This document shows, in pieces, positions 1-64,000 of a DNA stretch of 64,000 bases (its first letter is position 1; every line of letters starts with the position of its first letter). The position numbers and the translations under genes were made by a program. The stretch comes from Alistipes sp. (GTDB lineage: Bacteria; Bacteroidota; Bacteroidia; Bacteroidales; Rikenellaceae). The notes beneath the pieces were generated by a model. That model saw only the letters and a list, made by a program, of their open reading frames with translations, searched no databases and was not told the origin of the DNA. Where the stretch lies: contig JAFNXQ010000020.1 of the NCBI GenBank assembly GCA_017383445.1, positions 35,561-99,560 on the forward strand. The letters are read 5' to 3'.

Positions 1-1
1 C

Positions 2-982
2 ATCCGCACGCCGTGCGACCCCGATATAACCTTCTCGGACGACCCTCTGCGTATGATGCGAGCCATTAGGTTTGCTACGCAGTTAGGCTTCGACATCGAG
101 GAGGAGACCTTCGAGGCCATTGCCCGCAACAAGGAACGCATCAAGATAGTATCGAAGGAACGTATTCAGGTGGAGCTCAACAAGATAGTTCTTTCGCCCG
201 TGCCCTCTATCGGCTTCGATTTGCTGCACCTGACGGGTCTGCTGGAGCTGATTTTCCCCGAGATGGAACGCTTGTGCGGTGTTGAGAGGGTGGGTAACCA
301 CGCCCATAAGGATAACTTCCGCCACACGCTGAAGGTGCTGGATAATGTGGCACGCCGAAGTGACGATTTGTGGCTGCGTTGGGCGGCTGTCTTGCACGAC
401 ATTGCCAAGCCGCTGACGAAGGCCTACGACAAGAATATAGGCTGGACCTTCCACCAGCACGAGGTTGTCGGCTCGAAGATGGTACGTGATATCTTCCGCC
501 GTCTGAAACTGCCGCTGGGCGAGCCTATGAAGTTCGTGCAGAAGATGGTCTATCTGCATCTGCGACCCATCATCCTCTCCGAGGATATGGTTACCGACTC
601 GGCCGTAAGACGTCTGCTTTTTGAGGCGGGTGACGATGTGGAAAAGCTGATGACGCTGTGCGAGGCCGACATCACCTCGGGCATCGATGCCAAGGTGAAG
701 CGTTACCTTGCCAACTTCGAGCTGGTGCGTCGCAAGATGAAGGATTTGGAGGAACGCGACCGTATCCGCAACTTCCAGCCACCCATCACAGGCGATATCA
801 TTATGAAGTGCTACGCCTTGCAGCCCTGCAACATCATCGGCGAGATGAAGGAGATAATCAAGAATGCCATTCTCGATGGCGAGATACGCAACGACTACGA
901 CGAGGCGTATGCTCTGATGGAGAAGTTAGCCTCGGAGAGAGGTCTCACAAAGGTCTGCGACGTAAAGCCGGAGGAGAATTAA
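2..982 (+). CDS. cca: CCA tRNA nucleotidyltransferase / HD-domain protein, 5'-truncated by the window edge
   Basis: Frame is open from base 2 (IRTPCDPDITFSDDPLRMMRAIRF, the DDPLR..RAIRF motif of the PolyA/CCA family) and has an HD motif (LHDIAK). Confidence 0.9.
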   Translation: MRTPCDPDITFSDDPLRMMRAIRFATQLGFDIEEETFEAIARNKERIKIVSKERIQVELNKIVLSPVPSIGFDLLHLTGLLELIFPEMERLCGVERVGNHAHKDNFRHTLKVLDNVARRSDDLWLRWAAVLHDIAKPLTKAYDKNIGWTFHQHEVVGSKMVRDIFRRLKLPLGEPMKFVQKMVYLHLRPIILSEDMVTDSAVRRLLFEAGDDVEKLMTLCEADITSGIDAKVKRYLANFELVRRKMKDLEERDRIRNFQPPITGDIIMKCYALQPCNIIGEMKEIIKNAILDGEIRNDYDEAYALMEKLASERGLTKVCDVKPEEN

Positions 983-1027
983 AGTTTTCGGCTCGTTTAT
1001 TGCCTCTGATGCAATAAACTTCATGCT

Positions 1028-1588
1028 ATGAAAACTATCCTCTCTACGCTTTACTCTGCCCTTGCGAGGGCCTTTTCGCGTATAAATATCGTTGTGCTGC
1101 TCACCTCGTGTGTCGGAATCTATATCGCCTATCTCGTGGGCGTCTATGTCACAGGCTCGTTTCATCGGGTGTCGCAGTGGATGGGAGCACTGCTCTCGTG
1201 TACGTCGGTGGTCATCGTCTTGCAGTCGGGCAGCTATCGCGATGCCCTGCGTCCTGCGTGGATGCGTCTGCTGGGTACGTTTATTGGTGTGGTTATCGGC
1301 TACGCCTATCTCAAACTGTTTCATTTCACTGTTTTCGGGATGTTGTGTGCGGTGTTTCTGCTGGAGATGCTCTGTATGATGATAGGCATCTACACGAAGA
1401 GTCGCATAGCCACCATCACGCTTATCATCATACTGCTAATCACGCAGATAGAACCCAATATGGACCCCCTGACAAACTGTGCTCTGCGACTGTTCGAGTC
1501 GGCAGCGGGAGTGCTTGTCGGCGTGGTTCTGCTGTGGGTCATAGACCGCGGCGACCGACTCTTAAAACTTCATCGCCTGCCACGATAG
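1028..1588 (+). CDS. FUSC / aromatic-acid-exporter-like inner membrane protein
   Basis: Several TM segments with RLLGTFIG and LRLFESAAG motifs typical of FUSC-like proteins. Its 3' end overlaps the convergent ECF ATPase by 27 bp. Confidence 0.65.
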   Translation: MKTILSTLYSALARAFSRINIVVLLTSCVGIYIAYLVGVYVTGSFHRVSQWMGALLSCTSVVIVLQSGSYRDALRPAWMRLLGTFIGVVIGYAYLKLFHFTVFGMLCAVFLLEMLCMMIGIYTKSRIATITLIIILLITQIEPNMDPLTNCALRLFESAAGVLVGVVLLWVIDRGDRLLKLHRLPR

Positions 1589-2299
1589 GGGCCTCTCCAA
1601 TCCGCACCGTTCCAGCAGTGATGCATCGTCAAAAATCTTCTCCGTAGGGGCATCTGCCGCCACCACACCCTCGTTCAGAAGTATCGTGCGGGGGCAGAGG
1701 TCGGCTATCATATCCATATCGTGCGTGGCTATGAGCATCGTGTGGCGGAATCCCCGCAGCAACTCAATGAGCTGCCGCCGCGACCTCGGGTCAAGACCCG
1801 TCGTAGGCTCGTCAAGCAGCAGCAGGGAGGGAGTCATCGCCAGCACCGTAGCTATGGCTGTACGCCGTTTCTCGCCCCCCGACAACGTGTGCGGCTCCCG
1901 TCCTCGCAGATGCTCGATGCCCACCTCGTGCATCGCCTGCGAGGTGCGTGTTGCGACCTCCTCGTCGGTGAGGTGCATAAGTGACGGCCCGAAGGCTATA
2001 TCCTCCTCGACAGTAGGCATAAAGAGCTGATTGTCTGCATCCTGAAAGATAAGCCCCACCTGCTGGCGAATGGTTTGCAGGCTCTGTTCTGTTAGCCTCA
2101 CACCACCCACATCGACCCACCCCGAGGTGGGCATCAGCAGGCCGTTGCAGAGCATCAGCAGGGTCGATTTGCCGGCTCCGTTAGCACCGGCTATGGCGAC
2201 GTGCTCGCCGTGTTGCAGCGTGAACGACACACCCCGCAGGGCCTCCTCGGCGTGGGGATAATTAAAGTGTATATCGTTGAATGTCAGGTAGTGGTGCAT
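1562..2299 (-). CDS. ECF transporter ATPase (CbiO/NikO)
   Basis: Walker A GANGAGKST, LSGGEKRR signature, LLLDEPT, Q-loop FQDADNQ. Last gene of the M-Q-O set. Confidence 0.9.
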   Translation of the reverse strand: MHHYLTFNDIHFNYPHAEEALRGVSFTLQHGEHVAIAGANGAGKSTLLMLCNGLLMPTSGWVDVGGVRLTEQSLQTIRQQVGLIFQDADNQLFMPTVEEDIAFGPSLMHLTDEEVATRTSQAMHEVGIEHLRGREPHTLSGGEKRRTAIATVLAMTPSLLLLDEPTTGLDPRSRRQLIELLRGFRHTMLIATHDMDMIADLCPRTILLNEGVVAADAPTEKIFDDASLLERCGLERPLSWQAMKF

Positions 2300-2308
2300 A
2301 GCGAAAAA

Positions 2309-3109
2309 CTAAAAAATCATCTCGGCGAAGTGCAGCACACGCAGCAGGAGCAGCGTGCTGCACCACACCACAAGGTATGTGCTGTCCCTTCGTCGCCAAC
2401 GCTTGGTATGGCGGTAGGGCAGTTGTGGCATCTGCCCGACAAAGCCCCGCGAGGCCATAGCACGACCCACAGCCTCGCCCCGCCCAATGGAGAGGAGCAG
2501 AAGTCGCCCCGTGAGCCTTGCCCAGAGTGTCAGCGGCAAGGTTTTGCGACTGAACAGACGCGACTCCACAGCCTGTTGCAGGTGGAGAGCCTGCTCGACC
2601 ATCAGGCGTATGTATCGCAGCGTGAGATATATCTGCGAGGCCAGAATATGTGGTACTCCCAGCCTCTGCATAGCCCGACAGGTGCCATACAGACCCGTAG
2701 AGGCTATCACGACCACCACGCCCTGCACTGCGAGTATGCCTCGCAGAGTGATTGCGAGGAGTGTTATCCAGCCACGCGTGATGACCACGCCATAGACCTC
2801 CAGCATAGGCTCACGCTGATAGAAGATGTTGGGCAGGGCTATGAGGGCCACGAAGGGTATGATGATGAGTGACCGCCGCAGCACCTGACCATAGCCAATG
2901 CCGGCAGCAGCGGCCATAGTGATTGGATATATGGCAAAGAGCATCAGATTGGAGAGCCTCTCGGCGGGCAGCGAGAGCATCGTCAATAGAAATGTGAGCA
3001 GCACGACCAGCTTTGCCCTCGCATCTATCTGTGCAAGAGGCGTTTTCAGGCGTGCTGTATGCTCCGTGGCATCTATCAGATACAGAGCCTCGTATAGCCG
3101 CCGGCTCAT
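2309..3109 (-). CDS. ECF transporter T component (CbiQ/NikQ)
   Basis: IDARAKL N-terminal motif, LRYI and AMASRGF motifs, hydrophobic. Lies between the S component and the ATPase. Confidence 0.85.
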   Translation of the reverse strand: MSRRLYEALYLIDATEHTARLKTPLAQIDARAKLVVLLTFLLTMLSLPAERLSNLMLFAIYPITMAAAAGIGYGQVLRRSLIIIPFVALIALPNIFYQREPMLEVYGVVITRGWITLLAITLRGILAVQGVVVVIASTGLYGTCRAMQRLGVPHILASQIYLTLRYIRLMVEQALHLQQAVESRLFSRKTLPLTLWARLTGRLLLLSIGRGEAVGRAMASRGFVGQMPQLPYRHTKRWRRRDSTYLVVWCSTLLLLRVLHFAEMIF

Positions 3110-4095
3110 CGTCGGGGCTGATAACGGAATATGTAGGCGATGACAAACACCCCTAAAATGATAGCTCCGCTACCCAGTATGCCCGCCAGCGAGGTGTCGT
3201 AGTCGGGCATCAGAGCCGTCTGCTCCTGCATCTGTGCCGCTATGCGGTGATAGTTGGTATCGGGGTTGGCGAGTGTCGGGCTCTCGGCCACCTTTTCGAT
3301 AGACCACTCCAGGCCGTCGGGCTTCGACGAAGCGACCCACGAGAACGATGCTCCGATGATGAGGGCGGCAATGGCAAAGAGTGATATGACGCGTGCCGCA
3401 CGGTGTGCGACAGTCGGCTTTGTGTCGGAGAGGTTGTTCTCGAAGAGTATGTCGGGCCGATAGTGCCTCACAATGGCGAGAACGGCGGCTGTGGCGATAC
3501 CCTCACCGACACCTATGACGAGATGTATTACAACCATATAGACCAGAAACTGCCGCATAGGGAGTGCCGCCACGCCCGACAGAGCCGTCTCGGCCGAGAG
3601 AGCCGCCGCACCCAGCACAAGGGCTATGACCGAGGCTATGATGGAGGCTGCACTTATCCTTGCCGCCGAGGCGTTGGGGCATACCAGCGTTCTGAAAAAT
3701 ATGGGGTAGGCGACGAGGCACGACATAGCCGCCATATTTACTATGTTGCAGCCGAGAGCCAGAATACCGCCATCGGCAAATATCAGGGCCTGAATAATCA
3801 GCACCGACGAGAGAGTCAGGAAGGCGGCCCAGGGACCGAGTATGGCGGCAAGCAGTATGCCACCCACTATATGACCGCTTGACCCCGTGCCGGGAATCGT
3901 GAAGTTTATCATCTGTGCGGCAAAGACGAATGCCCCCAGCACACCCATAAGCGGAAAGAGATATTCGCGGCGTGTGGGGTTGAGTGTTGAGGCTTTACGG
4001 GTGCAAACCTCTATGGCTACGGCTATGAGGCTCACAGCCACAACTCCCGCCCCGGCGGCTACCGAGGGCGAGATCAGGGCGTCTGACATATGCAT
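3106..4095 (-). CDS. ECF Ni/Co substrate component CbiM/NikM fused to a PDGLE (NikN-like) domain
   Basis: Metal-binding N-terminus MHMSD, FAAQMINF..PG.GSSGH motif, C-terminal ASSKPDGLE. Confidence 0.88.
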   Translation of the reverse strand: MHMSDALISPSVAAGAGVVAVSLIAVAIEVCTRKASTLNPTRREYLFPLMGVLGAFVFAAQMINFTIPGTGSSGHIVGGILLAAILGPWAAFLTLSSVLIIQALIFADGGILALGCNIVNMAAMSCLVAYPIFFRTLVCPNASAARISAASIIASVIALVLGAAALSAETALSGVAALPMRQFLVYMVVIHLVIGVGEGIATAAVLAIVRHYRPDILFENNLSDTKPTVAHRAARVISLFAIAALIIGASFSWVASSKPDGLEWSIEKVAESPTLANPDTNYHRIAAQMQEQTALMPDYDTSLAGILGSGAIILGVFVIAYIFRYQPRR

Positions 4096-4125
4096 AACGT
4101 TGTTTTTTAAGCGTTAAAAACTCTT

Positions 4126-5169
4126 TTATTTCGACCTTTTTGAGCCGTGCCGTGCGAGGTGCGGCTTGTTCTCGACACTCCAGTTCGAGTGGTCTATCTC
4201 GGTCTGATAGTCGAGGCGTATCATAGGCAGCAGGAACAACCACGTCGCCACGCAGAAGGGGCCTGTGAGGGTGGGTATGCCCAGCGGCTGCATCACGATA
4301 TTCATCGCCGCCTGCACAAAGACCGTTACGATGATGCCCGTCAGCGACCATAGAGCCGATCGCCAGTTAGGCTTGTAGAAGACCGTTGCGAGGGCTATGG
4401 CCGTAAGTACGGGGCTGAATCCATACAGACCTCCTGCCACATCGCTGCCGGCAGCACGGAACGCTACGGCACAGAGCAACGCCACAGCAGAGCCTATCGC
4501 TGCCCACAATGCCGCCCAGCGGTCATTTACCGCAATGGCTATAAGCATAAGCAGACCCGCCTCCCACGAGTTAATCAGAAAGACCTGTGCCACCCCTTTG
4601 AGCCAGTATTCCAGCAGGTGCAGCGGCGGAATTGTCGATAGCGAGGTGAAGTGCGATGGCAGCGAGGGCGTGGACATATCGTCGATGGGTATGCCCTGCA
4701 TAGCACGTGCTGCGAGGAGGAATATCCAGGTACAAAGCACAAAGGGAAAGGTGAAGGAGTTCACCTTCCACGGAGCCATCACATTGTTAAGTCCCGATCG
4801 CACCCATGTAGTCATCGCCGCACATATTATGAGGGCTATCCACATACCTGTCGTCTCGCCTAAAAATGTCGGAAAGGCACAGCCGACCAGTATGCCGTTG
4901 AAGCCCCACAACCCCTGACGGCCGTCAGCGGCTGGGAGTCGCAGTATGTGTCCCGTGACCGACGATGTGGCAAGGCCGAGCAATGCTCCCCACGCCACCA
5001 TCATCTCGCCCTCACGCAGCGAGCCCCAGAATATGGCTATCAGAAAGAGCAGTCCGGTCCATACATTGTTCTGAAACATCACCTGTCCGGCACCCCGTAA
5101 AAGTTCGTCTATCACGTTGCGGGTGGTCTGCTCCGCAGACTCCGCCTCTAATGTCTTAATATCTTCCAT
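4126..5169 (-). CDS. Urea transporter (UT family, Yut/UreT-like)
   Basis: Two repeats with GAGQVMF/GVAQVFL and GLWGFN/GLYGFS, plus FTFPF/LTGPF. Directly downstream of ureD. Confidence 0.9.
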   Translation of the reverse strand: MEDIKTLEAESAEQTTRNVIDELLRGAGQVMFQNNVWTGLLFLIAIFWGSLREGEMMVAWGALLGLATSSVTGHILRLPAADGRQGLWGFNGILVGCAFPTFLGETTGMWIALIICAAMTTWVRSGLNNVMAPWKVNSFTFPFVLCTWIFLLAARAMQGIPIDDMSTPSLPSHFTSLSTIPPLHLLEYWLKGVAQVFLINSWEAGLLMLIAIAVNDRWAALWAAIGSAVALLCAVAFRAAGSDVAGGLYGFSPVLTAIALATVFYKPNWRSALWSLTGIIVTVFVQAAMNIVMQPLGIPTLTGPFCVATWLFLLPMIRLDYQTEIDHSNWSVENKPHLARHGSKRSK

Positions 5170-5178
5170 ATCAGTAAT

Positions 5179-6114
5179 TTATCTCCAAACAAAATCATCT
5201 CTCAAAGGTTTATGCTTCACCCTCTGCCTCACTCTCGATGCGAAGTGACGCACCAGCCGTTTTACCTTGTCGGTGCTGTTGCCCAGCACCTTGAACTGCA
5301 CGCCGCAGTGGTTGGGCAGCCGTGTGATGCCGCAGAGCAACTCCTCGGTGTGGTCTGAGAAGGGCGATGTGGCGTTGTATATGTCGTCGGCAATCGGCTC
5401 GTCGGCTATCACCACCACATTGGCAAATATCTCGTAGTCGCCCATAGCCCCTCTCCGCTGCGGATGGTGTCGGTGTGGCTCAACGACGAACTTCTCGCGA
5501 AAGAGCAGCTCGCCACCCTCCCTCTCTGCACGCATAGCCACCGACAGCAGGTCATAGTCGAACCTCTCGCCCGAGCCGTAGTGTCGCCGTCCGGGGAGGT
5601 ATATCTCGCCATAGAGCAGCACTGCCGAGTGGGCTATGGTTATCTGCGTGTCGGATATGTAACGCGAGTGCCGGCAGGGTATCACCGGCTCGGGCAGATA
5701 CTCCAAGTAGGAGCCCTCCTCCAGGCGTATATGTTGCCGCAGCGATGAGTAGTCGTGACGCATCTCGGCAATCTTCGTGGCGGCACCTGTCGAGAGGTGT
5801 ACCATTGCTCCGCGTCGCAGCGTGAATAGTTGCTCGTAGCGGTCGCCATCGAGGTTGGGGCCTCCCGACGAGAGTATATAGACACACGCCATATCGGGCA
5901 GCTGCTCGTCGAAGTAGAGAGCCTGCTGCACGATGAGTGGCACGCGGCGTTCCCAGTCGCGGAGTATTGTCCGCCCGTTGGCGTCGCACTCGAAGCCAAG
6001 CCGCAGAAAACCCGACTTACCCACTATGCCGGGTCGGGCATAGGGCGTCGGGCTGATGTAACGCAGAGCCTCGTGCGGAGTGTCGGTGTCGCTTCTGTGC
6101 CAGTCGCTAATCAT
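5179..6114 (-). CDS. ureD: Urease accessory protein UreD
   Basis: [26 protein letters not shown] and [10 protein letters not shown] motifs. Confidence 0.92.
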
Positions 6115-6748
6115 CGTTCCGTGAGGGTGTTATGTGGTCGAGCAGAGCCATACGCCGTATCATCTCGGTAAGTAAGTCTATGCCCTCGCCCGTCATACAG
6201 TTGGTGAAAACGAAGGGCTTGTTGCCACGCATCGCCTTCGAGTCGCGACGCATAACATCGAGGTCGGCATTGACGTATGGTGCGAGGTCAAATTTGTTGA
6301 TTACGAGTATGTCGGAGTGCGATATCCCCGGCCCGTCCTTGCGTGGTATCTTGTCGCCTGCCGCCACATCTATCACATAGATAAAGAAATCGACAAGTGC
6401 GGGTGAGAATGTGAGTGTCAGGTTGTCGCCACCCGACTCAATCAGCACCACATCGCCATCGGGGAAGCGACTCTCCATCTCCTCCACGGCGGCCAGATTC
6501 ATCGAGGGGTCCTCTCTTACGGCCGTGTGTGGGCAGGCACCCGTCTCTACGCCAATGATGCGTTCCTCGACCAAAATACCCTTCAACATACGCCTGACGT
6601 GCTGTGCATCCTCGGTGGTTACCACGTCGTTGGTGATAATCAGCACACGGTGGCTGGCATCCAGAAGTCGGGGCGTTATGGCCTCTATTATGGCGGTCTT
6701 GCCCGATCCTACGGGCCCGCCTATGCCTATTCTGCAAGTTGTATTCAT
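6107..6748 (-). CDS. ureG: Urease accessory GTPase UreG
   Basis: [10 protein letters not shown]-loop, ETGACPH, ESGGDNL, KIPRK, NKFD. Confidence 0.97.
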
Positions 6749-6755
6749 CTTTCAA

Positions 6756-7457
6756 TCAGTTCATAAACAAACGCTTATCTCCCTTTTCGTGGAGTGAAGC
6801 CATAATATCATATTGCGGTGCGAAGCTCTGCATATCCTCTATCGTGAGAGCTCTCGCCTCGGCAAGCAGAGGCTCTGTGAGCCCACACAACTCGCCTATG
6901 ATCTGCTGCGTTGCGATGTGCGTCACACGCATCGACCGCAGTGCCGCCGAGAGTATCATCATCACCGCCGAGTAACACAGCGAGGCGAACAACTCCTCCT
7001 CGCCGATACCGAATACGGAGGCAATGATGCCCTGCGATACGGCACAACATCCTGCGACCTCTCCACGGCGTATGTCGTCGTGCCAGCGTAGCAGGGTCGC
7101 ATCTGACGAGAGTGCCACACCCAGCTCTGCGAGCTTTCGTCCCATACGCTGCGTCATCAGTCGGGCCTCGCCTGACGCTTTGCTGCAAAAGAGCAGCTTG
7201 TCGGCACGCAGTATGTCGTCATAACGGCCTTTGTCGCAGGCTTTGAGGGCGTGCAGTGCCGCCACACCGTCGGAGAGTGCCGCCACCCGCAAAACCTCGG
7301 TGCAGTACTCTTTCAGCGACTCCCTGTCGCCCACCACGCCCCACTCCACGGCACTCTCCAACGTGTTCGAGAAGGAGAAAGTGCCTATGGGTAGGGCCGA
7401 GTCCGAGAGTTGCAGCAGACGCATCACAACCGCTGCTGTGTGGCGGTTATCTCTCAT
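6756..7457 (-). CDS. ureF: Urease accessory protein UreF (start placed at ATG 7457)
   Basis: LLQLSDSALPIGTFSFSNTLE and C-terminal HE....RLFMN. This start overlaps the ureE stop by 11 bp. Confidence 0.92.
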   Translation of the reverse strand: MRDNRHTAAVVMRLLQLSDSALPIGTFSFSNTLESAVEWGVVGDRESLKEYCTEVLRVAALSDGVAALHALKACDKGRYDDILRADKLLFCSKASGEARLMTQRMGRKLAELGVALSSDATLLRWHDDIRRGEVAGCCAVSQGIIASVFGIGEEELFASLCYSAVMMILSAALRSMRVTHIATQQIIGELCGLTEPLLAEARALTIEDMQSFAPQYDIMASLHEKGDKRLFMN

Positions 7458-8016
7458 CGTGCCGGTGGTGTTCGTTATGCTCTTCTCCGCCAAACAGCCG
7501 CCGCAGCTCGTGTGGCGAGAGGTAGGGTATAATCTCCTTGCCGTTGCGGAACGAGAATGTTATGTTGGCGAAGTTGTGCGTACGCATAACACTCGACATA
7601 ACCTTTCGGTCCACCGTCAGCGGCACATACACCTTGCACCCCTTGACCACTGCGGGCCAGTGCTGGTTGCCGAGAGAGTGGCCGAGAGCCACCGCCGTAT
7701 GTATTATGTCGTCGGGCTGCTCGCCCAACAGCGGGCAAAGGTCAATCTCCATCACCTCGTTGAGGTCCATCCGCAGGACGGTCAGGCGAAGAGAAGCCTC
7801 GTCGCAGAGTATTATGTCGCCATCCTGCAGCCGCGTGTTGCGGGGCAGGGTTACGGCATACTCCTCGCCATTGGCGGCGTGAACCACAAAGCGGCTCTTC
7901 TGTGCCGTCCATTGGTCGAGCAGAATCTCCTCTATGGCGTACGATGCAAGGCGTGCGGCCCACTCGCGGTCGTGGATGTTGCCCAGAATTGTGTCGCAGA
8001 CTATCATACTATCCAA
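7447..8016 (-). CDS. ureE: Urease nickel chaperone UreE
   Basis: [17 protein letters not shown], His-rich tail EEHNEHHRH. Confidence 0.92.
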
Positions 8017-9727
8017 ACCAGTAGAGTTGCGACAGCGGGAACTTCTCGGCGGGCTTCACGTAGGCGTGTATGTTATTGACCATCACATCGAAATTCTCCG
8101 GATTGACATCTATGCGGGGCATTGCTCCGTTGCGTACCATATCGCCCTTCGAGAGCTGGCGTGTGCGGCGTACGGGCAGCACCTGACGACGCAGACCCAG
8201 ATGTTCGGCTATGTCGTTCTGGTGGGCCGCCTGCGACACAAACGATATGCAGCTCTTGGGCATAGCACCGCCAAAAGCACCGAACATCGGGCGATAGAGG
8301 CAGGGCTGGGGTGTGGGCAGCGAGGCGTTGGCATCGCCCATATTCGCCCAGCTTATCACGCCACCCTTGATGACCATCTTGGGCTTTGCACCGAAGAACT
8401 GCGGCTCCCACAGCACAAGGTCGGCTATCTTGCCCTTCTCCACCGAGCCTATGTAGTCCGCCACGCCGAATGTTATGGCGGGGTTTATCGTTATCTTGGC
8501 AATGTATCGCAGCACGCGGAAGTTGTCGTTCTCCGCAGAGTCCTCCTCCAGGCGTCCGCAGGCACTCTTCATGAACGAGGCCATCTGGAATGTACGCATA
8601 TACGACTCTCCCACTCGGCCCATCGCCTGCGAGTCGGACGATACCATCGACAATACGCCCAGATCGTGCAGCACATTCTCTGCCGCCTGTGTCTGTGGTC
8701 TTACGCGGCTCTCGGCGAAGGCTACATCCGACGGGATGTTGGGGTTGAGGTTGTGACATACCATAATCATATCAAAAAGCTCGGCCTGCGAATTTATGCC
8801 GAAGGGCAGTGTGGGATTTGTCGATGAGGGCAGCACGAAGGGCATCGATGCCACCTTCATCAGGTCGGGGGCGTGTCCTCCGCCGGCACCCTCGGTGTGG
8901 TAGGTGTGTATCGTGCGGCCATCTATGGCGGCTATGGTATCCTCTACATATCCCGCCTCGTTCAGCGTGTCGGTGTGTATTGCCACCTGCACATCGTATT
9001 TGTCGGCCACCTTCAGGGCTGTGCGTATGGCCTCGGGTGTTGAGCCCCAGTCCTCGTGTATCTTCAATCCGCAGGCACCCGCCTCAATCTGCTCCTTTAT
9101 GGAGGGCTTCGCCGAGCAGTTACCCTTGCCCAGCAGACCCACATTCACGGGCAGCTCCTCTGCTGCGAGCAGCATCTGCTCGGTGCACCAGCGTCCCGCT
9201 GTTATGGTCGTTCCGTTAGTGCCGTCCGAGGGGCCTATGCCACCACCTATGAGTGTCGTTATGCCGTTGCTCAGGGCCGAGTATGCCTGCTGTGGCGATA
9301 CGAAGTGAACGTGCCCATCGATGCCGCCGGCTGTGAGTATGAGATGCTCACCCGATATGGCATCGGTGGCGGCACCTGTGACGAGTTCGGGCGACACGCC
9401 ATCCATAATGTTGGGGTTGCCCGCCTTGCCTATGCCGGCTATGCGGCCATCCTTTATGCCCACGTCGGCCTTCACCACGCCCAAAACGGCATCTATGATT
9501 GTCACATTCGTTATCACCACGTCGAGAGCTCCCTGCTCCGATGTTATTGTGTTTGCCAGACCCATGCCGTCACGCAGCGTCTTGCCACCGCCATAGACCA
9601 CCTCGTCGCCATAGCGACGCATATCGCGTTCTATCTCCACATAGAGGTCGGTATCGCCCAGACGAATCTTGTCGCCAACGGTTGGGCCAAATAGGTTGTT
9701 GTACTCCTGTCGCGTAAGTTTTGCCAT
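8009..9727 (-). CDS. ureC: Urease subunit alpha
   Basis: [55 protein letters not shown] flap, SSDSQAMGR. All Ni ligands are present. Confidence 0.98.
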
Positions 9728-9729
9728 AG

Positions 9730-10236
9730 TTACTCTTTTTTAGTGTTACACTTCTTGCAGCTGCATCTGAATCCCGCCTTGTGCATACGATGTATGGCAC
9801 GATGCTGTGTGGGCAGATATGTGGGGTTGTCCTCGCCTCCGGAGTATCCCTCGGTGAGGCCGTTGAAGCCTACTATGCGGCGTTTTCCGGCGTAGGCTAC
9901 CGCCTCGATGCTCTTCTCGTCACCCGGCTCAAAGCGTATGGCTGTTGTGGCGGGTATGTTCAGATGATAGCCGAAGGCCGCCTCGCGGTCAAATTCCAGA
10001 TAGCGGTTTACCTCAAAGAGGTGGAAGTGCGAGCCTACCTGTATGGGTCTATCGCCCGTGTTGCGTATTGTGAGGGTTATGGTCTGTCGTCCCTCGTTGT
10101 AAGTAATGTCGCCCTCACCAAGCACCACGCCTCCTGTCGGAGTGGGTTGTGTGGGCTGAAAACCCTTCTCGGCGGGATATAAACCCGTGTTCTGTGCTGT
10201 TGCCGTGCGGGATGTTCTCTTTTTCTCTGTTGTCAT
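9730..10236 (-). CDS. ureB: Urease subunit beta with N- and C-terminal extensions
   Basis: [31 protein letters not shown]. Confidence 0.96.
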
Positions 10237-10243
10237 ATCGCTG

Positions 10244-10546
10244 CTATTTTATGGGGTGGTGAATACTCACAAGTCGTGAGCCGTCGGTGAAAACCGCCTC
10301 GACCTGCAATAGTTGAATCATATCGGCTACGCCCTCCATCACATCCTTTCGTGTGAGGAGCTTCGCCGCCTGGCTCATAACCTGCTCTACGGTCAGACCC
10401 TCGCGAGCACCCTCTATGGCTGCCGAGGTGATGTAGGCTACGGCCTCGGGGTGATTTAGTTTCAACCCCTTTTTCAATCGTCTTTCTGCTATCATTCCCA
10501 ACGACAGCAGCGTCAGCTTGTCAAGCTCTTTTGGTGTTAAATGCAT
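10244..10546 (-). CDS. ureA: Urease subunit gamma (100 aa; start at ATG 10546, not 10972)
   Basis: [41 protein letters not shown]. Confidence 0.96.
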
Positions 10547-10579
10547 AATCAAAATAGTTTTGGTAATGCCCTTAGACAG

Positions 10580-10594
10580 GCAAAAGCTGTGCCA
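10580..10594 (-). promoter_or_regulatory. Sigma54 (-24/-12) promoter of the urease operon
   Basis: Minus strand reads TGGCACAGCTTTTGC, an exact GG-N10-GC consensus, ending 34 bp upstream of the ureA ATG. Confidence 0.75.
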
Positions 10595-10620
10595 ATGTGG
10601 TGCGTGAGGGCCGTGGCTTG

Positions 10621-10635
10621 TGGCACTGAATTTGA
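10621..10635 (+). promoter_or_regulatory. Probable sigma54-like promoter of crcB
   Basis: TGGCACTGAATTTGA has the correct spacing but GA instead of GC at -12. About 50 bp upstream of crcB. Confidence 0.45.
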
Positions 10636-10684
10636 ACGTGGTGATGCTGTAACCACGAACGATATAACCTAAAAAGAGAAAAGT

Positions 10685-11056
10685 ATGCTGAAAATGATGT
10701 TTTTTGCGGGCTTGGGCGGATTTATGGGTACCTGCCTGCGTTTTCTTACGGGCAAGATGTGCCACGCCCTTGCGGTTACTGCCTTTCCGTGGGCTACCTT
10801 TATAGTAAATATGGTGGGCAGTTTTCTTATAGGACTCTTTCTGGCGTTGGCCGAGAAGAGTGGTTTTGTGTCGCCTGCGATGAATGTGTTTCTCGTCACG
10901 GGCTTCTGCGGCGGCCTTACCACCTTTTCGTCGTTTGCCGACGATATCTATCTTATGCTGGAGCAACGCCACTGGCTGCTGTTTGTGCTATATGCGGGCC
11001 TGACCTTTGTTTTTGGATTGATTATGGTCTGCCTCGGCCGCTGGGTGGTGAAATAG
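10685..11056 (+). CDS. crcB: Fluoride channel Fluc/CrcB
   Basis: GGFMGTCLR, FPWATFIVNMVGSF and TGFCGGLTTFSSF; four TM helices; 123 aa. Confidence 0.95.
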   Translation: MLKMMFFAGLGGFMGTCLRFLTGKMCHALAVTAFPWATFIVNMVGSFLIGLFLALAEKSGFVSPAMNVFLVTGFCGGLTTFSSFADDIYLMLEQRHWLLFVLYAGLTFVFGLIMVCLGRWVVK

Positions 11057-11066
11057 GGAGAAAAAC

Positions 11067-11097
11067 AAAGCCCGCCTGACAATCAGGCGGGCTTTTT
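11067..11097. terminator. Bidirectional intrinsic terminator between crcB and the glm operon
   Basis: AAAGCCCGCCTGA-caa-TCAGGCGGGCTTT perfect hairpin flanked by A and T runs. Confidence 0.85.
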
Positions 11098-11119
11098 GTT
11101 ACATAGCGACGGGGCAGAG

Positions 11120-11440
11120 TTAGAACTCTACCTCAAGGCCCATAAGTGGGGCGTGCTGCTGGGCTCCATAGACATCGGTCTCGCCCAACGCACCGCTGGG
11201 GATAGGACGGCAGATGGTAACCTTGACAGCCTTCGCAGGGTCGAAATATACCAGATGAAGAATATCACTCTTGTCGATGCCATACAACTCGCTGAAATTA
11301 TCCTTGTTGATAGCATTCGCAGCCTTCACCTTTCCGTAGGTCTCAAAATCCTTGAAGATAACATCAAAGGTCAATTCGTAAGGACCCGAATTCTTGCTTC
11401 TGATGACAGAGGCAATCTCTATTAACTTATGTTTTGCCAT
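11120..11440 (-). CDS. DUF4387-like small protein
   Basis: IRSKNSGPYELTFD and GETDVYGAQQHAPL motifs, characteristic of the small partner found next to AtuA-like genes. Confidence 0.8.
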   Translation of the reverse strand: MAKHKLIEIASVIRSKNSGPYELTFDVIFKDFETYGKVKAANAINKDNFSELYGIDKSDILHLVYFDPAKAVKVTICRPIPSGALGETDVYGAQQHAPLMGLEVEF

Positions 11441-11458
11441 AGCTTCTCCTTCCTTTGT

Positions 11459-12832
11459 TTAGAACTCCGTATAAGTGATGGGGAATGGAGCACAGGTATC
11501 CTCGATACGCATCAAGTGATACACATTGAACTCATAGACAGCACCCATCTTGCAGTCACTCGGTGAGAATGGGAACGCAAGGTTTCCGGCGGTAGAGATA
11601 CGGCCCTCGTAACCATAGTGCAGCATCGTAGAACGTGCAAAGCCGCAGATGGTGTTGGCCTCCTCCTGTGTGGGTGCCACAGCCTCGATGATAATCAGAA
11701 GCTCGTCACTCTGTGAGTCGGGAGTCTTGGGGAACATATTCATCACACCCTTCTTGCCATAAATCTTGAAGTCGAGGTAGAAGTCCTTCATACCCGAGTT
11801 GCGGAAGTTATCCATAACTCGCTCGCGTACCTTCTCGACAACGGTGTCAATCTGGCTTATCATCACGGGGTCGTGTGTAGCCGCAGGCGACATTGTGCGG
11901 TAGCCCACGCGGCGAACACCCTCCAGCTTGACGAAGTACTCCTCGGTGGGGATAAACTTCGTGCCGCTGACCTCGACCTGTGTGTCACTCAACTGATTGA
12001 ACTTCGTCTCGTGCAAATCCAGAGCACCACCCGGGCCGGGCAGAACATAGGGATTTGACTTCTCGTAAAGCGAGTGAGCAGCAACCGACAGTGCAGTACA
12101 CTTGCGGATGGGGTTCAGAGGCTCGACAACGAAGCTGTCCTCCTTCAAAGTACCCATCATACAGTCGCTACCGCTGCCCGGCAGAGCCGTGATGGCAGCA
12201 CACTCCAAAATCTTACCCATGTGTATCGCCAGAGCCTTGTCGAAGCCTCGACTGATAGCCAATGCCGAGAACTCGCAGGGGTCGTAGCTACGGCCGGCGA
12301 GGATAACCTGTGCACCCTCCTCCAAAGCCTTGATGAAGGGCTCCTCGCCCATCTGTGCCACGATGTGGATAGACTCATCGACATCCTCCTCCTTCAACTC
12401 GGCAACGGGGCCCAGAGGTACGACGTCGCCCTTGCGAATCTTCTCCTTCACGAACTCCTTGTCGAACTCCGACTGGATGACAGCCATCTTGAAGTGGAGC
12501 TTCTGCTCCTCGACAATCTCGCGGATGATGCCTACGGTCTCCTCAACGTGAGGACGGGCACCGCTACCACCCGCCGTACCGATAAGTACGGGGATGCCGG
12601 CCTTCAAGGCTGCGGGAATCATAATAGCAAGGTCACGCTTTACGGCGTTGCGGTCGGTGAACGAATAACCAGCACCCAGATAGTATGGGCCCGGGTCGGT
12701 AGAGCCGGCATCCACAGCAATCACGTCGGGATTGCGACGCATACCCTCGATGAATGACTCCTCGGGGAAGCCATAGCCGAGAATGGCTGTGGGCGACAGC
12801 ACGCGAATCTCTCTCTTATTTTCGTTACTCAT
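11459..12832 (-). CDS. AtuA (acyclic terpene utilization, DUF1446)-family protein
   Basis: LSPTAILGYGF, DAGSTDPGPYYLG, GTAGGSG, IVAQMG, AGRSYDP, HMGKILECA, HSLYEKS. Confidence 0.8.
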   Translation of the reverse strand: MSNENKREIRVLSPTAILGYGFPEESFIEGMRRNPDVIAVDAGSTDPGPYYLGAGYSFTDRNAVKRDLAIMIPAALKAGIPVLIGTAGGSGARPHVEETVGIIREIVEEQKLHFKMAVIQSEFDKEFVKEKIRKGDVVPLGPVAELKEEDVDESIHIVAQMGEEPFIKALEEGAQVILAGRSYDPCEFSALAISRGFDKALAIHMGKILECAAITALPGSGSDCMMGTLKEDSFVVEPLNPIRKCTALSVAAHSLYEKSNPYVLPGPGGALDLHETKFNQLSDTQVEVSGTKFIPTEEYFVKLEGVRRVGYRTMSPAATHDPVMISQIDTVVEKVRERVMDNFRNSGMKDFYLDFKIYGKKGVMNMFPKTPDSQSDELLIIIEAVAPTQEEANTICGFARSTMLHYGYEGRISTAGNLAFPFSPSDCKMGAVYEFNVYHLMRIEDTCAPFPITYTEF

Positions 12833-12852
12833 ACTCTTCTCTCTTTTTAATA

Positions 12853-14091
12853 CTATTTTCTCAATGCGAGGATACGTGACATCTCGTTGAAGACAATCAT
12901 ATAGCCCTCATCTACACCCATACCCGGCTTTGCCAGATACTGCTTGGGATGTGTAGCCATTGCCACGTGAGCACATACCTCTGCCGAACGGTTTGTCTCG
13001 TTGCAGGTACCGCCCAGATATGCACCCATACCATTCTCGCGGCAGTAGAGCACAGCCTCGATAGAGTTGTTGATACCACCCAGGTCGGGAGTCTTGATCT
13101 GTGCCATATGGCCCGCCTTCGCCTTTGTGAAGTCGATGACATCCTCGAAGGTGTTGCACCACTCGTCGGCAACAATCTCGGCATCAGAGCCACGAGCCTC
13201 CAAAGCCTTGCGGATAGCGGCCAGAGCCTCAATCTGTGCCTGCTTCTCGCCCATATCTACGGGACCCTCAACGCGGAGGTGGAAGGGCAGAGCAATCTTT
13301 GCCAGACCTGCGATATACTCGGCGATAGCCTCAAAGTCGTTGTTGAACACAAGGCCCAGCGTACCATATACGTCGATATGGAAGATAGGGTTGTAGTTCT
13401 CGAAAGGCTTCTTCTCGATTACGCGGTTACGCAACCACTCGATATATGCCTCAATCTTCTCGCCCTTCAAGCCAACCTTCTCCTCAACGTGGTTGAACAG
13501 GGCGTGTGGCAATACGGCAGCACCCTTCATAATCATCTTGTCGGCGTTCATATAGCGGTCGTCGCCCGACTGTGTGAAGATAGGAATCATCTCACCGCTT
13601 ACCTCGGTGCCATACTCCGCAGCGATAACCTCGGCCATCAGCTTGTGCTGGCTCTTGGCAACAGCGTCGAGGCAGGCTTGAGTCACGCCGTAACGGATAG
13701 CGGTGTGATATACCTTGCCCGTAGAGGGTGATACCATCTTATCTACAATGTCGGCCATCTCGCGGAACGAGGTGATGTCGCGACCCTCATACAAGGGGGC
13801 AATCTCCTTCTCGATAACGGGGATGAAGTTCTCGGCCAGGAACAAGGGGTCACGACCACCTGCACCCGAATACTGCACAGCAGCACAGTCGCCAAAGGCA
13901 ACCTGACCATCCTCCAATACGAACATCACCGAGATAGACTCGCCCATCTGGCGAACAGATGTGAAGCCCTCGGTCACAGGCTCGCCGACATAAAAGTTAC
14001 CGTCGTTCTTTGCACCTGCCTTGATAGCCTTCTGGTCATCGAAGAAAAAGCCTGTCTTACCGGCAGAGCAAACTACTTTTTTAATCTTCAT
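12853..14091 (-). CDS. mal: Methylaspartate ammonia-lyase (start at ATG 14091, 412 aa)
   Basis: GFFFDDQKAIK, GDCAAVQYSGAGGRDP, HTAIRYG, QSGDDR, LPHAL, ADEWCN, QIKTPDLG, GGTCNET, KPGMGVDEG. Confidence 0.97.
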   Translation of the reverse strand: MKIKKVVCSAGKTGFFFDDQKAIKAGAKNDGNFYVGEPVTEGFTSVRQMGESISVMFVLEDGQVAFGDCAAVQYSGAGGRDPLFLAENFIPVIEKEIAPLYEGRDITSFREMADIVDKMVSPSTGKVYHTAIRYGVTQACLDAVAKSQHKLMAEVIAAEYGTEVSGEMIPIFTQSGDDRYMNADKMIMKGAAVLPHALFNHVEEKVGLKGEKIEAYIEWLRNRVIEKKPFENYNPIFHIDVYGTLGLVFNNDFEAIAEYIAGLAKIALPFHLRVEGPVDMGEKQAQIEALAAIRKALEARGSDAEIVADEWCNTFEDVIDFTKAKAGHMAQIKTPDLGGINNSIEAVLYCRENGMGAYLGGTCNETNRSAEVCAHVAMATHPKQYLAKPGMGVDEGYMIVFNEMSRILALRK

Positions 14092-14125
14092 AATATGCAA
14101 TATTTTTTTGATTTAATACTCTCCA

Positions 14126-15586
14126 TTACAACTTGGGACGACCCACAAGCACACCCTTCTCGATAGCACTCACGTCGTCGATAACCATCTGCAACGACAC
14201 CTCACGCTTCTCCTGACGGGCTCTCTCCTCGAACTTCGCACGGTGGAAGTCACGCAGGTCGCTGCTGAATGGCAGGTTGCCCATCTCCAGAATACGGATA
14301 GCACCGTCGTTGTCGCGTGCCGGCAACACCTTGCCTGCGTTGAAGCGGTTGGGAGCAAACGGTATATCGAGGATGCCGGCCTCAAAGGCAGCCACAGTAC
14401 CCACTGCGATATCGCCATTGCCCAATACCTCGACTCTGTCCATAATGCAACGCACCTCCGACTCGATAATCTGGCTCTCCATAACAACCAGCGGAATCTC
14501 TCGCAAATCCTGGTCGCGAAGCATCGAGATAACCTGCTTTGTGGCACGCAGACCGCACGCATTGGCCTCCTTGGTAGGCACGCCGTAAGCCTCGTGCGGA
14601 GTCTTTACGATAACCTTCGTAGCCTTCGACAACGCTGCGGCAGCCGAACCCCACGAGATAACACCAAACGCCTTTGACTCGTCCTGCGGGAAGCCACCCA
14701 TCCACTGGTGGAATACGGTTGTCACGCGTACATCGTCGTAGCCGTACTTGTGGAGATACTCGCGTGTGAGCTTCGCCAGCGAACGCATAGCGGCAACATC
14801 CTGAATAAGGTTACCGCACTGACCATAACCTACCGTCACATCCTTCACACCCTGTGCTGCTGCGAGCAGGGTCTCGATGATAGCCACCGAGTTAGAGATA
14901 CAGGGTGGAATAAGCGTACCTGTCAGGGGACCAAACGGCTCGCGGTTGATGCTTACGCCTGCCTCCTCGTACATACCCACCAGACGGTCGGTGTACTGCC
15001 AGTACTTGATGGTCTGCTCGATAGAGTGGTTCTTCGAGTAGGGGATGTTGTATGATATACCGCCACCCTCATACGATGTGAAACCTCCGGCGATGGCAAT
15101 CTCGGTCAGAAGACGAGCATCGGGCGTACCGTGACGCACCTGCACAGGATTCTTCAATGCCGATGTAACCATACGGCACACCTTGGCACCATAGTTCACT
15201 GCGGGGAAGCCGTTAAGCATCGAACGGCCCGAAGCCTGACTCTTCTCGATACCCACCTGACACTCGTTGTAACGGTTCAGACGTGTGTAGCTGTCGATGG
15301 TTGTGGGCAACAGGTCGGCACCACCCTCATTCTCCAGGTATTGCAGCAACTCAATCTGCTCCTGGTAGAGAGCCACACCGGCACGGGGCTGAACGAGGGT
15401 TATACCCTCCTTGTCGGCATTGGCCAGCTTCTCGCCAAAACGCTTGCTCTTGTCAATAGAGAGCTGATACTCTACAGCCTCCTTAAAATCAACTTCCTTA
15501 CCCGTAGGCCACTGCTGCAGCACCTCGGCACGTTCTTTCATAAAGACGTCATCAGGAATCCTTTGGTTTTTTAATTCTCTATCCAT
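14126..15586 (-). CDS. glmE: Glutamate mutase epsilon (large) subunit
   Basis: [60 protein letters not shown]. Confidence 0.97.
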
Positions 15587-15648
15587 ATCTATTTAAGTTT
15601 AACGTATTTTCTACATTTTTATCTTCGCTATATCCGACTCTTTTTCGG

Positions 15649-17046
15649 TTAGCCAATCTTCTTGGTCTCACGCAGCAACAGCTCACACGCCAGTTCCTCG
15701 TCCACCATACGCAGAAGTCCCATCGCAGCAAATATATATCGGCTGTCGAGGTAGAACTTCGGGTTGCGGGGGCGGGTTGATTCGGGCTGCATAACATTGT
15801 AAAGCGAGCCTTTGAGAATCTCCTCGGGGTGGCGGCTGTTGCGGAGTACGCCTCCTATGCCCACCACGGCAGGGATATCCATCAAATCCTTGCCCTCCAA
15901 CGTGTGCATCAGTCCCAGCGGAGTATATACATCGGCTATGCGGCCACAATGGCGTTCCACAGCCAACGCTACGGCCGAACGACCGAGAAACTCCTCAATC
16001 TTCTCCTCCTCCGAGTCGGGCTGTGCCAGGGTGTCGGGCTGCGAAGAGCATCTCTCGACCCACTCGCCCACACGCTTCATCTGCTCCTCATATTGCGGGA
16101 AACCCCTCTCGGGCAGCTGCTCAAAGACGTGCGTGAGGCTGTAACGCATACCCAGGTCGCCCTCGACGGTACGCTTGGCCCACGGCTCCGGCAGACCTTT
16201 CAGCATGGTGTTGTCCACCGTAGGTGTGCCCGCCGCCATCGAATATACGTCAGTCGTAGCACCGCCTATGTCTATGGCGAGCAGGTCGCCATAGCCCTGT
16301 TGTGTGGCTGTTCCGCGGCTCAGCAACTCGCAGGCCTGCAATACGGCCAGCGGCGTGGGGATAATCTTGTGGGGTGTCATCGCTTGCAGACGATTCAGAC
16401 CCTTGGCCTCGATGATGCGGGCGATGAAGAGCTGTCGGATGGCGTCGCGTGCCGGCTCGATGTTCAGCTTGTTGAACTGCGGCATAACATTCTCGGTGAT
16501 GACCACATCCTTGTGGGCCTCCTCAAAGATGGCACGAATCTCATCCGTTGCACTCTTGTTGCCTGCCACGATGGTAGTGAAGGGGCGGTCTATCGCTACC
16601 AGACGCCTTGCGTTGGCCACGATGACCTCTCTGTTGCCACCATCCGTACCGCCACACAACAGCACAAGGTCGGGGTTGATGTCGAAAATCTCCTGCTGCT
16701 CGCTGCCGCTTATCTCGTAAGCGTAGGTCTTGACCACCTTTGCTCCGGCATTCGAGGCTGCCGTGCGGGCTGCCTTTGCCGTGAGGTCGGGGACCAGACC
16801 CAGAGCCACCATCTTCAAACCTCCCGCTGCCGACGAGCATACCAGCATCTGGTCGTACCCGAAGTTGGCACAGGGGTTGTCGGGGCGTGCCTCTGTCAGC
16901 TCCTGCCAGGCACGTTCGAAGCCCTGCATCACATCACTCTCGATGGTTGTGAAGGCCTGTGCCGTGCCGAGAATCTCCCTCGTTGTTGCGTCGATAGCGG
17001 TCAGCTTGGTATAGGTGCTGCCTACATCAACGGTTAGAAATTTCAT
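15649..17046 (-). CDS. glmL: Glutamate mutase accessory/reactivating ATPase (GlmL/MutL)
   Basis: DVGSTYTK, CSSAAGGL, GGTDGGN, PTP.AV, DIGGATTDVYS, RTVEGDLGMR (ASKHA fold). Confidence 0.93.
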   Translation of the reverse strand: MKFLTVDVGSTYTKLTAIDATTREILGTAQAFTTIESDVMQGFERAWQELTEARPDNPCANFGYDQMLVCSSAAGGLKMVALGLVPDLTAKAARTAASNAGAKVVKTYAYEISGSEQQEIFDINPDLVLLCGGTDGGNREVIVANARRLVAIDRPFTTIVAGNKSATDEIRAIFEEAHKDVVITENVMPQFNKLNIEPARDAIRQLFIARIIEAKGLNRLQAMTPHKIIPTPLAVLQACELLSRGTATQQGYGDLLAIDIGGATTDVYSMAAGTPTVDNTMLKGLPEPWAKRTVEGDLGMRYSLTHVFEQLPERGFPQYEEQMKRVGEWVERCSSQPDTLAQPDSEEEKIEEFLGRSAVALAVERHCGRIADVYTPLGLMHTLEGKDLMDIPAVVGIGGVLRNSRHPEEILKGSLYNVMQPESTRPRNPKFYLDSRYIFAAMGLLRMVDEELACELLLRETKKIG

Positions 17047-17061
17047 AGTCAGTGAGTGTTG

Positions 17062-17475
17062 TTACTCCAAACCCAAGTGCTTCTTCAGGTCGCCGATAGT
17101 CTCCTCGATAGGTGTGCTGGGGGCATATACATAGTCGAAGCCCATAGAGAGGAATCTCTCCTTCACATCCTCGAAATTCTGCTTACCCACAACGAGGTTA
17201 CCACCCACAAAGAGAGGCATATTTTTCAGACCCGCCTCGTCGCACTTCTGGCGAAGACCCATACAATCAATCTCGCCGTGTCCGTAGAGTGACGAAACCA
17301 GAATAGCATCGGCTGAGGTCTCGACAGCAGCGTCGATAAACTCCTCTTGCGATACCATCACGCCAAGGTTCACGACATTGAAGCCGTGATTGCAGAGTGT
17401 CAAATCGATAATCTTATTGCCAACGGCGTGAGCATCGGCACCAATAACTCCAATAACAACTGTTTTTTTCTCCAT
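17062..17475 (-). CDS. glmS: Glutamate mutase sigma (B12-binding) subunit
   Basis: DxHxxG motif (GADAHAVG), [15 protein letters not shown]; 137 aa. Confidence 0.97.
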
Positions 17476-17501
17476 ATTTGAAAGATGTTATAACATTATT
17501 A

Positions 17502-17509
17502 CAAAGTTA
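17502..17509 (-). promoter_or_regulatory. Bacteroidota -7 promoter box for the glm operon
   Basis: TAACTTTG on the minus strand matches TAnnTTTG, just upstream of glmS. Confidence 0.6.
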
Positions 17510-17604
17510 TGTTTTTTTTCAGAAAGGTGTAACCAAAAAGTGCTTTTTTCTTCGAAAAATCATAAAAGAGCCGAAAAAAGTAGCATCATGTCGGAGATAT
17601 TTCC

Positions 17605-17612
17605 TATATTTG
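17605..17612 (+). promoter_or_regulatory. Bacteroidota -7 promoter box for the fumarase gene
   Basis: TATATTTG, 45 bp upstream of ATG 17657. Confidence 0.6.
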
Positions 17613-17656
17613 TGTGTTTTGAAGTGCCAAAATCAAAAATCAAACATAAAAAAACT

Positions 17657-19300
17657 ATGGCAGGAGTTCCCGAATTTAAGTATGCCCCGATGTTCCAGAC
17701 GGGCAAAGATGAGACCGAATACTATTTGCTCACAAAAGAGGGCGTATCGGTCAGCGAGTTTAACGGCAAGGAGGTGCTTATGGTGTCACAGGAGGCCCTC
17801 ACACGCCTCACACAGCAGGCCTTCCACGATGTGTCGTTCAATATGCGTCGTACGCACAACGCACAGGTCGCCAAGATTTTAAGCGACCCCGAGTCGTCTG
17901 ACAACGACAAGTATGTAGCACTCTCGATGCTTCGCAATGCCGAGGTGGCGAGCAAGGGCCAGCTGCCCATCTGTCAGGATACGGGTACGGCTATCATTCA
18001 CGGCGAGAAGGGTCAGCGTGTATGGACCGACTTCTGCGACGAGGAGGCTCTCTCACGCGGTGTCTATAATGTCTATACCGAGGAGAACCTGCGTTACTCG
18101 CAGAATGCTCCGCTGACAATGTACGAGGAGGTCAATACACGTTGCAACCTGCCCGCACAGATTGATATCGAGGCTACCGAGGGTATGGAGTATAAGTTCC
18201 TCTTCATCGCCAAGGGTGGCGGCTCGGCCAACAAGACCTATCTCTATCAGGAGACCAAGGCTCTGCTCAACCCCGAGAAGCTGATTCCCTTCTGTGTCGA
18301 GAAGATTAAGTCGCTGGGTACGGCGGCGTGTCCTCCCTACCATATCGCCTTTGTTGTGGGTGGTACGAGTGTTGAACGCAACCTGCTGACCGTAAAGCTG
18401 GCATCTACCCACTTCTACGATAACCTCCCCATCACAGGCGACGAGACAGGCCGTGCCTTCCGCGATGTGGAGCTGGAGAAGATTCTCACCGAGGAGGCTC
18501 ACCGCATAGGTCTGGGAGCACAATTCGGCGGCAAATATATCTGCCACGACATCCGCGTCATCCGTCTGCCCCGTCACGGTGGCTCTTGCCCCGTGGGTAT
18601 GGGTGTCAGCTGCTCGGCCGACCGCAATATCAAGGCGAAGATTAACAAGGATGGTCTTTGGATTGAGAAGATGGATACCAAGCCCTATGAGCTTATCCCC
18701 GAGGCTCTGCGTCAGGCGGGCGAGGGTGATGCCGTGAAGATTGACCTCGACCAGCCTATCCGCGAGGTGTGCAAGGAGCTCTCGAAGTATCCCGTAGCTA
18801 CACGCGTGAGCCTGAGTGGTACTATCATCGTGGCACGCGATATTGCTCACGCCAAGTTGAAGGCCCGTCAGGATGCAGGCGAGGGTCTGCCCGAATATTT
18901 CAAGAACCACCCCGTATATTATGCCGGTCCGGCAAAGACCCCTGCGGGTATGCCTTGCGGCTCTATGGGCCCCACTACGGCACAGCGTATGGATCCCTAT
19001 GTCGATGCTTTCCAGGCAGAGGGTGGCTCACTCATTATGATTGCCAAGGGTAACCGTTCACAGCAGGTTACCGACGCTTGTCAGAAGCACGGCGGCTTCT
19101 ACCTCGGCTCTATCGGAGGCCCTGCGGCGTTGCTGGCACAGGAGAATATCAAGGATATCGAGTGTGTTGAGTATCCCGAGCTGGGTATGGAGGCTGTATG
19201 GAAGATTAGGGTTGAGGACTTCCCCGCCTTTATTCTTGTTGATGACAAGGGCAACGACTTCTTCAAGCAGTTGAAGCCGTGGACACCCTGCTGCAAGTAG
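17657..19300 (+). CDS. Class I Fe-S fumarate hydratase, possibly a mesaconase (start at ATG 17657)
   Basis: [53 protein letters not shown]. Confidence 0.93.
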
Positions 19301-19320
19301 AAGGGCAGTTCTGAGTAGTT

Positions 19321-19353
19321 AAAAGAGCAGAAGTTTTTCCTGCTCTTTTTTTT
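19321..19353 (+). terminator. Intrinsic terminator after the fumarase gene
   Basis: AAAAGAGCAG...CTGCTCTTTT followed by a T run. A second hairpin at about 19358-19410 probably serves hpf. Confidence 0.7.
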
Positions 19354-19426
19354 GTTTTCTCCCACAAAAAAATCCGCCACTCGAAGGTGACGGACTTTTT
19401 TGTGTGGAGATACTCTCCTTTGAAGA

Positions 19427-19714
19427 TTACTTATCCTTGCGGCGTTCAATCTGACGCTTCAAAATATCCATTACGTTGTCGATAGCCTCCTCAAAGGTGC
19501 GAGCCTGCTCCTCTACGCGGATATCTCCGCCGGGAACTCGCAGAGTAACAACTGCTATCTTGTTACCGTGCTCATCATCCTTGTCGAGTTTCAACACAAC
19601 ATCCACTCCCGTAGCATTCTCTGCCACGCGGTCCAACTTGGCTAATTTTTTCTCGATGAATTCCACCAACTTCGAGCTGGCATCGAATTTCACTGACTGA
19701 ATCTGTACGTTCAT
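19427..19714 (-). CDS. hpf: Ribosome hibernation factor HPF/RaiA
   Basis: MNVQIQSVKFDA..KL..FIEKKL.KL and TFEEAID...LKRQI; 95 aa; next to xerC as usual in Bacteroidota. Confidence 0.9.
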   Translation of the reverse strand: MNVQIQSVKFDASSKLVEFIEKKLAKLDRVAENATGVDVVLKLDKDDEHGNKIAVVTLRVPGGDIRVEEQARTFEEAIDNVMDILKRQIERRKDK

Positions 19715-19818
19715 AGCCTTAAAATTTTAGAATTAAACACTATAATAGTAGGCCTGCGGCCTTGTCCTAAATCCGTTTTGCCTCCGCTTCTTCGCTTGGC
19801 TAAACTTGCTGAATATCA

Positions 19819-20733
19819 CTACTTTCGCGGGTGGGCCTCGGCGTATATTCGTTGCAGCGAGGCTATATCGTTGTGGGTATATACCTGCGTTGCATTGAGT
19901 GAGGAGTGACCCATCAGCTCCTGTATCTCGCGTATGTCGGCACCATCGTTCAGCAGGTGTGTTGCGAAGGTGTGCCTCAACACGTGAGGCGAGCATTTGC
20001 CATCCACACCACAACTCCGCAGAAGGCGTGCCACGCTGCGTTGAACATCGCTGCGGGATATACGACCTCCACGTGGAGATAAAAATAGTGCATTTTCGTC
20101 GTTTTTGCAAATTTTTTCGGCAGAAAATGCGGAAATATATCGCAATACCTCATCCCGTACCCTCGCGGCAAGAGGTACAATACGCATCTTGTCGCCCTTA
20201 CCGCGGACTCGCAGCGAGTGAAAATCGTCGGTGAAGTCATCTCTGTCGATGCCCACAACCTCCGCCAGACGCAGACCGCAGGCGTAGAGCAGCAGCACCA
20301 GCAGAGCATCACGCCTCTCACGCCACTCGCCCTCACGCAGCTGTTGCAGCACCTCCTCCACAACCGCCGACATGGTGTTCTGCGACACAAACTTCGGCAG
20401 TCGCTTGGCGGTACGCATCGCACTCACCTTCACGAATATATTCTTTGTGATGAGGCCGTTGCTCAGCATATATTTGTAGAGAGTCCTTAGCGATGCCACA
20501 GCACGGTTTATAGACTGCGGTTTCAGGTGGCGTTCGTCGGCTAAATAGAGCTCCCAGCTGCGGATATCCTCGCCGCGAGCCTCCGTGAGAGAGAACTCGC
20601 CGCCCGACATCCTCTCGCCCCACGCCATAAAGTCGTCAATATCACGCAGATAGTTACGCACCGTCAGCGGCGAGTAACGACGTTCGGCCGTGAGGTAGAG
20701 AGTGAAGCGTTCTATGATGAGAGAGTTCTCCAT
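19819..20733 (-). CDS. xerC: Tyrosine recombinase, XerC-like
   Basis: ERRYSPLTVRNY, LYACGLR, GKGDKMR, HVLRHTFATHLL, MGHSS, TQVY (complete R-K-H-R-H-Y set). Confidence 0.85.
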   Translation of the reverse strand: MENSLIIERFTLYLTAERRYSPLTVRNYLRDIDDFMAWGERMSGGEFSLTEARGEDIRSWELYLADERHLKPQSINRAVASLRTLYKYMLSNGLITKNIFVKVSAMRTAKRLPKFVSQNTMSAVVEEVLQQLREGEWRERRDALLVLLLYACGLRLAEVVGIDRDDFTDDFHSLRVRGKGDKMRIVPLAARVRDEVLRYISAFSAEKICKNDENALFLSPRGGRISRSDVQRSVARLLRSCGVDGKCSPHVLRHTFATHLLNDGADIREIQELMGHSSLNATQVYTHNDIASLQRIYAEAHPRK

Positions 20734-20932
20734 AAAGGCTGTTTTTTTTCTTCTTGCGACAGCGGAAAATCAATCGCCACGCCTCACAAATGTAAGAAAA
20801 TTATCACGCCCTGCAAAGTTTCGCAGGGTATAAATTGTCATTCTGACAATAAATCATTACCTTTACTGCACTTTTTGCCAAAAACACTCTGTCGGGTGTT
20901 GAACAATGAACAAAACTTCAAACATTACAAAT

Positions 20933-22213
20933 ATGGCTATTACAAGAAAAGATTTTCTCAAAACGCTGGGAGGACTGGCCGCTTTGACCATCATCCCTCG
21001 CCGCGTGTTAGGAGGAGCAGGGCATATAGCCCCCAACGACCAGCTCACAAAGGGTATCATCGGTACGGGTGGTATCGGTATGAGCAACCTCCATTTTTCA
21101 AGCGATGAGCAGTGCCGTCTGGTGGCAATGTGTGACGTGGACAGCAACCACCTCAAACGAGGTGTCGAGCTGGCGAAGAGCCGCCTTGGCGAGACGGTGA
21201 ACAGCTACCACTTCTATCGCGACCTTATCAACGACTCCAATGTCGATATCGTTCATATCGCAACACCTCCCCACTGGCACGGTATTATGGCCGTTGAGGC
21301 TGCCAAGGCGGGTAAGGATATCTTCTGCGAGAAGCCTATGACGCGTACTATTGGCGAGGGCAAGAGGGTTATGGAGGCCGTTGAGCAGAACAAGCGTGTC
21401 TTCCGCCTCAATACGTGGTTCCGCTTCAAGGATACATTCTACGGTCTGGGTACTACGGTAGAGCCTTTGAAGAAGCTGGTCGATAGCGGTATGCTCGGCT
21501 GGCCCTTGAAGGTTACCATTTCAGGCCATACGGGCTTCAACTGGAAGTTCTTCTGGGTTGGTAAGGAGAACCTTGTCGAGCAGCCCGTGCCGGCAAATCT
21601 CGACTACGACCTGTGGTTGGGCCCCGCACCCTACAAACCCTACAACGAGCATCGTACACACCAGACCTTCCGCGGCTACTGGGACTACGACGGTGGCGGT
21701 CTGGGCGATATGGGACAGCACTACATCGACCCCGTGCAGTATATTCTGGGCAAGGATAACACCTCGCCCGTGAAGGTTGAGGTGGATGCTCCGCAGCAGC
21801 ACCACGACGCTATCGGCACATGGCGTAAGATTACCTACACCTACGACGACGGTTGTCAGATTATCCTCCAGGGCGAGGATCACGGTGACCCGACAGCTCC
21901 CTACATCGAGGGCCCGTTGGGTAAGGTTTATCAGGGCTTCCGCTGCACCATCCCCAACGTTATGGACAAGCTGGCGGAGTTGCCCGACCCCGAGCCACAG
22001 AACACCGACTTCCTGAAATGTGTCCACACACGCGAGAAGTTCGCCCTGAACGAGGCCAACGGATTCCGTTCTTCAACGGTGGTGAATATGGGTCTGTGTG
22101 CCCTGCGTCTGAACCGCACATTGGAGTTCGACCCCGTGAAGTTGCAGTTCATTGGTGATGATGCGGCAAATGCACTTATCGACCAGCCGATGCGTGGTCC
22201 CTGGAAAATATAA
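20933..22213 (+). CDS. Tat-exported Gfo/Idh/MocA NAD-dependent oxidoreductase
   Basis: Tat-like signal MAITRKDFLK, IGTGGIG, ATPPHWH, CEKP, DLWLGPAP, GDMGQH. Confidence 0.9.
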   Translation: MAITRKDFLKTLGGLAALTIIPRRVLGGAGHIAPNDQLTKGIIGTGGIGMSNLHFSSDEQCRLVAMCDVDSNHLKRGVELAKSRLGETVNSYHFYRDLINDSNVDIVHIATPPHWHGIMAVEAAKAGKDIFCEKPMTRTIGEGKRVMEAVEQNKRVFRLNTWFRFKDTFYGLGTTVEPLKKLVDSGMLGWPLKVTISGHTGFNWKFFWVGKENLVEQPVPANLDYDLWLGPAPYKPYNEHRTHQTFRGYWDYDGGGLGDMGQHYIDPVQYILGKDNTSPVKVEVDAPQQHHDAIGTWRKITYTYDDGCQIILQGEDHGDPTAPYIEGPLGKVYQGFRCTIPNVMDKLAELPDPEPQNTDFLKCVHTREKFALNEANGFRSSTVVNMGLCALRLNRTLEFDPVKLQFIGDDAANALIDQPMRGPWKI

Positions 22214-22239
22214 TCCGTAACCGCTAAAAGAGGAACAAG

Positions 22240-25029
22240 ATGAAAAAGATATTTTTATTGATTACAATGTTGGCATTGATGCCCTTTGCGGTTGTCAATG
22301 CACAGGAGGATGCTCGTCAGCGTACAGCCGAGACCATCGTTGCGGATGCTCTGGCACAGCTGCCTGCCGAGACCCCCGAAATCTATAACAACACGATGGC
22401 CGAGCTGGCTGCTACGGGCAAGGCGGGTGTGTTGATGATTGCCGATATGTTGCAGGTGGCGAAGGAGGGCGTGAACAACTCTCCTATGGAGTACGCTTTG
22501 AGTGGTGTTGCCACCTATGTCACCAAGGCCGGCGACGAGCAGCGTAAGGCTGTCCGCGAGGGCTTGAAGGAGGCTTTTGCTAAGGAGGAAGCTCCCGTTT
22601 TGAAGGCCTACCTTATGCAGACCTTGGAGATTTGTGCTACGAAGGAGGATGTTGAGTTCTTCGCCGAGCAGCTCAATGACGAGTATTTGAAGGATTATGC
22701 CGTACACGCCCTGTCGAAGATTGATGGCAGCGGTGCATTGGTTTGGGAGATTTTCCAGCGTGCTTACGGTATCAACATCGACAAGTCTGTATTGTCGCAG
22801 ATTGCCTCATATCAGTATATCCCCGGAGCCGAGGGTTTCCTGATTTTGTGGTTGAAGGAGGCACAGGACGACGACGAACGAGCACAGATTCATCACGCCC
22901 TGGCTTCGTGCGGCAGCGTGAATGCCGAGAAGGTTTTGTCGTCAGCGGCAAAGGCTGTGGGCTATAACTTCGAGGCCACCGATGCCTATGGCTCTTATGT
23001 GGCTCTTCTTAATCGTCTGGTAGGAGAGAATCCCAATCTTGCAGAGAAGGGTGCGAAGAAGCTGATGAAGGTCGGAAAGAACAATGTCCGCTTGCAGGGT
23101 CTTGATATTATGGCTCGCCTGAATGGTAACGCTGTCCTGCCCACAATCATCAAGGGCTTGAAGGATGAGAGCCGCGACTACCGCTACGGTGCGTTGCTTA
23201 CGGCCGATTCGTTTGCCGATGAGAAGGTCTATGCCGCTATTGCAGAGGCTCTGCCCAAGGCTACTGACGAGGCGAAGGTCGATATCCTCAACTATCTGGG
23301 TGCTTCACACGCCGAGAGTCAGGTGGATAGGGTTGCCGAGTATATCGCTTCTGACTGCGACTGTGTAGCCATTGCCGCTATCGAGGCTGCGGGCCGCATT
23401 GGTGGCGAGAAGGCTTTGGAGGCTATTATGGCGGAGGTCGCTACCGAGGGCGAGGGCAAGGTTTACGATGCAGCTATTGCCACTCTGCTGGCGTTCAATG
23501 GTAGTATTGACGATGCTGTGGTGGCTGCCTTGGAGGGTAACGACTCTTCAAAGGCTGCCGCATTGCAGATTTTGCAGAAGCGTCGCATCACGAAGGCTGC
23601 CGACAAGGTGCTGGCTATGGCTGGTGAGGGTTGCGAGGCTGCCGTGAAGGCTCTGCCTATGGTTGCTGCCGAGCAGAACTTCGATGCGTTGTGCGAGATG
23701 CTCATCGCCGGCAAGGGCGACAAGACATCGGTGAGCAACGCTATCATCAAGTCGTTGAAGGAGCTCTCATCTGCCGAGCAGGTGAAGCGTATCGAGGCGA
23801 AGATGGGTGCAACCGACAAGGTGCATCTGTTCTATCCTATCCTTGCGGCTACGGGTGCCAAGGAGGCTATTGCTCCCATCGTTGAGGGTTACAACAACGG
23901 CAATGTCGAGAACTCGGCTTTTGCCAGCCTCTGCACAATCAACGACGACTCGCTTATCGACCAGATGTATAAGATTGCACAGGAGAACAAGGGCTTGAAG
24001 GAGCACGCTGTGGCTCGTTATATCGACCTTGTGAAGGCCTCTTCTGCACTCAACGGCGAGCAGAAGTTCGCACGCTATCGTGCCGCTTTGGAGCTCAACC
24101 CCAAGACCCCCAATAAGAACAAGGCTCTGCGTGCTATCTCTCGCACACAGACCTATCAGGGTATGATGCTCGCTGCCGAGTATATGGACGACGAGGCTAC
24201 GGCACAGGCGGCTGCCAATACCGTTATGGAGATTGCCACCAAGCATCCGGAGTATTACAGTGCCGAGGTGAAGGCTCTTCTGGAGAAGGTGGCTGCAACA
24301 CTCAACGACAGCGACGCCGTATATAAGCGTAAGGATATCGAGAAGTTCATCTCGGAGAACAAGCAGAAGGAGTCATTCTCTATCGTTGCAACACTCTCTG
24401 ACGAGGAGCAGGCCGAGGGCTTTGAGCTTCTGTTCGATGGCGTGAATATGGATAAGTGGCAGGGTAATACGGCCGCTTATCAGCCTATCAACGGCTATAT
24501 GTATGTTACCGCATCGTATGGTGCTACGGGAAACCTCTACACGCTGAAAGAGTATGACGACTTCGTGCTTCGCTTTGAGTTCTGCTTCGACCGCGAGGGT
24601 GTGAACAACGGCGTGGGTATCCGTGCCGAGATGGGCAAGGATGCCGCCTATTATGGTATGGAGATTCAGCTCCTGCACCACGATGCTCCTATCTACAAGA
24701 ACCTGAAAGAGCATCAGGTACACGGCTCGGTGTATGGTATCATTCCCGCCAAGCGTATCAAGTGGGAGGGCATCGGCACCTGGCACGCGGAGGAGATTCG
24801 CATCAAGGGCGACCACATCACCGTCACTGTTGATGGCGAGGTTATCGTTGATGGCAACATCCGCAAGGCCTGCAAGGGCAAGAATGTTGCTCCCGATGGA
24901 GGCAAGCATAATCCCTACACGGTCGATGGTTACAACCATCCCGGTCTTTTCAACAAGAAGGGTTATATCTGCTTCTGCGGTCACGGCGAGGGTATGAAGC
25001 TTCGCAACGTACGCGTGAAGGAGTTGTAA
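22240..25029 (+). CDS. Secreted HEAT-repeat protein with C-terminal DUF1080 (3-keto-glycoside hydrolase-like) domain
   Basis: Signal peptide, about 700 aa of Ala-rich helical repeats, then GFELLFDG, NNGVGIR, GMEIQLL, HGSVYG and GYICFCGHG...RNVRVKEL. Confidence 0.82.
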   Translation: MKKIFLLITMLALMPFAVVNAQEDARQRTAETIVADALAQLPAETPEIYNNTMAELAATGKAGVLMIADMLQVAKEGVNNSPMEYALSGVATYVTKAGDEQRKAVREGLKEAFAKEEAPVLKAYLMQTLEICATKEDVEFFAEQLNDEYLKDYAVHALSKIDGSGALVWEIFQRAYGINIDKSVLSQIASYQYIPGAEGFLILWLKEAQDDDERAQIHHALASCGSVNAEKVLSSAAKAVGYNFEATDAYGSYVALLNRLVGENPNLAEKGAKKLMKVGKNNVRLQGLDIMARLNGNAVLPTIIKGLKDESRDYRYGALLTADSFADEKVYAAIAEALPKATDEAKVDILNYLGASHAESQVDRVAEYIASDCDCVAIAAIEAAGRIGGEKALEAIMAEVATEGEGKVYDAAIATLLAFNGSIDDAVVAALEGNDSSKAAALQILQKRRITKAADKVLAMAGEGCEAAVKALPMVAAEQNFDALCEMLIAGKGDKTSVSNAIIKSLKELSSAEQVKRIEAKMGATDKVHLFYPILAATGAKEAIAPIVEGYNNGNVENSAFASLCTINDDSLIDQMYKIAQENKGLKEHAVARYIDLVKASSALNGEQKFARYRAALELNPKTPNKNKALRAISRTQTYQGMMLAAEYMDDEATAQAAANTVMEIATKHPEYYSAEVKALLEKVAATLNDSDAVYKRKDIEKFISENKQKESFSIVATLSDEEQAEGFELLFDGVNMDKWQGNTAAYQPINGYMYVTASYGATGNLYTLKEYDDFVLRFEFCFDREGVNNGVGIRAEMGKDAAYYGMEIQLLHHDAPIYKNLKEHQVHGSVYGIIPAKRIKWEGIGTWHAEEIRIKGDHITVTVDGEVIVDGNIRKACKGKNVAPDGGKHNPYTVDGYNHPGLFNKKGYICFCGHGEGMKLRNVRVKEL

Positions 25030-25071
25030 GAGAGGGCCTCTCTGCGTAAAGAGAGAGATTAACAATAGATT

Positions 25072-25103
25072 CTGCCTGACCTTTTTGGTCGGGCAGTTTT
25101 TTT
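25072..25103 (+). terminator. Intrinsic terminator
   Basis: CTGCCTGACC...GGTCGGGCAG followed by T8. Confidence 0.8.
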
Positions 25104-25283
25104 TGTTCCCTGTCGTGAAATTGTCAAATGCCGAAATTCTTTTGTGATGAAAACAGTTGTTCACCGCCGTTTTTTACCGCTTCACCTTTTATAGTATTGA
25201 AATTTATACCTATTTTATATAGTTTTTAGTATCTTTGCGAAGATTTTGTCGAACTCGGATGTTGAACTAAAAATATTAGCCCG

Positions 25284-26360
25284 ATGAAAAGAAAATGGAT
25301 TATCACAGCAATTTTGATTGTTGTTATCTGTCTCGTGGGTGCTGCCTACAAATACTACACTACACACTACGCCTCAGGCGAGGAGGCTGCACCTGTCGCA
25401 AAGAGTGGTGTGCAGCGTAAGATTCTCAATGTAAATGGTCTGGCCATACGCACGCAAACCCTGACCGACGATATCTCAATGGTGGGCAACCTGCTCCCCG
25501 ACGAGGAGGTGGACCTCACATTCGAGACCTCGGGCAAGATTGTGGAGATTAACTTCAAGGAGGGCTCGGCAGTGCGTAAGGGTGACCTTCTGGCGAAGGT
25601 GAACGACAAGCCGCTGGTGGCACAGCTGGCACGCTACGAGGCACAGCTCAAGCTGGCACAGGACCGCGTATATCGTCATGGTGCCCTGCTGGAGAAGGAT
25701 GCGGTGAGTCAGGAGGCCTACGAGCAGGCCCGCACCGAGCTGGCGAAGCTCAATGCCGAGATTGAGATTATCAACTCAAACATCGCCCTCACCGAGCTGC
25801 GTGCTCCGTTTGATGGTGTCATCGGTCTGCGTAATGTCAGCGAGGGAGCCTACGCCTCGCCCAGCGTCGTTGTGGCAAAGCTGACGAAGGTGTCGCCCCT
25901 GAAGATTGATATGTTCATTCCGGAGAGATATGCCGACCAGATTCAAATCGGCACTCCGCTGACCTTCACCGTTGAGGGTCATAACACCACCTACCGTGCT
26001 ACGGTCTATGCCAAGGAGTCGGAGGTCGATATGGCTACCCGCACACTTGCCGTGCGTGCCACCTATCCCAACACCAACCACCGCCTTATGCCGGGACGCT
26101 TCATCTCGGCACGTATCCGTATGCAGGATATCCCCAACGCCATAGCCATACCCACCGAGGCCATCGTGCCGGAGATGGGTATCGACAAGGTCTATCTCTA
26201 TCGCAGCGGCAAGGCTCACGCCGTAGCCGTCAAGACGGGTCTGCGTACCGATGCCCTCATACACATTGTCGAGGGTCTGAGTGTCGGCGACACGATTATC
26301 ACATCCGGCACATTGCAGTTGCGTGAGGATCTGCCCGTAAAACTTGATGTCGTTGAGTAA
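25284..26360 (+). CDS. RND efflux periplasmic adaptor (MFP)
   Basis: N-terminal anchor, ETSGKI..I.FKEG..V.KGDLL, LRAPFDG, LMPG.F, GLSVGD. A TATCTTTG promoter box lies at 25230-25237. Confidence 0.93.
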   Translation: MKRKWIITAILIVVICLVGAAYKYYTTHYASGEEAAPVAKSGVQRKILNVNGLAIRTQTLTDDISMVGNLLPDEEVDLTFETSGKIVEINFKEGSAVRKGDLLAKVNDKPLVAQLARYEAQLKLAQDRVYRHGALLEKDAVSQEAYEQARTELAKLNAEIEIINSNIALTELRAPFDGVIGLRNVSEGAYASPSVVVAKLTKVSPLKIDMFIPERYADQIQIGTPLTFTVEGHNTTYRATVYAKESEVDMATRTLAVRATYPNTNHRLMPGRFISARIRMQDIPNAIAIPTEAIVPEMGIDKVYLYRSGKAHAVAVKTGLRTDALIHIVEGLSVGDTIITSGTLQLREDLPVKLDVVE

Positions 26361-26372
26361 AAACCTGCAAGT

Positions 26373-29300
26373 ATGAATATTTCGGAACTCAGCATACGAC
26401 GCCCGGTGCTCGCCACGGTGCTCACCCTGATAATTGTAATCTTCGGTATGATAGGTTACAAGCAGTTGGGTGTGCGAGAGTACCCCAGCGTCGATAACCC
26501 AATCATCTCGGTCACCTGCTCCTACCCCGGAGCCAATGCCGATGTTATTGAGAATCAGATTACCGAGCCGTTGGAGCAGAACATCAACGGTATCCCCGGC
26601 ATCCGTTCGCTGTCGAGTGTCAGCTCGCAGGGATCGAGCCGTGTGACGGTGGAGTTCGAGCTGTCGGTCGATTTGGAGACCGCCGCCAACGACGTGCGTG
26701 ACAAGGTGTCGCGTGCCCAGCGCTGGTTGCCTCGCGACTGCGACCCTCCCACCGTATCAAAGGCCGATGCCGACGCTATGCCTATCCTTATGGTGGCGGT
26801 GCAGAGTGACAAGCGTTCGCTGCTGGAGATAAGCGAGATTGCCGACCTCACAATCAAGGAGCAGTTGCAGACCATCAGCGATGTGAGTGCCGTGCAGATA
26901 TGGGGTGAGAAGCGTTACTCGATGCGTATATGGTTAGACCCGGCGAAGATGGCGGGCTATGGCATCACGCCCGTAGATGTGAAGAGTGCTCTGGACAGGG
27001 AGAATGTCGAGCTGCCGTCGGGAAGTATCGAGGGTAACACCACCGAGCTTACCATCCGCACGATGGGTCTTATGCACACCTCGCAGGAGTTCAACGACCT
27101 TGTAATCAAGCAGAGTGACAGCCGTATCATACGCCTCAGCGACATTGGCCGTGCCGAGCTCGGCCCACAGGATACACGCAGCTATATGAAGATGAACGGC
27201 GTGCCTATGGTGGGTGTCGTTGTGGTGCCGCAGCCGGGAGCAAACCATATCGAGATTGCCGATGCGGTCTATGAACGTGTCGAGCAGATGCGTAAGGATT
27301 TGCCCGAAGATGTGGTGCTGAACTACGGCTTCGACAATACGCACTTTATCCGTGCCTCTATCAACGAGGTTAAGCAGACCGTCTATGAGGCCTTTATATT
27401 GGTGATTATCATCATCTTCCTCTTCCTGCGTAACTTCCGCGTCACGCTTATCCCCTGCATCGTGATTCCCGTGTCGCTGATTGGTACATTCTTCCTGATG
27501 TACCTTGCGGGCTTCTCTATCAACGTCCTCTCGATGCTGGCTGTCGTGCTGTCGGTGGGTCTGGTGGTCGATGATGCTATCGTTATGACCGAAAACATAT
27601 ATATCCGCATCGAGAGGGGTATGTCGCCCTTTGAGGCGGGTATCGAGGGTGCAAAGGAGATCTTCTTTGCGGTGCTCTCTACATCTATAACCCTGCTTGC
27701 GGTATTCTTCCCTATAGTCTTTATGGAGGGTATGACGGGCCGACTGTTCATCGAGTTCAGCCTCGTGATATCGGGTGCGGTGATAATCTCTACCTTCGCC
27801 GCCCTCACCGTGACGCCCATGCTCGCCTCGAAGCTGCTCGTTAAGCAGGAGAAGCAGTCGTGGCTTTATGCCAAGACCGAGCCCTTCTTCGTGTGGCTCA
27901 ACGACTTTTACAGCCGCACGCTGGCCGGCTTCCTGCGTCGTCGCTGGATAGCTATACCTCTGTCGGTGGCTATGTTCGTTGTCATCGGCTGGCTGTGGGC
28001 CACCATACCTGCCGAGCTGGCTCCGCTGGAGGACCGTTCGCAGATTACCATCAGCACCAAGGGTTCGGAGGGTGCCACCTACGAGTTCCTGCGTGACTAC
28101 ACCGAGAATATCAACAGCATAGTCGATTCACTTGTGCCGGAGTCGCGTTACGTTACGGCTCGCGTGAGCAGCGGTCAGGGTAATGTGCAGATAGCCTTGG
28201 AGGATATACAGACGCGTAAGCGTTCACAGATGGAGATTGCCGAGCAGATAACCTCCGAGGTGGGTAAGCATACCAAGGCTCGTGCCTTCGTGCGTCAGCA
28301 ATCGACCTTCGGTGGCCGTCGTGGCGGTATGCCCGTGCAGTATGTGTTGCAGGCGACAACCATCGAACGTCTGGAGGAGGTGCTGCCCAAGTTTATGGAG
28401 AGGGTATATGAGAGTGATGTCTTCCGTATGGCCGATGTGAACCTCAAATTCAGTAAGCCGGAGGCACGCATCAACATCAACCGCGACAAGGCCAATATGC
28501 TGGGCGTCTCGACCCGCGACATAGCACAGACGCTGCAATATGGATTGAGTGGTCAGCGTATGGGTTACTTCTATATGAATGGCAAGCAGTACGAGATTCT
28601 GGCCGAGATAAACCGCCAGCAGCGTAACAAGCCCGCCGACCTGAAATCCATCTACCTGCGAAACAGTGCCGGCGAGATGATACAGATGGATAACCTCGTG
28701 CAGGTGGAGGAGAATGTGGCTCCGCCGCAGCTCTACCACTATAACCGCTTCCTCTCGGCAACCGTGTCGGCAGGTCTGGCCAAGGGCAAGACCATAGGCG
28801 ACGGCCTGAAAGAGATGGACCGCATAGCCGCCGAGGTGTTGCCCGATGACTTCCGCACAGCCCTCACGGGCGACTCGAAGGAGTTCCGCGAGAGTTCGTC
28901 AAGTCTTATGTTCGCCTTCCTGCTGGCTATCCTTCTCATCTACCTTATCCTTGCGGCACAGTTCGAGAGCTTCAAGGACCCGCTGGTCATCATGCTCACC
29001 GTGCCTCTGGCTATCGCCGGTGCGTTGGTCTTTATGGCCTCTACGGGGCAGACGATGAACATCTACACGCAGATTGGTATCATTATGCTTATCGGTCTGG
29101 TGGCGAAGAACGGTATCCTCATCGTGGAGTTCGCCAACCAGAAGCAGGAGTCGGGTATGGGCAAGATGGAGGCTATCGAGCAGGCTTCGTTGCAGCGTAT
29201 GCGACCTATCCTTATGACGAGTGCCTCGACAATTCTCGGTCTGTTGCCTCTGACTATGGCTACGGGCGAGGGTGCTAACGGCCGTATAGCTATGGGTGTT

Positions 29301-29399
29301 ACGGTGGTGGGCGGTATGCTCGTATCGACTACCCTCACGCTGTATGTCGTGCCGGCAATCTACTCCTATGTATCAACCGACAGAAGTAAGCGACTATAA
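26373..29399 (+). CDS. RND efflux permease (AcrB/AcrD/AcrF family)
   Basis: IRRPVLA, REYP, ITEPLEQ, GLVVDDAIV..ENI, KNGILIVEFA, RMRPILMT; 1008 aa. Confidence 0.95.
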   Translation: MNISELSIRRPVLATVLTLIIVIFGMIGYKQLGVREYPSVDNPIISVTCSYPGANADVIENQITEPLEQNINGIPGIRSLSSVSSQGSSRVTVEFELSVDLETAANDVRDKVSRAQRWLPRDCDPPTVSKADADAMPILMVAVQSDKRSLLEISEIADLTIKEQLQTISDVSAVQIWGEKRYSMRIWLDPAKMAGYGITPVDVKSALDRENVELPSGSIEGNTTELTIRTMGLMHTSQEFNDLVIKQSDSRIIRLSDIGRAELGPQDTRSYMKMNGVPMVGVVVVPQPGANHIEIADAVYERVEQMRKDLPEDVVLNYGFDNTHFIRASINEVKQTVYEAFILVIIIIFLFLRNFRVTLIPCIVIPVSLIGTFFLMYLAGFSINVLSMLAVVLSVGLVVDDAIVMTENIYIRIERGMSPFEAGIEGAKEIFFAVLSTSITLLAVFFPIVFMEGMTGRLFIEFSLVISGAVIISTFAALTVTPMLASKLLVKQEKQSWLYAKTEPFFVWLNDFYSRTLAGFLRRRWIAIPLSVAMFVVIGWLWATIPAELAPLEDRSQITISTKGSEGATYEFLRDYTENINSIVDSLVPESRYVTARVSSGQGNVQIALEDIQTRKRSQMEIAEQITSEVGKHTKARAFVRQQSTFGGRRGGMPVQYVLQATTIERLEEVLPKFMERVYESDVFRMADVNLKFSKPEARININRDKANMLGVSTRDIAQTLQYGLSGQRMGYFYMNGKQYEILAEINRQQRNKPADLKSIYLRNSAGEMIQMDNLVQVEENVAPPQLYHYNRFLSATVSAGLAKGKTIGDGLKEMDRIAAEVLPDDFRTALTGDSKEFRESSSSLMFAFLLAILLIYLILAAQFESFKDPLVIMLTVPLAIAGALVFMASTGQTMNIYTQIGIIMLIGLVAKNGILIVEFANQKQESGMGKMEAIEQASLQRMRPILMTSASTILGLLPLTMATGEGANGRIAMGVTVVGGMLVSTTLTLYVVPAIYSYVSTDRSKRL

Positions 29400-29410
29400 A
29401 TTAGGTTATT

Positions 29411-30730
29411 ATGAGATATTTTCTTTCAATCATACTGGCTGTTGCAGCCTTCGCTACGGCCTCGGCACAGCACCGCGTGATGTCACTCGGCGAGTGCTTG
29501 GAGGAGGGCCTGGAGAACAACTACGAAATCCTCATACAACGCAACGAGGCACGCATCAGCGAGAATAACGCTACACGTGCAGCGGCGGGTATGCTCCCCA
29601 CGCTGGATCTCTCGGCAGGCTATGCCGGCAGTGCTGACCGCACCACAACAACGCCTGTCGCCGGCGATAAGATTACCAATAACGGAGCCTACGACCAGAG
29701 CCTCGATGTGGGCCTGTCGCTTAACTGGACTATCTTTGACGGTCTGCGTCTGCGTACCAACTACTCGAAGTTGCAGGAGATGCGTCAGGTGGGCGAGTTG
29801 CAGACCCGTCTGGCTATCGAGGACTTGGTGGCTAACCTTACCGCCGAGTACTATAACCTCATACAGCAGACCATACGCCTGAAAAACTATCGCTATGCCG
29901 TTTCTCTGTCGCGTGAACGTCTGCGTATCACCGAGGAGAGATTCCGTATCGGTAGCTTCTCACGCCTCGATTTGTTGCAGGCACGTGTCGATTTCAACGC
30001 CGACTCGTCGCAGTATATGACACAGCAGGAGCTGGTTACGGCATCGCGTATCCGTATGAACGAGATGATGGGTAACCACGACATCAACCTGCGTTGTGCC
30101 GCCCGCGACTCGGTGATTACGGTGAATGACCGCCTGGAGTGGGATGCGTTGGCCGAGCAGACAGCCTCGACAAATGTGTCGTTGCTCATAGCCGACAGGA
30201 ATACCACCATCTCGGAGCTCGACCTGAAGGCTGTGAAGTCGCGAAACTACCCCTACCTGAACCTTGTGGCTGGGTATGGCTATACGCATAACTATTTCGG
30301 TAGCGGCGAGTTCAAGAGCCGCGGAACTCTCGGCCCCAATGTGGGCTTGAAACTCGGCTTTACAATCTTTGACGGTAACCGCCGCCGCGAGCAACGCAAT
30401 GCCCGTATTGAGGTGGAGAATGCACAATATACACGCGAGCAGTTGAAGCTGGCCCTTATGGCCGATCTGGCCAACTTCTGGCAGGCCTACCAGAACAATC
30501 TGGAGGTCATCAAGCTCGAGACCCAGAACCTTATCTCGGCGAAGGAGAACTACGAAATCGCTATGGAACGCTACCTGCTGGGTAACCTTGCCGGTATCGA
30601 TATGCGTGAGGCACAGAAGAGCCTTCTTGATGCCGAGGAACGTATCCTGACTGCGGAGTATAACGCCAAGCTGTGCGAGATTTCGTTGCAGCAGATTAGT
30701 GGCAACATCCTCGAATACCTGAACGAGTAA
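29411..30730 (+). CDS. TolC-family outer membrane efflux protein
   Basis: Signal peptide, L.ECLE.GLENN, LPTLDL, WTIFDG, ERY..G repeats. Third gene of the RND operon. Confidence 0.92.
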   Translation: MRYFLSIILAVAAFATASAQHRVMSLGECLEEGLENNYEILIQRNEARISENNATRAAAGMLPTLDLSAGYAGSADRTTTTPVAGDKITNNGAYDQSLDVGLSLNWTIFDGLRLRTNYSKLQEMRQVGELQTRLAIEDLVANLTAEYYNLIQQTIRLKNYRYAVSLSRERLRITEERFRIGSFSRLDLLQARVDFNADSSQYMTQQELVTASRIRMNEMMGNHDINLRCAARDSVITVNDRLEWDALAEQTASTNVSLLIADRNTTISELDLKAVKSRNYPYLNLVAGYGYTHNYFGSGEFKSRGTLGPNVGLKLGFTIFDGNRRREQRNARIEVENAQYTREQLKLALMADLANFWQAYQNNLEVIKLETQNLISAKENYEIAMERYLLGNLAGIDMREAQKSLLDAEERILTAEYNAKLCEISLQQISGNILEYLNE

Positions 30731-30844
30731 CCCTTTACGTCGGGGTCGGGTAGTGCAAAAAGACAGTTTGCCGGGTAAAAAATCGTGTTTTTGGAGCCTT
30801 GTGGGGTGTTTTGAGCAGAAAAATACACTTTTTTTGCAAAAAAA

Positions 30845-30875
30845 TTTGCAGAATCATTTTTTTGCTCTATATTTG
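30845..30875 (+). promoter_or_regulatory. Bacteroidota promoter of tRNA-Glu
   Basis: TTTG (30845-30848), a 19 nt spacer, then TATATTTG (30868-30875). Confidence 0.75.
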
Positions 30876-30890
30876 CACCACGAAACAAAC

Positions 30891-30962
30891 GGTGGATTCA
30901 TCTAAGGGCTAGGATACATGCCTCTCACGCATGACATAGGGGTTCGAATCCCCTATCCACTA
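30891..30962 (+). tRNA. tRNA-Glu(CTC), CCA not encoded
   Basis: Acceptor stem GGTGGAT/ATCCACT, anticodon arm CATGC-CTCTCAC-GCATG, T arm AGGGG-TTCGAAT-CCCCT; 72 nt. Confidence 0.95.
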
Positions 30963-30969
30963 CAAAACA

Positions 30970-30999
30970 AAAGCAGTCAATAAATTGGCTGCTTTTTTT
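30970..30999 (+). terminator. Terminator after tRNA-Glu
   Basis: AAAGCAGTCAA-taaa-TTGGCTGCTTT followed by a T run. Confidence 0.75.
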
Positions 31000-31670
31000 G
31001 TTTTTCCGTGAATAGGGAATCCGTTCAGTCGGTGGCGGTATGGCCAAATAGTCTGCGATATCAAAGCATAGGCTTATTGCTACGCAATGATAAGCATTGT
31101 ACCGATAGTTAAAAAGATTATGACTATCCTTTTATCTATCTGTACAATCCTTACAACGAAGTTGCTTGCCTATGCTTCTCTATCTTGTTTGGCTCAGACT
31201 TGCGGCGACCGTTCGAATCCTGATAGGGGAGAGTGCTGTGTAAGTAAATTTATTGGCCGGGGTGGTCTTGTTCAGGCCCCGCGGCAAGCTATGGGGAAAG
31301 GCGTCAAGCGGAGCAGACCCCAGTCTGCGAGTAGCCAATCCTGCCAAAATTACCCCGTTATCCATCTCTTTTACGCACTCCTGTTTTGCAGCCATTTTTA
31401 CAGCCGTTTTTTATACAAAATACTCCATTCGGTATATATTATGCTGGGAATGAGCAGATATTATAGCAAAAAATAGTGTTTTTGTGATAAATTTTGGTAT
31501 ATTTGTGCGTGCCAAGAACAAAAAATGTCGCGAATAGCGGGAGAAAATGGCGTTTGTAGGCCCCTTCTGCAATGTGATTGGCCAGGTTAACGGAGTGTTT
31601 ACAACAAGCAGTCGCCTCGTGCAGCCTCTTGGGTGGGCAACGATGGCTGCCTGGTAAATTTTGTATTCAG

Positions 31671-32624
31671 ATGAAAGAACAGCTGGAAGGACTGAATAGT
31701 TTGACCATTAACTTTGGTGAGGGAGGTATGTTCATTGTGAACATCATACTCGCATTCGTGATGTTTGGTGTGGCGTTGGGTATCAAGCCACAGATGTTCA
31801 AAGATGTTTTCAAGAACCCCAAGTCGGTATTGACGGGTGTTTTTCTGCAATGGGTGGGTCTGCCCGCAGTCACTTTTGCGGTGGTGTTGCTGCTCAACCA
31901 TTGGATTACCCCCATGGTTGCCCTCGGTATGATTCTGGTGGCATCGTGCCCGGGTGGAAACATCTCAAACTTCATCTCTTCGCTATCGAAGGGAAACATC
32001 GAGCTCTCGGTCTCTATGACCGCCGTAACAACGGCTTTTGCTCCGCTGGTAACGCCCTTTAATTTCTTCTTCTGGGGTACGCTTTACAGCCAGGTTATCA
32101 GCATTCACAGCGACATACCACGTCTTGTGATTCCATTTTTGCCTATGCTCGAGCAGATATTGTTGCTGCTGGGTGTGCCTATCGTGCTGGGTCTGCTCTT
32201 TGCTCGCTACTTCCCCAATGCGACAAAGCGTATCACCCGCCCTGCACAGATGCTCTCTATTATGCTCTTCCTGGCGATGGTTACGGTGTCATTCTCGCAG
32301 AACTGGCAACTCTTCATCGATAACCTCTTCTACATCGTCATCATTGTCTTCATCCACAATGGCTGTGCGTTGGGAACAGGTTTTCTGGGAGGTACGCTGA
32401 TGAAGGTGCCTACGGCCGATCGCCGTTCACTCACCATCGAGACCGGTATTCAGAACTCCGGCTTGGGACTCATCCTCCTGTTCAACGCCGCTATCTTCCC
32501 GCCCGAGATATGGCACGGCCACTATGGCGGTATGCTCATCATCACAGCGTGGTGGGGTATCTGGCATATTATTTCGGGACTTACGGTGGCCTATATGTTC
32601 CGCCGAACACCTATCAACGATTAG
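31671..32624 (+). CDS. Bile acid:sodium symporter (BASS/SBF) family transporter (start at ATG 31671)
   Basis: MFGVALG, CPGGNISN, KGNIELSVSMT, IETGIQNSGLG. A TATATTTG promoter box lies at 31498-31505. Confidence 0.9.
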   Translation: MKEQLEGLNSLTINFGEGGMFIVNIILAFVMFGVALGIKPQMFKDVFKNPKSVLTGVFLQWVGLPAVTFAVVLLLNHWITPMVALGMILVASCPGGNISNFISSLSKGNIELSVSMTAVTTAFAPLVTPFNFFFWGTLYSQVISIHSDIPRLVIPFLPMLEQILLLLGVPIVLGLLFARYFPNATKRITRPAQMLSIMLFLAMVTVSFSQNWQLFIDNLFYIVIIVFIHNGCALGTGFLGGTLMKVPTADRRSLTIETGIQNSGLGLILLFNAAIFPPEIWHGHYGGMLIITAWWGIWHIISGLTVAYMFRRTPIND

Positions 32625-32627
32625 CTT

Positions 32628-33953
32628 ATGGCTCAACCAAAGAAGATTCAGGACTACAACAGGTGGTATCATCTGTTGCGTCACTATGTGGATTTCGTTC
32701 TACGCCTGTCATATCGCAGCATACGCTATGTGGGGCGAGAGAATATTCCGCAGGATGGTGCTGTGATATACGCACCCAACCACACCAATGCTCTGATGGA
32801 TGCGTTGGTTATCCTGGCTATGGATAAGAAGGCGAAGGTCTTCGTTGCCCGTGCCGACATTTTCCGTCGTCCGCTGCTGGCGAAGATATTCTCGTTTCTG
32901 AAAATTATGCCCATTATGCGTATGCGTGACGGCATCGACGAGGTGAAGAAGAACACCGAGACGATAGAGAGGGCTGTCGATGTGTTGCGTGACAAGGTGC
33001 CCTTCTGCATCTTCCCCGAGGGTACGCATCAGACTAAATACTCGGCTCTGCCGCTGTCGAAGGGTATCTTCCGCATAGCCTTTCAGGCACAGGAGATGAT
33101 GCCCGATATGCCACTCTATATCGTTCCCGTGGGTCTGCGTTATGGCAGCTTCTTCCGCTTCCGTTCGACGGTGCGTGTGCAGATTGGAGAGCCTATCAAT
33201 GTGGGCGAGTTCACCGCTTCGCACAGCGATATGACGCCGCAGGAGCAGATGAACGCAATGAAGGATGTGCTTGCCGAGCGTATGCAGCAATCGACTCTTT
33301 ACATCCCCAACGACGAGGACTACGATGCCACCTACGACATCTGTGCCGCTGTGGTCAAGCAACGCGTGGATGAGATGAACGGTCGTGGTCGCCGTCTGCG
33401 TGGTATGGAGGCCTACTTCGAGGCTAACAATGCAACGGTCAAGCAGATACTTCAGCTCAAGGAGGAGGACCCCGAAAAGGCTACACGCCTGCTGACGCTG
33501 GGTCGCGAGGCTTCGCAGATTCGTAAGGCCAATAACATCAGCCTTTCGTCTATATCAATCAAATATCCCTTCTGGTCGCGAGTGCTGAAGACGCTGGTGC
33601 TGATAGCCAAGCTGCCGTATAATATTCCCGTTACGCTACTTACGCTGCCTATCAAGTTGCTGTGTGCATACCTCTTCACCAAGCTGAAGGACTATGCTTT
33701 CCGCAACTCTATCCGCTATCTGGCAAATCTTGTGCTGTGGCCCGTGCTGATGATAATCTACTCGGTCATAGCTTTTGTCTATCTGCCGTGGCAGTGGGCT
33801 CTGCTGGTCATCGTGCTGTTGCTGCCTGCACCTATCGTGGCACACGAGACCTACCGTCTGGTGAGAATTATGATTTCCGACACCAAGCTGTTGCTCAATA
33901 AGCCTTTGCGTGAGAAGTACGCAAAGATAAGAGAGATGATTTTTAACGAATAA
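32628..33953 (+). CDS. PlsC-family glycerolipid acyltransferase with C-terminal TM extension
   Basis: HX4D motif NHTNALMD, FVARAD, IFPEG, IVPVG, hydrophobic C-terminus. Confidence 0.88.
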   Translation: MAQPKKIQDYNRWYHLLRHYVDFVLRLSYRSIRYVGRENIPQDGAVIYAPNHTNALMDALVILAMDKKAKVFVARADIFRRPLLAKIFSFLKIMPIMRMRDGIDEVKKNTETIERAVDVLRDKVPFCIFPEGTHQTKYSALPLSKGIFRIAFQAQEMMPDMPLYIVPVGLRYGSFFRFRSTVRVQIGEPINVGEFTASHSDMTPQEQMNAMKDVLAERMQQSTLYIPNDEDYDATYDICAAVVKQRVDEMNGRGRRLRGMEAYFEANNATVKQILQLKEEDPEKATRLLTLGREASQIRKANNISLSSISIKYPFWSRVLKTLVLIAKLPYNIPVTLLTLPIKLLCAYLFTKLKDYAFRNSIRYLANLVLWPVLMIIYSVIAFVYLPWQWALLVIVLLLPAPIVAHETYRLVRIMISDTKLLLNKPLREKYAKIREMIFNE

Positions 33954-33973
33954 CACAGAATAACACACCGATT

Positions 33974-35413
33974 ATGAGATTACGATACATTACAGCCATT
34001 CTGTTGGCAGCACTGTGCTGCAATGAGGCCTTTGCTCAAAGCTCTGCCACAGAGCAGACCTCTGCCGAGGCTCCCGCCAAGAAGGAGATTGTAAAGACAG
34101 GATATAACTTCGGCCCGCTGCCGGCGGTGGCCTTCGATGCCGATAAGGGATTCCAGCTGGGAGCCCTGCTCAACATCTACGACTTTGGCGATGGCTCGAC
34201 CTATCCCAACACACGCCAGCAGTGGTACTTCGAGGCGTCGTTCTTCACCAAGGGCTCGCAGCTCTTTGTGGTGTCGTATGACAACCGATTCACCATCCCC
34301 GGCGTACGCTGGTCATCGACCGTCACGCTTACCAACGACAAGGCTATGGACTTCTATGGCTTCAATGGTTATATGTCATACTACGACCACGAGAAGGTGG
34401 CTCTGGGTAAGGACAAGCAGAATCACGACAACTATATCTATACGCCCAAATATCGCGTAAACCGCCTTGCCCTGCTCTTCAAGACCGACTTTGTGGGCAA
34501 TATCTGGAACAATAAACTCTTCTGGGAGGCGGGCTACCATTTGAGCTACATCAAGCAGGGATATAAGGATCAGCAGGCTCTCAACCTCGACAAGATTAAC
34601 AAAAACAAGGAGGAGTATAAGATGTTCCCTGCCGATGAGCCTACCGTCTTCGATATGTACCGCCAATGGGGTATCATCTCCGATGATGAGGCGTGGGGTG
34701 GCCTCAACAGCACCGTTCGCGTGGGCTTGCTGTTCGATACACGCGACAAGGAGGGTGCTCCCTCGCGTGGTGTGTGGGCCGAGGCTCACGCTATGCTTGC
34801 TCCGGGCTGGTTAGGTACGACAAACCCCTATTACCGCTACTCGGCAACCTTCCGTCACTATCTGCCCATCGTCAAGAACGATGTGCTCACCTTCGCCTAC
34901 CGCCTGAACTATGAGGGTACCTTCGGCAAGTCGGCTCCATACTATATCCTGCCCTACATTACCGTTATGGGCCCCTCTTATGACCGCGATGGTATGGGTG
35001 GCTACCGCACCATTCGAGGCTTGATGCGTAACCGCGTGCAGGGCCTTGATGTGGCATCGTACAATGCCGAGCTGCGTTGGCGTTTTGTCAATTTCACGCT
35101 TTGGAAGCAGAATATAGCCTTTGGTCTTAACCTGTTCAGCGATGGTACTATGGTAACACGCAACTACGATATGTCGTTCCGAGGCGAGGAGCAGCACCGC
35201 GAGTCTTACGATGCCTATATGGCCGCTTCGGGCAACCGCACAGCCGACCGTCCTCACATCACCGTAGGTGGTGGTCTGCGTTTCATTATGAACCAGAACT
35301 TCATCGTCGCCTTTGAGTATGGTCTGCCGCTGAGCAAGTTCAGCAGCGACCCCTTCATCAAGAATCAGGACGGCAACGGAGCCTTCTATATCAATACGGG
35401 TTACCTCTTCTAA
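33974..35413 (+). CDS. Omp85/BamA-TamA-superfamily beta-barrel without obvious POTRA domains
   Basis: Signal peptide, PLPAVAFDAD.G, FDTRD....PSRG, GGYRTIRG lid motif, terminal GYLF. Confidence 0.8.
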   Translation: MRLRYITAILLAALCCNEAFAQSSATEQTSAEAPAKKEIVKTGYNFGPLPAVAFDADKGFQLGALLNIYDFGDGSTYPNTRQQWYFEASFFTKGSQLFVVSYDNRFTIPGVRWSSTVTLTNDKAMDFYGFNGYMSYYDHEKVALGKDKQNHDNYIYTPKYRVNRLALLFKTDFVGNIWNNKLFWEAGYHLSYIKQGYKDQQALNLDKINKNKEEYKMFPADEPTVFDMYRQWGIISDDEAWGGLNSTVRVGLLFDTRDKEGAPSRGVWAEAHAMLAPGWLGTTNPYYRYSATFRHYLPIVKNDVLTFAYRLNYEGTFGKSAPYYILPYITVMGPSYDRDGMGGYRTIRGLMRNRVQGLDVASYNAELRWRFVNFTLWKQNIAFGLNLFSDGTMVTRNYDMSFRGEEQHRESYDAYMAASGNRTADRPHITVGGGLRFIMNQNFIVAFEYGLPLSKFSSDPFIKNQDGNGAFYINTGYLF

Positions 35414-35452
35414 TCCTCGCAAAAGGAGTTCTAATCGTTGCAAAGTGTTGGT

Positions 35453-36247
35453 ATGAAGCGTTTTGCACTTGTCACGGGAGCCTCGTCGGGCATTGGCGAG
35501 GAGTACGCCCGCCAGCTCTCTGCAAAGGGGTATAACATCATCGTCGTCAGCGAACGCGATGCCGAGAACTGCCGCGTGGCGGAGTCACTGCGTGCGGAGT
35601 ATGGCGTTGAGGCTCTGCCGCTGTGTGTCGATTTGACCGAGGCGGACGCAGCTCAAAGGGTATTCGACTTTGCACAAAAAATCGACGGCGATGTCGAGAT
35701 AGTTGTGAATAATGCCGGTATGTTGCTCTTTTCACGTTTGGAGCATACGGCCGATGACCGCCTCGACAAGATTGTAGCTCTGCACTGCACTACACCCACG
35801 AAACTATGCCGTCTGTTTGCTTCGGCTATGACTCGTCGCGGGCGAGGATATATCCTTCTGATGTCGTCCGTTACGGCGTGGACTCCCTATCCGACCATTT
35901 CGCACTATGCCGCTACGAAGGCCTATTTGAAGAGTTTCGGGCAGTCGTTGTGGTACGAGATGCGTGGCCGTGGTGTGAGCATTACTACGGTCTTCCCTTC
36001 GGCAGTTGATACACCTTTCTATAATCTCGACGACAAGATGCGTCGCCGCCTGTTGTGTTGCGGTCTGATGCTCTCGGCCGAGGATGTGGCACGCCGTGCC
36101 CTGCGGGCTATGCTCCGCCGCCGCAGAAGGTGCCTGCCAGGCTTCTGGACCAAGCTGGAAGCAGCCGTCTGTGCTCTCCTGCCGGCGTGGGTGCTGTTAC
36201 CCATAATGAAGATTCCCGCAGTAAAGAAAATATTGGAGAGAGTATAA
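35453..36247 (+). CDS. Short-chain dehydrogenase/reductase (start at ATG 35453)
   Basis: TGASSGIG, NNAG, catalytic Ser and YAATK. Confidence 0.92.
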   Translation: MKRFALVTGASSGIGEEYARQLSAKGYNIIVVSERDAENCRVAESLRAEYGVEALPLCVDLTEADAAQRVFDFAQKIDGDVEIVVNNAGMLLFSRLEHTADDRLDKIVALHCTTPTKLCRLFASAMTRRGRGYILLMSSVTAWTPYPTISHYAATKAYLKSFGQSLWYEMRGRGVSITTVFPSAVDTPFYNLDDKMRRRLLCCGLMLSAEDVARRALRAMLRRRRRCLPGFWTKLEAAVCALLPAWVLLPIMKIPAVKKILERV

Positions 36248-36250
36248 AGA

Positions 36251-36281
36251 AAAAGGGTTGTCCTTGTGGGACAACCCTTTT
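36251..36281. terminator. Bidirectional terminator between SDR and gdhA
   Basis: AAAAGGGTTGTCC...GGACAACCCTTTT hairpin. Confidence 0.8.
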
Positions 36282-36303
36282 CTCTATATAAAATTCTGAA
36301 TTT

Positions 36304-37644
36304 TTAGATTACGCCCTGCTCCAGCATAGCCTGTGCTACCTTCATAAAGCCGGCGATGTTAGCACCCTTCACATAGTTGATTGTGCCATCCTTCTGCTCG
36401 CCGTAGCGTACGCAAGCCTCGTGGATAGACTCCATAATGAAGTGCAGCTTCTCGTCAACCTCCTTGCCAGACCAAGAGATGTGCATACAGTTCTGCGTCA
36501 TCTCCAAACCTGATGTAGCCACGCCACCGGCATTCACTGCCTTACCCGGAGCAAACAGGATGCCTGCTGCCTGGAATGTGTGGATAGCCTCGGGAGTACA
36601 ACCCATATTCGATACCTCGGCAACACACCAAGTACCATTTGCCAGCAACTCCTTCGCATCGGCCTCGTTAAGCTCGTTCTGGAATGCACAAGGCAGTGCG
36701 ATGTCACACTTCACCGACCAAGCCTTCTTGCCGGGGGTGAATGTAGCGTCGGTGAACTTCTCGGCAAAAGGAGCCACGATGTTGCGGTTCGATGCACGCA
36801 ACTCCAACATATAGTTAATCTTCTCGTCGGTCATACCGTTGGGGTTATATACCACGCCGTCGGGACCCGAAATAGCGATAACCTTTGCACCGAGCTCGGT
36901 AGCCTTCTTCGCAGCACCCCAAGCCACGTTACCGAAGCCTGAGAGGGCGATAGTAGCACCCTTGAGGCTCTTACCGGCCTTTGCCAGCATATGCTCAACG
37001 AAGTACAACGCACCAAAGCCTGTTGCCTCGGGACGGAGGATAGAGCCACCCCAAGTCATACCCTTACCTGTCAATACGCCAGTGTGGTACTCGCGTGCGA
37101 GCTTCTGATACATACCGTTGAGGAAGCCAATCTCGCGACCGCCTACGCCCACGTCACCTGCGGGAACGTCGGTATCAACGCCGATGTTACGCCACAACTC
37201 GAGCATAAAGGCCTGGCAGAAACGCATAATCTCGGCGTCAGACTTGCCTGTTGGGTCGAAGTCAGAGCCACCCTTCGCACCACCCATAGGAAGAGTAGTG
37301 AGGGCATTCTTGAATGTCTGCTCAAAACCGAGGAACTTCAACATTGAAGGATTCACAGCCTTGTGGAAGCGGAGACCGCCCTTGTAAGGACCAATCGCAC
37401 TGTTGAACTGTACGCGATAGCCGAGGTTAGTCTGAATCTCGCCCTTGTCATCAACCCACGTTACGCGGAATGTGAAGATACGGTCAGGCTCAACCATACG
37501 TTCAACGATTTTAGCTTTCTCAAATTCGGGATGCTCGTTATAAACCTCCTCGATAGACTCCAATACCTCGCGAACTGCTTGTAGATACTCGCTTTCGCCC
37601 GGGTGCTTGCGTTCAAGCTCCGCCATTACTTCATTTACGTTCAT
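36304..37644 (-). CDS. gdhA: Glutamate dehydrogenase (start at ATG 37644, 446 aa)
   Basis: GPYKGGLRFH, MGGAKGGSDFDP, DVPAGDVG, RPEATG, SGFGNV, PGKAVNAGGV. A TATATTTG box lies at 37684-37691 on the minus strand. Confidence 0.95.
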   Translation of the reverse strand: MNVNEVMAELERKHPGESEYLQAVREVLESIEEVYNEHPEFEKAKIVERMVEPDRIFTFRVTWVDDKGEIQTNLGYRVQFNSAIGPYKGGLRFHKAVNPSMLKFLGFEQTFKNALTTLPMGGAKGGSDFDPTGKSDAEIMRFCQAFMLELWRNIGVDTDVPAGDVGVGGREIGFLNGMYQKLAREYHTGVLTGKGMTWGGSILRPEATGFGALYFVEHMLAKAGKSLKGATIALSGFGNVAWGAAKKATELGAKVIAISGPDGVVYNPNGMTDEKINYMLELRASNRNIVAPFAEKFTDATFTPGKKAWSVKCDIALPCAFQNELNEADAKELLANGTWCVAEVSNMGCTPEAIHTFQAAGILFAPGKAVNAGGVATSGLEMTQNCMHISWSGKEVDEKLHFIMESIHEACVRYGEQKDGTINYVKGANIAGFMKVAQAMLEQGVI

Positions 37645-37877
37645 ATTAAATATAGTTTTAAGTTTTAGGTGTTTCTGTTTATACAAATATAACAATATTT
37701 TATTCCGATTGTAAAACAAAACGAGAAAAAAATAACGAAAATGTAATTTTTTATATCGCATTAAGCCCAAATTCTGATACAAAGAGGTTGTTATGCGATG
37801 AAAAATCCGAAATCAGGCAGAGGTTTGCGGGGGAGAATAGCGTGTCGGAAACCCTCTGACGGATAGACACCATATAA

Positions 37878-37913
37878 AACCGACAACCCACCTTTTGCGG
37901 CGGGTTGTCGGTT
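37878..37913 (-). terminator. Terminator at the end of the PUL
   Basis: AACCGACAACCC...GGGTTGTCGGTT hairpin just downstream of the last PUL gene. Confidence 0.7.
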
Positions 37914-37947
37914 GTTTGTATATATTTCAGTCTGCTTCTCTCTGCCT

Positions 37948-39024
37948 CTATTCTGCGGCCTCCCAGCCTGTCAGCTGTGCAAAACGGTCGATGACGATAG
38001 CGGCCATCTTCGCCTGCCCGTGGCGGTTGGGATGCTCCGAAGCTCCGAGGTCGGTGGTGCGGTTATATACATTGTGAGAGATGTCTGCCATCTCGCACTT
38101 CTCAATCTCTGCAACCATCTGTGCGACGCACTCCACAGCGTGAGGCGAGTGTACGACACACAAAACGGGCAACTCCTCACCCCAGGCCTCACGCAGCTTT
38201 GCGATGAGTGTGCGGTAGCCCTCCACAAAGAGCTCCTTTTCGGGATGTGGCTGTGTGCTGAAATCGTTTGTGCCGAGAGTAATGACAATAGCATCGGGGC
38301 GATATGTGCTGTTTGCAAAGTCCCATGCCGAGTTCTCATCCTCATCAAAGGTGCGGAAGGCACGTGAGCTCATCGTTGTATTGAAATCCGACAGAGGCTT
38401 CTCATCGCCATAGTTGCGTACCATGCCGCGTCCGGAGTGAGAGATAAGGTTGTAGTCGGCTCCAAAATGCTCGGCTGTAAGAGCTGCGTAGGTGTAGCGG
38501 CAGTTCTCGGTCTCGGCGAGGAAGGGCTCACTGCCCGAGAGGCTCTCGGTGCCGTAGCCACAAGTCAGCGAATCGCCATAAAACTCTATGTGGCGTGCAA
38601 GTGCCAGTTCGTCGGTTGGCAGTAACTTACCCACGACACTCAACGAATGTATTGTCGTGCGACCCTGCTCGGCCTCGGTGGCCTTCTGTATGCGTATGTG
38701 ATGCTCGCCCGTGGCCGCAGCATCGTCAAAAAGCACTACGGTTGTATGCTCGCCCTCACTCTTGAACTTCTCCTGTGCCACGCCATCAACCACAAGGTTG
38801 TAGTAGTTGCACTTGGTGTCGCTGAGTTCGATGGCGAGATATGTACCCTTGAAGCGGATGTCGATATAGACGCCACTCCAATCAAACTGAATTGAGCCAT
38901 CTGCAAGCTCTGCCGTGCGGCCCACCACGCGGATAGGAGCCTCTACGGCCGATAAAGTCTGCTCCGAAGAGCCACAACATCCACTCATTGCGAATAGCAT
39001 AATTGCAATCAAAAACTTTTTCAT
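37948..39024 (-). CDS. SGNH/GDSL esterase lipoprotein, CE2-like
   Basis: Lipobox MSGC, QFDWSG N-terminal domain, GDSLTCGYG, SGRG, LGTND, HP. Confidence 0.85.
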   Translation of the reverse strand: MKKFLIAIMLFAMSGCCGSSEQTLSAVEAPIRVVGRTAELADGSIQFDWSGVYIDIRFKGTYLAIELSDTKCNYYNLVVDGVAQEKFKSEGEHTTVVLFDDAAATGEHHIRIQKATEAEQGRTTIHSLSVVGKLLPTDELALARHIEFYGDSLTCGYGTESLSGSEPFLAETENCRYTYAALTAEHFGADYNLISHSGRGMVRNYGDEKPLSDFNTTMSSRAFRTFDEDENSAWDFANSTYRPDAIVITLGTNDFSTQPHPEKELFVEGYRTLIAKLREAWGEELPVLCVVHSPHAVECVAQMVAEIEKCEMADISHNVYNRTTDLGASEHPNRHGQAKMAAIVIDRFAQLTGWEAAE

Positions 39025-40847
39025 CTGATATACTCTCCCTTAATATTTACATCCAACTTATTGAATGGGTCGGCTTTGGCATCTATCACAACGGCACACT
39101 CCAGGCGTGTCAGTGTGCGTTGCGGATTGTAGTCGGTAAGACCCAGCTGCTCCCACTCACTCTCCGTAACCTCACCGCAGATTGCCGCAAGGTCGCTTAA
39201 TGCAACCTCCCTGTCACTCTCGATAATGGCGACACTCTCATCATAACCATTCCAGCCTCTGGTCAGCTCGGCCAGCGTGATAGGCTCGTTGATATAGAAC
39301 CACGTCTGATTCTCCCAGCCCACGGTCATTCCCTTGCCCTGCATAATGCCCGTAACGCCTATGCGTTGTAGGGCTGCAAAGTGTCGGCTGGTGGTCGGCA
39401 GGTCGAGCAGTGGCAACAGATAGCCGCCTCCGGCGAGTACCTCACGCTGCACCTCACGCACCTTCACCTCGCGTGGCTCGATGTCGAGCATAGCGGCCGT
39501 AGCGGCAATGATTCCCGCCGCCTCGCCAATCTGCATAACCACAGGTTGCAGGCGTGTAGAGCCATTTACTATGTTGCTCACCGAGATAGATTTCTCCGCT
39601 ACGATAAAGTTATCCACGCCCTGCGGCAGCAGCGTACCCATCGGCAGACCATACGACGGTATGGAGTGGAAGTAGAGGTTGGGAAGAGCCTCCCAGCCGG
39701 TATAGCGTGTGTGATGCTGATCTACGGGATAGTCGCCCACACCTATCGCTGTGCGATAGAGGGTGTAGTCGTAGGGATTGGTGATGTGTTGCAGGAGAAA
39801 ACGAACCTCGCCGTGTATGCGGCGCGACTCGCGATGATAGGGCATCAGCGGCATCAAATCCTCGGTCGGGAACTCATCATCAGCCAGGTAGTAGGTGTTG
39901 TAACCCAGCTCGTGCTGGATGAAGTAGAGGAATTTGAGTGTGTGAGCCTTGGCCGCTGCCACAGCCTCTGCCCTCTGCTGCTCGTTCATCTCAATCATAT
40001 TGACATAGAAGTCGTTACCCTCAATCGGCCAGTTAATCATAATCTTGCCTTTGGGCAGACGACCATAGCTCATCATCATACTCTTCGACCATACGCGGTT
40101 GGCCTCTTTTGGTGTCACGCACAGCTCATTGTCGCACGCACACGCAAAGATTGTCGGGTCGTAACCCTCGGGACACTGAATGGTCATATCCTTGCCGTAA
40201 TCCTTGAGAATCATAACCATTGTGAGGTCCTGAATTATGCCGTTGGCCTCATCGGGGGCAACATCCTCACCCGTGACGTGGCGGCTCTCCATACCCATAT
40301 CGTACTCCACACCCAGCATAGCTGCCACATCGCCCAGTTCGGTAGCGTCAATCAACATCTTCGCCTTGACCGAGAAAGTGCCCTGCGGCCCGTCAAGCGT
40401 GATGGTCCAGTGACCCTTCTCATCCTGTTCCAGGCCGTTCAGGCGGGTGTTGAACTCCACCGTCAGCGACTCCTCGCCGCGAGCCATAGCAGCGAAGATT
40501 TCGGCTCCTACGCTTGGCTCAAACAGCAGATTGCTTACCCAGCCCGTTTTCAGAGCCTCGGCACCGCCATAGCGAGCTTCCAGGCTGTCACGCAACTCGC
40601 CCCACAGACCGCCACGCAGGCGATAGTTGCCGTCGGTAGCACTCACGCCTGCCGAGGTGAGCATACCACCCAGCCAGGGGCCCTCTTCGACTATGAGGGT
40701 CGTAGCACCCATGCGTGCTGAACGTATGCCGGCCGTAGTACCACTCACGCCGCCACCTATCACTACAACATCATACTCCTTAGCGGAGCAAGCTAACAAA
40801 ACCACCGTAGCAAGGAGTGCTACGGTGTATTTAATAATCATTCTCAT
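39021..40847 (-). CDS. FAD-dependent oxidoreductase lipoprotein (FAD_oxidored-like family)
   Basis: Lipobox LLAC, VVVIGGGVSG, LGGMLTSAGVS, IDATELGD, GMES, YHRESRR, STRLQP..MQIGEAAG. Confidence 0.85.
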   Translation of the reverse strand: MRMIIKYTVALLATVVLLACSAKEYDVVVIGGGVSGTTAGIRSARMGATTLIVEEGPWLGGMLTSAGVSATDGNYRLRGGLWGELRDSLEARYGGAEALKTGWVSNLLFEPSVGAEIFAAMARGEESLTVEFNTRLNGLEQDEKGHWTITLDGPQGTFSVKAKMLIDATELGDVAAMLGVEYDMGMESRHVTGEDVAPDEANGIIQDLTMVMILKDYGKDMTIQCPEGYDPTIFACACDNELCVTPKEANRVWSKSMMMSYGRLPKGKIMINWPIEGNDFYVNMIEMNEQQRAEAVAAAKAHTLKFLYFIQHELGYNTYYLADDEFPTEDLMPLMPYHRESRRIHGEVRFLLQHITNPYDYTLYRTAIGVGDYPVDQHHTRYTGWEALPNLYFHSIPSYGLPMGTLLPQGVDNFIVAEKSISVSNIVNGSTRLQPVVMQIGEAAGIIAATAAMLDIEPREVKVREVQREVLAGGGYLLPLLDLPTTSRHFAALQRIGVTGIMQGKGMTVGWENQTWFYINEPITLAELTRGWNGYDESVAIIESDREVALSDLAAICGEVTESEWEQLGLTDYNPQRTLTRLECAVVIDAKADPFNKLDVNIKGEYIR

Positions 40848-40854
40848 AGGAAAA

Positions 40855-42279
40855 CTACTCTAAACTTATTGTCTGACTATACTTGTTGCCGAAGCTGTCC
40901 GTAGCCGTTACCGTAGCCGATATCGCCTTCTTGGGTATATCCACGCGGTAGAAGTGGTCACCCTCGGTAGGATAGACGTAGGAGTGGTCCATACCCTTGT
41001 TCGATGAGTACAACTTCTTTGCTAAGGGATCGAGTGATGAGAATCTCGTCATCTTCACAGGTGCAGCACCGTCAAACGAAGCCTCCACAACCCAGTTATC
41101 GTCGCAAGCCCATACGTTTGCAACCAGATCGCCTCTGAACTTCGAGTAATCCTTGCCTGTGTAGAGTATCATCTGATAGTTGTCAGCGTGGCCGGTAGAT
41201 TTGTATATCCACTTAACCTTGTCGCCCTTCACCTCAAAGATACCATAGCCTCGCGGTGTGCCGTCGGTACAGAGCGGGCCCTGCCACCAGGCACCACTCA
41301 ACGCCGGAATGACGTGCTCGTAGAGGTTGTCAGAGATAATCTGATTGCTTGTGGTGTGGGTGTGTCCCGAGAGGATGTGGGCTTTGTAGGGCTCCAGCAT
41401 CTTATGCAATGCCTTGGCATTGGTCATCACGCCTGCGATGTTGTCATACTTGAACTGCTCGCGGTCACTCTTGCTGCAAGTGGTGGGGATGTGAAGCGTC
41501 ACCACCACGGTAGAGCCCTCCTCTACATAGCTCAAATCCTTCTCCAGCCAGGCCATCTGCTTCTCATCGAGGTAGCCGATGTAGAAGTAGTCACGACCGA
41601 TGTAGAAGTTGTCGTTAAGCATCACATAATGCACCTTACCCACGTTGAATGAGTAGTATGTCGGGCCAAAGGTCTCCTCCCAAAGACGTGTCGATGTCTC
41701 GTGGGTGCGGCCATACGGTGTCATATCGTGGTTTCCGGGTGTGCTGAAGAATGTGAGCTCCGACTCGGCAGCAATAGCGTTGTACTGCTCGTAGAATGAG
41801 TGGTCGTACGATATAACATCGCCACAGCAGATGCCGTGGAACGGAATCTTGTAACCCTTCACACTCTTGCGAATGTCGTTCATGCCCTCTTGCAGTGCGG
41901 GGAACTCCTTCTTATGCCAGATTTGTGGGTCGGCAATCACGACAAAGCCGTGATGAGTGTCGTCCTGCTCCTTCTTTATCAGTGTAAAGTCGTAGTCGTT
42001 GCCACCCTTGACCTTGTGCCAGAACATAGGTACGCTGTTCTTTGACTTAACGGTATAACCCGCAGGGATGGTGATATATACCAACCCTTTATCCTCTTCT
42101 GATTCGAGCTTGTAATGGCCCTTGTCGTCGGTTGTTGTGAAGTTCTCGCCATCGGTTACGATCACATTGGCAACGCCGACCTCGTCACAGAGAACCTTAC
42201 CCTTCAAAACCCGCTTCTCGGCGGCAAACATATTCAATGAGAGAGCTACCGACAAGATTAATAATATGTATCGTTTCAT
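40855..42279 (-). CDS. Secreted calcineurin-like metallophosphoesterase
   Basis: ADPQ, GD, GNHD, HIP, GHTH and W...LCTDGTPRGY motifs, with an N-terminal VTDG domain. Confidence 0.88.
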   Translation of the reverse strand: MKRYILLILSVALSLNMFAAEKRVLKGKVLCDEVGVANVIVTDGENFTTTDDKGHYKLESEEDKGLVYITIPAGYTVKSKNSVPMFWHKVKGGNDYDFTLIKKEQDDTHHGFVVIADPQIWHKKEFPALQEGMNDIRKSVKGYKIPFHGICCGDVISYDHSFYEQYNAIAAESELTFFSTPGNHDMTPYGRTHETSTRLWEETFGPTYYSFNVGKVHYVMLNDNFYIGRDYFYIGYLDEKQMAWLEKDLSYVEEGSTVVVTLHIPTTCSKSDREQFKYDNIAGVMTNAKALHKMLEPYKAHILSGHTHTTSNQIISDNLYEHVIPALSGAWWQGPLCTDGTPRGYGIFEVKGDKVKWIYKSTGHADNYQMILYTGKDYSKFRGDLVANVWACDDNWVVEASFDGAAPVKMTRFSSLDPLAKKLYSSNKGMDHSYVYPTEGDHFYRVDIPKKAISATVTATDSFGNKYSQTISLE

Positions 42280-42283
42280 AGTG

Positions 42284-43462
42284 TTATTTCTCCATTTTCG
42301 CTTTCAACTCTTTCAGCAGGCCCTCGCACTTGTAAAGGCCGCGAGGAACGTGGAAGCAACCCTTCCACTTGCCACCTTTGAGAGGCAGCAACACCTCGCC
42401 ACGACGATTCAGGTAGCCATACCACTCGGCATACTCCTCATCGCGGAAGTGCGACCAGGTGTAGTCGTGCAACTTCTCAAACCACTCCTTGCAACGCTGG
42501 TCACCTGTGAGCAGGTAGCCCTCCAGCATAGCGATAGTCGATTCGATATGTACCCACCAGAGCTTCTGGTCCCACTCCAACTGCTGTGGGGGATAGCCCT
42601 TGCGATCCATAAAGTAGAATATGCCGCCAAACTCCTTGTCCCAGCCGAAATCCAGCGTGTTGAGGCCAATCTCAACAGCCTTCTTTGCGAGAGCCTCGTC
42701 GTTGCGACGACGAGCCAGATCCATCAGGAACCATGTTGTCTCCAAGGTGTGACCCGGATTGATAAGACGACCATCGAAAGTGTCACTCAGCGTGCCGTCG
42801 GCGTTCATATGCTCGACAACCAGACCCAACTCCGGACGATAGAACTTATCCATAACATCCGACAACACCAACTCAATAGACTTCTCAACCTGCTCGGGCT
42901 CAATCAGATGCTCAATCTCCAACAGCAGATTACACATAATCATCGAGGGCGAGAGAGCTCGCAAGTCGCGTGAGCCGGGGCAAGCCTTGCTCCAACGGCC
43001 CTTGGGGTTGTCCCAGCGTTCGAGAATGTGGTTGAACGTGCGACGAGTAACCTCTGCATAGCGTTCGTCGCCCGTAGCCTTGTGCAGCTGTGCAAAAGCC
43101 ATAGCGGCAAAGGTGTATGAGAAGATGTTGTAGGGCTCAACCAGCGGCTTACCCTCGCGCGTGATGGCGAAATACCAGTTATAGTCGCCGTCGTGGCCAT
43201 ATTTCAGCATAAACTCGGCTCCCTGACGGGCACACTCCAGCCACTCCTCGCGGATACCCTCCTTGTTGCAGAGCATCGAGAAGAACCACACCTGTCGGCC
43301 TTGCAGCCACATAAACTTATCAGTATCGAAGACCTCTCCATCTCTGTTCAGACAGGTGAAGAAACCACCGAACTCCTTATCCTGTGACTTATCCAGCCAG
43401 AAAGGAATAACTCTGTCGTAGAGCTCGTCGTGGTATTGTTTAATTAAAGCATCAATATTCAT
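42284..43462 (-). CDS. N-acylglucosamine 2-epimerase (AGE/NanE family), cytoplasmic
   Basis: GGFFTCL.RDG, KFMWLQGRQ, NPGH..E, QLEWDQKLWWVH.E, EWYGYL, GKWKGCFHVPR. Confidence 0.93.
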   Translation of the reverse strand: MNIDALIKQYHDELYDRVIPFWLDKSQDKEFGGFFTCLNRDGEVFDTDKFMWLQGRQVWFFSMLCNKEGIREEWLECARQGAEFMLKYGHDGDYNWYFAITREGKPLVEPYNIFSYTFAAMAFAQLHKATGDERYAEVTRRTFNHILERWDNPKGRWSKACPGSRDLRALSPSMIMCNLLLEIEHLIEPEQVEKSIELVLSDVMDKFYRPELGLVVEHMNADGTLSDTFDGRLINPGHTLETTWFLMDLARRRNDEALAKKAVEIGLNTLDFGWDKEFGGIFYFMDRKGYPPQQLEWDQKLWWVHIESTIAMLEGYLLTGDQRCKEWFEKLHDYTWSHFRDEEYAEWYGYLNRRGEVLLPLKGGKWKGCFHVPRGLYKCEGLLKELKAKMEK

Positions 43463-43520
43463 TGTATATTGGTTTTAGATTTTTTTCAGTTTATAAAAGT
43501 CAGGCTCTCGCCCCGTCATC

Positions 43521-44459
43521 TTACAGCTTCTCGCCAAGGAAATACTCGCGGTAGCGGTCAAAGAGATGATGTGCCGACGTGTAACTTGACTGCGGCGAGA
43601 GGAAGTGCGAGAACTCGAAGGTGATAGCCTTGTCGTAACCGGCACGAGCCGCCGCCTCCAACTTCATACGCAACTTCTCGAACTTAATGGGCAGGAACTT
43701 GATGGGCATATCTCGGTCGAAGGTCTCGGCATTGGTCCAGCACTCCAAACCGTAGCGGTCGGCCAGACGCTTGTTCACCTCAAAGAAGGCATCCAGCTCG
43801 TCGTAGTCGATGTGTCCATCCTGAAAGGCTACGGCATCTACCGCACCGTGAATACCGGCGAATATCTCGTCCCACTCTCTCTCGTGGTCGGCAACCGACA
43901 CGGCATCCTCCTTGCTCAAAGTTGCCGAGGCAGCCATCACCGCCTTCTTGCCGTCAATCCAGGGAGAGATAAGCGTGGGCAGACCCCCCGACACAGCCTT
44001 GCAATGCTCGCCCTGCTCGCGGAAGGCCTCGATGACACCCTTCGTGCGACGACTAATCTCGCCACTCAGGTACCAGCCTCCGAATGATGGGTGGTGCTGA
44101 CCATAGTTCTCCCACACCTCGTCGATGACGAAGCGGTTGTATTCGGTCTCCTTCGACATATCGCCCGTATCCCAATAGTGGCCCGAATCATATAGTCCGA
44201 AGTAGAACTTCATACCATACTTGTCGGCCAGACGCAGGAACATATCCAGCAAATCGTGCGATGGGGCATAGCAGCCCTTGCCGATAAGGTATTTCGAGGG
44301 ATATGTGATAAACTTGCGATATCCCGAACGTATCATTATGACGGTGTCAATACCGATAGAACGCATATTTGCGAAGTCGGCATCCCACTCCTTCTCACCC
44401 CAGTTCTGGTGCGGAATGTCGTGGCTTATTTCATCGAGAAATGTTCCGGTAATCTTCAT
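43521..44459 (-). CDS. DUF4434-like putative glycoside hydrolase (TIM barrel), no signal peptide
   Basis: ITGTFLDEISHDIPHQNWG, FGGWYLSGE, AFQDG, W.NAETF, ITFEFSHF. Confidence 0.75.
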   Translation of the reverse strand: MKITGTFLDEISHDIPHQNWGEKEWDADFANMRSIGIDTVIMIRSGYRKFITYPSKYLIGKGCYAPSHDLLDMFLRLADKYGMKFYFGLYDSGHYWDTGDMSKETEYNRFVIDEVWENYGQHHPSFGGWYLSGEISRRTKGVIEAFREQGEHCKAVSGGLPTLISPWIDGKKAVMAASATLSKEDAVSVADHEREWDEIFAGIHGAVDAVAFQDGHIDYDELDAFFEVNKRLADRYGLECWTNAETFDRDMPIKFLPIKFEKLRMKLEAAARAGYDKAITFEFSHFLSPQSSYTSAHHLFDRYREYFLGEKL

Positions 44460-44472
44460 ATACCAAGTTGTT

Positions 44473-45879
44473 TTACGATTTCCAATAATAGTTTTTGCGG
44501 GTAAGCGGATATGTTACCGCTATTACCAGCAGAGCAAACAGCACACCTCGGGCAAAACCCAGCCACGGAGCCTCTGAACAAAACTCATTCAGCGGTTTGA
44601 TAAGGCCGAGCAGTGTCAGCAGCGGTGTGATAAGGTATCCCGCAGCCACATAGGCGAACATGGGATTTGCTCCACACGCCTCCAACGCCTTGAAACGGGT
44701 GTTGAAACGTATCTCCATAATGAGTGCTGCAAGCAGGACCATTGCGGCCATTGCCGAGGTGGTGAAGAAATATCCTATTGTCGCAGGGTCCTTCTTTATT
44801 CCGCCCTCCATAGGCTCTGCTATAAGACCTATGAGCAGCATAGCCACCGCAGCGGCATATATCTCGCGATAGAGTTTAGTGTCGTTTCCCTTGACCCTGT
44901 TGAGCAGTATCCACGTCGCAGCAACAAGCACAACCGTCAGGATGACGCAGATGCCCACCTCGCGGACAAACAAACCCCACATCAGCACCACGATAGTTGC
45001 CACGATAGCGATTACGATGCCTGCCAGCACCCACCTTTGCGGCTTGTCGCTGCCCTCGGCCGAGAGCTGACCGGCGGCGGTTGTACGCTGAATGCTGTCG
45101 CCGATGATACTACCGGCAAGTACTATGCAGAGATACTTCAAAAACTCAAAGCGGAAGAGCCACGCCGCAGGCGATTGCTGCCACAACCACTCGCACCACG
45201 AACCCTTGACTTCGGACGCTAACTTCAATACGGCGAAGGCGGCGATAATGATGATGCGGGCGGTCAGCGAATTACGTGTAGCCCACCACAACAATGTGCC
45301 GAACAGAGCCACATTGGCGAGAATGAGTATGATGATGTTATTTACCGAAAGACTCACCCCGACACCAAAAAGTGGCTTGTAGAGCATAGTGAGGACTATG
45401 AGCAGGATAAATCCGCCCCAGTTGAGTATGGTGTTCTTGCCCCTCTCCATGTTGGGGAAGCGTATGAACATTGCAAAGAAGAGCAGCCATACGCATAGTG
45501 TTGCAAGAGCCGCAACCCACGAAGCCGTACCCTTGATGAGATACATACCCGTATTTCCCAGTATGATGGCGAAGGCCGCCAACCACACAAAACGATGTAT
45601 GGCACTCTTGCATACAGCTCCCCAGCCTGCTCCCTGTGCCTCTCTGCGACGCAGTGCCAGAGGCATAGATGCTCCCATCGAGAAGAGGAAGAAGGGGAAG
45701 ACCAGATCGACCCATGTGATACCCGGCACTTCGGGGTTAAACCGGAATGTGGGCGGTGGCAGCTGTGCGTGAAACATCGCAGCGGGGAGCCCGGCATCCC
45801 ACAGCATACTGCCCGAGGCAACCATACCCACGATTGCCAAAGCTCTCAACAAATCTATCGCCGCTACACGTTTCATCAT
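44473..45879 (-). CDS. DUF5009 / HGSNAT(NagX)-like transmembrane acyltransferase
   Basis: R...IDLLR.L....M, FHAQ, GITWVDLVFPFFLF.MG, GGIKKDPAT, G.NPM.AY; many TM helices. Confidence 0.78.
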   Translation of the reverse strand: MMKRVAAIDLLRALAIVGMVASGSMLWDAGLPAAMFHAQLPPPTFRFNPEVPGITWVDLVFPFFLFSMGASMPLALRRREAQGAGWGAVCKSAIHRFVWLAAFAIILGNTGMYLIKGTASWVAALATLCVWLLFFAMFIRFPNMERGKNTILNWGGFILLIVLTMLYKPLFGVGVSLSVNNIIILILANVALFGTLLWWATRNSLTARIIIIAAFAVLKLASEVKGSWCEWLWQQSPAAWLFRFEFLKYLCIVLAGSIIGDSIQRTTAAGQLSAEGSDKPQRWVLAGIVIAIVATIVVLMWGLFVREVGICVILTVVLVAATWILLNRVKGNDTKLYREIYAAAVAMLLIGLIAEPMEGGIKKDPATIGYFFTTSAMAAMVLLAALIMEIRFNTRFKALEACGANPMFAYVAAGYLITPLLTLLGLIKPLNEFCSEAPWLGFARGVLFALLVIAVTYPLTRKNYYWKS

Positions 45880-45897
45880 CTGCTGCTTATTCTGTTT

Positions 45898-46566
45898 CTA
45901 TTTGCGAATGTATCTCTTCTCCTTGAGATGCTTCACCCAAAGCATATATGCCTCGGGGTGGATGTGGATACCATCCTTGGTGAGCTCCTTACGCAACTCG
46001 CCCTGCTCGTTGTGCATTACGGGGCGTAAATCGACCCACACAACCTGCTTCTCGCGACACATCTGCTCCAGCTTGTCGTTCAGCTCGGCCATCTTCGACT
46101 GTTTGTTTTTGATATAGTCGTAGGCTAGCACGTCGTTGTTGGGTGTAATCACACTCTGAATGTAAAGCTCACACTGCGGAACACGCTGCTTGATCATATC
46201 GACCATAGCAACAATATTGGCAAAGATATCCTCCACAGCATAGTTTGCCGAGATATCATTCACACCACCCATAAAGAAAATCTTGCTGGGCTCCGCATCA
46301 AGATAGAGGGGCAGGCGGTGCAACATACCATAGGTATTATCGCCGCCGATGCCTCGGTTTACAATATTCTTCTCCTTGCTCAAAAAACTCCACCAGCCCT
46401 GCTCGGTGAGGCTATCACCTATCCAGATGATAGCTCCGTGAGGGATCGGCTCCTCCTGGTGGGCAGCCATACGACAATCGTAATAGCTGCCACCAAACTT
46501 TGCTTTCTGTGCCATAGTGGGTATTATAATCATTAAGGCCAAAGCCAGCAAAAGCAATCTTTTCAT
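45898..46566 (-). CDS. Secreted SGNH/GDSL esterase (start at ATG 46566)
   Basis: GDSLTE, NRGIGGD, GVND and DGIH blocks. Confidence 0.88.
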   Translation of the reverse strand: MKRLLLLALALMIIIPTMAQKAKFGGSYYDCRMAAHQEEPIPHGAIIWIGDSLTEQGWWSFLSKEKNIVNRGIGGDNTYGMLHRLPLYLDAEPSKIFFMGGVNDISANYAVEDIFANIVAMVDMIKQRVPQCELYIQSVITPNNDVLAYDYIKNKQSKMAELNDKLEQMCREKQVVWVDLRPVMHNEQGELRKELTKDGIHIHPEAYMLWVKHLKEKRYIRK

Positions 46567-46586
46567 TGTTCTGATATGTTTATGTT

Positions 46587-48266
46587 TTACTCCAAAGACT
46601 CCTTCACCTCGTCGATACCTGCCTTGGCGTACTGCCACAGATCACCCTTCTTGAGGTGAATCATATCGAAGAGGAAGTAACCGTCACAAGCGTCATAGCA
46701 AGCCTTTACAGAGTTGGTGATTGCCTGATACTCCTGATCGTCGGTATATTTGTCCGAAGCGTCCCAGTTACCTACATCGGGGCCACCGCACACCAGAGGA
46801 CAGTCGTCGTTGGTATATTTCATAGCCAGCTGGCAGAAGCCCTGCATGGTCCACTCCGACGAGCCATATACGCCGCCCGGAGAGGCGTAAGCACCAATGA
46901 GCATGTGGTCCATAATATCGGCATAACCGAAGTTCTTGTACTCGGCTGTTGCCCAGCGTGGGAATGCTGTGCCTGTGTTGAAGTTGGGACTTGCCCAGTT
47001 CACACCAACATCGTAGTATGTGCTGTACCAGCCACCCACATATACACCGAACTTAATCGTGCTGTTAACCTCGCGTACAGCCTCCTTTGCCTTGGTCATA
47101 AAGTCGTGAATGGTCTTGGCACGGAACTCCAGCCACTTCTTCAGGTGCTTATGCTCGTAAGGCATATCGGCGTTGATAGTGCCTGTGAAGCCTGCGGGCA
47201 ATACATCGGCATTGAAATCAACCTTCTCGCCTACATACTCCTCGAACTGCTCCTTTGTAAGGTCAGAGAAGTCACTCAACATAGAGTTGTAGCGACCACG
47301 GTCAAGGATGATACCGTCAAGGTCCTCGTAAGCGGCCAAATCTCTCAACAGGTTGCAGATATACTCCTGTACCTCGGGGTGTGAGGGGTTGAAGAAATAG
47401 GTAGTCTCGCTGCTGTCGAGTGTATTTACAAAGCCCGATTTGGTGTTGAGTACCGTAGCCCACTCCTTCTTGCTGCTGTCGCGTACAAGAACGCCCTGTG
47501 AGCCGAGGTTTGACTTGTTACCACCGACCATAGTGTTGAAGCCTGCGTGTATGCGAAGACCCAGCTCGTGGCCAATCTCGATAAATGCAGCCAGATAATC
47601 CCAGTCGGCAGTGCGGTTAATCTTACCGTAACCACCCGGCAACCAGGCACCCAGCCACTTCACTTGATCGCAGTGGCTTGACTGGTAGAGGATGTCGCCG
47701 TTTGTGGGGCGAACATCGACAACGATGTCGGTAAAGCCGGTCTGCTTTGCAAGTGTGAGGTCGCGGCGGATGTTATCCTTGCTGTTTGCGAAGTCGGGGA
47801 AGTTGGCGGCAGCATCAACCCAGATATACATAGGATTGGTCAGCGGGCCCTCCGGAACGGGAGGTGCGGGAGCTACATCTGTCGTCATCTTGATAGCACT
47901 CACCGATGAACGGTCACCACTGCGAACCGCAGCGTAGATGTTGTAAGAGGTCTCCTCCCAGAGCTCCTCGATACGATAGGTCTTGCTCTCGGTAGCCTCC
48001 ACCTGCACACCCTGTGCAAGCACCTCGGCAGCCGATAGCTGTACGTCGTCATCGTTGGTCTCGATGCAGAGGTAGGCACACTCTGTCGCATTCTTGGGTG
48101 TGATGGTGAACTCCAAAGCATACGCCTCGGCCTTCACAGCATCAATCTTCACTTCGGGCAACGCCTCCACGTCGGGACGTGCCGGGAAGTCGTAAGTAGG
48201 ATTACTCTCGTTGTCGCAGCCAATCAGAGCAGCTGCCAAACCAATACAAAATAGAAACTTTTTCAT
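46587..48266 (-). CDS. Lipoprotein with FN3-like N-terminal domain and GHL10 (DUF187)-like glycoside hydrolase domain
   Basis: Lipobox LIGC, YIWVDAAANF, TDIVVDVRP, FFNPSHPEVQ, DGIILDR.RY, WYSTYY.VGVNWAS. Confidence 0.75.
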   Translation of the reverse strand: MKKFLFCIGLAAALIGCDNESNPTYDFPARPDVEALPEVKIDAVKAEAYALEFTITPKNATECAYLCIETNDDDVQLSAAEVLAQGVQVEATESKTYRIEELWEETSYNIYAAVRSGDRSSVSAIKMTTDVAPAPPVPEGPLTNPMYIWVDAAANFPDFANSKDNIRRDLTLAKQTGFTDIVVDVRPTNGDILYQSSHCDQVKWLGAWLPGGYGKINRTADWDYLAAFIEIGHELGLRIHAGFNTMVGGNKSNLGSQGVLVRDSSKKEWATVLNTKSGFVNTLDSSETTYFFNPSHPEVQEYICNLLRDLAAYEDLDGIILDRGRYNSMLSDFSDLTKEQFEEYVGEKVDFNADVLPAGFTGTINADMPYEHKHLKKWLEFRAKTIHDFMTKAKEAVREVNSTIKFGVYVGGWYSTYYDVGVNWASPNFNTGTAFPRWATAEYKNFGYADIMDHMLIGAYASPGGVYGSSEWTMQGFCQLAMKYTNDDCPLVCGGPDVGNWDASDKYTDDQEYQAITNSVKACYDACDGYFLFDMIHLKKGDLWQYAKAGIDEVKESLE

Positions 48267-48296
48267 TGTTTAATATGTTAATTATCATTGTTTTGT

Positions 48297-48326
48297 ACCC
48301 ATAGCCCCGATCAAGAGGCTATGGGT
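48297..48326. other. Intra-operon stem-loop (mRNA stabiliser or weak terminator)
   Basis: ACCCATAGCC...GGCTATGGGT. There is no U run on the transcribed minus strand. It separates the transport/binding genes from the downstream enzyme genes. Confidence 0.6.
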
Positions 48327-48337
48327 TTTATAGGGTC

Positions 48338-50062
48338 TTACTGGGCGATACAGTCAAATTGTACGCAACCAATATAACCATTACAGAACATATAGTAAGC
48401 ATACATGAAGTAACCATCAGAAGTTACATGCAGCTTAACGTCCTGATATGAGTTGCCGTTAGCACCCTCGTTGGCACGGCCACCATACAAACCATAGCCG
48501 CCTTCGCCACGATCCAGAGCCCATACAACGCAGTCGGGATCCTGTGTCGCATCCAGCTCGAATGAGCCGTTGAAGGTCTGAGGATACTTCGCCTCCATAA
48601 CCCATGCACCACCTGCGACACCCCATGTGAAGAATGACTCCATAGATGCCATAACGTAGTTCACACCATTGAAATTAACAGCATCAACAGCCTGCATACC
48701 CTCGTTGCCGGTCAATACACCCTTGACAGATGACAACATAGCGTTGCTGCTACCGCTGATCCAGCCAAGCTCATTTGCCGAGTAACCGCAAGCGAAGAAG
48801 TCAGCCGTAGCGTCGGTACCCAAACGAATTGCATCACCATTGGTCCAGCCCTTGCTCATACCGCTGATCTGGCACCAGTAAGGTTTAGCATCAGCAACAC
48901 CATCCTTCACAGTCCAAGTGAAGTTAGATGTTGTACCTGTTGAGGTCCAGCCGCAATATACCGCCTGAACAGAAGCATTGCCGTAAACATCGCCCCATAC
49001 AGAGAGGTGCTTACCGAGAACATCACTTGTTGCGTGCTCGATGAAGAGCTCTGGTGTAGAGTTGATGTCACGCATACGCCATACGCGGAAGATACCGCCG
49101 TCATCGGGGATGTAGTTGTTGATGACGATGTGGCCCTTATGGTCAGATGTGATGTAGTAATTTGAGCTTGCACCCTTCACCGAACCGATGTTAAGAGTAC
49201 CGAGTCGCTTACCACTCTTGGCATCGAGGATGATAGGATCCTCACCGCGGGTATTGATGATAACATACTCGTCGGTAGCGGCGATACCTGTTGTCATGTT
49301 GAGCACTGATACACCGGCATCCTTAAGCTTGATGTTCCACAGGACCTTTGCACTCTCGGGACGAATACCCTCGGGATGACGTGCAGGCTCGGTCTGCTGC
49401 AATGTCCACTCACGCTTTGTGACACCATCCTGTGCGATTACGGTGAACTTCTTGGGCTCGTCGGTAGAGCACCAGAAAGCGGTCTCCGATGGGTCGGGCA
49501 CGATGCGTGCATGGGGCGAGAGTACTACATCAGCAAAGACATTCTGCAAGTCGTTGAAGTAGATAAGCGATGCGGTAGCACCATTCTTGTCGATCAACGC
49601 CGAGATGCCCAGGTCGCGGATTGTAAAGCTCTCAATATCGCAGGCATTATGCTTTTTGAGCTCTGCCTTGATAGTCCAGTCACTCTTCTGCTTCTTCTGG
49701 TCGGTCAGTGTAACGGTATAGGTCTGTGTGAGATCTATTGTTACGAGCTTCGGCGAGATGTAAGCATTGTCGTCGAGGTTGAACTGAATCCAAACCTTCT
49801 TGTAATCCTCCAGGTCGGTTACTGCATCCGACTCCACAGGGATATTATAGGGCACCTGAATAGTGATAACATGATTCTCATAGTCAATAGCACTATTGAA
49901 GCGAGCATTTGCATCAGCCGTGTGGTAACCATCCCAAGTGGGATATACAAGCACATTATTGATGCCCTTCTTGGTAGCCGCAGGTGTAAGCTCCTCCGGC
50001 TCTTGGCACGCCGTCATAGGGAGTACGACTGCCATCAACATCCAAAATATTATCTTTTTCAT
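48338..50062 (-). CDS. Surface lipoprotein in SusE position (DUF5018-like Ig domains plus C-terminal propeller-like domain), probable glycan-binding protein (start at ATG 50062)
   Basis: Lipobox MTAC followed by acidic QEPEE; FTVIAQDG Ig-like motif; directly downstream of susD. Confidence 0.72.
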   Translation of the reverse strand: MKKIIFWMLMAVVLPMTACQEPEELTPAATKKGINNVLVYPTWDGYHTADANARFNSAIDYENHVITIQVPYNIPVESDAVTDLEDYKKVWIQFNLDDNAYISPKLVTIDLTQTYTVTLTDQKKQKSDWTIKAELKKHNACDIESFTIRDLGISALIDKNGATASLIYFNDLQNVFADVVLSPHARIVPDPSETAFWCSTDEPKKFTVIAQDGVTKREWTLQQTEPARHPEGIRPESAKVLWNIKLKDAGVSVLNMTTGIAATDEYVIINTRGEDPIILDAKSGKRLGTLNIGSVKGASSNYYITSDHKGHIVINNYIPDDGGIFRVWRMRDINSTPELFIEHATSDVLGKHLSVWGDVYGNASVQAVYCGWTSTGTTSNFTWTVKDGVADAKPYWCQISGMSKGWTNGDAIRLGTDATADFFACGYSANELGWISGSSNAMLSSVKGVLTGNEGMQAVDAVNFNGVNYVMASMESFFTWGVAGGAWVMEAKYPQTFNGSFELDATQDPDCVVWALDRGEGGYGLYGGRANEGANGNSYQDVKLHVTSDGYFMYAYYMFCNGYIGCVQFDCIAQ

Positions 50063-50073
50063 AGAATTAGCTA

Positions 50074-51708
50074 TTAGAAGTTCCACTCATCAAACTGTTG
50101 TATAGCGTTGTTATTCTGCAACTCGGCATTAGGAATAGGCAGACGATACATACGAGAAAGGAACTTACGATCCTGGCCGTCGCAATCAACATAAGCGTAG
50201 CGGTAGCCAGAGCCCTCCTTTGTAATCTTCAAGCCGTGAACGCGGTAGCCATTGTAAGCCTCCTCAGAGAGTCTCCAACGACGCATATCCCACCACAGGT
50301 GGCCTTCGTATGCGAGCTCAATCTTACGCTCGTGACGCAACGCTGCGAAGCAGTCGTCACCCTCCAATGTAAGGTCGGTAGGAAGACCCACGCGTGAACG
50401 TACCTGTGCGATGTAGCCCATTGCAGTACCATACTGACCCAGCTCATACTCAGCCTCGGCAAGGTTCAGAAGCACCTCTGCCAGACGCAACTCAACCCAT
50501 GTAGAGGTTGATGCAACGCTTGTAAGGTTGGTGTTTGTCTCCTGACGGAACTTACGCATATAGTAGCCTGTAACGGTCTTGCCATAAGGATAAGGCTCAA
50601 CACCGTAATCTACATAAGTACCATAAGTACCATCTACGCAGCACTCCAACTCAACATCCTTCCAGATAGCTCCGTTGTAGAGGATTGTGGCAGCGAAACG
50701 AGGCTCCAGGCTCTCGTAGGGAGGATACTTTGTAGTGCCGTCAGCAGTGTGCCAAGCACTCCAGTCAACCTTGTTACCATCCTTATCCTCGTAGCTCTCA
50801 ACCATCTCCTGTGTAGGAGTAGCACCACCGGCAGTAGTGTACTCATAGTACATACACATATAACGATCCCAGTAGTGGTTAGGGCCTGTTACGAGGTAGT
50901 TGAATTCGAGAATAGACTCCGAGTTACCACCCTTTGTAGCAGCCTCATAGGTAGAGGCGAGTGAATAACCGAGCTTGAGAACCTCCTCACCGGCAGCCTT
51001 TGCATCTGACCAACGCTCTGCGTAGATCATAGCACGGCACAACATAGCATAGGCAGCACCCTTGGTTACGCGACCAGTGTTGGCTGAATCCCACGCTGTG
51101 GGGAGATTGTTTGCAGCGAACGTAAACTCGTCGTAGATATACTGCCAGGTATCTTTGGCAGATGTAAGAGGCGTATTCTTAACCGTCTCGGCGAGGCTTT
51201 TGAAGATGATAGCCTGACCTCCGTAACGCTTTGCAAGCTGGAAATAGAGGAAAGCACGGAAGAAACGGGCCTGTGCCTCATAGAGAGTATTCACCTCGGC
51301 AGAGTAAGTAGAGTAGTTCTCCATTGCTGCCAGGAACTCGTTGATGCGGCGGATACGTTCGTAAGCACCACTCCAGCAGTCGAGGTAGCTACCCTCACTT
51401 GTCAGGGTCTCGGGTGTGAATACATAGTAGTTACAGTCACCTGCACGGTTACCCACGATAGGACTACCATATTTGAACGTCTCGGTCAAACCCTCGGTAA
51501 GGTTACCGCTGAACTGGCCCTCGCCAAACTGGCTATATACGTGGATATACTCGTAGAAGTTATTTACATACAGATCTGTTGCAGCCTGATTCTCCCACAC
51601 CGACTTATCGGTAATTTTGTCGGTCGGAGTAAGCTCCAAGTAGTCGTTACAACTCACTAATCCGAGCGTAAGGAACGACAAGAATAGAATCAAAATTCTG
51701 TTTTTCAT
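50074..51708 (-). CDS. SusD/RagB family lipoprotein (start at ATG 51708)
   Basis: LVSCNDYL, EAQARFFRA..YF.L, GRVTKGAA, RLAEVLLN.AEA, ERKIELAYEG..WWD.RRW, PIP..E. Confidence 0.95.
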   Translation of the reverse strand: MKNRILILFLSFLTLGLVSCNDYLELTPTDKITDKSVWENQAATDLYVNNFYEYIHVYSQFGEGQFSGNLTEGLTETFKYGSPIVGNRAGDCNYYVFTPETLTSEGSYLDCWSGAYERIRRINEFLAAMENYSTYSAEVNTLYEAQARFFRAFLYFQLAKRYGGQAIIFKSLAETVKNTPLTSAKDTWQYIYDEFTFAANNLPTAWDSANTGRVTKGAAYAMLCRAMIYAERWSDAKAAGEEVLKLGYSLASTYEAATKGGNSESILEFNYLVTGPNHYWDRYMCMYYEYTTAGGATPTQEMVESYEDKDGNKVDWSAWHTADGTTKYPPYESLEPRFAATILYNGAIWKDVELECCVDGTYGTYVDYGVEPYPYGKTVTGYYMRKFRQETNTNLTSVASTSTWVELRLAEVLLNLAEAEYELGQYGTAMGYIAQVRSRVGLPTDLTLEGDDCFAALRHERKIELAYEGHLWWDMRRWRLSEEAYNGYRVHGLKITKEGSGYRYAYVDCDGQDRKFLSRMYRLPIPNAELQNNNAIQQFDEWNF

Positions 51709-51727
51709 AATTTTCAAGTTTTTCGGA

Positions 51728-54700
51728 TTATAGAGTAATATTCAAACCTACCGACATCACGCGCTGCTGTGGATAGTAACCGTTGTTTACGCTCGGCTGC
51801 TCGGGGTCGATATTGTATTTGCTCACGTGGCTCAATGTGAAGATGTTAGAACCCTCAACATATACTCTGATACGCTGAATACCAGCCTTTCGTGTCAGCT
51901 TGGCGGGAAGAGTATAACCCAACTGGATAGTCTTCAAGCGGAGGTAGTCACCCGGACGATACCAGCGAGTTGAAGAGTAAGCGTTGTTTGAGCTGCTTGC
52001 AAGAGAGAGACGTGGGAAGTAAGCGTCGGTATTCTCCGGTGTCCAAGAGTTCTCTACAAGGTAGAGAGGAGAGTTACCATCGTGATAGAAAGGCTTTGTC
52101 ATTGAGGTATTGTCCATAATACCACCTGCATAAACACCTGTCAAAGCGATAGTTGAGCCGACACCACCCTGCAACAGGAAGTTGAAGTCGATGCCCTTCC
52201 ACTCGCAGTTGAATGCCAAACCACCTGTAAACTTGGGATATACGCTGGTACCTACATAACCACGGTCCTGCTCATAAGAGATGATACCGTCACCATTTCT
52301 ATCCTCATACTTGATATCACCCACGCGGATAGGCTTACCTACCATTGTAGGAGAGTTCTGAATCTCCTCCTCACTCTGGAACAAACCCTTGTCGATGAAA
52401 CCGATTACAGCACCAACCTCCTTGCCTGTCAGCTTCTGGTAGTCGGGAGTGTTGTCTGCATCGCCTGCATAGTACAACCAGCGACGCTTTGCGTAAGAGC
52501 CCATAAACTTGATGCCGTAAGAGAAGTCGCCGGCACGGTTGTTATGAGAGATTGAGAAGTCAAAACCGCGAACGTCCTGCTTGTTTACATTATCAACCGA
52601 TGGGAAGTAACCACCCACTGATGGAGGATAGCTACCGCCTACGCTTGCAAGCATATCATATTTATAGGTATAGAAGACGTCGGCCTCGATACCGAGCAAG
52701 CCCTTCCAGAATGTAGCATCAACACCAATGTTGTAGTTCAGGTTCTTCTCCCAGGTGATGTTGGGGTTGGCGATACCGCCTGTGTAGATACCCAACTGAC
52801 CCTGACCGCCGATAACAACGCCGTTAGATGATGGAATTGTCATCGTGCTCAAATACTGGAATGCACTAACTGCTGATGTACCTGTAAGACCGATACCACC
52901 ACGCAACTTCAAGTTATCAACCCATCTTGACTTGAACCACTTCTCCTGTGAGATACGCCAGCCGGCAGATGCTGCGGGGAAGAAGCCCCAGCGTGAGCCG
53001 TTCATACCAGAGAAGAGGTAAGTACCATCGTAACGACCTGAAAGCTCGACATAGATACGGTCGTCGTAGTCGTAGTTCAAACGAGCCACGAAACCTACCT
53101 GACGGCTGTGTGCACTTGTACCACCCACGGCACGCTTGTCGTTTGAGCCATCACCGAAGTTAAGTTCGGGAAGGTTCTCGAACATAAGGTCATACATACG
53201 GCCATAGTGGTTGTTGCTTCTGTAATCGCGAGTCTCCAACAATGCCAACGCAGCAACGCGGTGCTTACCGAATGTGTTGTCGTAAGAGAGGCTTGTCTGT
53301 GTGATGCCGTTGAAGGTGTAATATGAAGCCTCCTGCAAGTTGTTTACATCGCCCAGACCCGAATATGTCTGACTTACGGTGTAATTCATCTTGTAGATAT
53401 AGCCGTTCTCGTCATAAGCAAAGTTTGCCAACGCCATCTTGTAAGGTGTAGAGAACTGCTTTGTGTGAGTGAAGGCCATATCGTATGATGCGAAGAACTT
53501 CGCTGAAAGGCCCTTAACCCAAGGAATATCCCAACGCAGTGAGATGTTGGGCTCGATATATGTCGCCAGACGGCGGTTTTTACCAGACTCCTGATAAGCA
53601 GCAACGGGATTGACCGTAGCCGAAGCGGTAGCGGTAGCAGTGTGATACTCTGTACCGTCGATTGTCATCTTCTCAGGAACGTATGGGTGAACACGCATAG
53701 CCTGCTGTGCAACGTTGTTCCATGCACTGGGATCTGCCGAGTATGTAGGCTGGTCGTGCTCCTGAATACGGCCTGCAAGACCCACCTCCAATGTGAGGTT
53801 GTTGGCAATCTTGGCCGAGAGGTTGGCACGCATGTTATAACGGCGGAAGTTGAAGTTATCGACATTACCCTTCTGGTCGAACATACCGATTGAAGCGAAG
53901 TAGTTCATATTGTCGTTACCGCCATTAGCAGAGATTGTGTGCGACATGTTGTGACCGATGTTGAACACCTTGTTATACCAGTTGGTGTTACCCCAGCCAT
54001 CCTCCTCGTTAATCATCTTCTGAACGATGTCAGATGTGAAGATAGGCTGCTGACCATCCAGCTCCAATGCCTTGTTGTACCAGTAAGCATAACCGGGACC
54101 ATCAAGCAAAGTCATTGGGTTGGCATTCTGGCTGACACCATAAGAACCCTTGTATGAGATTGTTGAGGCACCCTTCTGGCCACGCTTTGTGGTTACGATG
54201 ATAACGGTGTTACCATCCAGACCATAAACGGCAGCTGCCGAAGCATCCTTCAATACCGAGATAGACTCGATATCCTCGGGATTGATCTGGCTGATGTCAC
54301 GGGGCACACCGTCCACGATGTAGAGTACAGACTGACCACGCACCATGATAGAAGAGCCATCGGCACCGGGCTGACCAGAGAGCTGCACAGCAGTAACACC
54401 TGCCACACGACCTGCCAGCATATTCGAGATATTACCGACGGGGGCCTTCTCCAACTCCTTACCAGAGATTTGAGAGATAGCGGCTGTCACCGACTGCTTC
54501 TTCTGCACACCGTAACCTACCACGACAACCTCGTCCACCTGCTCTGCATCGCTTTTCAGCTCAACAGTGATGTTTTTAAGGTCGGCAGTCACCGGTACAT
54601 ACACAGTCTCCATACCGAGGAATGAAATCTCGAGTCGGCTACCAGCTTTAGCCGTGAGTGAGAAGTGTCCGTTGATGTCGGTAGAGGTACCTGTATTGGT

Positions 54701-54877
54701 GCCCTCCACGATAACGGTTGCTCCGATGACGGGAGCACCCGCTTCATCAACAACAGTTCCCTTGATTGAATTTTGTGCCCAAGCTGCACTGGGGCTCAAA
54801 ATCACGAAGAGGGCACAGAGGATTGATAAGATGGATTTACAAATCCCCCCCCCTTGTTTTTGGGATAAATGTTTCAT
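51728..54877 (-). CDS. SusC/RagA TonB-dependent transporter
   Basis: GAPVIGATV, EVVVVGYG, LAGRVAG, IESISVLKDASAAAVYG, TTKRG, FFPAASAGW, ITWEK, GDIKYED, YLRLK, YP..R. Confidence 0.96.
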   Translation of the reverse strand: MKHLSQKQGGGICKSILSILCALFVILSPSAAWAQNSIKGTVVDEAGAPVIGATVIVEGTNTGTSTDINGHFSLTAKAGSRLEISFLGMETVYVPVTADLKNITVELKSDAEQVDEVVVVGYGVQKKQSVTAAISQISGKELEKAPVGNISNMLAGRVAGVTAVQLSGQPGADGSSIMVRGQSVLYIVDGVPRDISQINPEDIESISVLKDASAAAVYGLDGNTVIIVTTKRGQKGASTISYKGSYGVSQNANPMTLLDGPGYAYWYNKALELDGQQPIFTSDIVQKMINEEDGWGNTNWYNKVFNIGHNMSHTISANGGNDNMNYFASIGMFDQKGNVDNFNFRRYNMRANLSAKIANNLTLEVGLAGRIQEHDQPTYSADPSAWNNVAQQAMRVHPYVPEKMTIDGTEYHTATATASATVNPVAAYQESGKNRRLATYIEPNISLRWDIPWVKGLSAKFFASYDMAFTHTKQFSTPYKMALANFAYDENGYIYKMNYTVSQTYSGLGDVNNLQEASYYTFNGITQTSLSYDNTFGKHRVAALALLETRDYRSNNHYGRMYDLMFENLPELNFGDGSNDKRAVGGTSAHSRQVGFVARLNYDYDDRIYVELSGRYDGTYLFSGMNGSRWGFFPAASAGWRISQEKWFKSRWVDNLKLRGGIGLTGTSAVSAFQYLSTMTIPSSNGVVIGGQGQLGIYTGGIANPNITWEKNLNYNIGVDATFWKGLLGIEADVFYTYKYDMLASVGGSYPPSVGGYFPSVDNVNKQDVRGFDFSISHNNRAGDFSYGIKFMGSYAKRRWLYYAGDADNTPDYQKLTGKEVGAVIGFIDKGLFQSEEEIQNSPTMVGKPIRVGDIKYEDRNGDGIISYEQDRGYVGTSVYPKFTGGLAFNCEWKGIDFNFLLQGGVGSTIALTGVYAGGIMDNTSMTKPFYHDGNSPLYLVENSWTPENTDAYFPRLSLASSSNNAYSSTRWYRPGDYLRLKTIQLGYTLPAKLTRKAGIQRIRVYVEGSNIFTLSHVSKYNIDPEQPSVNNGYYPQQRVMSVGLNITL

Positions 54878-54906
54878 AATGATATAGTTTTAAGTTTGTG
54901 TATTGA

Positions 54907-56232
54907 TTACTCTGTCTTAATGTTCTGTTCCAGTACATCCCACCAGTCGCGATTGACGATGTGTACGAGGTCAAAAATCATCAAACCGCCTTCGCAACTC
55001 TTCATAACCTGTGCTACGGCACGGCCAAACTGCTCCTTATCCTGCTCATACTGATCAACATAGAGTGAGCCGGCTACGGGAACAACGCCGCAGGTGATGG
55101 CCTGTGCCAACTCGGCACCGCCCTCCACCGAGTAGCAGTATGTAAGGTCGTTGGGGTCCATACCCGACTCGGTACGCTGACCTACAACGCGACCCTGTGC
55201 TGCATCCACCTCATCTTTGGTAACGAGGGTGTAGTAAAGACCTGTCATATAGATATCGAGCAGGTCGGCATAGCCCGTCTTGTAGTAGTTCTCCGAAGCC
55301 CACTCGGGATAACGTTCTGCGGGGTTGTACTGTGTACTTGCCCAGTTCACACCCAGCTGATAGTAGGTAGGATACCAAGCACCTGTATAGTCGCCAATCA
55401 GGATGTTGGGGTTAGCCTCGTGGATGGCTGCGTGAGCCTCCTCAACGAAAGACTTGATGATGGTAGCACGCCACTCAACCCACTCCTTGAAGTATTTCGA
55501 GTGCTTCATCTTGCCATCCTCCCAGTAGATGATATCCTCGGGATACTTCTCCAGCTTGATGCCACTCCACTCCTCAAACTGCTGACGAGAGAGGTCAGAG
55601 AAGTCGGATGTGATGTTGTCGTAACGCAGACGGTCGAAGATGATACCATCGGCATCGGGGTAGCGGGTAGCAAACTCCACCAGAATATTCTTCTGATACT
55701 CACGCACCTCAGGATTTGAGGGGTTGAGCATGCCGTTGTAGTTGCTCTTAATCTCACTGATAGGCACCAGCGAGCCATCGGGACGATAGACGATAGACTG
55801 CCACTCGGGATGCTCGTTGAAGATGATGCCGCGATTGAAGAAGATGTGGCCTCCGGCGAAGATGTTCAGCGAGCCGTGAACACGCATACCGGCACGATGA
55901 CCCTCGTCGATGAAGTGACGCATCATGTCGTACTCGCGGGGACGAACAGTACCCTCAAACTCCGCCATATAGGGGGCGTACTTGCTGTCATAAAGCGTCT
56001 CGCCCATAATAGACTTTACATCGACAACGATGTCGGTGATGCCTATTGCCTTCATCTTATCGACATAGAATGCGATAGAGTCCTGCGAACTCATACGGGC
56101 GAAGTTAGCCTCGCAATCTACCCACATATATACGGGCTTGCTGCTCTTCGTTTGTGCATTGTTGCAGCCGACGACGCCTAACATAGCCGTTGCGACGACT
56201 GCCAATGTGAAAAGTTGAAAGATTCGTTTCAT
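54907..56232 (-). CDS. GHL10 (DUF187)-like glycoside hydrolase lipoprotein
   Basis: Lipobox VVGC, YMWVDCEANF, TDIVVDVK, LNPSNPEVR, DGIIFDR.RY, WYPTYYQLGVNWAS. Paralog of 46587-48266. Confidence 0.78.
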   Translation of the reverse strand: MKRIFQLFTLAVVATAMLGVVGCNNAQTKSSKPVYMWVDCEANFARMSSQDSIAFYVDKMKAIGITDIVVDVKSIMGETLYDSKYAPYMAEFEGTVRPREYDMMRHFIDEGHRAGMRVHGSLNIFAGGHIFFNRGIIFNEHPEWQSIVYRPDGSLVPISEIKSNYNGMLNPSNPEVREYQKNILVEFATRYPDADGIIFDRLRYDNITSDFSDLSRQQFEEWSGIKLEKYPEDIIYWEDGKMKHSKYFKEWVEWRATIIKSFVEEAHAAIHEANPNILIGDYTGAWYPTYYQLGVNWASTQYNPAERYPEWASENYYKTGYADLLDIYMTGLYYTLVTKDEVDAAQGRVVGQRTESGMDPNDLTYCYSVEGGAELAQAITCGVVPVAGSLYVDQYEQDKEQFGRAVAQVMKSCEGGLMIFDLVHIVNRDWWDVLEQNIKTE

Positions 56233-56267
56233 ATACGTTTGATTATTTTGTGTAATTGCAATGTGTC

Positions 56268-57551
56268 CTATTCAATTTCAGCGATGACGATAGCTGTGGG
56301 GACCTGACGCTGGCTGCCGTCGCTTGGTGTGTTACAAACCTCACCATTGTAGCCAACGATAGCCGATGAACCTCCACCATCGAGGTTGATAGCGTAATCC
56401 ATGCCGTGCTCAACAAAGATGTCGGCCATCTCGCTGAGGGTAAGTCCGTTTGAGCCGTTCTTGCCACGACCGTCGCATACGAGCAGCATCAACTTGCCAC
56501 TCTTTGTTCCGCCTATCGCGGTGCGGGGCTGGCGAGTGTTGCCACTTGTACCACCGGTGTGCATAATCTCTCGGTAGTAGTACTCCATAGCCACATTCTT
56601 CTTCTTGTAAACCAGCATCGGGCCGCCGCCGATAGCCTGCTCAGGCTCCCAGAGCTTCGCACCGGCTGTATTGACGGTTGGAGGAGTGGTCATGAACGTA
56701 TGAGTTGTCTCGTCGTTACCCAATGGAGAGGGGAACGAGTATGGCTTGCCATTGATGCAATATACCCAGGTCGCCTCGAATGAGCCGTCGGCATTCTGTC
56801 CGAAAGCGGCACGCACGGGATAGGCAGTAATCTGCTTGCCTGCAGCGTTGTCGGGATATGCTGTCTGTGTGGCGATAGACTTCACCTCGCCGTCAGAGAT
56901 GCAGAGACTGAGTGATGCTCCATCCCAGAAGAAACCGGCATTTGACACTACGTAAGGCGTACCCAGACCGAGAGTTTTGAAGTGCTCAAAGGCAGCCGTA
57001 GGAGTGAGTGCGGGGTTGAGGTGAGTGGGGCAGAAGCGGATGTTGCCGTTTGATTTGAGGTCGGCCAGGACGATGTAGCCCTTCGCTACGCCACCATCCT
57101 CAAAACTCTTCTCAAATGGCTCAACCGACATACGCTTCGGATAGTTTGACTCCGGAGCATCGCTTGCTGTGATGACGGTGACGGGAGTACATACCGAGCC
57201 AAACTGGGCATCGCGGGCTGCGGCGATGAATGTGTATGCCGTAGCGGGTTTCAGGTCGCTTACGACAACCTCTTTGCCGTTTTCAGCATTCAGTGTTGTA
57301 CCCTTCGAGAACACCTCGTCAATAGAGAGGCTGAGGCTCTCGCCCTCGGCGAAATGGTAAGCACACTCCTCTGCGTAGATTGACTTGATAAGCACCGTGA
57401 TAGATGTTGTTGTCTTCTCGATGGGGGTGATTACAACCGCAGGGGTAGTCTCCGGGTCGGGGAAGACATAGTTTGGATTTACCTCTTGTTTGCAACCGAG
57501 GCACAGGCCTACGAGGGCCGTTAAAATTGCTAAAATCGAAAAATTTTTCAT
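56268..57551 (-). CDS. Phosphodiester glycosidase (NAGPA/DUF2233 family) lipoprotein with FN3-like N-terminal domain
   Basis: NAGFF, AIGGGPML, QPRTAIG, LVCDGR, GLTL.EMA, AINLDGGGSS, N.PSDG. Confidence 0.88.
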   Translation of the reverse strand: MKNFSILAILTALVGLCLGCKQEVNPNYVFPDPETTPAVVITPIEKTTTSITVLIKSIYAEECAYHFAEGESLSLSIDEVFSKGTTLNAENGKEVVVSDLKPATAYTFIAAARDAQFGSVCTPVTVITASDAPESNYPKRMSVEPFEKSFEDGGVAKGYIVLADLKSNGNIRFCPTHLNPALTPTAAFEHFKTLGLGTPYVVSNAGFFWDGASLSLCISDGEVKSIATQTAYPDNAAGKQITAYPVRAAFGQNADGSFEATWVYCINGKPYSFPSPLGNDETTHTFMTTPPTVNTAGAKLWEPEQAIGGGPMLVYKKKNVAMEYYYREIMHTGGTSGNTRQPRTAIGGTKSGKLMLLVCDGRGKNGSNGLTLSEMADIFVEHGMDYAINLDGGGSSAIVGYNGEVCNTPSDGSQRQVPTAIVIAEIE

Positions 57552-57699
57552 TGCTTTTGGATATTATAATTCTAATTAGGCGTAAAATTAAAGAATTTTC
57601 TTCATAAAACAAAACTTTTTAAATAAATTTTAATAAGATTTTTTCGCTTGTGATTTGGTTAAAATATTGATATTTAGCATTATAGTTTAATTTTGGTGC

Positions 57700-57707
57700 C
57701 AAAAATA
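57700..57707 (-). promoter_or_regulatory. Candidate -7 box of the PUL promoter
   Basis: TATTTTTG on the minus strand, in the AT-rich intergenic region upstream of the NAGPA gene. Confidence 0.4.
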
Positions 57708-57774
57708 GCAAAATAAAAATTTTTATTAAGTTTGTTTTGTCGTTTTCTGCACTCTTTTTTGGTTGAAAAAGGGC

Positions 57775-57803
57775 AAAAAAAAGAGCCGCCGAAAGGGCGA
57801 CTC
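57775..57803 (-). terminator. Terminator after the MFS gene
   Basis: Minus strand reads GGAGTCGCC-ctttc-GGCGGCTC followed by T8. Confidence 0.75.
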
Positions 57804-57832
57804 CTGATATAGTCCAAAATCGATTTTGCCTA

Positions 57833-59125
57833 TTAGCTCTCCTGTGGCTGCTCCGATGAATCACTGTGTGTGAATGGCAGGAACCAGGTGAGAATAAATG
57901 CCGGAATAGCACTTGCCAAGGCCCAGAGGAAGAACTTCTCGTAGCCGATAGCGTCGCTGATGACACCCGAAATCATACCCGGCAGCATAACGCCGAGGTT
58001 GGCCAGTGCCGAGCCGAAGGCGTAGTGTGCCATCTGGTGCTTTCCGGGAGCCACCTGTTGCATAATGAACAGCGTAAGACCCACAAAACCAAAGCCATAG
58101 CTGAAATACTCGAACACAATACCACCGCATACCAACCACGCACTTTCAGGCTGATATACCGCCAAAAGGGCATAGACTACAAACGGGATATTGAATATGC
58201 AGCAGAGTGGGAATATTGCCTTTTTCAAGCCTCTCCACGAGATGAAATATCCACCCAGAATAGAGCCGACGATGAAGGCTACAACGCCGAATGTGCCATA
58301 GAACAGACCTATCTCGTCCTTTGTCAGGCCGAGGCCCTGCTCCGCTACGGGGGCCTTCAGGAAGAGTGGCACAATCTTGATTACAAGGCCCTCAGTGAAG
58401 CGATAGAAGACGATCCACGCAATGTAAAACCAGATATATTTCTTTTTGAAGAACTGCACGATCACACCCCACGTCTCACGCATTGTCTCGCCAAACGAAG
58501 AGTGGCTCTGTGCCTCGCTTCCGCCTGTCGGAAGTACCTTCCAGTGGTAGAGGCCAAGCACGGTGAGCAGGATGCCGCAGATGAGCATGATTATCACCCA
58601 AGCGTGAAGCACTCCGTAGCGACCTTCGAGCACGCCTGCAAGATAGACCAAACCTCCCATTGCGGTCACTTTGGCGAGGTTGTAAAAAGCACCCTGCCAG
58701 CCTACAAACTGTGCCTGCTGGGTCTTGTTTAACTCTGTGATATACACGCCGTCAAGGGCGATGTCGTGCGTTGCACCGCTGAACGCTAAAACGGTCATAA
58801 TCGCTACCACATAGGGGAAGAAATCGGGCAGTGGCAGAGCCATTGCGATAATGGCTAACGAGACTCCCGAAACGAGCTGCGTGGTAACGACAAAAAACTT
58901 CTTTGTGCGGTACATCTCCATCAGCGGACTCCAGAATGGTTTCAGCGACCAGGGCAGGATGAGCAGCGAGGTCCAGAATGCGACCTGTGCGTCCGAAATA
59001 CCAAAGTCGTTGAACATGATTGGAGCAACGAGATTGATGAGGATAAGTGGCAGACCCATAGCGAAATATGCCGAGGGAACCCACCACAGAGGGGAACGTT
59101 TTGTCTGAGGTAATGCCTGTTCCAT
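57833..59125 (-). CDS. MFS permease, AmpG-like (start at ATG 59125)
   Basis: YFAMGLP, LPWSLKPFWSPL, ATHDIALDG and FYRFTEG motifs of the AmpG/acetyl-CoA transporter branch. Confidence 0.82.
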   Translation of the reverse strand: MEQALPQTKRSPLWWVPSAYFAMGLPLILINLVAPIMFNDFGISDAQVAFWTSLLILPWSLKPFWSPLMEMYRTKKFFVVTTQLVSGVSLAIIAMALPLPDFFPYVVAIMTVLAFSGATHDIALDGVYITELNKTQQAQFVGWQGAFYNLAKVTAMGGLVYLAGVLEGRYGVLHAWVIIMLICGILLTVLGLYHWKVLPTGGSEAQSHSSFGETMRETWGVIVQFFKKKYIWFYIAWIVFYRFTEGLVIKIVPLFLKAPVAEQGLGLTKDEIGLFYGTFGVVAFIVGSILGGYFISWRGLKKAIFPLCCIFNIPFVVYALLAVYQPESAWLVCGGIVFEYFSYGFGFVGLTLFIMQQVAPGKHQMAHYAFGSALANLGVMLPGMISGVISDAIGYEKFFLWALASAIPAFILTWFLPFTHSDSSEQPQES

Positions 59126-59171
59126 TTGCAAGTAAAAATTTATAAGTTTTTATGTTAAAATTCGCTGTTTT

Positions 59172-60377
59172 TTACAGTCCGAGAGCCTTGTTGCGAGTGA
59201 TGGCACAGATGCCTATCAAGCCCGCCGATTCGCCAAGTTTTGAGACCTTGATAGCGGTATCTTTTGAGACGAAATTCAAGGCATATTTATTTATCGCACT
59301 CTTGATTGGCAGCAGGAGGTAATCCTTTGCCGAACAGAGTGTTCCGCCCAGAATTATCACTTCGGGATTGAACATGTTGATAAGTCCTGCGATGGCTCTG
59401 CCGAGTGATGCTCCAATCTGTTCCATCACCTCGATTGCCAGCATATCTTCCTTATCCACTGCCTCCAGAATGTCGCGTACAGTGATCGTCTCTCCCGCCT
59501 CGTATTGGCTGGACAGCATCGAGATATTTCCCTGTTTGAGCTTCTCTATGAACTGGCGGTGTGCGGCACATCCCGACACCTCTGTTTCGAGGCAGCCGCG
59601 TTTGCCACAACTGCATATAATCTCGTTGTCGAAGAATGGGAAGTGTCCATACTCGCCGGAGAATCCCGACTTGCCGTAGTGTAGCTCGCCGCCGAGAATC
59701 ATTCCCACACCGAAACCCCAGCTCAAATTGAGGAAAATCATATCCTGCTCTCCGTTGCCCACGCCGTGAACGTACTCTCCGTAAGCCATTGCTCGTGAGT
59801 CATTTTCGATGAAAACGCGACAGCCGAGTCTCTCCTCCAATGCCGATGTCAGCGGTTTTTCGTCGAAGAAGAAATATGAGTAACTGTATCCCGTGTCGGG
59901 GTTGATGCGGCCCGGTATGTTGATACCTATGGCAAATAGCTTTTCGCGGCGTATGCGGGTGCTGGAGATGAACTGGTTTATCAGGTTGCACAACTCGTCA
60001 AACGATGCTCGCGTGTTTTCGATGGAGAAATCATATTGACGCTGCATCACCATATCGCCACGGAAGTTTATGATGCCCATTATGACTATGTCACGCTTGA
60101 TATCCACGCCCATAAAGTAGCCGGCCGAAGGGTTCAGTCCGTAGATGCTGGGGCGACGACCTCCCGTCGCCACCTGCTTGCCGAGGTCACACACCAGATT
60201 CTCCTCGATGAGAGTTCCTATGATTTTGGTTAGTGTAGGTACGCTGAGTCCGAGTTCTCGGCTGAGGTCGGCAATGCTCTCGCCTCCGTTTTTCATATAG
60301 CGACGCAGAATCTCCCTCTTTAATTGTGCCGATTTGTTACCACACTCCAATGCGTCTAAAAAGTTTGTTTTAGTCAT
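59172..60377 (-). CDS. ROK-family transcriptional repressor (NagC/XylR-like)
   Basis: N-terminal HTH (SIADLSRELGLSVPT), GGRRP, ENDSRA, GEYGH, CSCGKRGCLE. A TAACTTTG box lies at 60441-60448 on the minus strand. Confidence 0.92.
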   Translation of the reverse strand: MTKTNFLDALECGNKSAQLKREILRRYMKNGGESIADLSRELGLSVPTLTKIIGTLIEENLVCDLGKQVATGGRRPSIYGLNPSAGYFMGVDIKRDIVIMGIINFRGDMVMQRQYDFSIENTRASFDELCNLINQFISSTRIRREKLFAIGINIPGRINPDTGYSYSYFFFDEKPLTSALEERLGCRVFIENDSRAMAYGEYVHGVGNGEQDMIFLNLSWGFGVGMILGGELHYGKSGFSGEYGHFPFFDNEIICSCGKRGCLETEVSGCAAHRQFIEKLKQGNISMLSSQYEAGETITVRDILEAVDKEDMLAIEVMEQIGASLGRAIAGLINMFNPEVIILGGTLCSAKDYLLLPIKSAINKYALNFVSKDTAIKVSKLGESAGLIGICAITRNKALGL

Positions 60378-60559
60378 AAATGGACTGGAATAAGTTTAAT
60401 TTCTTCACCCTGAAGGGGCCATAAAAAGGCATACCAACTACAAAGTTAATAAAAATGTGGGTAAAAATGCAATAAAAGTTGTTTAATTGTGGTCAATGGC
60501 AAACATTTTAATTTTTTTTATAAAGATTTGGCTGTATGTTGATTTTTTTTGAAGAGTTG

Positions 60560-60592
60560 TTTGGAAAACAAATATATTTTTTATTATCTTTG
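60560..60592 (+). promoter_or_regulatory. Bacteroidota promoter of the 718-aa lipoprotein gene
   Basis: TTTG (60560-60563), a 21 nt spacer, then TATCTTTG (60585-60592). Confidence 0.65.
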
Positions 60593-60714
60593 TTCCATAA
60601 AGTGTGTATCCGTATCAGAATGAGGCATAATCTTGTTTGGAACGTTGGCGGATATATGCGTTGTTGGGTTGGGAAAATATTTTGAATTAACCTAAAAATA
60701 TTAAATGTAACATT

Positions 60715-62871
60715 ATGAAAAAATTACTTTACTTGGTAGCTGCGGCTTGTGTGCTGTTCGCTTCTTGCGAGGGCTATGATGACACTGCTCTCAAAAATCA
60801 GATCCAGGGTATTGAGGATCGTCTGACAGAGCTTGAAAAGACTGTTGTGGCTCTTAATCAGGACATTGCTGGCGTCGAGACTTTGGTTGATGCTATGCAG
60901 AAGAATGTCTATGTTTCTCGTATTGTCGAGGGCGAGACTGGTTATACTGTTTATTTCACCAACGGTGAGCAGATTACTATTGCTAACGGTAAGGACGGTG
61001 CTGCCGGTAAGGATGGCGTAACCGTTACTGTTAAGCTCGACGAGGCTGACGGCCAGTACTACTGGGCTGTTGTTAAGGATGGCGTTACTTCATTCATCGA
61101 GGTTGATGGCAAGCGTCTTATCGTTAAGGGTGAGAAGGGTAACACTCCTCTTATGCGTGTTGTAATGGAGGGTGAGACCGGCTATTGGGAGGTTAGCTAC
61201 GACAATGGCGAGACCTACGAGCGCGTTAAGTTGGCTGATGGTACTCCCGTTACTACTTCAGGTGGTGCAGGTGGTTTGTTCAAGGCTGCTTACATCGACG
61301 AGGAGACCAACACTGCTGTATTTGAGTTCCTCAATGGTGATACTATCGAGATTGAGCTCCGCAGTGCATTGTATATCAAGTTCAAGGGCGAGGAGCAGTT
61401 TGAGTCTGTTGCTTTTGACCTGGGTATGACAAAGAGCTTCGAGATGGAGGCTGAGGGCGTTTTGAAGACCGTTGTTACTACTCCCGACGAGTGGAAGGCT
61501 TCTTACGACAAGGCTACTGCTGTTTTGACCGTTACAGCTCCTTCTGCTGAGCACGCTTCTTGTGCTGACTTGAAGGGTGAGATCGCTTTGATCTACTTCG
61601 GTGAGGAGAACCAGAGCTCTGTATTGTCTTTCAACGCATATATCGGTGTATTTGTTACTGTTGCTGATGAGTATCTTTCACTCTCAACAGGTTCTGCCGA
61701 GCATACTTTCGAGGTTCCTTACACAACTACCGACGATGCTATCGAGGCTGTTGCTTCTGCCGAGTGGCTTACAGCTGTTGTTGAGGAGGGTATCGTTAAG
61801 ATTACCGCTTCAAAGAATGTTGTTGCTGACCGCGAGGGTACAGTTACCTTGAAGGCTGACGACAACGAGGTTGTTATCACTGTTAAGCAGACTTCAGGTG
61901 TTGCTCTTATCGAGCACGGTATGCGTATGGATAGCCCCGAGGTTATGTGGGCGAAGCCTATCAGCGAGATCGTAGCCGGTGCTACTTCTATCGCAGCTGT
62001 TGGTGATGACTACCTCGTAGTAAATGCTCCTAAAGCAGCTCCCGTTGTATTGAACGCTTTGACAGGTGAGAAGGTTGGTACTATCGACTTGGGTGTTATG
62101 GCAGGTGCCAATGCTCATATCACTGCTGACGATGCAGGTAACTTGGTTATCAGCTCATATCAGGAGGCTGACGGTTTCCGTATTGCTCGTATGAAGGGTA
62201 TTGAGGGTACTCCCGAGGTATTTATCACACGTGCAAGTGCAGACTATGGTAAGGATCTCTCAGTAATCGGTGATGTTTACGGTGCTTCTCGTATTACAAT
62301 GATGTACTCACCTTGGTCAACAGGTACTACAGGTCACTTGTTGTATCAGACTGTTGATGGTGTTGCTGATAGTGGTTACTGGTCAAAGATTGCTGCCGGC
62401 ACTATTACAGTTAAGATTGACAACAACAATGGTGATGTTATCTATCGCGATATGGGTCAGGGTGCTCCTTACTTCATGGTTGGTTACTCAAGCAACCGCT
62501 TTGTATGGGCAGAGAATGGTACGGCTTTGGCTGTTCAGGATACAGGTGCTATAAACAGTGGTGCTGTATGTATCGATGTTGAGAAGTTCAACAACGCTTA
62601 CTACTTGGTTTCGGCAAGTGATACTTACTTTACTTATTCATTGAATGAGCCCGGTATCTTTATCGCAGACGTTACAAGCCTTGCACACTTCCAGGCTGGT
62701 GTAGTTCCTTTCTACACTGGTGAGGGCTATCAGGAGTGGGCTGTTGGTGCAGCAGGTGGTGAGACCGACGTTGCTCTTCACGCTTCATCTGACGGCGTTT
62801 ATATGTATGCTTACGTTCTTCACCCCAACGGTAAGATCGGTTGCGTACGCGTAGATTGCTTGGCAGAGTAA
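60715..62871 (+). CDS. Large surface lipoprotein: DUF4988/PL29-N-like coiled-coil region, BACON-like domain, and a C-terminal domain shared with the PUL SusE-position protein
   Basis: FASC..YDD lipobox, RL.ELEK coiled coil, GKDG repeats, W.VSYDNG, A.WL...N...DR.G.V.L BACON-like motif. Confidence 0.78.
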   Translation: MKKLLYLVAAACVLFASCEGYDDTALKNQIQGIEDRLTELEKTVVALNQDIAGVETLVDAMQKNVYVSRIVEGETGYTVYFTNGEQITIANGKDGAAGKDGVTVTVKLDEADGQYYWAVVKDGVTSFIEVDGKRLIVKGEKGNTPLMRVVMEGETGYWEVSYDNGETYERVKLADGTPVTTSGGAGGLFKAAYIDEETNTAVFEFLNGDTIEIELRSALYIKFKGEEQFESVAFDLGMTKSFEMEAEGVLKTVVTTPDEWKASYDKATAVLTVTAPSAEHASCADLKGEIALIYFGEENQSSVLSFNAYIGVFVTVADEYLSLSTGSAEHTFEVPYTTTDDAIEAVASAEWLTAVVEEGIVKITASKNVVADREGTVTLKADDNEVVITVKQTSGVALIEHGMRMDSPEVMWAKPISEIVAGATSIAAVGDDYLVVNAPKAAPVVLNALTGEKVGTIDLGVMAGANAHITADDAGNLVISSYQEADGFRIARMKGIEGTPEVFITRASADYGKDLSVIGDVYGASRITMMYSPWSTGTTGHLLYQTVDGVADSGYWSKIAAGTITVKIDNNNGDVIYRDMGQGAPYFMVGYSSNRFVWAENGTALAVQDTGAINSGAVCIDVEKFNNAYYLVSASDTYFTYSLNEPGIFIADVTSLAHFQAGVVPFYTGEGYQEWAVGAAGGETDVALHASSDGVYMYAYVLHPNGKIGCVRVDCLAE

Positions 62872-62918
62872 TTGCCTACCGGATAATAAATAAGGTAATA
62901 AGCATAAATAATAGGTAT

Positions 62919-62949
62919 GGGGGTTGTCTTTCGGGACAACCCCTTTTTT
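62919..62949 (+). terminator. Intrinsic terminator
   Basis: GGGGTTGTC-tttcgg-GACAACCCC followed by T6. Confidence 0.82.
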
Positions 62950-63147
62950 GTGTTGTGGGTGAAGGGTTTGTGGTCCAGCAAGCCTGAATGATATGGTCGC
63001 TGAAAAATAATTCACAAAAAGTTGCGTTTTTTTGTAGTGCAACGCCCACTTCGTGCGACTAATATGTTACGAATGATGAAATTCGTGTAATTGTGTGTGA
63101 ATTATATCAAAATTATTATATTTGCAACAACTAACATTTTTAGAACT

Positions 63148-64000
63148 ATGAAAAAACTACTTTTATTTGTCGTTGCCCTTGTTTTGGGTGCGACTTCGGC
63201 AGTTCAGGCACAGATCGACCCATCGCAGCCTATTCCCGCCGATAAGGAGATTCGTCAGGGCGTGTTGCCTAACGGCCTGACCTATTACATCCGTCATAAC
63301 GAGAAGCCAAAGGGCATGGCTAACTTCTATATCGTTCACGATGTAGGTGCTGCACAGGAGGGTGACAACCAGCAGGGTTTGGCTCACTTCCTTGAGCATA
63401 TGGCTTTCAACGGCACAAAGAACTACCCCGACAAGACTATGATCGAGTACTTGGAGAAGATTGGTGTAAAGTTCGGTGCTAACCTTAACGCTTTCACTTC
63501 GTGGGACTTGACACAGTACTTTATGACTGATGTCCCCGTGGCACGCGAGAGTGTTATCGACTCTACTTTGACCATTCTTCACGACTGGTCACACTTCATC
63601 GCTTTGGAGGAGGAGGAGATTGACAACGAGCGTGGCGTTATCAAGGAGGAGTTGCGTACACGTGACGGTGCTTCTTGGCGTTCGACTATCGCTATGTTGA
63701 AGGCTGTGGGTAAGGGCTCTATCTATGCCGAGCGTAACCTTATCGGTTACCTGGAGGGCTTGGAGAGCTTCACCTATCAGGATATCCGCGACTTCTATCA
63801 CAAGTGGTATCGCCCCGACTATCAGGCAGTTGTCGTAGTTGGTGATATCGATGTTGATGCCGTAGAGCATAAGATTAAGACCATCATGGCCGACATCCCC
63901 GCACCTGCGGCCGATGCAGCACAGAAGGAGGTTGTGGTTATCCCCGACAACGAGGAGCCTATCGTGAGCATCTTCACCGACCCCGAGCAGCAGTATTCAC
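63148..64000 (+). CDS. M16 zinc peptidase (PqqL-like), 3'-truncated by the window edge; absent from the ORF track
   Basis: ATG 63148 opens MKKLLLFVVAL..., then G.LPNGLTYYIRHN, GLAHFLEHMAFNG (HxxEH), NAFTS and ERGVI.EE. A TATATTTG box lies at 63117-63124. Confidence 0.9.
   Translation, partial: MKKLLLFVVALVLGATSAVQAQIDPSQPIPADKEIRQGVLPNGLTYYIRHNEKPKGMANFYIVHDVGAAQEGDNQQGLAHFLEHMAFNGTKNYPDKTMIEYLEKIGVKFGANLNAFTSWDLTQYFMTDVPVARESVIDSTLTILHDWSHFIALEEEEIDNERGVIKEELRTRDGASWRSTIAMLKAVGKGSIYAERNLIGYLEGLESFTYQDIRDFYHKWYRPDYQAVVVVGDIDVDAVEHKIKTIMADIPAPAADAAQKEVVVIPDNEEPIVSIFTDPEQQYS

Follow-up and report, generated by a model that had tools for sequence, protein, structure and literature searches.

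What does the Alistipes locus at 37948-60377 of the window (the whole 64,000-nucleotide stretch analyzed here) feed on? The span is filled by fifteen open reading frames, all on the (-) strand, and the gene inventory of an earlier note on this DNA proved correct, every gene being found present in Pfam and NCBIfam domain searches. That note had read the locus as one for foraging on phosphodiester-linked, ManNAc-containing bacterial wall polymers, an interpretation that is, as a whole, partly supported. In our judgment, the locus would degrade a beta-ManNAc surface glycan of other bacteria, the likeliest being a wall polymer whose anchor is an alpha-HexNAc-1-phosphodiester, a combined reading that we consider evenly balanced. 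That the target polymer is bacterial is probable; that it is a phosphodiester-anchored wall polymer is a more tentative proposition, a little short of evenly balanced. Gene content, gene order, motifs, leader types and co-occurrence were established directly; the pathway steps are what we infer.

Gene content and relatives of the locus

A SusC-type TonB-dependent transporter (51728-54877; TIGR04056 891 bits, cut-off 368) adjoins a SusD-type binding lipoprotein (50074-51717; Pfam SusD_RagB), as in Sus-like PULs, and glycan-acting enzymes and a regulator (two GHL10 proteins, DUF4434, NAGPA, esterases and ROK) are co-located with them. Next to SusD is a DUF5018 lipoprotein (48338-50086; PF16410, E 1e-84), predicted to bind glycan at the surface. 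The regulator is a ROK-family repressor resembling NanR (BT0433) (59172-60377; Pfam ROK + HTH, E 9e-60), with 52% identity to a ROK protein divergent from DUF4434 in Bacteroides finegoldii. Upstream, the divergent promoter region (60378-60714) holds TAnnTTTG boxes, which we take to be the Bacteroidota-type promoter motif, at 60448-60441 (-) and 60585-60592 (+), both conserved among close relatives. The gene read from the other side (60715-62871, +) encodes a divergent DUF4988/BACON/DUF5018 lipoprotein by Pfam, 33% identical to the DUF5018 protein. It occupies the same position alongside the cluster in four of ten fetched relatives and probably belongs to the locus as a second surface binding protein. 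The gene order of the locus is itself retained in 4/10 of these relatives, and because identical gene order recurs in other genomes, the locus is not a chance association.

The locus is thus a conserved SusC/SusD foraging cluster, a variant within the B. thetaiotaomicron BT0433-0453 family. That family is the NanR regulon, comprising PUL8 and the start of PUL9, and its substrate is reported as unknown. The NanR (BT0433)-type core of ROK, DUF4434 and NanE-II AGE with SusC/D is shared. The Alistipes version differs in that DUF4434 lacks a TAT leader, an AmpG-like permease replaces the sugar porter NanJ (missing from the locus and, at 1e-10, without a match in the 81%-complete assembly), and the locus has NAGPA but no GH89. 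A MAG labelled B. thetaiotaomicron has the order AGE-SusC-SusD-DUF5018-GHL10-phosphoesterase-DUF5009, and BT0448/0449 are presumably the GHL10 orthologues. The earlier note expected related gene sets in other Bacteroidales and knew of none with an assigned substrate, but it missed the NanR regulon and its induction on mucin.

The DUF4434 protein and the source of ManNAc

The DUF4434 protein (43521-44459; Pfam E 1.5e-83), which has no signal peptide, matches BT0435 (PDB 4H41) at E 1e-168. It folds as a (beta/alpha)8 barrel whose strands 4 and 7 are each followed by a glutamate, as in clan GH-A: E134 comes after strand 126-130 and E245 after strand 239-244. Both are invariant in all aligned rows that cover them, including E. 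coli YbcH, and are predicted to be the catalytic pair. Its closest structural neighbors among characterised enzymes include the beta-mannanases and mannosidases of GH5 and GH164 (Z 19-20), and since the matches to GH5, GH164, GH42 and beta-amylase lie within 1 Z unit of each other, the fold does not pick the sugar.

The AGE N-acylglucosamine 2-epimerase of the locus (42284-43462; PDB 2GZ6, E 3e-152) is of NanE-II type (NF052547 equivalog, 658 bits, cut-off 600), and an AGE lies within 10 kb of DUF4434 in 53/80 GTDB loci, 8/15 phylum-wide loci and 31/80 metagenome loci. NanE, which is not homologous to AGE, is found near DUF4434 in five of the 80 metagenome loci (the matches checked against the profile were above cut-off in 3/3 tested). 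YbcH belongs to the DUF4434 family (235 bits), and its gene is part of the nfrBA operon (nfrBA-ybcH), which is proposed to make a polymer derived from UDP-ManNAc, the Nfr/NGR exopolysaccharide. A second operon of this kind, wecB-glycosyltransferase-DUF4434, was found on a Comamonadaceae plasmid. The association with two unrelated epimerases and with wecB-linked synthase operons suggests that DUF4434 is tied to ManNAc, and it is quite likely, judging from this sequence context, that DUF4434 releases ManNAc as a beta-N-acetylmannosaminidase, a type of enzyme (mannosaminidase or ManNAcase) for which a search of the open-access literature returned no report. The link to YbcH is at family level only (22% local identity over 123 aa, E 5e-4): YbcH shares both predicted catalytic glutamates and the ManNAc context, but it is periplasmic, sits in a biosynthetic operon and is described as a scaffold or auxiliary protein.

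Could the ManNAc instead come from sialic acid, or from O-acetylated or polysialic acid, with a GHL10 protein acting as the sialidase and the lyase encoded elsewhere? The regulon annotation ("sialic acid; N-acetylglucosamine") predicts as much, SASA domains occur in related loci, and an SGNH esterase of the locus (45898-46566; Pfam GDSL/SGNH), a predicted O-acetylesterase, has the sialate O-acetylesterase 6NJC as its best PDB match (E 6.5e-30). Like the nanLET-nanOU-nanH loci of Bacteroides and Tannerella, the locus has an AGE-family epimerase, SusC/D-type uptake and an O-acetylesterase; these sialic loci also use a ROK-based route to GlcNAc-6-P, as would this one. Unlike them, it has no lyase, sialidase or NanT, and its AGE is not of the sialic-operon type, being 62% identical to the AGE that neighbors the BT0435 orthologue and 37% to the T. 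forsythia sialic-operon NanE. A scan of 22 proteins detected neither a sialidase nor a Neu5Ac lyase domain, which bears out the earlier note on this point; the 81%-complete assembly has only dapA in place of a Neu5Ac lyase and, like the locus, no PF13088/BNR_2 (GH33) sialidase. This AGE is present in 27/28 Alistipes carriers, whereas NanL (80% match) is found in 1/28, where a second AGE adjoins it. Other carriers have unclassified DHDPS-family matches to NanL (two at 41-43% and six at ~30%), and 16 of the 28 lack a PF13088 match. Across 175 DUF4434 loci, NanL and sialidase queries matched none. The ManNAc thus appears to have a source other than sialic acid, as had been proposed, and a sialic-acid locus is highly improbable.

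Where would the sugar be released? TAT-bearing DUF4434 proteins have a sugar porter as partner in 62 of 70 loci and an AmpG-like permease in none, and AmpG-like and SSF transporters occur only alongside leaderless DUF4434. With its TAT leader lost and an AmpG-like permease as partner, the DUF4434 of this locus probably acts in the cytoplasm, on a small glycoside. The permease (57833-59131; MFS_1), with a terminator-like hairpin at its gene (57805-57781), is a predicted importer of small oligosaccharides. It is the only TIGR00901-type match in the assembly, but it scores 142 bits against a cut-off of 350, so that no more than the earlier label "AmpG-like" can be given to it.

Wall polymers, peptidoglycan and other glycans

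The phosphodiester part of the argument comes from the NAGPA/DUF2233 phosphodiester glycosidase (56268-57551; PF09992, E 2.5e-30). Its RTAIG and NLDGGGS motifs match vertebrate NAGPA and 3OHG, and human NAGPA uses the Asp of DGGGS for catalysis; the earlier assignment thus stands, as a predicted activity. It differs from the uncovering enzyme in being a bacterial protein with a lipoprotein-type leader, and the match covers the ~90 C-terminal residues. NAGPA, AmpG-like permease and DUF4434 recur in distant Bacteroidota. NAGPA and the permease occur together in 5/15 phylum-wide loci, three of them with Amidase_3 and one that also holds NamZ, GH3 and an HGSNAT domain. The NAGPA loci linked to a muramoyl-alanine amidase come from three related genomes of one family, and NAGPA is found in only 11/80 GTDB DUF4434 loci.

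Of the two GHL10+DUF4985 glycosidases (32% identical), GHL10a (46587-48266; Pfam) is a predicted surface endo-enzyme, a lipoprotein with acidic residues following the Cys, and GHL10b (54907-56232; Pfam, model pLDDT 93) is a TIM-barrel protein with a lipoprotein-type leader. The closest folds to GHL10b are Cwp19 (Z 31.5), a slow peptidoglycan hydrolase, and the C-terminal GH153 domain of PgaB, an exopolysaccharide hydrolase (Z 26.7). GH156 sialidase ranks 10 Z units below Cwp19 (Z 21.8, rmsd 2.9, 297 aligned, 17% identity; a comparison of folds only). Identities to Cwp19 and PgaB are 19% and 13%, and GHL10b differs from both in its extra DUF4985 region and catabolic setting. Where Cwp19/DigH has Asp195-Asp196-Tyr197, GHL10b has D-R-x-R-Y; the Asp196 position is Arg in 54/54 aligned GHL10 sequences, and D167 and R168 are invariant. 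The GHL10 proteins are therefore a divergent subfamily for which DigH-like peptidoglycan cleavage cannot be assumed, which weakens the DigH analogy drawn earlier. This also weighs on the idea of a locus for generic peptidoglycan or GlcNAc scavenging, or for recycling of the cell's own envelope. Such a function would fit the Cwp19 fold, the permease, a NamZ homologue elsewhere in this genome and the SusC-SusD-DUF5018-GHL10a-phosphoesterase core of T. forsythia, but it would have no need for AGE or DUF4434. Furthermore, the locus has no amidase or MurQ, and searches of the 81%-complete genome gave neither murQ nor wecB; scavenging or recycling of this kind is very improbable. That these searches gave no murQ, and no DUF4127 either, also counts against the wall-polymer reading.

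Another candidate is a beta-ManNAc polymer that Gram-negatives secrete or carry as a capsule (an Nfr/PGR-type exopolysaccharide or a ManNAc/HexNAc-1-phosphate capsule) and that is not anchored to peptidoglycan. It would suit the wecB-linked DUF4434 operons and the PgaB-like fold. One such synthase operon also carries a DUF2334 gene, a possible deacetylase, which would explain the N-acetyltransferase in the locus. On the other hand, a ManNAc homopolymer requires neither NAGPA nor a phosphoesterase, NAGPA and the AmpG-like permease adjoin amidases in distant relatives, and the Nfr polymer is made at a low level under c-di-GMP control. We consider this target quite unlikely.

This putative N-acetyltransferase is a DUF5009 membrane protein (44473-45879; PF16401, E 4.5e-58) without a sequence match in the PDB, predicted to act on free-amine hexosamines; according to PMC12423673, DUF5009 intermixes with HGSNAT at family level. 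This likeness could also point to a minor glycan of hosts, fungi or plants that contains free glucosamine and phosphodiesters (GPI anchors, glycosylinositol phosphoceramides or heparan ends), with AGE and DUF4434 as accessories. Related loci carry GH89, GH20, GDPD and the alpha-mannosidases GH92 (3/80) and GH38 (5/15), which fit host or fungal glycans too. Data from the B. thetaiotaomicron literature show BT_0435 and BT_0449 up on mucin (log2FC +4.1 and +4.2), with PUL8/9 labelled host-glycan-induced, which keeps a host-glycan reading in play; the other material on induction comprises RNA-library contigs from one study. However, induction is higher under starvation (+7.2 and +6.4), the operons are Cur-dependent, and GlcNAc barely induces them (+0.7 and +1.2). 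GH89, GH92 and GH20 are absent from this locus. To our knowledge these glycans contain no ManNAc, leaving the tight link to two ManNAc epimerases unexplained. An unlikely target overall, it is set below the anchored bacterial wall polymer here.

A predicted pathway and its implications

How might an anchored ManNAc polymer be consumed? SusD and the two DUF5018 proteins would bind it at the surface, GHL10a would cut it and NAGPA would open the HexNAc-1-P link. Fragments imported by SusC would then be trimmed in the periplasm by GHL10b, the two esterases and a secreted calcineurin-like metallophosphoesterase (40855-42279; MetallophosN/C, PF16370/PF16371; signal-peptide-like N-terminus). The earlier note had listed two SGNH esterases; two there are, but one is a CE2-type lipoprotein (37948-39024; CE2_N + GDSL) and the other is the one nearest 6NJC. 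DUF5009 would re-acetylate free-amine hexosamine, and the AmpG-like permease could bring in a small sugar unit, for instance the glycoside ManNAc-beta1,4-GlcNAc. In the cytoplasm, DUF4434 may free ManNAc by a retaining two-glutamate mechanism and AGE would convert it to GlcNAc, which after phosphorylation could proceed to NagA/NagB (nagA and nagB are present in the genome). Until a HexNAc signal appears, the ROK protein would keep the genes switched off.

In the gut, the walls of dead bacteria make up a large pool of carbon. Literature searches listed no PUL with a teichoic-acid linker or a ManNAc wall polymer as its assigned substrate, and no characterised system for a diet of ManNAc surface polymers. 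Beta-ManNAc, O-acetyl, pyruvate and a free-amine hexosamine all occur in non-classical wall polymers, according to PMC6801904. The locus also encodes a PF12831 FAD-dependent oxidoreductase lipoprotein (39021-40847; E 2e-92), which gave no informative match in the PDB or structure atlas. A broader proposal, conceivable but doubtful when all of its parts are taken jointly, is that a widespread, unrecognised class of Bacteroidota PULs eats the ManNAc anchor and secondary wall polymers of other gut bacteria, that DUF4434 is the first beta-N-acetylmannosaminidase family, that its fold also provides, in YbcH, the polymer-trimming hydrolase of Nfr-type synthases and that the PF12831 flavoprotein removes a substituent, e.g., a pyruvate ketal. 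If so, the orphan PUL8/9 of B. thetaiotaomicron would gain a substrate assignment.

Gene content and relatives of the locus

The locus is a real PUL and represents a new variant within the family of B. thetaiotaomicron BT0433-0453. All fifteen minus-strand genes listed in the earlier note were recovered by ORF listing and family scans, from the ROK repressor (59172-60377) through the CE2 esterase (37948-39024). A terminator-like hairpin (57805-57781) closes the unit formed by the repressor and the permease, and an AT-rich gap precedes the gene run from NAGPA to CE2. Upstream of the locus, a divergent DUF4988/DUF5018 lipoprotein (60715-62871) shares 33% identity with the DUF5018 protein of the locus. 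(A domain of ~125 N-terminal residues, without a Pfam match, is common to GHL10a at 46587-48266 and NAGPA at 56268-57551, with 31% identity.) The sigma-70 promoter scan was near chance, at 17 versus 12.5 +/- 4.1. A AATAAATTTATT-like stretch that some relatives have ahead of both NAGPA and ROK is not claimed as an operator, the DNA being AT-rich. Most of 42900-62899 is spanned by contigs of four animal-gut RNA libraries belonging to a single study, which hints weakly at expression; the gaps at 57602-57869 and 60416-60549, found in all four runs, were not taken as evidence.

The DUF4434 protein of the locus (43521-44459, minus strand) matches PDB 4H41, which is BT0435. BT0433-0438 were placed in a predicted NanR regulon annotated "sialic acid; N-acetylglucosamine" (Ravcheev 2013, PMC3878776), and PMC10994844 assigns these genes to PUL8/9, as "host glycans, unknown type". 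The family of the locus has thus been described before, but with no substrate assigned to it. In the same source, the log2 fold change of BT_0435 is +4.1 with mucin, +7.2 under starvation, +1.9 with either xylose or maltose and +0.7 with GlcNAc (PMC10994844). Open-access literature yielded nothing relevant on DUF4434 and, judged by titles and the start of abstracts, no paper about the locus under DUF4985, DUF5018, DUF5009 or GHL10; BT043x-045x are not named in the main text of either PMC8121099 or PMC13634575.

The nearest named DUF4434 loci belong to Alistipes/Rikenellaceae MAGs (88-98% identity). GHL10b (54907-56232, minus strand) has matches in 39 of 200 genomes of the genus, and DUF4434 is present in 31 of 150 genomes of the family and 15 of 400 of the phylum. 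All fifteen genes in order, with the divergent gene, are kept in 4/10 fetched loci, and the leaderless DUF4434 directly follows DUF5009 in 9/10. Since kin are not independent, these counts speak for conservation, not co-evolution.

The proposed ManNAc step

The most likely target of the locus is bacterial beta-ManNAc glycans. The predicted DUF4434 structure is a TIM barrel (pLDDT 89.6), with E134 after strand 4 and E245 at the end of strand 7, both invariant in the alignments. In the fold ranking, 4H41 (Z 45.1) is followed by Cwp19 (21.5). A GH5 mannanase (19.9), GH164 beta-mannosidase (19.7), beta-amylase (19.3) and further GH42/GH5 enzymes come next, less than 1 Z unit apart and so effectively tied. 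The model points to a retaining beta-glycosidase, whose sugar is named by gene context, not by fold. (Alpha-L-fucosidase, from the title of 4H41, was dropped, as fucose genes were not recurrent in the examined loci.) That context is an AGE epimerase (42284-43462, minus strand, in this locus), found in the fetched flank of DUF4434 in 53/80 GTDB, 8/15 phylum-wide and 31/80 metagenome loci, with the unrelated NanE nearby in 5/80 of the latter; no flank exceeded 10 kb, shorter ones were frequent, and many metagenome loci are near-copies of one another.

Where does the ManNAc come from? The earlier note held that it is not sialic acid, and the gene inventories argue the same. NanL and sialidase queries found nothing in the fetched flanks of 175 DUF4434 loci. 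The only lyase-family gene in the genome assembly (1.69 Mb, 81% complete) is dapA, and there is no BNR_2 sialidase. Among 28 carriers (this genome and 27 relatives with a full-length GHL10b match of at least 59%), the AGE of the locus occurs in 27, while a NanL, 80% identical to that of T. forsythia, occurs in one, beside a second AGE (36%). T. forsythia NanL, chosen by its adjacent AGE, served as query because NF003164 is unable to separate Bacteroidota NanL from DapA; DHDPS-family matches of 27-43% in 8 further carriers were left unclassified. PF13088 matches lie elsewhere in the genome in 12/28 carriers. Six close relatives (G190, G194, G198, G206, G168 and G162) have, elsewhere in their genomes, BNR_2 proteins of ~1300 aa and an unclassified DHDPS-family gene ~30% identical to NanL.

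An RRxF TAT leader is present in 58 of 64 DUF4434 ORFs checked (called by regex; L180 is a possible false positive and L240 is incomplete) and absent from the clade of this locus. In 96 loci, 3 of them incomplete, TAT-bearing DUF4434 was paired with a sugar porter in 62/70 cases and with an AmpG-like permease in 0/70. The leaderless forms were paired with AmpG-like permeases (5), SSF transporters (3) or a porter (1), or had none within reach (14), these last including the clade of this locus, whose permease is 13 kb off. In a quick tree, whose branches leading to YbcH and to the outer rows are long, the leaderless clade seems to be nested among TAT forms, which suggests secondary loss of the leader. 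Judging from this pairing, the glycoside would be imported and then cut inside the cell by the leaderless DUF4434.

Synthesis genes provide a further link to ManNAc. E. coli YbcH scores 235 bits against the DUF4434 profile, with the caveat that its direct match to the DUF4434 of the locus is only 22% over 123 residues. The ybcH operon has been proposed to build a polymer from UDP-ManNAc (PMC8669469, PMC8669472), and Acinetobacter has a similar locus (PMC12507263). A Comamonadaceae plasmid carries, consecutively, wecB, a glycosyltransferase, DUF2334, a TPR protein and DUF4434. Inverting GT2 enzymes make beta links from UDP-alpha-ManNAc, which would suit a GH-A enzyme such as DUF4434. YbcH itself has been described as an auxiliary scaffold. 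E. coli ybcH lies at L081:1592-2482, and L126:11818-12891 is grouped with it; YbcH keeps both GH-A-type glutamates, so it may be the hydrolase of Nfr-type synthases.

Phosphodiesters, possible wall polymers and a rival substrate

The earlier note proposed bacterial wall polymers as the substrate. The ManNAc step of that proposal is well supported by context; the polymer's identity is plausible but unproven. NAGPA retains the RTAIG and NLDGGGS motifs, and the Asp of the latter is essential in human NAGPA (PMC13474241). NAGPA and an AmpG-like gene flank DUF4434 in 5/15 phylum-wide loci, three of which, all of one family, also have Amidase_3, and one of these holds NamZ, GH3, an HGSNAT domain and GHL10. 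Wall teichoic acid is joined through ManNAc-beta1,4-GlcNAc-1-P-6-MurNAc. glpABC, for anaerobic glycerol-3-phosphate dehydrogenase, directly adjoins DUF4434 in 3/80 loci (L002, L065, L078), and a DUF4855-GDPD-like gene is next to it in 4/80. (The glpABC of this genome is on another contig.) GH78 rhamnosidases occur in 2/80 metagenome loci.

Non-classical wall polymers contain beta-ManNAc-1,4-GlcNAc, pyruvate, O-acetyl and free-amine hexosamine (PMC6801904). These features match the esterases of the locus and DUF5009, a putative N-acetyltransferase that is HGSNAT-like (PMC12423673). A Subdoligranulum locus (L125:4798-16012) combines an ABC transporter, DUF4127, an AAC(3)-like N-acetyltransferase scoring below resistance cut-offs, a PfkB kinase and DUF4434. 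It has the AAC(3)-like gene in the absence of DUF5009, a hint of recurrent N-acetylation in DUF4434 loci. It also carries two ADP-ribosylglycohydrolase-family genes, a family found near DUF4434 in 5/80 GTDB loci.

E. coli DigH, a GHL10 enzyme, cuts peptidoglycan glycan. The GHL10b model (pLDDT 93.1) is closest to Cwp19 (Z 31.5), followed by PgaB GH153 (26.7), GH151 (25.5) and, lower down, GH156 (21.8). Cwp19 hydrolyses peptidoglycan slowly, and its key residue is Asp196 (PMC5765458); that position is Arg in 54/54 aligned GHL10 rows. We read GHL10a and GHL10b as probable endo-HexNAc-ases of unspecified linkage. One Bacteroides locus (L240:7420-10095) has GHL10 fused to the metallophosphoesterase, and a second (L242:10567-13221) has it fused to a SASA esterase domain, suggesting that GHL10, phosphoesterase and esterase may act on one substrate.

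Several findings count against the reading proposed here: the mucin induction in B. thetaiotaomicron, an SGNH esterase resembling sialate esterase, an AmpG score of the permease below threshold, alpha-mannosidases or GH89 in related loci, and the absence of murQ from the 81%-complete assembly. (Two Flagellimonas loci have a SIS protein adjoining DUF4434, but it is not MurQ.) A GPI/GIPC-type glycan would accommodate DUF5009 and the phosphoesterases while leaving the epimerases without a role. The only match of the metallophosphoesterase, a weak one, is purple acid phosphatase. The FAD lipoprotein is present in 23/80 DUF4434 loci, and PDB and atlas searches returned nothing past its own family.

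Other features of the window

The minus strand at 1562-10972 carries a complete set of urease genes (ureA-C, E, F, G, D) together with transporters for urea and, of the CbiMQO type, for metal; the cluster overlaps an Rfam 5_ureB_sRNA match (9279-9573). The gamma-subunit ORF has ~140 extra N-terminal residues, if its first start is real. The methylaspartate pathway of glutamate fermentation follows at 11459-19300, with B12-dependent glutamate mutase S, L and E, methylaspartate ammonia-lyase, an AtuA-like gene and a divergent class I fumarase, a possible mesaconase. At 20906-25029 (plus strand), a Gfo/Idh/MocA oxidoreductase precedes a protein of 929 aa that ends in a 3-keto-disaccharide hydrolase (DUF1080) domain, a predicted part of a 3-keto-glycoside pathway. 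A tRNA gene (30891-30962, plus strand) comes after an RND efflux operon.
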